Of a stretch of DNA of 64,000 bases, positions 1-64,000 are shown in pieces (within the stretch, counting starts at the first letter, position 1; the number at the start of each line of letters is the position of its first letter). The translations under genes and the position numbers were made by a program. The notes under the pieces were generated by a model. The model did no database searches. It saw only the letters and a list, made by a program, of their open reading frames with translations, and was not told the DNA's origin. The DNA is taken from the NCBI GenBank assembly GCA_030704615.1, contig CM060731.1:16988001-17052000 (forward strand), written 5' to 3'. Source of the stretch: Takakia lepidozioides. Its lineage: Eukaryota; Plantae; Bryophyta.

Positions 1-999
1 TGGTATGCACACTGTCATGTTTCGACTCTGCACCGAACCAGCCTATTGGGGCTCTCTTCTGGTGTGTAAATCATAATTCCATTGTTTCAAGGATTTTGTT
101 TGCTGGAGACATGCACCTAAACGAGCCAGGCTTAGGGCAGCTTCACATGTGAGGCCAGTACCCATGATCAGTATGTGTGAATAAGGGGACAGGTCACATC
201 ATTAATGCACCTATTTTGAGTCACATATAGAGTTGATCTTGGGACCAAGATGTAATTAGGGTTGCTAAAGTATTTTACTGCATTAATGTGACTAAACACG
301 CTTATTCCTTGTATCGATTGTGGCTAAACCCATTTGGCATATGTGGCATGTTGCCACAAATCATGGGTACCCATGAAATACTGTCTTCTGAAATATTTCC
401 CTGCATGCAATCACGATTATGTGCAAGTGCCTCACATGTTCTTTTTTTGTTTCTTAATAGGGTGGTTTTACTTAGATATCAAGCTATTTCCCTTTTTCCT
501 CATAAGGCTCAAGATGGTGAGGCATACTTCCATGCATGTGTACTGTCAGAGGGAGTTGAGTAGGTTAGGAATGTAAAAAATTGCAGGTGGTGGATTAGCA
601 GCTGTCTGAAGCAGGTAGGTTAGACATATTGCAGGGCTGCATGGCTCTGGGCGGGTAGCTTTCTGACCTGGGAAAGGTGTCTGTGCACAGCTAATAGTTG
701 CTGCAGGGATGGGACCGGTGGTCGCTCTCAAGTATTTCCGCTTCACATATCGTCCAAGCGCTGTCAATGTGTTGCAGCAGTTGGAGAGACAATACTCCAG
801 CTCCATGGTAGTTGAACCTACAAAGAACTTGGATATTTCCCTGTCCATGACTCTAACGAAAACTGATCATGGCTCAGTTTACGAGCCATTACTGTGTGAG
901 TCACCCTCTTCTCAGAAGGGCACAGGGGCTCCCTCGACATCTAATTTTCTGCCCTCTAGCTTGTCGAGGGTCAGCCACCTACAAAGTAAGAACAAATAA
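1..999 (+). CDS. ALA2: P4-type phospholipid-transporting ATPase (ALA2-like), last two coding exons (<1..61, 691..999)
   Basis: 2..61 translates GMHTVMFRLCTEPAYWGSLL, followed by a GT donor at 62. After the CACAG acceptor at 690 the frame continues LIVAAGMGPVVALKYFRFTYRPSAVNVLQQLER...VYEPLL, stop at 999. This matches my recollection of the ALA2 C-terminus (MFRLC..P.YW...LIV.AGMGP..ALKYFRYTYRPS..N.LQQ.ER...VYEPLL). Confidence 0.9.
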
Positions 1000-3205
1000 A
1001 GTTCTTGACCAATTTTGCTTTTTCTATATTAGCTCACTGTTCATTATTCACGTGTACTAACTGCAGGCCATTGCCTGATGCAAGCCACTTAGATCACAAT
1101 CTGGTAAACATGTACATGGTCCTGTTAATGCTGAGTAGTCTATTGCGATTCTTGCTTGTCAAATGCATGTCAGAGATTACATCAGCCCCTGGGAGTCTAC
1201 CCCCTTTTCCACTGATTTTGCATTTCAAGTACCATAAATATTGTGTGTTTCTTTTTTCCATCCAAGTGCAAGAACTTTGTCATGCAGAATGAGGAATCTA
1301 TATGCATTATTGTATCCCGTAAGTCTTTGGGCAAACAGATTTTGCATGTCCTAATGCATGGTGAGAATGACGAGGAAAGAGTTCAGTCTACCATCAGAAA
1401 AAGAAAGAGTTGCACTTGGAAGGTCGCATTGTTGTTCAAGCAGCCACCCAATGCTTCATTTGGGTCTACCAGAGGCCTTTCGTCCTGTGTGTGAAGGTTT
1501 GAGGGCCTGTCCATTGGCAGCAGCGTCTGTTACATCCAATCTTTGGAACCAGCCCGGGCCAGGCACATTTTGGTCTATTGGACACTGTAGTACATCTGTT
1601 CTATAGCAGATGGAAACTCAGACATATACATTCGACAGTTGCACTTGTCCGTCTAGCATTGGATTTTTTTTGTGAAATTGAGATGTAGAAAATAACTTAG
1701 TGTGGGCTTACTTTCCTTCACTTCTTTTATGAGCAGACAACCATGAGTATGCTTGTAGCTATACTTCACTTTATTACAAAAGTATGTGGCACAATTGGGG
1801 GAAAAGCCAATCGTTGGGACTCAGCTGCTTAGGCAATCATGGAACTGGGATCGTAGAGGAGTAACCTGATGAGGTGACGTTAGATTTCTATATAGATGAT
1901 TTTATATCCAATCTCCTGAGGAAGTGCAGAATAAAACAGCCATGGGGTGTAGCTATGCAAAAATGATGCATGAGAGGCTTCCATCATGCTCATCCTCAGG
2001 CTGGGTAAGGAAGCTCAGGGGGCTCCACGACTTGGGCTGTTATGCATCTTAAAGGAGGTTCTGTAATGGTACATGGTCGTGAAGGCAACAACATTCATGA
2101 TTAAAATGCACCCAATGCGGTGGCAGCCTTTGAAGGACAGCCTCAAAGGCGGAAGGAGCGTTGATGGGGACATTAACCTTAGAGAGTGGGCCAGGGAATG
2201 CATGCTTAGTCTAGTTCAGCTTGAGAATCCGATTATAAGCACGTGTTATGCAAATCTCGTTGTAAAGCTTCAAATGTTGTGTTGTGTTTTGTATTGGTTT
2301 GGGACGGTGATGCATGGCGTGGTTGGCTAGAACGTAGAATGCATGTTAGCTACTAAACTCATGTTTCTTACACAATTCATCAAGGTTTCATTGATTTGGG
2401 AGGCCAACAAGTGAAGTGATAGCCGATGAAAGTTGTCCATTTTCCAAATGAAAGACAATAACCCTTCGAGGTGGAGGACCACCATACTTTATGCTTGCTT
2501 CAGCAATAGTCTTCCTCTAGATGATCGATTAATTCAACAATAGTTGGACTACAATGGCTGACATCTAGCATACACTTAAATGGCTCTAAACCCACTGCCA
2601 CTTTAAGACGACATTGTGCCTTTAACCATCGGCCATCTGTAGAATGTTGTCTCCTCTACAATATGATGGTCATTATTTACGCCATAAAAAACGAAGTACA
2701 GTTTGCTTCCCACAAAAACACCTTCAACTCTCTTAGATGACATCGGAAGCAAACAATGCAGAAAAGAACTAGCCAAGAACACTAGGGCTGCTTCCTCTAG
2801 AAGCGGTCTCCTAGTTTGGACAGTGGTGTTACCCAATCCCTGTGATGGACCATGGTTATTTTTTCCAGGCTCTTACCTCAATATGACACACAGGGCCTCT
2901 GTCCCCTTTTAGTTTATTGGCTCTCTTGTAGAGAGAGACTTTGGGGAGACATGCAAGTCAAGGGAGAAAATGTGGTCAAGGTACCATACACCGTGTCAAG
3001 GCGCTGATTGGGGCATTGTGCTGAGTCATGCTCCCTAGTCTTACCTTCCTCTTATGTTGTGCCAAAGCAAAGCAAGAGAGCCAATTGCCGTTTGAGGCTT
3101 GTTAAAAATTAAATTTTAAGCTTTGAAACCCAACCTCTTGTAAGGTGCCTTCTACCCTAACCACTAAACCATCTGCTGGTTGCTTCAAACTCACAATGCT
3201 TCACA

Positions 3206-3619
3206 CCAATGATCCCCACAAGAACAAACCCATATTGCAATTGCTTTCCATCTCCAACAACAATGGTTCAACCACTGATCTTTGAGATGAACTTGGTGGC
3301 CATTTTTTAGTCATGACTCATCAATGAACCCGAAGCCTTTCACTGTAGTGGCGAAGAGACAATCTCTTTCGCCCCTCCGCATCATGCACTACAAATTGCA
3401 TAATAAGTAGTACATAGCCTACCTCGCTCATCTGCCCAGACTATCACTTCAGCTCAACATGGATTTCCTCGATGTGCGGATGTGGCTTGTCTCCTTTAAT
3501 GAATATATATGTACAAGGTTGTCAACCTCAAGGCATCTGGACCTTTGGCACCATTCTGACACATGTGTCATCAATTTTCTCACCCTTCTTCTACATGCCA
3601 CCTGCCAACAGGTAGTGTC
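3206..3619 (-). pseudogene. Decayed E2/DYW deaminase domain downstream of the PPR stop codon
   Basis: Fragments in shifting frames: GRW, CLEVDNLVH, GDKPHPHIEEIHVELK**SGQMSEVGYV, FVVHDAEG...HYSERL, ATKFISKISG*TIVVGD, VCSCGDHW. They are collinear with the intact DYW domain at about 51540-52060. Confidence 0.85.
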
Positions 3620-6332
3620 TTATGGATCCAAGTTGAGAAGGCATTTTGCAACACTTTCTGCTACCTCCACATTGCCATGAATTCTGCAGGCGCCAAGAAC
3701 AGACGTCCTCGCCACCGCACATGGTTCAATTGGTATTTTGGTAATGAAATCCTCTGCTTCATCCAATCTGCCTGCACGGCTGAGAAGGTCCACCATGCAA
3801 CAAAAATGCTCGCCCCTAGGAGTGAGGCCATGAACTCGACTCATAGAATCGAAGTAGTGACTACCTTCAACCACTAGGCCCACATGGCTACATGCAGATA
3901 GAACAGATATGAAGGAGATATTGTCTGGCTTCAGACCTTCATGTTGCATTTGTTCAAATAGTTGCAGGGCCTCCCTACCATACCCATGCTGCCCATATCC
4001 TGCAATCATGGCGCTCCATGAGACCAAATCTCGTTCAGCCATATTGTCAAAGACTTGGCGTGCATCCTTCACACTCCCACATTTGGCATACATGTTAACA
4101 AGGGCATTCTCCAGATTGATATCTGACGCAATTCCAGCTTTGATGGAGTCAGAATGGACCGCTTTGCCTTTCTTCAGGGCTGCTAGGCTGGCGCATGCAT
4201 CAAAAACACAAATGAATGTTACCTTGTTGGGTGTCACTCCCTCTTGAATCATCCGCTCATACATCTGGAAAGCCTCCATACCACATGCATGCTGAGTATA
4301 TCCTGCAATCATCACACTCCATGACACCACATCTCGCTTAGCCATTTTGTCAAACACTAGACGCGCATCCACTAAACTCCCACATTTGGCATACATGTCG
4401 ATGAGGGTATTCGCCAGAATCATATCTGGCACAATTCCAGCTTTGATTATGTCGGAATGGATCTCTTTGCCCTTGTCCAGAGCTACTAGGCTGGCACACG
4501 CCTTGAGAACAGAAATGAAGGTGACCCTGTTGGGTGTCACCCCTTCCTGCATCATTTTTCCATAGATCTCAAATGCCTTCCTACCACACCCATACTGAGC
4601 ATATCCTGCAATCATTGCACTCCATGAGATCACATTTTGTCGGGCCATATTGTTGAATACATCACACGCATCGTTTATGCTCCCACATTTTGCATACATA
4701 TCAACCAGGGCAGTCTCCAGAACAATATCTAGCAAAATTCCAGCTTTCATGATGTCAGCATGGACCTCTTTGCCCTTTTCAAGGACTGCCAGGTTGGCAC
4801 ACACATTCAAGATGCAAACGAAAGAGACCCTGTCAGGCATCGCCCCTGCCTGTACCATGAGCTGATAGATATCGAAAGCCTCCATATCATACCCATTCTG
4901 AGAATATCCTGCCATCATTATCGTCCATGTAAACACATCTCGTTCAGACATTTTATTAAAAACTAGGCGTGCATCCACCATGCTTCTGCACTTGGCATAC
5001 ATATTGACTAGGACATTGAGTAGAAAAATGTTTGGCTTGAAACCACTCTGGATAATGTGGGCATGCACCTGCTTCCCCATTTTCAGGTTTTCAATTTTCA
5101 TGCACTCCCGTAAGAGACAGACATAAGTATTGGAGTCTGGCATAATGCCTTCTCTGTTCAAAATCTGCAGTGCCGCTCTCAGGTGTCCTGTCTTGCATAG
5201 TGTCCTCACCTGTCCACAAGAACCAGATAAGTTGTTGAGAGCAGCCAGTGCTGCTTTCACCCAAGGGGGGTTCGACCAACCCGTGATCCACAGGGCCTCA
5301 TTTGTACGCTTATGTGTGAAGTCTGGCGACCTTGGACTTTTCTGTGAAAACCACCAGTGGGAGCAGAGCAGCTCGATCTTCAACCATAGCCTTGCATAGA
5401 CCAGGCTAATACCATCAGACCTCCAACTATTTTGAACTTAAAGGGAACAAGCCTTAAAAACCTGCTGATACTAACAGTAAGGACCGCTTCTGCTGCTTTT
5501 AGGTGACATAGTCTTTGAGGGACTGACATACAATCCAAAACATGGCGGCTTCAATACCCACCCCTCCTTGACAAACTATTTCACCTGTCAACATAAAATA
5601 GCCTCACTTTATCAAACCTGTCGTCCCACCACTGAGAAGGGTCGGAGAAGAACTCCCGCCAGAGTTGTTCTTTGCTCTTGCATTGACCTGCGTGCAAGAA
5701 CTACAGGACAATGAGAACATGCAAGCTTCTAATTGCCTTGGTCCCGATTATGGCCTTAGTGCTTCAATCTAGATCTTGGCAGCTGCTTTTAGATTTAGTC
5801 CAGGAGGTCTAGTGTATACTTTCCATAAAGTTCAACTCACTTCCTCTCACACACTCACTCTCCCAAACAAATGCGACGAATGGAAAGTACTAAATTAATC
5901 AGAAACTGCTGCAGATCCTAACGGAGGAGGATAAGGCTGTCGATTACGCTCGGAAAAGTGAACTTTTCGACAAAGATGGTTGCAATTCTGCTTCTGAATC
6001 AAGGACAATCGACCGTGAATAGCTCCGCTGAAAAACTATGAGGGATCCATTAGTGCCCTTCATGTCTGTATACCTTTCTTCGGTATCCTCGAAGGATCAG
6101 GGGACGTTACAACCATCACTCGCAAGGGTCTGGTGCCCGAACTTGCCAAGCTGGATAAACATGTCAACTCCCCAACACGCCCTGTTGATCTGCGGCAGGA
6201 TGAGACGAATCCTTGAAGAACTGTTACCAACTTGGCCCAAAATATTCCGGCCCGTTCCCCGCAAGGAGAAGAAAGGGATTTCAGTAGGACCTCTGCCTGC
6301 AGAATCCGAAGAGCAGCGGAGCGCGCTGCCAT
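3620..6332 (-). CDS. PDF-motif + PLS-class PPR protein (exons 6332-6074, 5687-5608, 5341-3620; about 686 aa), ending after E1
   Basis: The main ORF has 14 PPR motifs (LSP x3, L, S, P2, L2, S2) plus E1. Upstream exons have phase-compatible GT-AG sites (AAAG|GTATAC; CGCAG|GT; AAA|GTGAGG; TTCACAG|AAA). Splicing gives LWREFFSDPSQWWDDRFDK-KSPRSPDFTHKRTNEALWITGWSNPPWV. Exon 1 (MAARSAALRIL...) is rich in Ala/Arg/Ser/Leu like an organellar presequence. The PPR part is certain; the exon model is inferred. Confidence 0.85.
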
Positions 6333-7854
6333 CCATGTGCTTTCTTTAGCAACTGCAATGGTGACCCATCTTGGACTTGGCCTTGGCCCCTAATGTAAAG
6401 CTACTCTCAAACTGAGTGAACAGCCCGCTGAAAAAGACATGAGCTGCAAAGACACTGTGGAAAGTAGCATAAACATTCGAAATCCCCACTACTTATAATG
6501 TCACAATCCTGGTCTCCCATTTCTATAGAGAGGCAGAACACATTCTCAATCAAGGGCTGGCTGCGTTGAGTTTAGAGATGGGAGGAAAAATCCCTGCGCC
6601 CAGCAAAATCACTTTGTAATAACAGTTTCACGAGGGCGGCAACATTCGGGAGGCGATGTCGCCCGCGCAGTAGTAGCTCATATCCCGTACACTCAGTACG
6701 GGGACCCATTTCGTCAGGATGCGATTTGGGGGCTGCATGTGCGCAGGGCAGGAGTGGCATCCGTGATGAGATTCCACATGTCCAGAAATGCGAAGGCGTT
6801 GGTTCTCAAACCACATCTCCATTAATCTCTTGTAAAACTCATACTGCTTCACAGCTTCACTGCTCCCATTTCCTTCCCTGCTCGAATCCCTCCCTCGACC
6901 GATGCATGTCCACACAAGATCCTCACCCCAGTCGTAGAGGAGATTTAAAATCAGGAGCTGCTCTATCTTTTCCCCAACTCTTGCTTCCCTCTACGGTGGA
7001 TGGAAAACTCATACTGCTGCACTCCTCCCTTTCATCTCTGCGGGGTTGAGATTCAATGCCTCATCAGCTCAGGGGAAGCCCTCTGCAATTGGAATGCGCC
7101 CAACCATGTCCAAATTCTCAGATTTGGCACACTGATCTTGCAAGGAATTTCCGTCGTGGATAGAAAACTCAATCTGCTTCATTGCTTCCTTTACTTTGAA
7201 CGGAACAGAGCTTCAACGTCTGTCTGTCTGACTCTCGCGTAAGGTGTGACGCGAGAGAGAAGACAGTGTGTGAGCCACTATCCTATCAATGAACATGATT
7301 TGGGCAATCACAATACACTGCAAAGAAGATGCTATCACTGAATGCGAAGAGACTCTTCAACTGCCTCAGGTTCTATAGAATTCAAATACCAGATTCACAC
7401 AAATGTTGTCCAACCCACTCAACTCTTGGGTCTATCAAACTTACCGAAAGATCTTAGCACACCGTCTTCGTTGGTGCTCGTTCTTGTTTGCTATTGACAT
7501 GATGAAGTTGTCGACAAGCAAGCCATGCAGAACGGAGCACACTAGCGATACACTCTCTCAACACAAAACTGGTCCATGATGATGAAGCAAACACGCAAGT
7601 TGAGTCTCTTTTCTAGTACACTGACAACATGAGAAAATCTTGCATCGGAGCACTGTGTGAAGTGACATCCAAATACCTGGTAATGTGTACCCCTTTACCA
7701 GCCCTTATCAAGACCATGACCCTATGGTCTATGATAAGTACAGATGTCTAAGTACCATAGACTTTTTGAGAGGTTTCATGATAGCACAAAAATTTGTACT
7801 TGCTACATTGATCCTCAATATGTAGGGAAGGCACCCCTGTCATCAAGAATACCA

Positions 7855-10800
7855 CTACCTATTGACCTTCTCATTCTTGTCTCTGGAGGAGATGGTGTTG
7901 GGATTGTTATTGTTGAGGGGTGCAGAACCCTGGTCATCAAGGCTTAGTTGGCGTATGTAGGAGAGCAGATGTTTCACAGTATCATCATGGGGGCCCAGCC
8001 GCCTCCGAAGAATACGTAGAGCACGGCTATAATACTTTTTTGCTGCTGGGTTATTCTTCAGCGGCACGTTGACATCTCCCAAGTACTTGAGGGTCTGTGA
8101 GTAGCATAAGATGAAGTTAGCAAACTTGTGACATGCATGTGTAATGCAACCAGTTTCCTGCCAGGGCAGATTTTCAAGATCTGTTCGAGTGTATGGGATC
8201 TGTTTGAACTGGCAGGAGAGAGAGAGAGAGAGAGAGAAACAATAGTTGATTCTAGGTATAAGATGACCCTAACACTGATACCAACTTCTATCCCTTGATT
8301 CTCTCTGCATTATCACATAATACATGAAACCTCCCCTTCCACTCTCTCTCAAATCCTTAGCATGTGATTGTCCAATTTCAATTGGCCAATGCTGCCCTTT
8401 TGAGTTAGGTTCCTTGCCTACCTCCTGTTATGGGGGGAAACAACAAATCAGATTACATTTACTGCATCAATCCAAAGAATTTTCAAATCAACATCATTTC
8501 CCAGTTTGATCCTTGACCTCTCTAACACAAATGCAAACAGAAGATAGGGCATGGACCTCGGCAACAATGACACTGCTGCCACCATACTCCTTGCGTTGGA
8601 GAGACATTAACTCCTCAAACATAGTCTTGGCTGCAGCCACCTCATTTCCATCATAAAGTGTGATAGCTTGTTGCTTTTTTACCAACAATCGGAGAGGCTC
8701 ACTGTGCCCAATGTCTTCCTTCTCTTCACAATACTTGGCTGCTTTGTCCAATACTGCAATTGAATCGTTGTATTTCTGCATATCCACAAGTACAGGTTTG
8801 GAGGAGAGGTGGGAAAAAACTGAAACCCAGCCCCCAGGAGGAAGAATATTCCATTATATCCAAGCCCGGTTGATGGTGGGTGATAGGTTGCAAGCTTACC
8901 ATAGATCCATCATATGGTGAATTGCTGTTGAGAGACTATGGAGAATGTACCCAAATTATGTAACATTTTTGTTCACCAATCATTTGAAGCAGTACAAGGC
9001 CAAGACAAGAGAAGAAAAATGTGGATGAGAGAATGGAACCCTCAGTCGGGGTTTCCAAGAAAGGCATCAGACGCTCGCTGCAAATCTTCTCACGTACGCT
9101 CACAGCACTGGGAGGTGGAACCATATTCTCAAAATCATCAATGGCCAACCTTGATTCTACATGTTGTATCATATTATTGAAGTCTTGATCACACTGCTTA
9201 ACAATCTCAAGGGCACATCTGAAATCCCAAGTGGTTAGGTTGTGCCCAAGAAATCTAACATACGTATCCTTGTAGAACCTATCAGGCAAGAGACTTGCAA
9301 AGCTAATAGAACTTCCAACCTTAATTTTGTGGTAGGTCACACCCAACTCATACTGTTGGTTTGCAACTGCCGCGTTATTAGGATTATTAGCTAGCCCCTG
9401 ACACTCAATGCCACGCTCATATAACTTTGAGGCATCCTCATCCTCGCCTTGCTTGCCTCTTGTCTGTAAATGCAACAATAACAGTTCCACATTTATCTGT
9501 GATGTTTGCTCATAAGGATAATTTGGGATAACCAAATTATGCCCAACAAATAACATAAAGACTCACTAAAGACAGAAGGGGAAGTCGAAGATAATGAAGA
9601 CTAAATGCTGTGAGGAGAGGTTTTTCCTTCGTTCCATTTGTAAAAGGTTTCCTTCCTAAGATGTGTATGTGGCTTCTTGGAACACTAGCCAAGTCTTTTC
9701 GTTGCAATAAGGAAATCTGACCACTGCCGACGACTCCTAACTGGAACTGTGAATGACATTAATACGACAGAGAGGAAAGGTGCCCATACAATAGATCCGA
9801 ATTTAGTGACACCTAGGAGGTCACTGTATTTTGGCTCTATCAGAAGTCAATGAAAACCAGGAGTGTTTCGAACTTGTCCCTTTGTTGCAGAAGGATGGAA
9901 AAGCTAAGATGGGCCACAAAGGCCACATGATTTTGTAGGTGCTAATACCATGTCTTGTACCCTCACAGATCATAGGCCAGCGCATGTATGAAATCGTCTT
10001 TGGATTGATCATTGAAAAGTCTGTCAAGAGATGTACAAATACCATTGGAGTAAAAACTAGTTGCAACGTTCTGGGATCTTGCCTTAGCCATCTTGCTGTA
10101 GAGAGGTGCCATGGCAGGGTTCTTGGCCATCGACCTTTTCATTATCTTGGGTCTCGTTCCTGGACCAGCGATCAGCTCCCATGCCTATGGCCGAGCACAA
10201 CATCCAAGTATAATTACATTTGGTATGTCACGAGCACATGTGACTTGTACCAAGAAAACACCCCTTGACAGAGGGATGCACAGAATCAACGATAGAGAGA
10301 TTCTCTCACAGAAGAGACCTTCCCTGCAGCCCATTGCATTGAGAGCTTGATCCCAAAACGGAGAGGAATTGAAATGAAATGGTACTTTATAACGTAAAGA
10401 GAGAGATGGCAACCCTTCCAAGCTCATCCATGGCTTTCTCATAGTCATCAGGTTTTTTGTCATCGCCAATATGCAATATCCCCATGTTGTTCTTTGGGTC
10501 CACAGGTCTTTTGGAGCGACCCTTCTTAGGGTTCTCCTCTGCCTCCATCATCAAGGCCCTGCAGTCACCAAGTTTGATATAGAAATCGCCAAACGCTTCA
10601 TGAATGGGGGAATTGGAAATGTCCTGCACAATGCCACATACTTCTCTGTCCTCATAACTGGATAGCTATCACTGCAAAAGACTGTGGTTCTTGTACCATA
10701 GGCCATTGGACACCCACGCATGTCATAAAGGTTTCTTTCTCTCTTTCTTAGCAACAAAGGACCAACTTTACAAAGATAGAGGCTTTTTCTTCCCTTCTCC

Positions 10801-13800
10801 ATTGGTGGCTGATGGAAGTGAAAGGCATACGGTTCAATAGAGTGGCAGGCACATTTTCATTCTAAAATGATGGGAGTCGAGTTATACATCTTCCCCATGA
10901 TTGTCATGGTTAATGACGAGAGCCCTTTGCAGGAAATTGACACACTTGGAGTCACCCCCTGTCCCATCCCTCCCCACCTAGCCGCTGTTAGTTTTGGCCA
11001 CCAACAACTGTTACAGCTTTCTTAATATCTACATGCCAAGATTGAACAACTATAATGTGCATAGCCTATATGTCAAAATTTACTGAGATGATCTGCTCGG
11101 TTCATGCTCGTCTCTTTGAAGCCTGTCAATCTAATGGCAAAGGACTTTCTGTTGTGTACTTCGAATTGTGATTAAGGCCCCTAGTGCAAAACCTTGCAAT
11201 GGAACGTCAGCTGTGAATGCCCATTAATGGTCAGTGAATATGCCCATGGAAAATTCCATCAGAGTTTTTTAATGGAAACCTGTTAACCTACGGGGCTAAG
11301 GGGTGTCCATGACTGACTATGTCTTAACAAGTCAACACAGTAAGTTCACAAAGTCTTCATCATTCAAGTGAAAATGGCTGAGCAATGAACTTAACCCAGT
11401 TTCTGGATCCTTCGATCAAGAAAACTTCAATGTCAATGGATTACTGTTCATATTGGCCAACACCCATAGCTTAGGTCATCCCACATTGAGAGCAGCAAAG
11501 AGAAAACATAGACCCTTGCCGAATGCGTTAGGGATCAAAAGCCAAAACTACCGCTGTTGAACTACAGCTTCCATGGAGCTCTCTGATTTGTTGTGGAACC
11601 TTGAGTCATAAGAAGGGGCTGTGTAGAAGGAAATCTCAGACTGGTAACCAGCTTATTCCAAAAGCAGAAGTGTGGGATGTGACTTCAGCATAGAAAGGAA
11701 CCTATGGGGGATTGAAGGAGGAGAGTTCAAGGGCATGAGTGTGTACGCATGATCATGGATCGGGCAACGGCAAGAAGGGTAGTGACAGTCAAGTCAGGGT
11801 CGCCTTCTGCTCCTCTTCTTGGATCGCACCGCTCCATTGCCTTTCACAATCAATACAGACAATTCCACTGTCAGATCCTCACTTCCAACTACCCCTGATA
11901 GCTGATCACGACTATGGGAGTGAACCATTAAAAAAGGTGTTGAGATATGACAGATATCCACCTAATGCATTCCAATAGAGACCAGACACAGGTAGATGAA
12001 CCTGCAACAATGAACGAAAAAGTCCATTAGAAGACTCTGTATTGAAAGGTATGACTAAAAACAACATCCTTCTTTGAAGTCAACTAGACCTTAGGGAGTT
12101 TGGATTTCAACACAGAGGATACATGGTGCTGAGGGGAACTTGAGGGTTAAAGAGACGGAACACCTTTTGTGCATGGAAATAAGCCTGGTCTCCAAGTCCC
12201 TGCACGACTCCATTGCATCCAAAGGAAGAATAATTCAGTACCTAGCCGGATATAATGTTAACCCAAAGTTCTCCAACTTGATTTAGTTCGTTTCCAGGTT
12301 TAAATTAGGAGTCTGCAGTTGAGGTGCAGATGAGATTATTTCAAAAAGGGGGAGCCTTTTGTAAATAACTTTGGGGAAGGCGCCTTACTATAAGAATAAA
12401 AGGCTCACCTTCTTTCAGTTTTTGAAAGCAGGAATCTCCAGATTCAAAGGTATTTAAAACATGATCTCAAGGTCTCTCCCTTGTCATGTGTAGGCTTCTC
12501 AATACTCACGAAGTGTCCAGAGACTCTAAAAAGGTCAGCATTCAAGTGGAACTGTACAAGGACTCTCTTGACCTTTCTTTCCTCCCTGCTCGAGTCCCTT
12601 TCTTCCTGCCTCAGCCGCTGGCCTATCACCAATGATGCCCAAAAAGACCATCTGACATGGAAATGGTGCCAATTGCAAGAAAATAGAAGGTATGAGACTA
12701 TCTCACACAAGACTTCCACATTTCACTTATGTGGTACCCATGAAGTTACAGCAGGAAACAGCCGTATTGAACATCAGGATGCAGGGGCACAAGTAAGTTT
12801 GAAAGAGTAACCATTTCATGATATGTGGAGCTGAGCTGGAGGTGAGCCTTCGCCAATATAACCTCTCTATCAGCAATCGTGGGATCTTCAAAACATAATT
12901 TGGCTAGTGCCAAGGCCTGTTTCTGCTGCCAAAGAAAGTCAAATTTCCACTAGAAGTCTTTCTGCAACTCCTCTTGCGAGTTTGTACATGTTCATAAGCT
13001 TAAACACGTTGATACGATTGTAAGATCTTGTGAACCCAGGACTCTACTATTACGAAGAAAGTGCTTTGAAATGGAGCCTCAACAGTGCATTTGTCATGCA
13101 ACTGAAATATTCCTTGAAACTGAGATATAGAAGAAAATCAGATGACAGTGAAATCCAAGGAGAGGGCATCCCAAGGAGGTTCCTACATTCAAGCATAGTC
13201 TTTACTCATGTATACTTTTTGGGGTCTAACCTTTGGGCTGCTCACACACAGCAGGTGAATGCGTGTGTGAAGGGCTTTCTGGAGGATATCTGGAAAGCCC
13301 GAACTAATTGTTTATATCAAGGTAAGTGACACTACTGGAGTAGGCCCCTCACAAAGGTAGAGTCTCTGTTCCCTATGTTTCCACCCAAACGGGGTCTATG
13401 GCCACAAGGCTACAGCAAACAAAGTCTTATGATTACATTCTATACTTGCATTTTTCCGGTCTCTATCCATCAATTGCCCATGTTCTAAGTACAATTTTGA
13501 CACCTGAATCTCTTTGCCAGCAGGGGTGCTGGCCAGCATGGTAGACTTATAAGGGGATACATGTTGCTATCATGGCTATCATTTGTACACGAGACTTAAA
13601 ATTTATGAATTTCTTAACTGGAGCAAGAGCATGAGGTCATGTCGTGCAACCTTTTGCTGTGTCTCAGTTCAAATGAATCAGATACTCAACGAGGTAGGTT
13701 AGAAGAACCATAGGCCACGGACCTTTGGCGAAGTATGGAACTAACTGTCACTACGATCCTCTTCTTACAGGGATTTTTTTATGTTACATGATTCATGTTG

Positions 13801-14109
13801 GAGGCTATTCGAGATCGTCTCTCAATACTGCCCCAGTTTGGATTCATGTCAGCTTGTGCAGATTTAAAGTTTGACATAAGGGCAGTTTCATCCTAACCTA
13901 GAAACGTACCAATCGGCAAAAGGACATGAGGGAGGTGAAGTAGAGGAAGGGGTTTTACTGGCCTGCATTCGCAGAAAGAGAGCTCGCTCATGGTCGCCAG
14001 AATCCATAGCTTGTACTGCACCGTCTTCCACAGTTTGCAGCCTGCTGATTGGCTCCTTCAAGAACACCGACTCACTGTCCAGCTCCGCATCAACTCTATT
14101 TTTACTCAT
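7855..14109 (-). CDS. TTC23/TTC23L-like tetratricopeptide repeat protein, multi-exon
   Basis: Exon fragments: MSKNRVD...RALFLRMQ (14109-13963); ALALAKLCFEDP...LAKAHLQLSSTY (~12916-12815); DISNSPIHEAFGDFY (~10624-10415); ...PLYSKMAK (ends 10083); TRGKQGEDEDASKLYERGIEC (~9463-9320); KYNDSIAVLDKA...VIVAE (8775-8557); TLKYLGDV...AKKYYSRALRILRRRLGPHD (8094-7855). The TPR consensus is clear and both termini resemble animal TTC23 from memory. Some internal exons are unresolved. Confidence 0.6.
8217..8237. repeat. (GA)n microsatellite in the last intron of the TPR gene
   Basis: Run of about 10 GA units. Confidence 0.9.
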
Positions 14110-14676
14110 GGTACCCAAAGCTTCTACAAACAGCCCCGGAGCGGGAAGCACGGAGACAGCAGGAACCGATAGAAGTAGGTTATCAAGACATCTAGAATCG
14201 GTGCAGAATTTTTTCTAGGGTTCTTGTGGGGCTCTGGGAGAGAAACCCACGCCACATTGAGCAACACTTGAGCGAACCCACCAACAGTTTTCTCCTGTCT
14301 TTCTCGCTATACAGCATTCTGTCTGCAGATGTATACCATCCCATCACGGATCTGCTTGAGCATCTGCTCAACAACCCTTTTGAATGTCTCTGGTCAGTGT
14401 GCCATGAAAGCAGAATGTGACTGTTGGTGGTTAAGGTCGTTTGGGGTAGCGCCCCAATTGGTCAGCCAAGGGGTGTTCCTGTAACCCTGTGGAGGGCCCT
14501 TTCTGGATGAACCCAATTCTCATTCACCATACTTACTTTTGCATGGCCGGCGATAGTTGATTATTGGGCAATGGATGATTTGAACACCGGATTCGGCCCA
14601 GGTCAATTAAGAGTCCATGTTTTGCGAAGGAAAGGAATCATGGGTAGCCTGATTTCAAGCATTTCTTGCTGGCTTG

Positions 14677-16040
14677 TGATGCCCCATAATCCCCTAGCCT
14701 TAGAATCTGCTTTATCATTATGTATTTGTGGCGTTGAGCCCGTTTTACCTTGTCTGGCCCAAACGATGACACAAGCTTGTCTTCATTTTGGAAACCATGC
14801 ACATCCTATCTCACAAGGGGATTGCACGGAAACATTGGGATCCATTTGCCAACTTGTGCAGGAGAAACTACTCAAAACACCTACTGCAAAGACATCTGCA
14901 ATTGGATTGGCAGCCAATAACTCGTTCCTTGGCACACACCTCATTGGGGCTGAGGATGGCTCTAATCCTAAACTGGATGAAGTGGCTCTAGAAGGTGTTT
15001 TGGACAAATTCTCTTCCATCAGTTCTCCGAACATTCGCCATCAAATCAATCTTTTCCGTTTGGGACCTTCAGGCAGAGGATCTCTGGACAACATACTTGA
15101 ATTGAAGAGAAGAAGTCGAGACGACTCCATACAAGATAGCATCTTTCCCGGGCAAGGAGCATCCAAGGTTTACCACTGGGGAGGGCAGTGGAGTGCATCT
15201 GGTACGTCGTGTGCAACCAGGTGGAGATCTCCAAGGGGCTTGGCTCATGTTCGACCATGTCAAACGATTGAAGGACTGGACGACAATGGCGTGTCACATC
15301 TACGACCCCTGCTATCAACGAGTCATGACAATTGGGGTTTGCGAATCAGAAGATGCAGACTCGCAAGTCCTTATGTGGACTCATCAACGTCATGAAGACT
15401 CGTGGTATGCCTCAACCACATTTTAAAGGCTTCATAGCAGACATCGCCCATGCTAACTTCAATGCTATTTGAGGAGTATTTGGTTCAGGTGACCACAAGA
15501 TTCCAATAGAAAGAATGGAGAGAATTTACAATCACCTTCATTTGTTGTAGTCTTTGGACAGACACACAAAACGACTCATCAAGCCAAACCTACATGATGA
15601 ACAGAAGATGTCTACAATACAAAGATGATGCAACATTGGCAAAGGCTGAGACCTCCTATCATGTTATCCGTGCATGGTGGTTGTTTTCCGGGGCTAGTAC
15701 TGAGGAGCAAATCCAAGAACTTAACGATTGGCTAGGATTTTGGCAATACATGAGAACGGTACTAAGTTTTTTTACCATCGTCGTTTCCTTTCTCATCTTT
15801 TTGTCTTCTTTCTTGTCTCTCTTTTACCAATTTATATTGAGTGCGTGCACGTCTGAACTTCCAATCTATACACATGGGTGCATGATATTTCTCTTGAAGA
15901 AGATGCAAACATGACATCTTGTAACTTGGCCGAAACAGTCCACAATGCATGGCAACAACAATCAGGCAAAAAAAACAACAGACTTGTATAATGTAACAGC
16001 TGACGACCTCATTAGGGCCTATACAGCAATTGCATGGTAT
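14677..16040 (+). mobile_element. Degenerate Mutator-like (MULE) DDE transposase, N-terminal and core part
   Basis: Frameshifted pieces: AWLMFDHVKRLKDWTTMACHIYDP, FKGFIADIAHANFNAI*GVFGSGD, SLDRHTKRLIKP, IRAWWLFSGA...LNDWLGFW, CNLAETVHNAW, DDLIRAY..AWY. The D...D...E layout fits a MULE transposase. Confidence 0.65.
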
Positions 16041-16539
16041 GGTGGACCAAAATCGGCAATTTTTCCTCCATGGAAGTCCATATAGGTACCTCAAATTGAG
16101 GGAATTTATCCAAATATTTAATTTTAGATTATAGATATGATATATTTAACACTTTTAGTAAAAAGTCCCACCCCAAATAGGCTAGAATTTTAGTATTTAA
16201 TTCTGAAAAATAGAAAATAGTTTTTTATTTCTAATAATTATAGATTTTTGAAATTTTTCCATATATCACTTGGCACCTCTAGATTATGGGTTTTTACACC
16301 ATTTTAGTAATAATGATATCCCAAAAGCCTCTAAATGAGGATGATGTACATTAGGGAAAATAGGCCCAGTTTGGGCCCAATGTTTAGTATAAATTAGTCC
16401 ATACCTCTCATTCTTGATGTTTTTAGTCCATATAAAAATGCATTTGGGTAGCTTTAAAAAATGGCACCCCTACTGTGTTTTTCTTTTTGTTATTACTTAG
16501 GTGTAGGGCGGAATGTTTTCTAGAAGAACTTCACGCCAT

Positions 16540-17575
16540 CTCAGCTGCTAGCAGCAAGGCTTAGGGATGTATTTATGATTTGTATACGGGCAGGGATAGC
16601 TGAAGGATTAGGGATAGTTGAGGGGCCAAGGATAGAGGTCCAGATTCATGTTCATGTTCAGGTTCGGGCTGAGGGATCAATAGCTACAAGAAATGAGCTG
16701 GAGTAGATGGTCAATTGTTGTAAGTGGAAACAGTAGCGGCAGCAGCACAATTGATAGAATGAGGTGCTGCTAATGAAGGTACTTTCCTCAACACATTTCA
16801 GCCTGTTTTTCCAAGTATGGTTGGGGTGTTTGCTAGAACAAATCTAGGCTGTCATCGTCAACGCTAGCAGCAAGGCAATGATGTATGCATGATTTTGTGC
16901 AGAGACATGGATAGTTGAAGGAGTAGGGATAGAGTGTGGGTGCAGATTCACCCAAGAGGGTCGGACTTCAAGCTCCAGATTGACTATGTAGCTACAAGAA
17001 ACCCAATCTAGGTAGATGGTCAACTCGTAGTAGCGGCACAATTTATAAAATCACACACTGCTAATGAAGGCCCATCTTCTTCGACACATTTCACCTTGTT
17101 TGTCCCTCTTATCAGAATCGGCCTTAAATTTTCGTGTTGAATTCTGCAAGTTAGCTAGTTGAGTGAATCTAGTTTGGAGTGACTTTGACATGATACGCAA
17201 AATGTGACAACATGAAAGTATCAAAAAACAAGTAACAAAGATGAGGAGAAGCTGTGGAATGAATACTTTTCTGCCCCAATCAATGATGAGACAACCGAGG
17301 CAAGAAAGTGAATGTTTGTTACATTTCAGAGAGTAGCAGACGCAATTCAACATAGGAACTAGTGTGATAAGCTGAGTTGGGTGTTTCCTACAACAAATCT
17401 AGGTTGTCATCGTCAGCTCATAGCAGCAAGGCATGGATGAATGCATGATTTGTGCAAGGGCATAGATAGCTGAAGGAGCAGGGATAGAGTGTGGGTACAG
17501 ATTCATCCTAGAAGGCTAGATTCTTGTGGATCAATAGCTACAAGAAACCTCCATGGGTAGATGGTCTATTCCGTG
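16540..17575 (+). pseudogene. Three tandem degenerate intron-exon units encoding PDF-motif halves
   Basis: The same intron block (agcagcaaggc...gggatagag..gggt(g/a)cag|attca) occurs three times. Exon relics: IHPRGSDFK (from 16946), EEKLWNEYFSAP..Q**DNRGKK|GT (17243-17307), IHPRRLD..LWINSYKKPPWVDGL (17501-17568). Confidence 0.75.
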
Positions 17576-17949
17576 GAACTCAATCTATCACTGAAGTCTT
17601 GCATTATAAGGATCATAACTGCTTTGCAGCTTACTTGCTCGAGGCCTTGACCCTTAGGCAATCCCCAGAGTAGTAATAGCTTTTGGGCTGCTTTTTTACT
17701 TTGGTTTTTTCATTTTGTCCCATAAGCTCTTTGAGCTTTTTGCTGATGTAATAAAGTACCATTTTGTTTCATTTCATTCATTTTCATTTCATTTTGTTTC
17801 ATGGCATGTCTTTCATCGTTTGTGCATTTCTAATGCATGATTAGTTCTCTTGTATGGCATTACATGCGTATGTACTAGTCGGCTCACTACAAACACCAAA
17901 ACTTCAAAGCATGAACCACTATGAATGATTGTTCAAGTAATTTCGAGCA

Positions 17950-19451
17950 TTTCATTTAAAGTAGTAAAGCAGTGGTTGCGCCGACTTCCGCAGTCGCAGT
18001 TGTCACTGTGCATGTAGCACTGCAAGTCATGTGGTCAACTACCACGTGGCGCCCCGAGACTATGGCCACGTGGCAGCAGTGAGCTACTCGTCGCCACAGC
18101 GGCACATCAGCGTCCACGTCGTCATCCACGTCCGCGTCCATGTGGCACTGCGGTCCGCTGAGTCATTCCCCTCATGCGGAGGGGAAAAGTCAAAGTCAGC
18201 CCAAAAAGTCAGACACACGGGCGGCTGGCTTGGTTACGACACGTGGTTCTCCAACAATAATGGGAATTAAATTTTTGCAGTCGTTCAAGCATCTGCGGCC
18301 TTTACCACTCCAATCATTGGATGTCCGATACAACTTCCATGTCTGTTGTTTACTACTTGAGTCGATTCCGCGTTTTTTGTCATTTCGACTCAAAATGAGT
18401 TGTTTTCCCCAGTTGTAAAAGACACGAATGCTTGTTGTGAGGGCATGGTGGAGTGGTGCACGTTGAAGTTATAGGGAGTATAGTAGCTTGTGGCTATTTG
18501 TGGGTGCATGAGCTGGGAGGTAATAAGATTAAGAGGTGAACTAAGCAGGCTGAACTGAGATTTGAGGTACTGTATAAGGCTAGACCGCGACATGGTGCGA
18601 GATACTTGCGGAATTATAGATAAAAGAGGGCCAAACAGGGGGTAATGTTTGTTATGGGGGGGGGATTGTGAAGGAAGGGTGAGTATGCTCCCAGTATATA
18701 GATGGAATTCGAGCTGGTGGGGGGTGACATATGGCCCAACTCCATAGCCTGCTCCACTGTAGTTAGATGGTATTGCTCGTTGCCTCGATGCGAGGTAGAA
18801 AATCGCCTCACCAGAGGTGCGCCCATTGGGGGCGGCAAAGGTCTAAAGAGGTGCTCCATTTTTTGAGTGCATTGTATCATCTTCTGTTGTAAGGACGAAC
18901 AAACCTGTGAATGCAGGCGCTGGAGAGCCCACATTGGATCTGAAAATATGAGTTTTGCATTTCACATTTATGAATTTGCTCGCACAACCGAACATGCCAC
19001 TTTAGAACCGGCAGGGCTTCTTTCAATGTGCCATGCACTCTCATTACAACTGGACTCCACCACATATGCAACAAGTTTAATAGTGGTTGTTGAGGTCCTT
19101 CCAACAACCTTGTGAGTCAGCGACAAAGAATGGGTAGAGAATACCGTACAGTGTTGCACATTGGAAGCCACATTCACATTGAAAGATGTGATGCGTGGAA
19201 TGTAAAAGTTATCCCTATCTGAGTGGTCAGAATTGGTTGCGGAGCCTGGGGGCATGTCCAATTTACGTTTGCATGAACCCGCGAATCTTTCTTCACCCTC
19301 CAAGTGAGGCACTCGTGAGAGAATAAGGCTCCCAAAAGCATTATATGCCTCAGCCAATTTGCGTGGATCTCCATACCTATTGGCTGCAGTTGTAGCTCAT
19401 TGATATCTGGCCCATGCCCAGAAGATCAACCTCTCAAATAGTCTCGGTACC
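17950..19451 (-). mobile_element. C-terminal half and probable terminal region of the same MULE-like element, inverted
   Basis: The minus strand from 19449 reads YRDYLRG*SSGHGP...GDPRKLAEA...PHLEGEE..GSCKRKLDMPPGS...WHI, continuing the frame that breaks off at 16040. A GC-rich CCACGT/CCACGTGG cluster at 18040-18150 resembles MULE terminal repeats. Confidence 0.55.
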
Positions 19452-19619
19452 TTGTTTGTTGAATGTAAGGTAGTTGCAGGCTACGGATGTTTATACGGTC
19501 TAAGATTTGTAACTACAGTAGAGACATACTCCAATTTTTTATTGTAAAAAAAGATCACCTATGAAAGAGCTATGGACTCTTAAAGTTGAATCTTACGGAC
19601 TGCATTACACATTGTGTGT

Positions 19620-20345
19620 GCAAGGTGTGTGCTGCTTCCACATGGAATTCTTAAAATCCGCCCTCTTGGATGAATCTGAACCTAATACCCTAGATTTGTT
19701 CCAGCAAACACCCCAACCCTACTTAGAGCACTAATTCCTATGCTGACTTGCGTTTGCTTCCAACAGGCATTCACCAAGTTTTGCCTGGATTGTTCCACCA
19801 TTGACTAGGGTCGGAAATGTATTCATTCCAGAGCTTCTCCACATCTTTATTATCTGTTTTTCGATACTTTCCTGTCAACCACAGTGGCAGTAACATGTCA
19901 AAATCACTCCAATACCACCATAGATCCACCAACGAGCTAACTTGCAGTATTCAACATGAAAATTTAGGGACGACTCTGATAGCAGGGGAAAACATGGTGA
20001 AATATGTTGAAGAAGATACTTTCATTAGCAGTGGGCCTTGTTTTATCAATTGTGCTGCTGCCGTTGTTGTTTCCAGTTGACCATCTACCCAGTTGTAGCC
20101 GCTGTGCTATTGAAGAAGGTGCCCCCCTTCCCCCATCATTTGATCATAGGTCTCCAAAGCCTCCATACCATGTCCCTGCTGTGCATACCCTGCAAGCATC
20201 GCGTTCCATGACACCACATTTGGTTCAGCCATAGTATTGAAAACTCCCTTTGCATCCTTAATGCACCCACATTTGGCATAGACGTCCACCAAGGCAGTGT
20301 TCAGGATGACATCTGGTACAATTCCTGCTTTGACGATGTCACCAC
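19620..20345 (-). pseudogene. PLS-PPR fragment joined to a further PDF exon unit, cut off by LTR sequence at about 20346
   Basis: 20340-20125 reads DIVKAGIVPDVILNTALVDVYAKCGCIKDAKGVFNTMAEPNVVSWNAMLAGYAQQGHGMEALE. It is followed by WVDGQLE..., EKLWNEYISDPSQWWNN (19839-19789) and cag|IHPR. 19690-20095 is an inverted homologue of 17000-17400. Confidence 0.8.
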
Positions 20346-20670
20346 CTTGGTCGTTTTCCGGCTCGCACGCTTACTCACTAGTTTTTGGTCACCAACGGGC
20401 TTGCACCGCTCTCGGGGTTACTACTCCCTATATATACTTCTGTGACTGTCCGCGGGGGTTTCACAAACAACCCTACCATTTTATGGCAAACCACCATGAA
20501 AACCCTCGACTCCCGGTGGTGAGTCGCGGTGAGTCTTGGCCCACCCACCACGGCCCCATTGGGCCGTGATGAGTCCCAAGACTCCCCACGACTCCCACCA
20601 CAAGGTTTCCGCCCCATGGTGAGTTCTATGCCACCCCCACTAAGACCCACTAAGCTACCACCACCCCTTG

Positions 20671-21352
20671 TGTCGCGCACCTCACTTCGGTAAGCTCCCC
20701 TTCAAGTCATAGTTACTCGCTCCGATGCGCGCGCCTGACTCCCAACCTGGCCGCCCGGGCCAACTTGGAGCTTCGGCTGCTCACCGGGACATAACGGTCC
20801 CCCCTTCGATTCCCACTAAACCCTCCACCTATTTGGGCCTAGGGGAATTCCCTTTGGTAGATGGCAGTCCGGAACAGCTCCCCACTCTTTGGTCGCTTTT
20901 CGGCTCGCTCGCTTACTCACTAGTTTTTGGTCACCAATGGGCTTGCACCGTTCTCGGGTCACTACTCCCCTTATATATACTTCTGTAGCTGTCCGCGAGG
21001 GTTTCACAACCAGCCATGCCATTTTATGGCGAACCACCACGAAAACCCTCGACTCCCGGTGATGAGTCACGGTGAGTCTTGGCCCACTCACCACGGCCCC
21101 TCTGGACCGTGATGAGTCCCAAGACTCCCCACGACTCCCACCACGAGGTCTCCGCCCCCATGGTGAGTCCTATGCCACCCCCACCGCAACCCGATGTGCG
21201 GGGCTCCACCTAGTGAGCGCCTCCGCCTCCTTGAGTGCCTTGGGCACTCAAGGTGCTTCAGCCCCCCCATACCTATCGTTGCCGCTGCCCCCACCACAGG
21301 GGCAGCCCCTCATGTGTCCCGACCCCCTGCCTCAAGGCAAAGGGCCGCGACA
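20671..21352 (-). repeat. 3' LTR of chromovirus copy A (682 bp)
   Basis: 7-bp terminal inverted repeats; preceded on the minus strand by a G-rich tract (GGTAGGGGTGTG, 21353-21364). Confidence 0.9.
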
Positions 21353-24300
21353 CACACCCCTACCAACAGGGAGTCGATGTCCTCATCGACTTGTCCATTT
21401 TGTAGAAACGAACATCCAAGTTGTGGCGTCCCACATCAAGGAGTTTGTTTCCGTACCATGGCGTCCCATGGCAAAGAACCAGACCCCACACTTGACTCTA
21501 CTCTCCACTAGCTAGTTCGGCCGACTTCCTCCAAGTCCCGGCCAAGGGTGGAGCCTCTCAAGCTCCTCCCAGTGCACTCTTCTTGGCCTACTTCAAGGCC
21601 AAGGAACGATCCTCCCCGAGGATCGAATCGCCTTACTGCAACAACATTGCTTGCGATCGCTCATGATGCCGCTTTTGGCATCACCTTGAGCAAGGGTTCC
21701 CTGGAACCCTCTTTGACTAGGAAGATAACCTTGAACCAACCGTGCGCCCCAATCACTACAATTGGGTCCGCCTTGGAATGCTGGCATGAGGTACGGGAAC
21801 ACGCCGAAGCCGCACTACGACTTCGTCTCGAGGCTACACGATTATAGTACGTGAACGGAAGCACGTAGCTTCCGCGTTAGCCCGCACTACAAGACAACCC
21901 CCTCGGTAGCGCAGTCATAGTGCCAGGTGCGCACTAGCACGTGAACTCCCAAAGAAGGCGCAAGTTTCCTTGCCCCTTGGATGGGGGTCACCCGATTTCG
22001 GCACTACGCAAACACACGATTAACCCAATTTACCTCTCCCACTTTTATAAGCTAGCATGCATTCTACACACTAGTCAACCATATCATGCATCACCATTCC
22101 AGACAAAATAGGACGCACACATTTGGAATCCATTTCATTTATAGCACGTTTTGTACAATACAAGTTTTTGCAATCGGATTCCTAAACTAGCTAAACCGGG
22201 CTAAGCATGCATTTCCTCCCCCACGCTCCAAGGTTGATGTCCCCATCAACGCTTCTTGTGCTTTTGAGGTCGCCCTTCGAAAGCTGCAACCGCCTCAGAT
22301 GCGTTTCCCATTTCTGAGGCACGCACCCAAGATGCCTCCACATGATGATAGCCCTTCCATTTGACGAGATACTCCGTTTCTCGGTTCTTCAACCTCCTCG
22401 ACTTAAGTATTGCCTCCACCTCGTACTCAGGTTCATTTTCATGATCCAACAATATAGGTGGCGGACGCAACACTTGATGCCGATTCGGACGCGCTTCATC
22501 TTTGAAGTAAGGCTTCAAAAGGGAGACATGGAATACTGGGTGCACCTTGCTGTTTGCCGGTAGCTCCAATTCATACACAACCTCATTCATAACCTTCCGA
22601 ATGCGAAAGGTCCCGCATACGGAGGTACGAACTTCGGACTCACTTCGGAGTAGTCGAAAATTCTTGATGTTCAACCAGACCTCTGTGCCTGCCTCAAATT
22701 TCACTTCCCTCCGTTTCCGATTCGCCTGCCTTTCATACCGTTTCCTAGCTTTGGCAATGTTGTACTTTGCGAGCTTCAACAAACGCTCGCGTTCTTCCAG
22801 TACCGCCGCTACTGCCGGTTCCTCAACGTCCTGGGCGGCCCAACTTGTCGGCACCAGAGGTGCTTTTCCATAGACCAATACGAAAGGGGAAACTCCCGTT
22901 GCGGAGTGTTCTGTGTTATTATAACAGAACTCTGCCGCGTCTAAGTGTTCCACCCAGTCTGTTTGGTCTGCCGACACGTAATTCCGCAAGATCTGCTTCA
23001 CTACGGAATTCACTCTTTCTGTTTGGACGTCGGTCGTAGGTCGGAAGGCGGTGCTCATCTTCAGCCTCATCCCCATCTTCTTCCAAAGTGCCCTCCAAAA
23101 TTTACTCGTAAACTTTGGATCGCGGTCCGAGACCAATATCCTTCGGGACTCCATGATGCTTTAAGACGTGGGCGAAGTAAAATTGCCCTGTCTCCTGCGC
23201 CGTTGCCGTCTCTTTGGTGGGGATGAAATGGCCCATTTTACTGAACCTATCCACCACCACCATGATTGCATCGAATCCTTTTGACAGCGGCATATCAGTC
23301 ATGAAATCCATCGAGACGCTTTCCCAAGTCCCCTCTGGAATCGGCAAGGGTTGTAACAGCCCGGCTTGCTTTTTGTACTCGCTCCGGTTTTGTTGGCATG
23401 TGGTGCATGTCTTGACATACTCCTCTGCCTCCTCCCTCAGTTTGGGCCAGAAATGCTCTTTCTTCAAGAGTGCCGCAGTGTGCTTGGCTCCGCCGTGGCC
23501 CGCAAGCGGGCTATCATGGCATTCTCTCAAGAGACTATCTCTGATCCCTCCCTTCGGCACGTAGAGACATTTTTGCTTATACCGGAGCAGTCCATTTTGC
23601 AAGTGGAACTGCGATTTAACCCCCATCCTCAAGTCCTGCATCATGGACTTCGCCAGCTCATCTTCCGGCAAGCATTTCGGATCTTCCTTTGGAGCGTCGT
23701 CTCGCCCTTGTACACCAACAAGAGCTGCTGCTTTCTACTTAAAGCATCGGCCACCACGTTGTCTCGTCCCGGTTTGTACTGGATATCCACGTCGAACACC
23801 GCCAAAGTATCTTGCCACCTAAGTTGTTTTGGGGACAACTTGGGCTACGTGGCAAAATACTTCACCGTGACATTGTCCGTGAACACCTTCATTGGGTCGG
23901 AACCAACATAGTGGCGCCAAAGCTCAAGGCAATGCACCACTGCCTTCATCTCTTTTTTGTGCGTCGGCCACCGTCGCTCCACTTCATTCAGTTTCTTACT
24001 TTCGTAAGCTACTGGACGTCCATCTTGCATCAGTACACCCCCAATCGCGAAGTCCGACGCATTTGTATGAATCTCGAACGGACGATCGAACTCCGGGATT
24101 TTCAAGACTGGAGCTTCCGCCATCCGCTGCTTCAATCAGCAAAAGCTTGGCCACAAAAGGTGTTCCATGCCCAGACTTTAGATTTACACAGAAGGTCTGA
24201 CAGCGGCCCCGCAATCTTGGCAAAATTTCTCACATACTTCCGGTAATAGGAGGCGAGTCCTAGGAAGGATCGCACTCCCGGGACTGAAGTCGGAGGCTCC

Positions 24301-26833
24301 CAGTCCAAGATCGCCCTCACCATTCTGTCATCCATTTTGACCCCATCGTGTGTAATCATATGCCCCAGGAACTCCACTTTTGTGACCCCGAATTCGCACT
24401 TTGAAGCTTTGGCATACAGCTTCCCTTCCCGCAATTTTTGGAACACCCTTTTCAGGTGCTCCAGGTGCTCCTCCTTTGTTTTTGAGTACACCAAGATGTC
24501 GTCGATGTACACGATCACACAGTCATCCAACCACTCCTAGAAAAGGCTGTTCATCAGCGTGCTAAATGTCGCTGGTGCATTGGTGAGCCCAAAAGGCATC
24601 ACCAAGAACTCATATGAACCATATCTTGTCCTGCACGCGGTCTTCTCCTCATCTCCTTCCGCCACCCGAATTTGGTGATAGCCGGAGCGCAAGTCGATCC
24701 GGCTGTAATACTTCGCTCCTGCCAACCGATCGAAGAGGTCGTCGATTGGCAAAGGGTACCGGTTTTTGATAGTCACCTTATTCAGAGCCCTGTAATCGAC
24801 ACACATCCGCAGCGTCCCATCCTTCTTGTCTGCAATAGCACCGGGGCTCCGTAAGGTGACTTACTCGGCCGGATGTACCCCTTTGACATTAGATCCTTGA
24901 GCTGAGTCTTCAGCTCGATCAACTCTCTGTGGCTCAATCGGTAGGGCGCCTTGGCAGGCGGTTCCAATCCCGGTATCACCTCAATCTTGTGGTCAACTCC
25001 TCTTCGCGGTGGCAAGCCGCTTGGTAAATCCTCCGGCATCACATCCTGGTATTTCTCCAAAATCCCCTTGATCCAATCTGGGCTCGGCTCCCCATCGCCT
25101 TCTCGTTTCACTTCTCTAATGTAAAGCAAAAATTGGGGCTCGTGTGCCTCCTCCACGGCCCACTCCTTTGCTGACAGAAGGTTTATTCGCCTCCCACGGA
25201 TTTGGGCGTTTCCGACACTCGTAAAACCTCGCCACCATTCCCACATGGCAGCGTGACTACTCTCTTGCGGCCATCTATGACCGCTCCGGATTTGCTCAAA
25301 AAGGTCATCCCCAAAATGAGATCCACTCCATCGATCTCGCAGATGGTGAAGTTCTCACGTCCCTCCCAACTCCCCAGTTGAAGAGGAACATCAAACGCCA
25401 ACCTTGTCGCCAACTGAGGTTCTCCTTTGACAGAGCACACCTCAATAGAGGCCCCCACGTCACTTGTCGGGAGTCCCAACTTTCGCGCCACCGCCGGCGT
25501 CATGAAGGAGTGCGACGCTCCTGTGTCCACCAACAACGACACGTTAGTTCCGGATATTATCCCATCCACGAACAATAACTGACTCCCTTTACGCAGGGCG
25601 CCAGTTTCTTGATACAACTCACAAGAATAGTTGCCTACCTTGCAAGTCCTGGCGACCACCGCTTCCACCAAGCGACTGATGGTATCTTCCGACAGCTCCG
25701 TGGTTGCCCGAGTCATGTTCAATTGTCGAGGTTTTGTGCACTTCTTGGCCATGTGCCCGGGCTCCCTGCAATTGAAACACACTCCATCAAAGGTTGCCTT
25801 CTGTCCGCCATAAGCCACTCCACCCGCTTTTCCTTTCGAAGCACTGGGTGCCGCCTTGACGTGTGAAGGCCTCCCTTCGATTTCCACGTGCCATTGTCGC
25901 CGCGTGGCCTATCCCACTTCTTTTCCGGTCGGAAGGAATTACCTTCCCGCCAGGTCTTCTTATGGTTCAGCTCCGTACGGCCTTGTCTCTCACCCCTAGG
26001 GACATCCGAGAAACATTCAGCCCTCTCAATTGCCTCGTTCAAAGTGTTGGGTGGCTTCTCCTCCAACTTCCGCCTGGCCCATGGGGCCAGTACCGCCACA
26101 AAATTGAAGACCATTCTGGGTTGTGCCATGTCCGCGACTTCGAGCAACAGCACATTGAAAGCCTGGACATACCCCCGAATGTCATCTGTTTGCTTCAAAT
26201 TCCTCATCTTGTCCCGGGCAAGCCAGGACGCATTGAGAGGCAGAAACTTCATCAATTCCTTGAACCCACTCCAGTTCAAGGTTTCCGGGCTTGGGCCTCG
26301 GTCGTGAAGACGTTTCTGCCACCATTGTTGAGCATAGCCCCTCAAATAGGTGGGAGCCACTTCCACCCGATCCTCGTCACTCAACTTGGCCGCCCGGAAG
26401 TACTGCTCTAGCTCCAGGAGCCAGGTGTTGAGTGCCTTCCGATTTCGGACGCCCTCGAAGGTGCCGGGTTCCTTAGGCTTCACTTTAAACTTTGCCTTAG
26501 TGGAAGTGGCATTAGCCGCCTTCAACACGTCTTTCAACGTCCCGCCAAACTGCGCCAACAACCCTTCCCAAAAGGCTGCCGGCATGGGAGGCATCTGTTG
26601 GTCGGTTGGAGCTCTCACGGATTCCTCGGGCTCCGACTCCTCGGATTCCTCCCGCTCTTGAGCGGCCTCGCTTTCAGAAACCTAAGTCGCTTCCTCAAAC
26701 GGCCGCTTCGGTGACACGTCGCCCTCATCGGGCTCACCAGGATCATCATCTTTTGGGCCGTTCCGCTTTCGCTTTGGCTTGCCCGACACCATGATGAGGC
26801 CAATCCCAAGGACGATCGCGTACTGAACTCTAA

Positions 26834-26845
26834 GCTCTGATACCA
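26834..26845 (-). promoter_or_regulatory. Primer-binding site for initiator tRNA-Met
   Basis: TGGTATCAGAGC on the minus strand, 2 nt inside the LTR-terminal CA. Confidence 0.92.
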
Positions 26846-26847
26846 AG

Positions 26848-27577
26848 TGTCGCGTACCTCACTTCGGTAAGCTCCCCCTCAAGTCATAGTTACTCGCTCT
26901 GATGTGCGCGCCTGAATCCCAACCTGGCCGCTCGGGCCAACTTGGAGCTTCGGCTACTCACCGGGACATAACGGTCCCCCCTTTGATTCCCACTAAACCC
27001 TCCACCTATTTGGGCCTAGAGAATTCCCTTTGGTAGATGGCAGTCCGGAACAGCTCCCCACTCTTTGGTCGCTTTTCGGCTCGCTCGCTTACTCACTAGT
27101 TTTTGGTCACCAACGGGCTTGCACCGTTCTCGGGGTCACTACTCCCCTTATATATACTTCTGTAGCTGTCCGCGGGGGTTTCACAACCAGCCATGCCATT
27201 TTATGGCGAACCACCACGAAAACCCTCGGACTCCCGGTGATGAGTCGCGGTGAGTCTTGGCCCACTCACCACGGCCCCTCTGGACCGTGATGAGTCCCAA
27301 GACTCCCCACGACTCCCACCATGAGGTCTCCGCCCCCATGGTGAGTCCTATGCCACCCGCACTAAGTCCCGCTAAGCTACCACCACCCCTTGTGGAGCCA
27401 CCCCCACCGCAACCCGGTGTGCGGGGCTCCACCTAGTGAGCGCCTCCGCCTCCTTGAGTGCCTTGGGCACTCAAGGATGCTTCAGCCCCCCCATACCTAT
27501 CGTTGCCGCTGCCCCCACCACAGGGGCAGCCCCTCATGTGTCCCGACCCCCAGCCCTCAAGGCAAAGGGCCGCGACA
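26848..27577 (-). repeat. 5' LTR of chromovirus copy A (730 bp)
   Basis: Direct repeat of 20671-21352 with an extra ~48-bp block; adjacent to the PBS. Confidence 0.9.
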
Positions 27578-30500
27578 CCTTGTGGAACCACCCCCACCGC
27601 AACCCGGTGTGCGGGGCTCGACCTAGTGAGTGCCTCCGCCTCTGAGTGCCTTGGGCACTCAAGGGTGCTTCAGCCCCCGCATCCATTGTTGCCACTGCCC
27701 CCACCACAAGGGCAGCCCCTCTTGTGTCCCGACTCCCTGCCCTCAAGGCAAAGGGCCGCAACACACACCCCTACCAACAGAGAGTCGATGTCCTCGTCGA
27801 CTTGTCCATTTTGTAGAAACGAACATCCAAGTTGTGGCGTCCCACATCAAGGAGTTTGTTTCCGTACCATGGCGTCCCATGGCAAAGAACCAGACCCCAC
27901 ACTTGACTCTACTCTCCACTAGCTAGTTCGGCCGACTTCCTCCAAGTCCCGGCCAAGGGTGGAGCCTCTCAAGCTCCTCCCAGTGCACTCTTCTTGGCCT
28001 ACTTCAAGGCCAAGGAACGATCCTCCCCGAGGATCGAATCGCCTTACTGCAACAACATTGCTTGCGATCGCTCATGATGCCGCTTTTGGCATCACCTTGA
28101 GCAAGGGTTCCCTGGAACCCTCTTTGACTAGGAAGATAACCTTGAACCAACCGTGCGCCCCAATCACTACAATTGGGTCCGCCTTGGAATGCTGGCATGA
28201 GGTACGGGAACACGCCGAAGCCGCACTACGACTTCGTCTCGAGGCTACACGATTATAGTACGTGAACGGAAGCACGTAGCTTCCGCGTTAGCCCGCACTA
28301 CAAGACAACCCCCTCGGTAGCGCAGTCATAGTGCCAGGTGCGCACTAGCACGTGAACTCCCAAAGAAGGCGCAAGTTTCCTTGCCCCTTGGATGGGGGTC
28401 ACCCGATTTCGGCACTACGCAAACACACGATTAACCCAATTTACCTCTCCCACTTTTATAAGCTAGCATGCATTCTACACACTAGTCAACCATATCATGC
28501 ATCACCATTCCAGACAAAATAGGACGCACAACATTTGGAATCCATTTCATTTATAGCACGTTTTGTACAATACAAGTTTTTGCAATCGGATTCCTAAACT
28601 AGCTAAACCGGGCTAAGCATGCATTTCCTCCCCCACGCTCCAAGGTTGATGTCCCCATCAACGCTTCTTGTGCTTTTGAGGTCGCCCTTCGAAAGCTACA
28701 ACCGCCTCAGATGCGTTTCCCATTTCTGAGGCACGCACCCAAGATGCCTCCACATGATGATAGCCCTTCCATTTGACGAGATACTCCGTTTATCGGTTCT
28801 TCAACCTCCTCGACTTAAGTATTGCCTCCACCTCGTACTCAGGTTCATTTTCATGATCCAACAATATAGGTGGCGGACGCAACACTTGATGCCGATTCGG
28901 ACGCGCTTCATCTTTGAAGTAAGGCTTCAAAAGGGAGACATGGAATACTGGGTGCACCTTGCTGTTTGCCGGTAGCTCCAATTCATACACAACCTCATTC
29001 ATAACCTTCCGAATGCGAAAGGTCCCGCATACGGAGGTACGAACTTCGGACTCACTTCTGGAGGTAGTCGAAAATTCTTGATGTTCAACCAGACCTCGTG
29101 CCTGCCTCAAATTTCACTTCCCTCCGTTTCCGATTCGCCTGCCTTTCATACCGTTTCCTAGCTTTGGCAATGTTGTACTTTGCGAGCTTCAACAAACGCT
29201 CGCGTTCTTCCAGCACCGCTGCTACTGCCGGTTCCTCAACGTCCTGGGCGGCCCAACTTGTCGGCACCAGAGATGCTTTTCCATAGACCAATACAAAAGG
29301 GGAAACTCCCGTTGCGGAGTGTTTTGTGTTATAACAGAACTCTATCGCATCCAAGTGCTCTACCCAGTCTGATTGGTCTGCCAACACATAATTCCGCAAG
29401 ATCTGCTTCACCACGGAATTCACCCTTTCTGTTTGGCCGTCGGTCGTAGGTCGGAAGGCGGTGCTCATCTTCAGCCTCATCCCCATCTTCTTCCAAAGTG
29501 CCCTCCAAAATTTACTCGTAAACTTTGGATCGCGGTCCGAGACAATAGCCTTCGGGAGTCCATGATGCTTGAAGACATGGGCGAAGTAAAGTCGCCCCGT
29601 CTCCTGCGCCGTTGTCGTCTCCTTGGTGGGGATGAAATGGCCCATTTTACTGAACCTATCTACCACCACCATGATTGCATTGAATCCTTTTGACAGCGGC
29701 ATAACAGTCATGAAATCCATCGAGACATTTTCCCAAGACCCCTCTGGAATCATAGCCTTGCTTGCTTTTTGTACTCGCTCCGGTTTTGTTGGCATGTGGT
29801 GCATGTCTTCACATACTCCTCGGCCTCCTCCCTCAGTTGGGCCAGAAATACTCTTTCTTCAAGAGTGCTGCGGTGCGCTTGGCTCCGCCGTGGTCCGTAA
29901 GGGGTCCATCGTGGCATTCTCTCAAGAGACTATCTTTGATCCCTCCCTTCGGCACGTAGAGACGCTTTTGCTTGTACCGAAGCAGTCCATTGTGCAAGTG
30001 GAACTGCGATTTAATCCCCATCCTCAAGTCCTGCATCACGAACTTCGCCATCTCATCCTTCCGGTAAGCCTTCCGGAACTTCCTTTGGAGCGCCGTCTCG
30101 CCCCTGTACACCAACATGAGCTGCTATTTTCTACTTAAAGCATCAGCCACCACATTGTCCCGTCCCGGTTTGTACTGAATATCCACGTCGAACACCACCA
30201 AAGTGTCTTGTCACCTAAGTTGTTTTGGGGACAACTTAGGCTGCGTGGCGAAATACTTCACCGTGACATTGTCCGTGAACACCTTCACCGGGTTGGAACC
30301 AACATAGTGGCGCCAAAGTTCAAGGCAATGCACCACCGCCTTCATTTCTTTCTCATGCGTAGGCCGCCGTCGCTCCACTTCATTCAGGTTCTTACTTTTG
30401 TAAGCCACTGGACGTCCATCCTGCATGAGTACACCCCCAATTGCAAAGTCCGACGCATCTGTATGAATCTCAAATGGACGGTCGAACTCCGGGATTTTCA

Positions 30501-32935
30501 GGACCGGAGCTTCCGCCATCCGATGCTTCAACTCGGCAAAAGCTTGGCCACAAAAGGTGTTCCATACCCATACCTTGGATTTACACAGAAGGTCCGACAG
30601 CGGCCCCGCGATCTTGGCGAAACTTCTCACATACTTTCGGTAATAGGAGGCGAGTCTTAGGAAGGATCGCACTCCCGGGACCAAAGTCAGAGGCTCCCAG
30701 TCCAAGATCACCCTCACCTTTATGTCATCCATTTTGATCCCATCCTGTATAATCATATGCCCTAGGAACTCTACTTTTGTGACCCCAAATTCGCACTTTG
30801 AAGCTTTGGCATACAGCTTCCCTTCCCGCAATTTCTGGAACACCCTTTTGAGGTGCTCCAGGTGCTCTTCATTTGTTTGATGTACACGATCACATAGTCA
30901 TCCAACCACTCCTGGAAAATGTTGTTCATTAGCGGGCTAAAGGTCGCGGGTGCGTTGGTGAGCCCAAAAGGCATCACCAAGAACTAATACGAACCATATC
31001 TTGTCCTGCACGCGGTCTTCTCCTCATCTCCTTCCGCCACTCGGATTTGATGGTAGCCAGAGCGCAAATCGATCCGGCTGAAATACTTTGCTCATGCCAA
31101 CCGATCGAAGAGGTTGTTGATCCTTGGCAAATGGTACCGGTTCTTGATAGTCACCTTATTCAGAGCCCTATAATCGACACACATCCGCAGCGTCCCATCC
31201 TTCTTGTTTGCGAATAGCACCGGGGCTCCGTAGGGTGACTTATTTGGCCGGATGTACCCCTTTGACATTAGATCCTTGAGCTGAGCCTTCAGCTTGACCA
31301 ACTCTCTGTGGCTCAACCGGTAGGGCACCTTGGCAGGCGGCTCCGATCCCGGTATAACCTCAATCTTGTGGTCAACTCCTCTTCGCGGTGGCAAGCCACT
31401 TGGTAAATCCTCCGGCATCACATCCTGGTATTTCTCCAAAATCCCCTTGATCCAACACAGAAGCTGGAAAGTTTGCAGCACAAGCAAGGCTGATTTTGAA
31501 AAGAAAGGCAAAATCAGCAGGTGCTCTCATTGACGACATTGCCAAGCAGTCAACCACAAGTACAGTGGAGCTCGGAGGTTTCCTAGTTGCACATCAACTT
31601 CTACACTGGTAGAGAAAGCAAGAATTGATGAGGGGAGGGCATCCCACCATAAAGGCAGTGCTAACAAACTCCGTGAAAGATCTCTTGATCTTGAGGCCTT
31701 GCTCACCACACACCAAAACCAGGCCGCAGAGTGGGCTGCCTCCATGGAGGCTTTGCTGGCCACAGCTCAGAAGACGCACGTTGAAATGGACTGGCCGACT
31801 GCTCTCAGCTGGTGCCAGCACTTGGAAGGTGGACTTGGATTCCATGATGTAGCTGCCAACCACAACATCCAAATGCTTTGGAGTGGCCCACTCTTTTGCT
31901 GACAGCAGGTTTATTTGCCCTCCCACTGGGTTGGGCGTTTCCGACACTCATAAAACTTTGCCACCATTCCCACACGGTGGCGTGACTACTTTCTTGCGGC
32001 CATCTATGACCGCTCCGGATTTGCTCAAAAAGGTCATCCCCAAAGTGAGATCCACTTCATCGTCTTGCAAATGGTGAAGATCTCGCAAATGGTGAAATTC
32101 TCACGTCCCTCCCAACTCCCCAGCTGAAGAGGAACATCGAACGCCAACCTCGTCGCCCGTTGTGGTTCTACTTTGGCCGAACACACTTCAATGGAGGCCC
32201 CCACATCACTTGTCGGGAGCCCCAGCTTCCGTGCCGTTGCCGGTGTCATGAAGGAGTGCGATGCTCCTGTGTCCACCAACAACGACACGTTAGTTCCAGA
32301 GATTATCCCACTCACGAACATTAACTGACTCCCTTTACGCAAGTCGCCAGTTTCCTGATACAACTCACAAGAGTAGTTGCCTACCTTGCAAGTCTTGGCG
32401 ACCACCGCCTCCACCAAGCGGCTGATGGACTCTTCGGACAACTCCGTGGAAGCCCGAGTCATGTTCAATTGTCGGGGTTTCGCGCATTTCTTAGCCATGT
32501 GCTCGGGTTCCCCGCAATTAAAACACACTCCATCGAAGGTCGCCTTCTGTCCGCCATAAGCCGCCGCACCTGATTTTCTTTTCGAAGCACCGGGTGCCGC
32601 CTTGACGTGTGAAGGACCTCCCTTCGATTTCCACGTGCCGTTGTCGCCGCGTGACCTATCCCACTTCTTTTCCGGTCAAAAGGAGTCACCCTCCCGCCGG
32701 GTCTTCTTGTGGTTCAGCTCCGTACGGCCTTGTCTTTCGCCCTTAGGGACATCCGAGAAACATTCAGCCCTTTTAATTGCCTCGTTCAAAGTCTTAGGTG
32801 GCTTCTCCTCCAACTTCCGTCTGGCCCATGGGGCCAATCCCGCCACAAAGTTGAAGACCATTTCTGGTTCTGCCATGTCCGCGACTTCGAGCAACAGCAC
32901 ATTGAAAGCCTGAACATATCCGCGAATGTCATCCG
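27578..32935 (-). mobile_element. Host chromovirus copy B of the same family, 5'-truncated in gag; its 3' LTR is split into ~20346-20670 and 27583-27763
   Basis: Collinear with copy A from chromodomain to gag. The two LTR halves rejoin as ...ccaccccttg|tggaaccacc..., matching the intact 5' LTR sequence at 27390-27415. Confidence 0.9.
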
Positions 32936-33099
32936 TTTACTCCCTCTTATTGATAAATGAACACTAGACCATAATAATAATAATATTATTATTATTTATC
33001 ACTTTTTGCTATTTATGAAAAGTCCAGATTTCATGTTTTAGTCCAGATTTAGCTAAAACCTAGTTGTCCCATGTACACTTCTCACACTTCCTCCTCACT

Positions 33100-36000
33100 T
33101 CCTACCCCTCAAACATAGTTAGAACAACTGCATGGCCAGATCTTGTCTGTAGCCATGTGCCTACACAGGGACAGCCTGCTCTTCAGTCTTGGTCCACTCA
33201 GCCAACGGTGCTGCCGCTCTCCCGTGCCCCTTCATGTGGGGAACTGGACTTCAATTGGGACAAGGTAAAAACAAGAGCCTTAAGATATTTAAACCTGCAG
33301 AGATGCCCTTGGACAGCCTAGACAAGTTGTGTGCACTCCCTCTGGCAATATTACTTGGACCTAAAAGTTGCGGCCGCAGTAAATATGCCTATTAGAGAGA
33401 GAATGTTGAGGCTACATCTTTTGAGGGGTTTGCCTGCTGAGGTTAGGACATGGGGATAGTGTCGCACATTCCGTGATAGTGATGAGATGTTAGATGAGGT
33501 GAGTCTTAGGTTGAGGGACCTGGCTGAAAATAAAAATAAGCACCACCATGCCAAGTTTCAGGTCCCATTCATGAACCATGAAGATGACATGGCTGCTACA
33601 TTTGATCATGTGATCCAGAGGCAAGTGCATATTCTTTACAGGAATTGGCCACCATAGTCGGGGAGCTAGGTAAGACTATGGCCACTTAATTTGCTGCCTT
33701 GAGAGCTGACCAGCAAAAGGGTGAATGGAGGCCTAAGGATCAGCAAAATTGTAAGAATGGCAACTTCAGAGGCAAAACCCAGATAGGTGCTAGGTATGAA
33801 AGGAAATTTGCGCCTTGCTATATTGTGTGTGGCAGCACATAACTTTACACGAACGTTTGCCCTGAACTAGCTGATTTTTCTGCCTATGTCAAGAGTATGC
33901 ACTCCAGTGTTACCTCTCAAACCGCTGCCTCTGAAAATTTAAAGTAAAGAGATCTCTTTGGATATGGGGCAAGAAATCGTAAGCTGAAGCACCCTACTGT
34001 CTATATTGTCATGTTGTCTATTAACTTTAAGGTGAGTTAAGCAAGAGGAGCCACGTTCAGGAAATCAGTCTTTTGATCACTCAGTGCCATGTTCATCACT
34101 TAAGCTTTCCGTGTGTGATAGACACGGGATGCACCATGTCTGCCATTCTGCAAGTTGTAAGAGTGTTGGGTCTCAAACTTAGCCCTACCAATGACACGGA
34201 GGTTATTATTGCTAATGGTTCTCATTATGCATTCTTGGGTCTGGACTCTGGTCACAGTGTCTATCAGGATTCATAAGAATGAGGTAATGGTTACTTGCAT
34301 AGTTACAATAAGAGATCAGTTTCTATTGGGTTTGGATTGGATGTCAGCCCGCCAACATTTCCCGGGTTTAAGCAATGGTAAGGGAGGTGAGGCAAAAATC
34401 CCATGACAACATGAGTTGGCTGGATTTTTATAAGTACAACTTGATCTTGCTTTGATGTATGAGTGGCATGTGCCTAACTCTAGTCAGAAATTAGGAGCCC
34501 CAAGTGTGGTCCTGAAAAATAGCACCTTGATTAGAGCCCCCTGTGATATCACCATTCCCTCCATGTGTCAAAAGATAGTCAATTAGCTTATCTTTGTCCC
34601 AAGGGCCATTACTTAGAAATTGTTGTCTGACGCATGCTCACACAGCCCTGAAGCATTGCTTTGCTGCTAATGGGGTTATTGATAGAGGTTACAACGAGGA
34701 AGTAAAACTCATTGTGGCCAATCATGAGCGGTTTCCTATGACAATTAAGAACGGTCAGATTCTGGCCAGAAATATTTCAGCCTATCCTATTGCTGCAATT
34801 GGAGAAGTTCAACCTAGTTTGGTCTTGAGGCTCTAGGCATTGTCCATGATGAGGCTAATCTGGTCACAACTTTCTCCAGCAACTCTGTTCTGCTCTTGAG
34901 CCACGATACCAAGCTCAATCCTTTATTGAGTGATGATCAGAGGAGACAAGTTGAAGCCTTAAATTGCTTGTAACCTTGATGTCTTCAGCCTTGGAGCTTC
35001 TGTTCTTGGGAAAACCTCTATCATGCACCATGACATAGTGACAAAAGGTCCTATTGTCAAACAATATGCCCCTATCATGAGAGTGTGAATAGTGCAAGAG
35101 GATATATCAAGAAAATGCTTGATTCAGGGGTAATTAAGACATCGGTCTCTCCCTGGGCAAGTCCCATTGTCCATGTTGGGAAGAAAGATGGAAACCACTC
35201 ATTTATGTGTAGATTTTAGACGTCTTAATATTGCTGTCACGAAGAACAATGTTTATCTTCTTCCTAGAATCAATGAGACGCTTGATATGCCGCATGGGGC
35301 CACCATGTTTTCTTCATTAGATCTTGTTTCTGGATTTTGGCAAGTGCCACTTACAGAAAAAGCCAAGGAGAAGACATCCTTTGTGTGTAGGATGGGTAAG
35401 TACCAATATGAGAAGTTATGCCAATTTGGCCTGTGCAATGCTACTTCTACTCTCCAACATTTTATAGATATAGTTCATGGCAACCTAAGGTGGGAATGTG
35501 CCCTCATCTACATTGATAACATCAATGTGTATTCAGCCACTTTTGAAGTACAAACTATCCAAGATTTACGGCGTGTAAACAACAAACTAAGATTAGCTCG
35601 TTTAAAAATCAAGCCCAAGAAGTGTGAATTATGCATGCCTGAGTTACATTTCATGGGACGTCCTATTAAAGGATGGTCTGAACCCTAATCCTGAAAAAGT
35701 TCGTGTTGTTTGGGAGTTTATTATTCATAAGGACAAGTATTGTGTTAAATCCCTCTTTGGCTTGGCTTCCTACTATCGTAGATTTATCAAAAACTGTGCC
35801 ATGATTGCTTTTGCCCTGACCAAGTTACTGGCCAAAGATGTTTGGTTTGAGTGGGGTATTTTTCAGCAGGCTGCATTTGATCGTTTGAAGGTTGCCCTTA
35901 ATACTGCCCATGTCCTTATGTTTCCTGAATTTTAGTTATCATTAAGATGCAAACAAATGCTTCTGAGTGGTCATCTCTACTCTACTATGCCAAGCTGTGG

Positions 36001-38427
36001 ACGGCATAGGAACATGTCATTGCCTATGCCTCAAGGAAGCTTGACAAACATGAGAAGAACTATTCTATAACTGACAAGGAGGGGTTGGCTTTGGTCTTTG
36101 GTGTGAAGCACTTAAGGCAGTATTTTCATGGCAACAAATTTATAGTACAAACTGATCATCTCCCTCTCAAGGCCTTGCTTCATCCTCGTGAATTGCATGG
36201 TAGATTGGCATGTTGGGCTATGTTATTACAGGAATTTGACCTTGACATCATCTATAAGAAAGACATTAATAAGAATTATAATGCTGTTGCTCTCACTCGA
36301 GTTGAACCGCATGTGGGTCAGCTATGGTTACCTAGGATGACTTGGCTGATCTTGACATGGGCTGTCCTAGGGAATCAGGCCCTATTCTGAATCTTTTATG
36401 TGCTGATCAGTAGTCTCTAGTTTTGTTTGATCCTACCAATTTGGAGATTTCATGGGGCTGGTCTAGCCTTTTGGATTATCATGGTTGAGTTCCTTGGTGC
36501 TAGTACGAGCAATAGATTTCTTGTATAGAGCCTTAGTAAGGGCTGATGTTTCCGTCCTTGTTCTCGCTTTTCATTTTCAGCCTTGGATCTGGTTTGGTGT
36601 GTCTATTGTCACATCACGTTAAATTTCCTTCCAGTAATACGCTTCTTGAATGCGAGCAATTGTCTTATTGATCCCAAGATGACATGCATACAAAGAAGAG
36701 TGAAAGCGTTCTAACAAAGTATCCATCTGGTTCCCTGGCGATACCTTTATGTAGCAAGGACTCCCATTCCTAGTACACGCCTTGATAAGCTGCCCATTCA
36801 TGTAGCGATGATTGTCAATGTTATAAAGCACTTGCTTTCTCAAATTCTCGGGAAACCCTACAGGTAAACGTTCATTCAGATCACATCGATGGAGTAGCGC
36901 TGCATGCAGCTGATTATCCATACAACACTGCACATAAGCGAGGTTCAATGGGTTTTAGCAAGGGAGTGATTGCCTCATGTTATCTCCAACCACTAAATCA
37001 TTATCGCATCTGAAACGGCTCATGGGAAGGGTAATCAAGCCTTAAAGCTCTGCCAAAATCCACACCTCCAAGTATGAGGCATGTGGCTCTAACCTTGCGC
37101 TTCCCAGGATGGGGGTCACTTTTGAGTTGCAACCTTTGCCTATGACACGTGCTTTTGCCCGTGTTGAGTTGGACTTGGTGGGGTCTCTCGCGCTCACATC
37201 AAAGGGACACAACTATCTTTGTCAACTATCTTTGTGTAGCTACAGAGTACTACTTGGCCAAGTGGGTAGAAGTCCATCATTTGGTTACCAAGGATTCTGA
37301 CACGGTTGCTCAATTTTTCTTTGATGAGATTGTGCTTAGGCATGGCTGTCTGCTTGAGATACTTACTGATCAAGGTAAAGAGTTCTGCAACCAACTCTTG
37401 ACTTATATGCTTCAACTTTGGCATCAAGCATGTAACTATAGACCCTTATCACCCTCAAACCACTGATTTGACTGAGCATTTCAAATTTCAATCAAACCTT
37501 ATGTCGAATGTTGGAGAAGAATGACACGCTTACAAAGGAGTCGGATATCTTCTTTCCCCCTTTCGTCTTTGCTAATCGCACTGCTGTTCATGCTAGCACA
37601 AGAAAGACACCATTTGAATTGCTTTATAGGCGGTAGTGTGTGTCTCATTTGCATGTTTCTTTGTTGATTTCAGCTGTTTCTGAATCTGTAGACTTGTCTA
37701 GTTTCTTGGATAGGTTGCATGCTTGTCACATGGTCTTGGTGACCGAGGCTAAGCTAATATAGTCTTGGCTTAAGAGATGCAGGCTAAGAATTTTAATAAG
37801 CGTGTTAGATATACAAATCAGTTTCAAGTGGGTCAGACAATGTGACTACGTCTTCGGCATGGCAAGCTTGCATGCAAGTCCAAGCTAAAAATCGACGGTC
37901 CCTATTTGTTATACAAGCTCATCCGGGGACGACGTGCATTGCTCTTGCCACAAGGTCATAATACTAAGACTCACGAGGAGTCGGTGGCACTTACAGATCT
38001 GATCCATTCGGAATTGGTCTTTGATTTGACTTGTATCAATGTAGAAGGCAGGACGGTGGAGCTTACTCCGCGAAGATCATGTGCTAAGGAGCCTTCTATT
38101 TTTTGAGACCTTGTTTTGGACTTAAAAGGATGATCTGGTTTTCTGCTTACCTTTGTAAATTCCGTGTTGACTTAGCTGAATTTCTTATCCTCTAGTTTTC
38201 CTTTGGTTCACATGATCATTATCTAGAATTCTTGTAGTTCAGAATTTTAGCTAGTGTAGCATGGTGTTTCAACATGTTCATTGCGTAAGGTTTTCCTCCT
38301 CATGGATTTTGTCCCACTGGTTTTTCCATGAGAGGTTTTTCACCCTGCGACGACGAGGAACACCATGGCAGGGTGATTTCCTTGTATTTTACCTTGCGGG
38401 AGCTCGGGTTTTCAAGGGGGGGGGGGA
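33100..38427 (+). mobile_element. Old degenerate Ty3/gypsy element (copy C, different family) with a dUTPase-like domain between protease and RT
   Basis: Zn-knuckle relic at ~33815-33865; protease VIDTGC at ~34115; ALKH..AANGVIDRGYNEEVKLIVANH..F..TIKNGQILA at 34640-34770; RT (LCVDFRRLN, LDLVSGFWQV, YIDN); RNase H (IAYASRKL, QTDHLPLK); integrase core (LDLVG, ILTDQGKEF); G-run PPT at 38415-38427. No LTRs recognised. Confidence 0.85.
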
Positions 38428-38441
38428 CATCTTCACATATA

Positions 38442-38560
38442 TGATGCCCCATAATCCCTTAGCCTTATAATCTGCTTTATCTATTATGTATCTGTCAGAG
38501 TTCATCCTCAGCATTTAGTGGAGGACAACGTTTGAGCCGTTATACCTTGCTTGGCCCATA
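38442..38560 (+). repeat. Short second copy of the MULE-like sequence that begins at 14677
   Basis: tgatgccccataatccc(c/t)tagcctta(g/t)aatctgctttatc...gagcc..tt.taccttg..tggccca is shared by both sites. Confidence 0.8.
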
Positions 38561-40040
38561 AGGTATATAGCTAACTTGTGTAAAGCTGGCTGCATCCCAG
38601 CTTTTCGTGATTCAATGGCCAGCCTGGTGTATTGGTGTTGCTATAGATCTGTGGATGTGGTGTTTCTTTGGCATGCTTGACATTGGCGACGCTCTGTATC
38701 GTTCCTCTACGTGTCCGTCTGTTTCTGCCATAGCATTGCATGCTATTTCCTGAGCTACGCCCTTAAATTGTGCCTTGCGAGGAAAGGAGAACCTCATCCA
38801 GGCACAAAACCCGTCTTCAAGGCTCAGACTCATTGCTTTCAGAGGGATAATTGTTAGTGGTGCTGTCTCAAAGTAGGTCATACTGAAGTTTTTGAGAATC
38901 CAGGAGTTGATGTTTAGTGTCAACAGTATGATAGGCTTGATGCACAGGTTGTAACAATGTTACTGGCTAGTAACATCTTCATTTTCATGACCTTTAACAG
39001 TTGCATTTCGTTAGGGAGGCAAGGCTTATGGTCGCAGCCTTTTTTCCAAGACAGACTTGTAGTCTTGATCTTTTGTGTGAAGAGTTTTAACCATCAACAT
39101 TCAATGGCGTAGGCTTACCATCGTGGAATTGTTTTCCTCTTCAGACAACAGAATCATACTTGTTAAACATGAGCTTGGAGGCACCAGTTTTCAGGATGCT
39201 GGGGTTGCGGTGGCACACTTTGCTTTGCTAGCTTGCAAAACATCTCTTGCAGGAGGTACAAGAGACTCATAATACCTAATATTAGGTGACCTTATAGTTC
39301 TCAAGGTAAGTTATGGTCCTAATGCTGCAGCAACAAAGGTACTGAAATGAAGGGAGTTGAAGTACATCACTCATAATCCCACTTCCATAAGGTTCGCGTT
39401 GTTGGGAACCTATCCTCCTTCCTGGTTTGAGTTCATGCATCTAACTTTCCTTGTTGTATCATATCTCCTCTTTCATCTTCAATCTCCTCATTGTGTTTGT
39501 TGCTTCAGGACCCTCCCATGCCTATACGATTTGTGATGTTGGGTGTATGAACCCCTCTTAATCTTCTACATCCTCATTTCTATTTGCTGCTTCAGGAAAC
39601 TGTGTGTGGTGTTCTATAACTTACTCTTCTACCTAATGTTGTGGCTCTGCTTCAGCGATGTCCCTGGAATGTAATTTGGAAGATTGTCACTAGAAAGAAA
39701 AATGGAAAACTTATTTCCTCTGCCATCTTTGTAATCATGTGAGCTGTTCACCGACCGCTGGGGGCAGCTAAATTGCAACATCCAATCCCAAACCCATGGA
39801 AACGTCACTTCTCTAGCAAACGATAGAGAAGTGAAAGCATATACCTTCAAATTCAAGTGTCAATGCTCCTCGTCTACGTGCTGCATAGCCCAAGGCTTTT
39901 GCTAATTCATGTAACTTTCACTCAATCTACTTGCTGAGTAGGCTCAGGCTTTCCATAATTCACTGGAGCCCAGTGCCAGCTGAGCAGTATTGACCAACCT
40001 TTCATATCTTTTAAACCACCGCTTAGCCATACCTGCCAAG

Positions 40041-43000
40041 TCAGAGAAGCTCGCCAGAGAGTCGTTGCAGGAAGCACTGCTCTAGGGAGGCCACATGGGC
40101 GTGCCGTATGGAGGGTGGATTGTGCACGTTGAGCGCTGGCTGCTGGAGCAAAGCTATCAAGGCACTGACACGTTCCTCGTCCCCACTTTTGGCATGCATG
40201 GAGACCAGCAGCTCCAGTATTGGGACCTGAACCATTGCAAACCAGATAAGGTGTTTTTATTTGTTCAAAGGCTGTTTCAGACATCTTCCTGAGAGAGGAG
40301 GAATAGCGCATGATGCAGAGAAGGCTCCAGCATTTGAGTTCCGATTCAAAAGGTGATTTTTAATATCACGGACCTATTCCAGTCACCAAAGTTTCAAATA
40401 AGGGAGTCAAGCAAGCTCTATTGCTACTTGAGTCAGTATGAGTGATAAGATTCTGCCACTCTCTTGCCGAACAGGATATTTGACATACCTCCCAGATACA
40501 CTCAAAGTAGGCAGCAGCGTCGCGGTCAGCAACAAGGGAAACCTCTTGCAAAATGCGGAACGCAGACTCATGGTCAGGCACTGGTAAACACTGGCATAGC
40601 ACCGCTGCCTGCACACCTGCCCCTATTGCTCGGCATGCTGCCACCATCCTCCTTATCTGTTAAGCCAGCCCCCAGAGTATCAATCAGTCGTCGTTGCTGA
40701 GACAGAACCTCTACACTCCCGGGGTGTCAATCAAGATTCAAGGCCTGCAATGTGATAGCTTGAAGTGCTGACCAGAAATGATCAGAGCAGTCAGACTAAT
40801 CTTCCTCCGGGTTCGAGTGCAGAACCGAGGTAAAAACATGTGCAAGGTTTGGGACATCCACTATCCATTTGGACTGAGCAGTGTGAGTAGACATACACAG
40901 TCTGTACAGAAGAGGAGGGTGAAGTGGAAGTTTCTAGAGCAAAGCTTGTGAGCAAGGACGCCTCTGTTAACGACCTCAATTTACTATTCATTTCTTCACA
41001 TGATGACAATCCTCTGTAGTTTGCAAGTACTCAGCTAACTTACCACCCAGGGAGTGAAAATGTCACGAGGCATGGAGGAGGCTCGATCACAATAATTCGC
41101 ACTTCTGATCGCCCCAGCCTGCACAAAATTGAACTTAAGTAATAGTCCATCATCAGCAGTTGGTCGCTCCAATACAAGGTTTCAAACTTTTGAACTTAAA
41201 AACCCTTGCCATCCATGTGACAGTTGTTGCTAGATATGGAGATTGTGACACCCTATTACCACTCAAACATCTCATTCGACTGTCCACCCAAGCGTTCGAG
41301 CATGAAGAGAGAGATGATTCAGAGCACAGTCAGTGTAAATAAGAGCATCTTCCCCTTGCAGGTTACTGCCCCCTTTCGGCGGTGGGGGGGGGACAGTGTT
41401 CTTAGGTACTGATTGTCACTGAAAAAAAAACTAGAGAGCTTCAGAACAATGTTTCTGCCACCCAAGACAATAATTAGACTGTTATAGGCTTATAATTTAT
41501 ACCAACTCAAGAACATTGGAGGGAATTTATCACCAGCATCAGGCTTCACTGTACAGGGAAGAATATCCTAACTATGTTGCTCCGTGATTAGAACTGGCAA
41601 CTATTTCAAGCTGTCATACAGTCTTCGAAGCATTAGATGGTTACTTACTTCCACAAAGTCCCTCAAGCTGTTCGCACTCTCTAGGATATGAACTACTGCC
41701 AGCGTAATCCAAAGCTCCCTTCTCCAGAAAACAGCCTGTAAGGTATCAACCAGTTCAATACAGCAGACAGAAATGGGTCACCTGCAAATAGAGTTGAAGG
41801 GCCTTAACATAGGCCTCATCTTCAAATGCCAGATCAGCAAGACCTTGGAGCCAGCGATGGCCCTTCTCCTTATCTCCTTCCACCACTCCAGGAAGTGCAA
41901 CAATCACTTCCAGCAATACTCCAAACAAATCCCGTCCAAATTCAGGTGAAACCCTTGGAGGGACAGGTCGGTAGACAGATGCTGCATGAGGAAGTGAGCC
42001 TAGAGGAGGAGGTAGAGAGGCCGCTGCTGTGACACCGGCAAGCACTCCATACCTTTCAACTGCAAGAGCCCATGGTGTGAGCCCTGCTGCATGACACCTG
42101 TGGAGCCACCCAGCCATCAAGCTTGCTAGGCTCACTAGCACTCGGGAATTTGACACTTGTGGAATGAGGGGCACTGCCTCGGCTCCTGGGTAAGCGGGTG
42201 GTGGTGCTATCTGCCCACTCTGATTCACCCGTGAATGAACTGAATCATCTCCCCCCTGTGATTGACCATCCACTTCCACACCAACCAACAAGCACATGAA
42301 GTCCTCAAAGAGTTGCCACATGGTCGATCCCATTCGTGCCACATCCTCATTGAAATGGTTGCGAGCTGTGGCAGCCTACAGGGATAAGAAATTTACTACT
42401 TTGATCAGGTGCAACCCAATAAAGTCCATAGAGAAGAAATCAGGGAAAAAACTACTTTTAACTTGTTTGCAATAAGAAAGAAACTAAGGTGCAGATCTAA
42501 AGTTTGTGGCATCTTTTTATTCTTTCACACCAGGGGTTTAAGTGGAAGCCCAGTACCTGCAGAGCACTACAAAGCTGCATTAAGTCGGCCAGTGCTGTTG
42601 CTACCTTCAGTGTTTGTGTAAACCTCTTGTGCATTGTCTGGGTGCCCATACCTTGCCCCTTCCCAAATCCCTGCAAAGAACCTTCACAACTTTTCCCTTC
42701 CACGGCCACTGAGTTCTTTGCCATTGATGCCCCCCACTGACAGACCTCCGACAGATCATTCCATAGTTCCTTCTCAATCAAACAGAGTATAGCATATTCT
42801 ACCAAGCCAAAGTTCAGTGACACCCCCTTATTCTCCTCTCGTAAAAGCAACCTAGCAGGACGGTTAATCTCTCCTTGGCTATCCTGCTGCGGGTTGACCT
42901 TCTCGAGCAGCCACAACATCAGAGAACTATCATAATCTTTGGGATGGGTCAGCCAAGCCAGCTCATATAACCTTTTAGCAGTATTAGGTTGCTTTCTACT

Positions 43001-46000
43001 GTCCAGGGCATTGAAAGCTCGCCGACACAAAAGGGCTGCCACATGAGCAGGGAATGTAGTCAATTTGGCACTGCAAGCTCTGGCATCTGCTGACTCGCAT
43101 TTGTTTCTGAGTCTTTCCCAAGAGCTTCTCTCTTTGCTAAGCATTATATGCCCATTCAAGGGTGATCTGAGATCCTCATAAACTTGACTCTCCCCTTCCT
43201 TTGTACAAGGGCGTACAAGAGCTGAGCTCTGTTGCATCCTACCAAGCATACATTTAACTATTTCGGATTCAGAGTTGGCTCGTACATCAGTGGCATGATC
43301 TGTTCTCTTAGCCTCAAGGACAAGAGCCTCAATTTCACCAAGGCTCTCAGCATGCAGAAGACCACACAATATCACTTCTTCCAAAGCAAAGTCTGGAAGC
43401 TGTTGCTGTTGTTGGCCTTCCTTTGAAGAATGTTTCAAAATTGCAAATTGATCAAGCTCATTGGGATCTTCAGTCCGTACAACCTCGTGGCCGGGGGTTT
43501 CAACTTGGCAGACTGGCTCCAGAGGTCTGCAATCAACAATAGGAGATGAACCTGTAGGTTTGGGTACAGGGCCAGCAATTCCTGAATTGAGGATGGGCAT
43601 CTCAGGAACTTGGGCAGCAATCCTTGGAATATCTGTTGGCCTAATGAGGCTGTTTTTAACAGCAGATTCCCAGCACCATTCTTGATCCAAAACACAGCAC
43701 ACATATAGCGCAAGTTCGCAGATAAGCGAGGCCATAGACTGGCCATCAAACACCTTCTTTGCTTCAGTAAACTTCCTTTTCAGTCCTTGGATTTGTGCCT
43801 GCCCATTGTAAGTTGGGTCTGCCCCAATACCGGCATCACTACCCCCTGCAATCGTATGGCATTTCAACTTCACTGCAGCCATGAGGCCCATGAGAAAATC
43901 GACCCCCTGTTTGCTGTTCTGAAATGCCTCGCTGACCCTGAGAAAAATCTGGATGGGCTCTCCCTCCAGAATGCGTCTTACCACATTGCATGCTATGAGC
44001 TGGCAGCGCATAGAGACGGGGATGAGAGGATCTCTCTCCAGTGAAAGTCGGTAACCCCACAGTAAAAGACCTTGAAGAGTATCATTCGCTACAGTCTGAA
44101 CCACACTCTTGCCAATATCCCCTGTTGCAGCTAAGCTTAGGTTGGCATCATCAGATAAAAAATTATCCTCTTCAGAAACTCCCTTCGGCTGCACACAAAA
44201 ATCTACCTCTTGTCCAAAGTGCTTAATCTCTCTGAAGTTTTCCCTCATGTCTGATTTTTGTTTCACTGTGTTCCTCCTCTCCTTGCTTCTAACTAGCTCG
44301 TAATTGATGGATTCCGAAGTGGTTTGCTGGGAGACAACTAAGTTCACATCTGTGCCGTCAATTTCCACTTCATTAGAAGTTCCTTCTGCCAAGCTTGGTA
44401 GGGCCTTACTGGTCTTGACACCGTGACCCTCACTGGGACCTACTCGAACGCCAGGGTCATCCAATGCTTCCTTAGTACCCTCAAATCCAAGCCCTTGACC
44501 AGGCTCTTCTCTCTCTGTATGCTCCACTTCCTGCACACTTCCTTCAGCAAGGCTAAGTACTTTGACCCTCTTATTCCCACGCTGAGCGATGCTACAATCA
44601 TCCATCGTCACTGTCCGCTCTGTGTTTTCTCCTATATTACGCTTGCCATTTGTCCCTGCCTTTTCCACTTCTGCTTTGAAGAATTCAGCTTCTCGTAACA
44701 CCGCATTGGAGGCAATGGCAGGTGGCAGCATGTCATCCTTGGCTGAGGTGACCAGTAGTGACAGAATGTCCTGCATATCTCTCCTTGCATACCACCTCTG
44801 CTGTTCACAGGCTATGACAGACCATTGAGCTGGAGATGGAGTGCCAAGGATGGGCAAAGGAGGGTCATGGAATCCGATACCGTCTCGAAATTGTCTCCTT
44901 TTCTTCCCATGGCTTGGGCCTGCTTGTGTACCCAGAAGCATCCGGCAGGCTATGATAAAACCAGACAGCCTAGCCCTTGCTACGGGAGATGCTGGCTGTA
45001 AGCCACCCATGCACTCAGATTTTCTAGAATCTAGGGCCGAGCATGGACCTGCTTGATTCTCAGCCTCAGCTGGAAATTTCTCAGAATCGTAAAGGGACTC
45101 TAGCAACACCCCACAACTAGTGAAGAATTCATGAGCTCTCTGAATCCTTCCCCTCATGAAATGCACCTCAGCAACATCCAACATAACTTGGCACCTGTAG
45201 GAGGACAACCATCGGTTGAACAATCAATCATTTATACACATACTACAATGTGACTCAACGTTTGGTGCCGGTTAGCCCACAGATGGATGTAACACTTATT
45301 GAGTCAGACCTCAGCTGCTGCTAAACACAGGTCAGCAAATATGCATTGCTAAGGATGCACCTAAGGCCCAAAACCTACCATGGGGGTGCCTGAAATCCTC
45401 CACAATGCCACTGCATTGCACTGGTGTGCACGACGCAATGGGTAGATTAACCAGGCCCATCTCCCTCCAGTTTGTGGGCCTATGTATGTTTGCAACTCGT
45501 CAGCGCAAAACTTACAGTCAATAGCTGCTCAGCAAAGACTCACTAACCGGTAATCCTTGCTCATGAAGCTTCCTACTGGTTCCCGATTATGAACAAATTT
45601 GTTGGCGCTGTGTTGGATCTCCTCTTTCTGTAAAATAACCGAGTCTGTCAACCCAATATCAGTGATCATTGGGTCACACTGTCCATTTGCAACAGCAGAA
45701 TCCAAACTCATGGGTTCTGCTACCCCCTGCAGGACAGCCTCTTCATCTTCCCTCAAGACCCTCTCCAAAAACTCAACCGATGGCCTTTCCTCCTCCACAC
45801 AAGCATCCCCTTCCATGCCACTGCCACCTCCCCCACACACAAGTGGACACCTGCTTGCATTCCCAGAGGGCTTGAACAAATCAGCCAGGTCCTCTCCTTT
45901 TAGACATGCACCTGACCGCAACCCAGGAAAAACATTATTTGAAGCAGCTGATCCCAAAGGATGTGATTGCAAAGAACTCCGCAGGATCCAGCGGTGAAGA

Positions 46001-47135
46001 TTACATTCATGTATCCTGTGACTGATTTTGTCATGCTTTACCAAGGCCTTCAGCAGCATGAACTGATGTTGCTGTGAGACAATAGAACTCTCAATCTCAA
46101 CTAGCGAAAGCTTTGCTGCCACTGCCACTCTTGCAGCTCTCTCACAAAGCAAGGCCGCCGTTCTTCCTGCCATTTTGCTTGTACCCTGCGATACCCCTTG
46201 CACCTGAGATGGCTGCAGGACCATTTTTGGTTCCAACCAGATCAAGTACAGATGAGAAGGCTTTACTTACAGTACTAATTTATAGCAGATAACAAGGGTC
46301 AACAAAATGCTCACTGTCCATCGTCAGGTGAGCTACTGAAACATTATTTTTCTTGTCAATGAACGTAGAATCTTCTACAGCAGCTTTGTTCATATTTAGG
46401 TAGGCTGCTAGTGATGCATGTTCCGCGATCTGTGCCTACATGGCTTGGCGGTGCAGACCACTAAGTTCAAAACCAACCATGGTGAATTGTAGTCTTTGAA
46501 ATAGGAAATCTCCGTTCAAACCTCGGCTTTCTAGCTCTTATAGATTTGACCCCTTCGTCCTAAGAACATCTTCGTTCACAAACTTGGTTCTTTACAGCTG
46601 ATTCCTCTGAAGAGGAATCAGCCTACTTAACTACGAACTTTTCGGGAATCAAAAGAGCCTCAGACCGGTGAATCCAGGGAAGCATATCTGCATCGCAACC
46701 TCATCCAATCGAAGAAAAACTGCAATCTTGACTATTACATGATCACCCTTCGGCTCATAGGTAGTAAGGTCACCAAAAAAACCCACACTTCATGAAACAA
46801 TATGAAACTCGCCCAATTCTCAAACCTAGCTAATTTTTTCCGTAATCCATCTCTCCTATACGACAATGACAGAATACACGGCAAGCAAAGAGAATCCCTA
46901 CCCCATCTTTGGCAAGACTAGATGTAGAGCTCCCGTGGGCAGACTTGTAATTTACTAACGCCTGCTCCAAGAACATTGCAATGAGATCCGCAGGCGCAGG
47001 GCTGGCCGCCTGCCCTTCGGCCAGTGCGACCAGATGTTGCTCAAGCATTTCAGGAAGCAAGATATAATCGATCCATAGCGAAGTTGCAGCCCCCGCATCC
47101 CCTCGAGGGCCCCGGTCCCTGTCCCTGTCCGCCAT
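40041..47135 (-). CDS. INTS8: Integrator complex subunit 8 homologue, 7 exons (47135-46902, 46203-45548, 45194-42557, 42375-41782, 41118-41044, 40656-40489, 40226-40041), about 1516 aa
   Basis: All six introns are GT-AG and phase-compatible. The N-terminus LWIDYILLPEMLEQHL...PAPADLIAMFLEQA resembles INTS8 WFEFLL...LEKHL...PAPVQLIVQFLEQA. The C-terminus WLQGLADLAF...ALQLYLQAGAIRS...QAAVLCQCL..PDHESAFRILQE...YFECIWEVPILELL...LN..NP parallels the INTS8 C-terminal block. Confidence 0.88.
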
Positions 47136-47527
47136 CACCGTCTCACCACCCACCCACCATCATCCTCAGGTCGATTCTTCTAGCTTCTCGCTGCCCTGCG
47201 TCCGCCATAGCTCTAGCCGAGCACCAGACAACGTTACGCTACCAAATGACGAACGGCGAATGGTAATGTGAATCGTTCGTCAGGAAATGAACTCTCCGTT
47301 ACCCATCAAACATGATGCAATGGAGTCCTCAACTCGGACTGCTCCACACTGGCCTTCGTCCCTCCTTCAGCGTTTTTTAAAGGGATCTCCCTTGCTGAAA
47401 CATTCAGAAAGATGTGGGCTGTCTCTCATCAAATGACAATACTGCATTTCATTAAGAACGTGTAAGCTGTTTTATCGGGGGAGGGGGGCAGTAGGTGAGC
47501 AAGGAGGTCACCTGGTGGGGGACATCA

Positions 47528-50500
47528 ATGACTGGCCATGTACGCCCTTGGCCACTTTCAGCGAGGAATTTGTTAACACAGCGCAAATGGGCTGTGGCTG
47601 TGGCATGGCGAAGTATTCGGATAAGGGAAAGGGGTTGGCGTATGCCGGCCTTGCTGTGCCAAACATTGTCTAAGAAACTGAAGTTCGGAGATGGTAAAGT
47701 ATTTCCCTCGGACACAAAGGTTAAAAGGAGCTGCACGAGCCTCTCAAATTCCGTGTTATACAAGTGATGTCAGTCTCTAGGGACGCCATCACAAAAGTCC
47801 CATTGCATCAGTCAAACCTCTACCTACCAAGCTAGAGGGTGTGTGAGCTGTCCTCTGGATCAACCCCACGCTCTCTAGTATGAGGGCCAATTCCTGTGCA
47901 TTACTCAGTAATCAATGACGTAACTCAATTGTTTTTGGCTGTCCACGATGATGTTGAGGCTGTCTATAGAATACTGTGGTGGTCTGAGTTCCAATCGATC
48001 TCTAGAGAGCAATTATCCCACAGGGCGCCTTGACACATTGCAAAACTCACTAACTCCAATCTTGTGCTTTCTAAATAATGTTGCCCTGAGACCAATACTC
48101 AATCCCGTGTAATCAGATTGTTTCGTTGCCTGGACACAGTCAGTATGATGATTTCGCTTCATTGTGCTGGATTGGAGCCACACCAGAGACATATATGAGT
48201 ATCCTTTGGAGGTTAGTCCTACATGGGTTATATGTCATAGCCAAAACTTGCAAGCATGTATTCCCCCTAGCTCTCTCTCCCTCACACACACATTTGAACT
48301 CTTGCCTTCAATACAGTGTAGGAATTAGTGTTCTGGTAGTTCTGTAAATATGGGCTGTAAGTGACAGCTACCTGCAGCATGGGGAAGGATCTGGTTGCAT
48401 TTTTGTTGTGGGGCAGGAATGGAGTGCGGGTGCAGATTATTCGGAGTGGACCAGATTCCAAGCCTGAGTGGACCATCAAGGCATTGTGGATTGATAGCCA
48501 GAAGAAATCAGTGTGGGTAGGTGGTCAATTGGAGTAGCGAAACCAATTGGGCAAAGGTCTTCAGCTAGTGCTGGTGTACGGGTGTCAGTGGTGCTCTTCT
48601 AGTATGACAAGCCTTCCTCTTTTACACATGCAGAGCTCTCAGTCTTCTGATATGCCTCTTTAGCTGCATGGGTGTCCAAAATACCCCCATGCCAGGAGAC
48701 TGAGACAAGGAGCATGGCTTGTACTTCTTTTAATATGGGAATAATTACTTGACATAAATGGAGCATATAAGTGTTGTGGAGGTTGGGGTGCTTTATATTA
48801 TACCCAAAAAAGACATCCTGTTTAAAATGTAGCAAGGAGCCTATCCACATGAATCCTTTTCAAAAGTATTATAGAGAAGCTTTGAGTTTATTATGTGTGT
48901 GCAAGTTTTTGATTAAGAGTCGTGCAGTGTAGCAGGGTTGAACCATGGACATCTGTTCGAGTCAGACACCACCACCTCGATCACTTTTTTCGAAAGAGGA
49001 CCAAGAGAGGGACTTGTTAAGAACTCTGCTGGTACTTGGGAAGATGTGAGGGCTCTATGTAAAGCAGGACAGCTGAAAGAGGCGCTGCACATGTTGAAAC
49101 AACAACCCATTTTGGCAGACTCCAGTACTTATGTCTGTCTCTTGCAGGGTTGCATCAAGATCAAAGGCTTGACAGAAGGAAAGCAAGTGCACGCCCACAT
49201 TATCCAACGTGCATTCAAGCCAAACATCTTTCTACTCAACAACCTTATCAACATGTATGCCAAGTGTGGGAGCATGATGGATGCATGTCAAGTTTTTGAC
49301 AAAATGCTAGAACGGGATATATTTACGTGGAATACAATGATAGCAGGATATGCCAAGAATTGTTGTGGTCAGGCAGCTTTAGAGATCTATGAGAAAATGC
49401 AAGGGGAAGGGTTGACACCAAACAGGCTCACGTTCACTTCCATCCTCAATGCATGTGCCAGCCTAGCATCTCTGGAAGAAGGTAAACAGGTCCATGCTGA
49501 CATTGTGAAATCTGGAATCGTGCCAGATGTTATTCTCGAGAATGCCCTTATATCCATGTATGCCAAATGTGGGAGCATGAGAGATGCACGTCGAGTGCTT
49601 GAAGATATGCCTCGACAAGATGTGATATCATGGAACACAATGATCGCAGGATACAGTCAGCATGAGTGTGGTAGGGAGGCTTTGGATATCTTTGGGCAAA
49701 TGATACTTGAAGGGGTGCAACCGAACAGGATCACATTCACTTGTGTTCTCAGTGTGTGTGCCAGCCTGGCAGCTCTGGAAATGGGCAAAGAAGTTCATGC
49801 TTTCATAATGAAAGCTGGAATTGTACCAGACGTCATTCTGGAAAACACCCTTGTTGACATGTATGCCAAATGTGGGAGCATGAAGGATGCATGTCAAGTG
49901 CTCAACAATATGGCTCAACGAGATGTAGTCTCATGGAATGCCTTGATTGCAGGATATGTTCAGCATGGATTTGGTAGGGAGGCTTTGAATAGCTATGAGC
50001 AAATGATACTGGATGGGGTGGTGCCGGACAACATCACAGTCACTTGCATCCTTAATACATGTGCCAGCCTGGACGCCTTGGAAAGGGGTAAAGAGATCCA
50101 TGCTGTCATAAACAAAGCTGGAATGATGTCAAATATCACTCTTGATACTGCCCTTGTCGCCATGTATGTCAGATGCGGGAGTATGAGGGATGCACGTGCA
50201 GTGTTTGACAATATGGCTGTACGGAGTGTGGTCGCCTGGAACACAATAATTACAGGGTATGCTCAGTTTGGGAGTGGTAGGGAGGCTTTCGAGATCTATG
50301 AGCAAATGACAAGCGAACGGGTGAATCCGGACAATGTCACATTCACTTGTGTTCTCAATGTGTGTGCCAGCCTTGCAGCCCTGGAGAAGGGCATAGAGGT
50401 CAACACACACATCATCAAAGCTGGAATCACACCAGACATCATTTTGAATACTGCTCTTGTCGCAATGTATGCAAAATGCGGGAGCATTAAGGATGCACGT

Positions 50501-52060
50501 CAAGTGTTCAATGATATGACTCAACGAAGTGTGGTGTCATGGAACACGATGATTGCTGGATATGCTCATTATGGGTGTGGTAAGGAAGTTTTCGAGATTT
50601 ATGAGCAAATGATATCAGAAGGGGTGCAGCCAGACAAGGTCACATTCACTTGCCTTCTCAAGGTGTGCGCCAGTCGGGCATGTCTGGAAAAGGGCATAGA
50701 GGTTCATGCTGGCATTTGCAAAGCAAAAATATCACCAGATATCATTTTGGAGACTACCCTTGTTGATATGTATTCCAAATGCAGGAGAATGACGGATGCT
50801 CGTCAAGTGTTTGACAACATGGCTGAACGAGATGTGGTCTCATGGAATGCCATGATTGCAGGATATACTCAGCATCAGTCTGGTAGGGAGGCTTTGGAGG
50901 TATATAAGCAAATGATAGGAAAAGGGGTGATGCCCAACAAGGTCACGTTCATTTGCGTTCTCAATGCATGTGCCAGCCTCGCAGCCCTGCAAAAGGGCAA
51001 AGAGGTTCATGCTGACATCATCAAAATTGGAGTTGCACCAGATCTCATCCTGGGGAATACCCTTGTTGACATGTATGCTAAATGTGGGAGCATGAAGGAT
51101 GCACGCCAAGTGCTTGACGGTATGGTTGAACGCGATGTGGTCTCATGGAATGCGATGATTGCAGGGTATGCCCATCATGGTTGTGGAATAGAAGCCCTGC
51201 AATTATTTGAGGATATGCTAGAGCAAGGTTTGAAGCCGAATGGCATCACCTTTGTATGTCTTCTCTCTGCATGCAGCCACGTGGGCCTGGTAGATGAAGG
51301 TGGTCGATACTTTGATTCCATGAGTCGAGATCACGGCCTCACTCCTAAGGTGGAGCACTTTGGTTGCATGGTGGATCTTCTAGGCCGTGCAGGGCGTCTG
51401 GATGAGGCAGAGGACTTCATCAGAAAAATGCCTATAGAACCAAATGATTCAGTGTGGCGGGCCTTGCTTGGTGCTTGCAGAAATCATGGCAATGTGGAGC
51501 TAGCAGAACGCATGGCAACATGCCTTCTCAAAGTAAATCCTCAGGATGCTGCAACTTATGTGCTGCTATCAAACATTTATGCTGCAAGTGGCAGGTGGGA
51601 TGATCACGCAAAGGTGATGAAAAAGATGGAGGACAGAAGTGTGAGAAAGTTGCCAGGTCACAGCTGCATTGAGGTGGATAACCAGGTGCATACATTTGTT
51701 ATTGATGACAAATCACATCCACAAATTGCTGAAATCCAAGCCGAGCTGAAGAGATTGTCGAGGGAGATGAGGGAGGCTGGGTATGTGCCTGACACACAAT
51801 TTGTATTGCATGATGTAGAGGAAGAGCAAAAGGAATTACATCTTTGCCACCACAGTGAGAAGCTGGCTATTGCTTTTGGCCTCATCAGCACACCGCCTGG
51901 GACGCCTATCCGTGTCATCAACAACCTCCGGGTGTGTGGTGACTGCCATACGGCCACCAAGGTTATCTCAAAGATTGTTGCGCGAGGTATTGTTGTACGA
52001 GATGCCAATCGCTTCCACCACTTCCAAGATGGAGTTTGTTCTTGTGGGGATTTCTGGTAA
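47528..52060 (+). CDS. PLS-E1-E2-DYW PPR protein (PG-type, C-to-U organellar RNA editing factor); main exon 48936-52060, putative first exon 47528-47693
   Basis: 1040-aa ORF with 23 PPR motifs (7 L, 7 S, 6 P, then P2-L2-S2), E1/E2, PG box KLPGHSCIEV, HSEKLA, CGDCH and terminal CSCGDFW. The ORF opens after a CAG acceptor (48935) with no early ATG. An Arg/Trp/Ala-rich upstream exon ends in a phase-compatible G|GTAAAG donor (inferred). Confidence 0.93.
48436..48537 (+). pseudogene. Degenerate second-half PDF exon upstream of the DYW-PPR main exon
   Basis: After gggtgcag the frame reads IIRSGPDSKPEWTIKALWIDSQKKSVWVGGQLE*. The preceding ~120 nt resemble the intron of the 16.5-17.6 kb units. Confidence 0.7.
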
Positions 52061-52356
52061 AACAAGCAACCCACCTCAAAGAAATTACGTTGCCTGAACC
52101 TGACAGAAAATGAGGAGGATAAGTTGTCCTTATCCTTGCATGGAGGATATACAAAGAGACATTACCAGACAAATTGATCAGGTATTTTTATTTCTGATTA
52201 TTAATACTTGTCGGGCCAAACAATGGACAGTTATGCTGCCACATCAAAATGGACACTATGGAGTTATTCTTGATGTACGATTGTATGAAGAATCTATGTC
52301 CACTGTGGGGACATAGATTCTTCATGTGCGTTTATGCTAAGTTGTTGAATAGCTCA

Positions 52357-52960
52357 GTTTTTCTTTCTTTCTTTTTCTTTCATTAAAAGGGGACAGATGC
52401 CCTTGTACATATTAGAAAGGGAATGAAACCCAAAAAACGGCCGGGGCGGAGTGTTTAATCCGAGCTAGCCAAGGCGGCCAGTAAATGAGAAGAAAGCTGG
52501 GAAAAAATAACCCTGCAAGGGCCATACAGGCAAATTAAGGGAAGGGAAGGGAAGTCCCAGGGGGCCAAAGCAAAAAACCCTCGAAAGGGCAAAGGCAGGA
52601 GCCCCAGAGAAGGAAACAGAGGGGAAGGGATGTAAACTAACTCAAAACCAACATCAAACTCCAGCAAAATCTAGGTGTGCCTTGCTCCTGCTGGGGCGAA
52701 TCTGCTGTTGTCTCCAATTGACCTCTCCCTCGTCAGCATCAGCCTGAGGACTCCCACGCAGAGGGGAGGAAATCATGCCAGAGAATTCATGCATCTGACA
52801 GCATAGGAAGTTGTCCTTGCCCCAGAAGTCATCAAAAGCCTTGAGAAGCTGCACCTTCCTTCTTTCGGAGCACCTGCACAGAGCTGAGCCCAGGACGGCT
52901 TACAATTGAAAAAGGGCATATGAGCAGCCTGATGTTATCCGTAAGTTCCCAAGCGACCTG
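52357..52960 (-). mobile_element. Probable 3' end of a 5'-truncated LINE
   Basis: T-rich tract at 52357-52380 (A-rich tail on the minus strand), preceded by a pyrimidine-rich UTR and a coding-like tail LLKAFDDFWGKDNFLCC...VNW. Confidence 0.4.
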
Positions 52961-55900
52961 AATCGGGTCACTTTGAATTTGCAGTTCGACCTAATTTCTG
53001 CAGATCTAGTCTGATGGGGCCCACTCCTGAAGCTTTAATGACAAGGGATTTGTCTCCAGTAAAAAAAACTAGGACCTACAAAAAATATCTTAGATTTCTC
53101 CAGAGTATGTCCCCGCGATTCTCCAGAATATGTCCTTGCAGATTCTCCTCAGTACGTTTTGGGGCCTGAAAAGGGCTTGTTGAAAGCTGACGTGGCAGGT
53201 AAACAAGCCCAAAACAGATTGCACTCCAAAGGCCATTTTTGGCAGAAAATTAGCAATTTTGGAAAAAGCACTTCACCTTGTGGTGTGTGAGCATTACATA
53301 CACACATCCACAGTTGGCTTTTAAGAAATTTGTAGAAAAAAAAGTACTTCATTTGGAGGCAGATTTCAACCCCCATGTAATTGCATGAATAGCAAGCATA
53401 GGTGAAAAAATCTGTTGGACCTGCAATTTAGTGGGGTCATAGCCACTCCACTATTGATTTGGAAATGGTGGGTCTCGGGGTTGGGTAAAGCTAGGTTTTA
53501 ATTTGGTCAAACCAATTTCTTTCTCATTTTTTCTTTGGGACCTCATATTTGAGGTCCGGACCAACGCTATAATCTCACAATTTCCACGGTGGACTTGGCT
53601 CATTTTTTGGTATGTCATAAATGAGCTGGGCCCATTGCTATAAGGCTAGAATCTCTGGATGATTTTTGGTAGGATTCTAGGGGCAATTTACTGCAGCTGG
53701 GTACCCAAAATTGGTATAATATCAAAAAAGGGCTTGGGAACTTAAGGGTTATAGTTAGCTTGGGTGGTTGTCTTACATATATAGCAGCTAGATTAAGATT
53801 AGCCACAATGGGGCAGCCAAGGTGTGAGGGACTCGTGTTTAGGTTTCACATGTGCTATATGAGCTGGGGGCTTGGGCTCTGGTTACTATTTGGTTCAAAA
53901 CTGTGTACTATGGATGTGGTGGATATGATTGTGTTAATGTATGTTGGTAGAATATGTGTTGAATGAATATATTGATGACAAATTCTCCCTATCAGTAAGT
54001 CACATCCCTAGAAATATACCATTCACTTGTCACTTCACCCTCAAAAGCTACCTTCTGTTTCCATTTGGAAGTGCAAGATGAAAGAACAATTATTATAGAA
54101 GATTGTAAATCATTCCTCGTCAGAAAGAGCGAAAGAAAAAACAATTGTGGTGAATCTTCCGTGTTCATATCATTACAGAGCCTTCATTATTCGGAACAAT
54201 GACCAATTAGTGCACTAGTAGGATGTATCATTTCCTTAATCTGCGATGCCCATCCCATACGTAGAACATCTTCCCAACAACATATTTGGTTATGATATTT
54301 GGCTATAGGTCCTAGTTCTCAAACTTGTCATTGGTTTCCCTTCTTTTCCTGGGAGCGGCGCAAGCTGTTGCATCTCAAGTGAAGTGAGACAACATAGCAC
54401 TGCCCCTCCTTCTTTACTCACACTGCAACTCAATATGTTCACTCTGACTTGTATGTCCTCCCGAAATGTTTATATGTATTTTGTAGTTCTTCTTCAAAAG
54501 TACATAGTGGAAGATTCAATGGAACATATGGTGTTATTTCACACTAAAGGACTTACGTCTTCCATTTTTTCAAACTACATGTAAGAAATAAAATAAAAAA
54601 TCATATAGCAGAAGAAGAAAAGAGAAAGACTCTAGCCAACTTAGCCGACCTTACTAAATAATCACTTCACTTTGCGGTTATTGCCCATATCGGGGATGGG
54701 CTTCTTAGGATCATCAAATAAACAGTAGTATTGGGCCTAGGAGATACTATTAGGTAGATTGGTTGTTTTGGAGGTTGCAAATTTTATTTGTAATGATGGT
54801 TGTTAGGGTTCTGATGGTGGTGAGATGGAATTCTCTAGAGCATCTTGTTAGATTGTCTAGATGCATGGGGAGATCAGAGTTGATGAGTTTATGCGTCTGT
54901 TTGTGTAGATGCCTCCACACATGCGTGGCCACGATTATCTATAGCTAGGTGTCACGGGCATGTGGACTATTGGTACATAATGCGTAGATGGGGCAAAATA
55001 AACGTTTCCATTGATTACCCTTGTATTTGACATAACTGAATTGAAGGGTTCGTTCAATCTGTGCGTATGTGGTGGCTTTGGTATCCCAGAAGTAGATGGA
55101 GAGTTTGTGATTCAAAACATTCAATTGTGTCAAGAAGGACACATTTCAGTAGAAGGCAGTAGCTCTTTGGGATGAAACCGTCCATGAATATATGTAGTCT
55201 TGGTAAAAGTTGTGCATGCATTATGGCTATTGGGCTGAAATAGCTTTTAAACATGTAAGTGCCTCAAAACAAAAACACAGTGTTTTTTGGTCATATCGGT
55301 AGGAGGGACCACACTTGGTGGCAAACAAGATGATGTAACCTCCATAGACACTCTCCGGCACCCATTGTTCATACCCTTATTCAAGTCCAAGAGGGCCTCC
55401 TAGTATTCTTCGTTAAAATCATGGTCGACTTGTTGTAGAACTACATGATGTTTATTAACGGTTCTTGATGCATCTCAATACCTCCAACCATGTCTTGTTG
55501 CATGGTTTAAACGTCTCCGCTGAATTAGAGTTAAAGCAATACCTTTGTCAGTAGCTCGTCCGCCTCCATTTGACGACTAGTGAGCAGTGTAGCTACGGTG
55601 TGAGCCTAGCCCCGTGAGCATGCAAGCTGGGCTCACGCTTCATCCACTAAGCGTAAGCACAAATGCATTATTGTACGTAAACGATGCCCTATATCCGAGG
55701 AAGGAGGATCAGGGCCTATTACCGTGGAATAAAGACCATAAAGAGAAGAAAGAAAAAGCCCACAACTTAGTAATTTTAGCCATAAAATTGTAAATGATAA
55801 GCATGACATACAAGATAACCATGTAATGACTTGAAATGGTAAATGAACACTGAACAAATTGGACGAAAATTATCTATAAATGTTTGGATGAAAGTCATAT

Positions 55901-58399
55901 TGTTCAAATATAGCTTGAGTTGCACTTAATAATGTAAAAAGCTGTAGGGAGATGCTCCTAAATATGATATATATGAACATTCAAACGTGTTGGTGAGTCA
56001 TCTCGCTCTAGAAGAGTATCAACTTTGTTGGGAATGGGTTGGTAACTTTGTTGGGTCAGAAACCTCATATTGGGAAAGATGCAATACCAATGTTTGTAAG
56101 AGACATACTTCCCACTCTTCCCCATACTACTTGAAAGTATGCATATGGAATTATGACAGATGCAATTTGGATACCGTAAGAGGCCCCTTATTTCGACGGA
56201 CCCTGCCGGAATCATTAAATACATGCAGGTCACCAAGTTCGGTAGACTTAATGACAATATTATTTTTTTCGTCCAATCTTCATCCAATTTCTGGAATTCC
56301 TCACCCTTGGGTACTTTTCACTAAATTAGGTGGACCATGTCATGATTCACATACACTTGACATTCTCTGTGGCAAATCATAATTATGGTTGGCCATAACT
56401 CTTTGCGGCAAGCCATAATCATGGTTAGTGGTAAACGCAATAAGTCTCAAACTTGACGTTTAGGAGTTCACTACCGTATTTTTGTTGCATTTGGTAGTTG
56501 CCACCTTTTTTTTTTCAAAGTTCATTTTTTAAAATGAAGATTATTCCTATAATTCGTCTATTCCTAGGGCAGAATTTTAAAATATTCGTCCTCTCTTAAA
56601 ATGAATTAATTAAAGTCGGAATAGAGCGACCTCTACGGTAATTCCCAACCGTATGTCATATATCATGTGATGAAGAACAAAGCCAGAAGTAACCAGTGTG
56701 CATTTCTCTCCCTTTCTCTTGGTGACATACTTTCCAAGTATCAATTTGAAGAGGTTGGTGGCAAAGAAGAAGAGGTAAGGTACGATAGAGATGGAAGATA
56801 TGGCTAAAACTATGTACCTCAGTTTCAGCTTTCTCGCACTTCTCTCGGTATCATTTAGAAGCATCAATTTGAAGAGGTTGGTAGCACAAAATAAAAAACA
56901 TGAGGTGCAACGTACATATGTGAGAGAGCTGAAACTCTATGCGTTACACAACATGTGTGTGCGTGTGTTTTTTTTTTAATTTTATTTTTTGGGTGAGAGA
57001 AGTGTGAGAGGGTCCTAAAATTCAGTGCAGACGTACTCAATTTCAGCCCTTTTTTCATAGTTGTTTTAGAGTTGTACAACGAGATGGAGGTGGTGGTAGA
57101 GGGAGAGATAACGTTTGTAAAAAGTTATGCAAGGACAGGTTGTTGGTAGTAGAGGCATGAAAGAGAAGTGCTAGAGAGGCTTGGAATTGAGTGCTTCCAA
57201 CTGCCTATGTATAACGTGCAGATAATTGCAAGGCAGCTTCGTTCAATATGCCCCAAGTTTGGGTGGGCCTGTCCATTAGAGGGTGGTCTAGGAATTAAAA
57301 GCAGGGGTTATAGTAAGCTACACCAGGAATTGAATTAATAGCCATCATGTAAGGGGGTAAAAAAGAAAAGGTAGGAAGCCCACACCTATTAAATGGGTGA
57401 TGGTTCGGACCAAATTGGGTAAAGCAGTGTCACGTGGTGGTTTTTATGGGTGACATGGACTTCTAGAAGGGTCCCACCACTTGAGGGGTACTGGGCTGGC
57501 TTCTAGAAAGATCCCACCACCCTTAGAGGTACATAAAGGAGAGGGGGCTCTCTTCCCTTCCCTTGCCTCTTACTACTTACTAACTTAGTACCTAGGGGGC
57601 TCTGCACACACAGGGCCAAAAAAAAAAAAAAAGCAAGCATAGATGTATTAATTAAAAGGGACAGTGAGCTGAATAAGCCTCCCACTTCGTTCAATCACCT
57701 AGTCCTACGAACTTCGATTACATTTGTAGACGGTTTGTTCTTGGGCTAGGGTGTTTGTAGATGATAATGTCTCTGTTTCAGGGGATAACACTAGTTTAAT
57801 TGCAAAACCATTTCCACATATTCTGGTCTTGCATGATCACCTGAAATAAAATCTATTGATGTTCTGCAAAATGTGTTTCAAATAATGCTTTGTTGCTACG
57901 TCTTAAGTAAGATATTGGACTTCATGGTTTGAAATCCATCCGATGACGTTATTTGTGGTATTGTTTTTGCTTAGTGGATTCGACATATTTGCATGATATT
58001 TGATTTTAAGGATTTGTGTGTTTTTTCTAGAACACTGAGGGTTGTTTGCCATAATTCGTCCACCGTTATAAGACTTTTTCTGTGGTTCTCACAAAAAATG
58101 GGTGGGTTTACGTGTGAGCTTGTGTAGGTTCATAGGCTCATGCATCCACATAATCCTCAAACCGTCTTTTATTTAAGAATGATGAGGCTTCATTTGCTTC
58201 CCTCTTCATGATTTGGCAAGAAGAAATGAAAGAAGTGGGAGTGAAGAGTGAAGAGTGAAGGAAAATGAGAGAGAATCTGGAGGGGGATAGAAATAAGTGA
58301 AAGAGAGAGACCAACAGAGTGATAGAGATACATGTAATATAGGGCATCATGAAATGAGGATGTTTAGGTCATCAACAAAATAGATGTACCACATGATCT

Positions 58400-59200
58400 A
58401 GGTCGTTGAATAAAATCCAACACCACTATCAACCAAACCACCACTGTCATAATATATTGGTTGTGTATCCTAGTACTGTAATCTATTTGGTCTTTGGCCA
58501 TAATATCTTTATATTAAAGCAGCTCAAAGTCCTCATTAGAAATTTCCTTTGGGGAGCCATGTTGGTGGACTACAAAATGAGGGCCATGGTATGGGCTATG
58601 ATTATTGCAAATTCCAGAAAACAAGGTAGCAATCCGGTTCAGGATGTAATCGAATTTGGTAGGTACTTCAAACCCAAAAAAGGAAAAGAACTCTTACCAA
58701 AGCAAGTGTGTTGACCCCAAAGGGCTAATGCTTTCCAATGGGAATTAGGTGGACACCTTCTAACATCCAACACACTTATGTGATTCTGAATCCACAACCA
58801 CTAAGAAATTTTATTATGCCCTTACCTCTTGGCTGTCTATTGGAATGCTCAAATCGGTGTAGAAGAAATTGTGTTTTCTCCTGCAATTTGATCATTTAAG
58901 AGTAAGACAATTCTATTCTACATGCAACTTGGGGCACCGTCAATGGATGCATGTTGATTGCCATCCATATTCTGAATCTACTATGGAAATCCTATTCAGT
59001 CTGGTCTTGTCAGCTAAGATTAATTTTGACCTCATGGCGTATTTGGAAATGTTGTTGTGAAAAGCTATTCAATTTATCTTGCCCTTGTACTAGATCTATG
59101 TTATAAATATCTTTTTATGATTTGCGTCTAATAGAGGATCCAAGATAGGTTAATCACTCTCTTCCAAGTTTTCTACACACTCTGTAGCATCTTTCGAAGT
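58400..59200 (+). mobile_element. Degenerate L1-type LINE ORF2 remnant
   Basis: ILKQLKVLIRNFLWG....KMRAMVWAMI resembles the IRNFLWG...RAKVAW..I block downstream of plant L1 reverse transcriptases. Confidence 0.55.
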
Positions 59201-60048
59201 TTGTGGCAACCTCTGTTTAATGTCAAATCTCCTAGCTACATTAGACTTTTACTATTGAGTGTCTATTTGTACATCATGACTAAGGGGCAAGGAATGACAT
59301 GTCAACTCTACAGCTATGTGCAGGTCATGCTTAGGGAGTATACAAGTAAAAGTATTTATTGCGAACTTTGACTTAATCTTAAGTCGGGCTTCCTTTGCTT
59401 TAGAATCTGATATTCCACAATCTTCACATAATACTCGACTCTCTCATAGAGATGCAGATGACAATGACATCCATTATTACTATTATTTTATTATTATTTG
59501 ACAATGACATCCATTGGAAGCATCGGAAATCCAGAACACCAAGAACAAGACGCATTTTAGGCACTCTTCCGTTGCAATTAACATTAGAATCCATCTAGTT
59601 TGAGATTTATTATTATTATTATTATTATTTTCAAAAAGGGAAACACCTGGGAGCGACAGAGGCTCACAAATCATGCCCCTTGATAGTGAGAGGAGAAAAT
59701 AACCTCTTTCATTTATGCGAATGAGTGGGACACAGCCCAGGGACCATACCACACCCGTCAGTAGCAAGATTTGACCCGAGAATCATCTGGGTGGCACTCG
59801 GTGCACTTAACCATCTGAGCTACGGACTGACCATTGTGAAAGCTGGGTTTTGACCGATTTCTACAAAACCCAGCTTTCGGAATTGGCATGGGGGACGCAC
59901 TTTCTGGTAAAACTGGCGTCCTAGACAGGCTTTGGGACAAGTGGGATGATTAGCATTCCAAGGGACATGAAGGGACAGTGTGTCCCACAGAGTTGGGGGC
60001 TGCAAGGGGAACAGGGGTTAGTTGTGGGGTTAGGTGGGTGGCCGCGAG

Positions 60049-60072
60049 CGAGAGAGAGAGAGAGAGAGAGAG
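60049..60072. repeat. (GA)n microsatellite upstream of the CDPK start codon
   Basis: Run of about 11 GA units. Confidence 0.9.
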
Positions 60073-60143
60073 GGGGAGGATTCGCGGAACGGAGCAGTGC
60101 AGTGCAGGGATCGGAGGGGCACATCAGGAGGGTTGCAACAACC

Positions 60144-61724
60144 ATGGGGAACCATTGTGTGGGCAGTGCGAGCAGCAAGACGACGGATGTGTACAACGTC
60201 CCAACAGCTCCTCCAGAGCAGGATCAGCGGCAGCGAGAAGGGACTCGCACAGATCCGCCAGTGTCTCACCACGAACCGAAGGCAAAGCCAATGGCATACG
60301 TGATTGGAAACGTGCTCGGACGGCCTATGGAAGATTTGCGACAGACTTACAGTCTAGGTCGGGAGCTGGGCCGTGGGCAGTTCGGAGTCACGCATCTGTG
60401 CACTGACATTCAGACTTCGGAGGTGTATGCGTGCAAGTCTATTGCGAAGAGGAAGCTGACGACCAAGGAGGACTTCGAGGATGTGAAGAGGGAAGTTCAG
60501 ATCATGCATCACTTGTCTGGTCATGAGAATATCGTGGAATTGAAGGGGGCGTTCGAGGACAAGCATTCGGTGCACCTGGTGATGGAGCTCTGTGCAGGGG
60601 GTGAGTTGTTTGACCGCATCATTGCACGCGGTCATTATAGCGAGAGAGCTGCGGCGTCGCTCTGCAGGACAATCGTCCGGGTTGTGCAGACTTGTCACTC
60701 TTTAGGGGTCATGCACCGAGATCTCAAGCCCGAGAACTTTTTGCTGGCCAGTAAGGACGAAAATGCTCCTCTAAAAGCTACTGATTTTGGACTCTCCATG
60801 TTTTTTAAGCCCGGAGAACAGTTCGTTGACATTGTTGGGAGCGCGTACTATGTGGCTCCTGAGGTGCTGCGCCGCAAGTATGGTCCCGAGGCAGATGTTT
60901 GGAGCGCCGGTGTGATTTTGTACATCCTTCTTTGCGGGGTCCCTCCATTCTGGGCAGAGACAGAGCAAGGAATTTTTGATGCAGTTCTTCATGGGCATAT
61001 TGATTTCACAAGCGATCCATGGCCTTCAATCTCAAATGGGGCCAAGGATTTGGTGAAGAGGATGCTAAAACAAGACCCAAGAGACCGTCTGTCAGCTCAC
61101 CAGGTTCTCAACCATCCTTGGCTGAGAGAGGATGGCGAGGCACCAGACAAGCCTCTCGATAACGCAGTGTTGTCTAGATTGAAACAGTTTTCTGCCATGA
61201 ACAAGCTGAAGAAGCTTGCTCTCAAGGTGATTGCAGAGAGTCTGTCAGAGGACGAGATCGTGGGATTGAAGGAAATGTTCAAGAGTATGGACACCGACAA
61301 TAGTGGCACTATCACTTTTGAGGAGCTTAGGGATGGATTGCAAAAACAGGGTTCAAGGCTGGCTGAGTCTGAAGTGCGGCAACTCATGGAAGACGTTGAC
61401 GTCGACGGGAATGGAACCATCGATTACTTCGAGTTCATAACGGCAACGATGCATATGAACAAGATGGAGAAAGAGGACCATCTCTACTCAGCCTTCCAAC
61501 ATTTTGACATTGATAATAGTGGGTACATCACCATGGACGAGCTGGAGCAAGCTATGATGACTCATGGCATGGGGGATGAATACACCATCAAAGATATCAT
61601 CAGTGAGGTCGACACAGATCATGATGGCCGGATCAACTATGACGAGTTTGCTGCCATGATGAGGAAGGGCACTCCAGCAGTGGACTTGCACCGCCGGAGT
61701 TTAGGCTACCCCAAGAATAGGTGA
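60144..61724 (+). CDS. CDPK: Calcium-dependent protein kinase (group II, CPK17/34-like), intronless, 526 aa
   Basis: Start MGNHC (Gly2 myristoylation and Cys palmitoylation pattern). Kinase motifs [20 protein letters not shown]; junction [15 protein letters not shown]; four canonical EF hands ([48 protein letters not shown]). The tracked ORF start at 59946 runs through the GA repeat and is probably too long. Confidence 0.96.
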
Positions 61725-64000
61725 TGTGGTAATGGCGATCTCCACAAATTACACAAATTACAAATGACAAGGAGTGAAACTCTGGACCAGATGCTGAATT
61801 TGACATGAAAATGCCAGCGATCAGTCGACTAAAGAGGGAGTTCTGTTAAGGTGGAGCACCTTCAGGGCGACATAGTGTAGACTTGGATGACTGATGGAAG
61901 GGATGGCCATTGATAGCGTGATAAGATGTGCCCCCCGTATTTCAGGTGTGGTAGCAGGACAGATGGGTCCACATACATTCTCTCAACAAAAATGTTGAGT
62001 ACCTCACAAGTCAAAGCAACAATTATCACGATGAATTTGCAGCTTTTAATTCTAGGGATTGGTATGTTTGTTAGCTACCTTATCGCTTGTGGGTTTGTTA
62101 GAGTCGCAGAGGTACTTCATTACTTGTGAGAGGGGTAGGGAGCCAACAGGTGTGTGAATAATTAACCAAGGGGAAGGAGAAGCTTAGCAGCCACAGCCTC
62201 TTTGCAATGGAAGGAGGGCTTCATGAGCTACGGTACAAATCTGCCAAGGGTAAAGCAGCCTCTGAAATTGTGAAACTACACCAACTGTGTTGTAATGATG
62301 GGGTGGTGTGTTGAACTTACACTTGGAAGATGTTGAGGTTAGGCCTTTGTAAAACATGTGCAATGTCATCAATTTAGGGCTGGGTTTGGTGGCCATCCCT
62401 TCTGGATACAGACTTACTCTTATGGAAAGTGCACTGGTTAGGTTTTGATTCTCTGTAGCGTTGTGACTATAGAGCCCGCGCCCAGTCTGGAGGGAGAAGA
62501 TATGGGGGACAAACGGAAATATCCAGAATTGCCTGAGCTCAGACAGTAGGGAGTTCTCAATGCAGCAATGGAGCCCACTTGCCAATCCTTTCAGTATGAG
62601 GTTGATCCTGGCCTGCTGATTTTCTCAAGAGAGCTGTATTCCATAGCATCAGTCTGACGTGACAATTTTGGAGCCGCGACTTGTAGGCTTGCGCTTCTTG
62701 AACCCGGTAAGTTGCAGTGACAGTTTGGATGCTGCAAAGAGCACCTCAAGACATTCAGAAGAACACTCGTGAAAAATTCAGCAGAACATGTTTCCCACTC
62801 ACATCAGCATTCAAAGATTATTTGTTTCCAGCTGGGTTCTGTATGGTGTGGTGAAGCTTAGGATGTGGATGGAGGCAGACATTATTCTTGGTATGATGCA
62901 GGTTCAGGACCATTTTATATTGTATCAGAGGCAGCTGTAGGTCGCAATTGTTTGCCAGATTCAGTAGGAAAAGTCTTCCAGCACAGCATGGCTGAGAAAT
63001 TCTGCCTGCCAGTTTCATGAGTATACAAAAGAATTAGTGGTGTACTTCTCAACCTACTCAGCCGCAGCTTTGTGATCATTCATTGAAATTCTGAAGGACA
63101 GTTTGCAATGGCCACCTGGGATGTGAAAATTTGACATGCAAGCATTTCATTCTCTCCAGGGTTTGCAACCCAAGTGACTGGGAAGTGTCTCTGAAAATCC
63201 ATGCAATGGAAAACTCAGAAGAAACTTCAGTTACTGTGAGAATCCACTCGCAAATGGACTTGTGGCTTCTGTGTAAAGGTTTTCTTTGTTCACACTTTCA
63301 AGTGAACAAGGACTGGATGGTCAGGAGGTCAGCTCTATTCAAGGGCTAAGATGACTCTTGTGTCTTGACTGTCTGAGTCGTTGTTACAGTATGTCAAGTC
63401 TATATCTGTCTTCCTGAACAAAACCCCTAAAGCATGAATGTTAAGGTGGACTAAAAACCATTACAATGAGCCAGCGATCTTCCCTGTCACTCCAGGTAGC
63501 ACACACCAAGCTCCATACACCAGACAATCTCTGCATGTGGTTCACCAAAGTCAAGCGCGCATTCATCACTGGAGACACACCAAATTATCTAACAGAAGTC
63601 TGTCAGGGCCCCTGACCTGGCCCTCACTCTATGCCACAGACCAAACACACATGTTACAAAATAAAGGAACTCAAATGGGTACAAAATCATATTGATACAA
63701 AGAAAATTCTTACTTCACACAATGTCAGTTCAAAGACCAATTCAACCATATGAGACTGTCCAAACTAAGTCTATCCAATAGTGCATTGCCATCATTTGTA
63801 CACCTACACTCTCTTTCCTTTACAAATCATAACCGCTCTAAGCTGGCTGCACCAGTAAGCGCAGGTGCAACGCATTCTACAGCGCTTTATGTCCTGCCTA
63901 CTGTGATCACCTACTCTTTGTAGGAACAATGAAGGGCTTGCTCCAACGGCTTGAGGCAATATCTTCTCAGCTTCACAATCTCTATGTAGCCTTGGCAGTC

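Follow-up and report, generated by a model that had tools for sequence, protein, structure and literature searches.

The 64-kb window, by which we mean the whole stretch of Takakia lepidozioides DNA that was analysed, holds three PPR loci. The features of locus 1 are as follows:

6074–6332, reverse strand: exon 1, an 86-codon leader rich in R, S, A and L, with a phase-1 donor (RNA contig)
5608–5687, reverse strand: PDF exon A, 80 nt, starting in phase 1 and ending in phase 0 after WWDxRxxK (31.9 bits)
5342–5607, reverse strand: PDF-internal intron, 266 nt, phase 0, GT-AG (RNA depth)
3620–5341, reverse strand: exon 3, second PDF half in frame with a PLS-PPR tract, stop in E1
4909–5209, reverse strand: alternative 301-nt GT-AG intron within exon 3 (one RNA contig)
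3206–3619, reverse strand: decayed E2/E+/DYW relic transcribed as 3′ UTR (tblastn E 3e-13, with stops and frameshifts)

The three-exon model of locus 1 (leader, intron-split PDF, PLS-PPR tract) is transcribed, has GT-AG introns and carries an open frame of 686 aa. An RNA contig match ends at 6072, which is the exon-1 donor plus the shared GT, and another contig end falls exactly at 5341, the start of exon 3. RNA contig depth is zero at the six listed intron positions with the exons covered, and the A-B splice junction is supported by this coverage and the contig ends, not by a listed junction. The leader is, from its composition, a probable organelle targeting peptide; it alone precedes the PDF, and an SSB-like OB fold is absent there. 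Against a PDF profile for which only database proteins were used, the two halves scored 31.9 and 52.8 bits, compared with a six-frame best of 6.3 in 20 shuffled windows. The signature (LW, WWDxR, PDF-K/H, LW, PxWV) was found with one conserved Lys replaced by Thr, and exon A matches that of Diphasiastrum P0080 in size and phases.

The frame of locus 1 ends in E1 at a TAA (3622–3620). The RNA contig over 3213–3681 is identical to the DNA, so that the stop and the ruined relic are present in the RNA too, and an intact E2-DYW was found neither in the genomic frame nor in the RNA contig. The alternative splice shifts the frame and gives a 190-aa leader-PDF product. Locus 1 is a transcribed gene without its catalytic end, with an intact PDF and a dead DYW as the original prediction had stated.

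Locus 3 shows the opposite state:

47528–47693, forward strand: candidate exon 1, a basic leader with a phase-1 donor, predicted only (a frame of 1096 aa is open when joined to the PPR exon)
48436–48556, forward strand: dead PDF second-half cassette with a phase-1 donor relic at 48556 (13.4 bits)
48936–52060, forward strand: intact PLS-PPR-E1-E2-DYW exon with HSE and CxxC zinc ligands and a terminal DFW

Pfam PPR, E, E+ and DYW domains were all above cut-off in the locus 3 reading frame, in which P-L-S triplets end in P2-L2-S2, and the identity to PLS-class PPR-DYW editors is 65–73% over E-DYW. The dead PDF half (48436–48537) lies within the first intron, has an altered signature and ends in a TAG stop (48535–48537); its similarity to unit c of locus 2 was not reached by any of 300 shuffles. 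An intact DYW next to a dead PDF half-exon, as predicted, is thus what locus 3 contains. A search for a first PDF half gave nothing significant at this locus (the best candidate was equalled in 14/300 shuffles); therefore, only the acceptor is seen and not the donor after WWDxRxxK. The phase-0 intron proposed to sit at this one place in all the loci is confirmed for locus 1 but only by its acceptor for locus 3. Judged by its sequence, locus 3 is a functional editor whose PDF has been lost, with organelle import and C-to-U activity predicted.

Locus 2 lies between the two and is distributed over both strands:

16514–17570, forward strand: decayed tandem PDF array with three second-half relics (from 16644, 16946 and 17501) and one first-half relic (17214–17307)
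19640–20099, reverse strand: inverted PDF unit with a second-half tail, a linker, a first half (19871–19775), an intron and the start of the next second half (19675)
20125–20344, reverse strand: PPR fragment of 73 codons with S-P motifs

The inverted unit is 74% identical to 17008–17403 reversed (E 5e-68) and scores 18 bits with the PDF profile. No PPR was found downstream of the forward-strand array. An LTR element cuts the PPR fragment on its 5′ side and its 3′ side is joined to the PDF tail; because this fragment (20344–20125) sits upstream of the PDF unit on its own strand, locus 2 cannot be read as a PDF(n)-PPR gene. The remainder of the PPR gene was sought beyond the retroelements and not found, P2-L2-S2-E1 being missing. 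Locus 2 had been described as four decayed PDF units beside a PPR fragment. Decayed PDF does adjoin a PPR piece, but there are five second halves and only two first halves in opposite orientations, and the locus is scrambled debris. PDF sequence is present at each locus, intron-split and intact in locus 1, scrambled in locus 2 and reduced to a second half in locus 3.

Comparison of the introns supports the claimed homology between loci 2 and 3. The intron of unit c aligns with that of locus 3 with a score of 38.5 (0/300 shuffles), and the other three locus 2 introns gave 2, 2 and 6 of 300 shuffles. The locus 1 intron has no sequence homology with its locus 2 and locus 3 counterparts (39/300 and 277/300 shuffles), position alone being common. 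As for the question whether the loci form a clade, loci 1 and 3 are sisters with support of 99/94 in a tree of sampled rows that includes no other paralogue of the genome. One recent local triplication does not account for the three loci, since the cassette-type PDF and the intron sequence common to loci 2 and 3 are lacking in locus 1. The losses appear to be independent birth-and-death events, and the copies resemble products of ordinary decay.

The original prediction had read the reciprocal losses as complementary halves, PDF-PPR in locus 1 and PPR-DYW in locus 3, which might cooperate in trans. Locus 1 is transcribed with an open PDF-PLS frame, the two loci are sisters in the sampled tree, and angiosperms are known to supply DYW in trans (PMC10482289). 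Nevertheless, only two of eight shared P/S code positions agree and the predicted targets differ; locus 3 is self-sufficient with a complete DYW and is not a short DYW donor, and locus 1 stops in E1 and shows alternative splicing that breaks the frame. Moreover, 22 of 46 members of the family described below are without a full DYW, and therefore such pairs arise by chance. Cooperation in trans is thus highly improbable and the claim is not supported. The known E+/E2 PPRs of angiosperms, which recruit DYW1, DYW2 or MEF8, resemble locus 1 in being PLS proteins without DYW but differ from it in their complete E1-E2(-E+) end, and locus 3 is long and self-contained, unlike a short donor.

The three loci are members of a real and old PDF-PPR-DYW family of mosses, liverworts and clubmosses, which is apparently undescribed, no paper on it having been found. 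A word-indexed homologue search with the locus 1 PDF half gave no match, and exhaustive phmmer with the second half gave 206 proteins, SSB+PDF proteins among them. The Pfam copy used is without a PDF model and its scan cannot report PDF; PF28390, precomputed on several of the fusions, may be a PDF model. The PDF-PPR proteins found in databases number 46 and come from Sphagnum, Calypogeia, Diphasiastrum and environmental contigs; 24 of them have HxE, CxxC and a DYW-type end. The layout in moss, liverwort and lycophyte proteins is leader, one to three PDFs, PLS-PPR, E1, E2 and DYW, and intact members are annotated in Sphagnum, Calypogeia and Diphasiastrum, in agreement with the ancestral presequence-PDF(n)-PLS-E-DYW order proposed. 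No SSB domain was seen in the scanned fusions. The tree contains one cross-phylum PDF-PPR clade (99/98). All PDF-bearing PPR genes together were not recovered as a clade, and the AU test (p 0.25) neither rejects nor demonstrates that they arose once.

By its gene structure and sequence, the PDF module descends from the two final exons of a gene of OSB1 type, because the phase-1 and phase-0 introns are common to PDF-PPR and OSB genes. Matching introns are carried by the PDF-PPR genes P0080 (Diphasiastrum) and P0090, which cover liverwort and lycophyte, and by OSB genes proper, with both SSB and PDF, in the angiosperm Rehmannia, the liverwort Riccia, the lycophyte Diphasiastrum and one ENA contig. 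A multi-PDF Brassicaceae gene has all its PDFs within one exon; the match is therefore with single-PDF OSB genes. The locus 1 PDF is 48–65% identical per half to the OSB motif, and invariant D, R, W and PDF columns are common to both groups. A structure model from a 114-row alignment (pLDDT 85; 55 from the single sequence) predicts a compact independent domain, which is matched in the ESM Atlas by three PPR/DYW clusters (127, 63 and 57 members) and one SSB cluster with TM 0.86–0.91. In the PDB, a sequence search for PDF returned 0 matches and fold searches a best Z of 3.8; an Atlas feature search with the motif gave no usable match. The putative ssDNA-binding module of the original prediction is thus identified by introns, fold and sequence as the OSB PDF motif, its binding here being predicted. 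The isolated PDF of AtOSB1 binds ssDNA (PMC6963530), the only tested activity of the motif, and OSB1/2 favour ssDNA over RNA (PMC4166229).

Spread of the PDF exons by a transposon, independently of PPR genes, would fit the rearranged locus 2 and its adjoining LTR elements. We give it hardly any credence: all PDF relics within the 64 kb sit at the three PPR loci and none in the retroelement block, which contradicts independence in this window, the intron positions are those of OSB genes, and in-frame PDF-PPR fusions occur in three phyla.

Taken together, we favour, with a probability of roughly 55%, a family of organellar C-to-U RNA editors with a built-in, non-specific single-strand-binding helper, seen here at differing stages of decay. 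A PPR-DYW reading frame would have been fused, in register, to OSB PDF exons lying ahead of it, with loss of the SSB exons, and the 1-0-1 phase symmetry would allow PDF units to be duplicated or skipped without a frame break. As in known factors, the PPR tract would select the RNA site and DYW deaminate the C, and the PDF may add a sequence-independent hold on single-stranded nucleic acid, raising avidity, preventing the target from folding or anchoring the editor on nascent RNA at the nucleoid. Editing by moss PPR56 is inhibited by RNA secondary structure (PMC10482289). MORFs are restricted to seed plants and the PPR expansion proceeded via dispersed duplication (PMC13386178); where MORF proteins are absent, the PDF might serve as the editor's own helper.

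It is less likely, though still a serious candidate, that the PDF is a passenger. An OSB gene would have supplied a PPR-DYW copy with its promoter, targeting exon and PDF exons, and the PDF would act only as a folded spacer or solubility cap whose binding has no bearing on editing. At locus 2 and locus 3 the PDF is dead or gone, annotations of near-identical proteins in Sphagnum exist with and without it, and Physcomitrium-type PPR-DYW factors function without it (PMC10482289), P0093 having none; since such factors work and the locus 3 frame is intact, the PDF is dispensable. Against this, cross-phylum identity among liverwort, moss and lycophyte is 66–70% for PDF, a figure inflated by the use of PDF similarity to retrieve the proteins, 56–61% for P2-L2-S2-E1 and 20–26% for the leader. 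The PDF thus appears conserved as well as the PPR tract with the leader at background, its invariant columns are those of OSB copies, and it is kept in an intronless Sphagnum copy.

A role of the PDF in oligomerisation or partner binding, docking the editor on OSB or nucleoid proteins and not on nucleic acid, is distinctly unlikely. AtOSB2 is tetrameric (PMC6963530), and the predicted independent fold and the PDF-only splice form of locus 1 would suit such contacts, but ssDNA binding is the sole tested PDF activity. We see little chance that in a large seedless-plant PPR-DYW family the PDF directs proteins to ssDNA or R-loops, with some acting on DNA or coupling editing to nucleoid DNA metabolism. 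Slighter still is the chance that it brings DYW to organellar ssDNA (R-loops, replication or recombination intermediates) for C-to-U deamination there. PDF does favour ssDNA (PMC4166229), synthetic P-type PPR tracts bind ssDNA by the same code (PMC12733224), and the bacterial DYW-like SsdA is reported to deaminate ssDNA. However, the PPR, E and DYW portions are those of usual C-to-U RNA editors, a big family suits the many RNA-editing sites of such plants, and site-specific DNA deamination would erase its own target.

Among known systems, the PG-type PPR-DYW factors (Physcomitrium PPR56 and PPR65) share PLS, E1, E2, DYW with HxE and CxxC, and the organelle leader with the family, which differs by its one to three OSB-type PDFs between leader and PPR; the Physcomitrium and seed-plant rows examined are without PDF. 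With OSB1-4 and pTAC9 the family has in common the motif of ~50–55 aa, its predicted fold and the two intron positions (single-PDF OSB genes), but it is without the SSB fold and has the PDF N-terminal, followed by the PPR-DYW tract. The helper fusions (MORF-RRM in ORRM1; RRM-P, RRM-E, RRM-DYW and MORF-P, PMC13386178) likewise combine an accessory nucleic-acid- or PPR-binding domain with editing machinery. In the PDF fusion the module comes from a DNA-maintenance gene, and the main text of that survey does not name it among its fusions, with 0 mentions of PDF or OSB.

For testing, intact members elsewhere are better suited than the copies in this window. To our knowledge, seedless-plant PPR-DYW editors have been regarded as a PPR tract and a deaminase only. 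The conserved extra module, which liverworts, mosses and lycophytes carry and which derives from a gene for DNA maintenance, adds an editor subclass not named in recent family surveys, and the shared introns give it a concrete origin. The family bears on how editors handle structured RNA in plants that have a great many sites but lack MORF helpers and, if the PDF raises single-strand affinity, the module would also offer synthetic PPR editors a compact natural component.

The PDF motif, the single-strand-binding motif of about 50 residues known from OSB proteins, was met at the N-terminus of 3 of the 120 top-ranking homologues of the locus-3 E-DYW region. With one such motif as query, 46 PPR proteins came up in Sphagnum, Calypogeia, Diphasiastrum and environmental contigs, some with two or three PDFs. 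The original prediction had raised the possibility of intact PDF-PPR-DYW members elsewhere in the genome; among these 46 database proteins, 24 carry a complete DYW domain, a full one being missing in the other 22. The transcript-derived protein P0170 (1371 aa) has three PDFs ahead of its PLS tract and is fern-like at its ends.

Searching with the second PDF half of locus 1 retrieved SSB+PDF proteins, i.e., OSBs, and the motif, modelled with AlphaFold (pLDDT 85), matched three PPR/DYW clusters and one SSB cluster of the Atlas with TM 0.86–0.91; model and sequence found nothing in the PDB. Uncharacterised viral (Uroviricota) proteins of two further clusters also resemble the model, by a short and weak match (TM 0.63–0.69), and the motif may have come from a prokaryote or a phage. 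Two introns, one of phase 1 ahead of the motif and one of phase 0 inside it, occupy identical places in the PDF-PPR genes P0080 (Diphasiastrum) and P0090 (Calypogeia) and in OSB genes with a single PDF from Rehmannia, Riccia and Diphasiastrum; a plant contig in ENA has the same inner intron. Judged by these common intron places, the module therefore corresponds to the two final exons of an OSB1-type gene, a PPR frame standing in place of the OSB tail. One Sphagnum member has no introns, in line with a retroposed copy; retroposition of PPR genes occurs in these plants (PMC13386178).

Locus 1 keeps its PDF and has lost its DYW domain, as had been claimed:

6332-6074, minus strand: exon 1, GT-AG borders
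5687-5608, minus strand: exon 2, PDF first half, GT-AG borders
5341-3620, minus strand: exon 3, PDF second half and PLS tract, GT-AG borders
3619-3206, minus strand: DYW relic with stops and frameshifts, downstream of exon 3
5209-4909, minus strand: alternative GT-AG intron in exon 3, skipped by one contig and not by the DNA runs

The joined exons form an open frame of 686 aa with a basic leader of 86 aa, poor in acidic residues, one PDF divided after WWDxRxxK, and a PLS tract terminating inside E1. Against a profile built from database proteins only, the PDF halves scored 31.9 and 52.8 bits, and none of 20 shuffled windows rose above 6.3. Run X5, which we guess to be RNA and which stems from a study differing from that of the DNA runs, covers the exons and none of six listed PDF-intron positions; one contig loses its match at the exon-1 donor and another finishes exactly at 5341. 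Splicing of the PDF halves is thus supported indirectly, by coverage and contig ends, the junction being absent from the listed joints, and low-depth X5 contigs extend into both introns. An X5 contig spanning 3213-3681 shows zero differences; therefore both the stop and the ruined DYW are genuine and are part of the transcript. Skipping of 5209-4909 shifts the frame and gives a predicted leader-PDF product of 190 aa. In the DNA runs, a second version about 95% alike (5565-5720 and 5125-5272), with in-frame 3-nt insertions in exon 3 and single-base indels in the introns, is an allele or close paralogue, and depth at the exon carrying the first PDF half, several times that of the flanks, is consistent with more PDF copies.

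At locus 3 the situation is reversed:

48936-52060, plus strand: main exon, PLS-PPR-E-DYW
47528-47693, plus strand: candidate leader exon (predicted), an open 1096-aa frame with the PPR exon
48436-48537, plus strand: dead PDF second half, between these two exons

The main exon starts at a phase-1 acceptor and codes for seven PLS triplets, P2-L2-S2, E1 and E2, followed by a DYW domain that carries HSE and CxxC and ends in DFW. A relic phase-1 donor at 48556 follows the dead PDF half. The intact DYW and dead PDF half agree with the original prediction; a first half with its donor after WWDxRxxK was not recovered (14 of 300 shuffles score as well).

At locus 2, decayed PDF pieces do adjoin a PPR fragment, but in disorder:

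16514-17570, plus strand: PDF array with three relics of the second half and one of the first
20099-19640, minus strand: inverted PDF unit, 74% identical to its plus-strand counterpart
20347-33000, minus strand: two or more decayed, related Ty3/Gypsy chromodomain-type elements, LTRs about 90% alike

The inverted unit lies directly behind a 73-codon PPR piece, cut on its 5' side by an LTR of one Ty3/Gypsy element. The minus-strand order is PPR then PDF, opposite to that of the family, and no PPR follows the plus-strand array. Locus 2 is the debris of at least one rearranged member. The homology claimed for the introns of loci 2 and 3 was confirmed (unit c, 0 of 300 shuffles as good), while the locus-1 intron aligns with neither; thus the module of loci 2 and 3 is of one cassette type, and locus 1 belongs to another subtype.

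That loci 1 and 3 kept complementary halves as a cooperating pair is not supported. Their P and S motifs, read by the standard PPR code, predict G, U, A, U, A, A, G, U for locus 1 and Y, U, Y, G, U, A, U, A for locus 3 at positions -6, -7, -9, -10, -12, -13, -15 and -16, agreeing at 2 of 8. The predicted targets differ, an outside DYW donor is unnecessary for locus 3, E2 is missing from locus 1, and 22 of 46 relatives end without a full DYW. The losses are explained by independent decay within a large family, and the window contains decay products.

In the P2-L2-S2-E1 tree, from which isoforms, rows with a misassigned region and most Ginkgo rows were omitted, the members from Sphagnum and Calypogeia and part of those from Diphasiastrum fall into a single clade (99/98). 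Locus 1 pairs with locus 3 (99/94) outside that clade, within a weakly resolved assemblage that also takes in further Diphasiastrum fusions and gymnosperm rows lacking a PDF. This pairing fits the proposed relationship and may reflect species only, because the tree contained no further gene of this genome. The tree did not recover all PDF-PPR genes as one clade, and a single origin is not rejected (AU p 0.25). The Diphasiastrum PDF-PPR-DYW protein P0080 (row L001), 75% identical to one Sphagnum protein, groups with Sphagnum (97/94), apart from other Diphasiastrum members; transfer, assembly contamination or slow evolution are possible.

The window, with PLS-PPR genes, a CDPK and nested Ty3/Gypsy elements (~20.3-33 kb), is nuclear DNA from an early-diverging lineage of land plants:

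42497-46245, minus strand: a pair of long ORFs of 238 and 908 aa, arranged head to head with locus 3
59946-61724, plus strand: complete calcium-dependent protein kinase in a single ORF

Neither ORF has a Pfam match; their Atlas features suggest Integrator subunit 10, though this recognition (0.91) is weak. The kinase may be a retrocopy, because plant CDPK genes usually contain introns.

As to function, the PDF motif of AtOSB1 alone is enough for ssDNA binding (PMC6963530), MORF helpers are confined to seed plants (PMC13386178), and editing by moss PPR56 is blocked by RNA structure (PMC10482289). We favour, with a probability of roughly 0.55, an otherwise normal RNA editor in which the PDF would be a built-in device that grips single strands regardless of sequence or tethers the protein to the nucleoid. 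Across phyla, identity is 66–70% in the PDF, 56–61% in the terminal PPR tract and 20–26% in the leader, in proteins retrieved by their PDF, which biases the comparison; at sequence level this conservation suggests selection. A mere passenger module, to be weighed against that conservation and beside the editor of locus 3 with its dead PDF, is rather unlikely. That the PDF makes protein contacts is unlikely. OSBs prefer ssDNA over RNA (PMC4166229), and deamination of DNA by PDF-PPR-DYW proteins, whose PPR, E and DYW parts are of the RNA-editing type, seems very improbable.

Full-text searches, mostly of open rather than subscription papers, brought up nothing that joins PDF or OSB to PPR editors, and the main text of a 2026 kingdom-wide survey of editing-factor fusions mentions neither. 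PF28390 is annotated on some of the fusions, and through it current Pfam may already show the architecture. The family is real: a variant of PPR-DYW editing factors that seems not to have been described, bearing a module whose origin in OSB genes can be traced.
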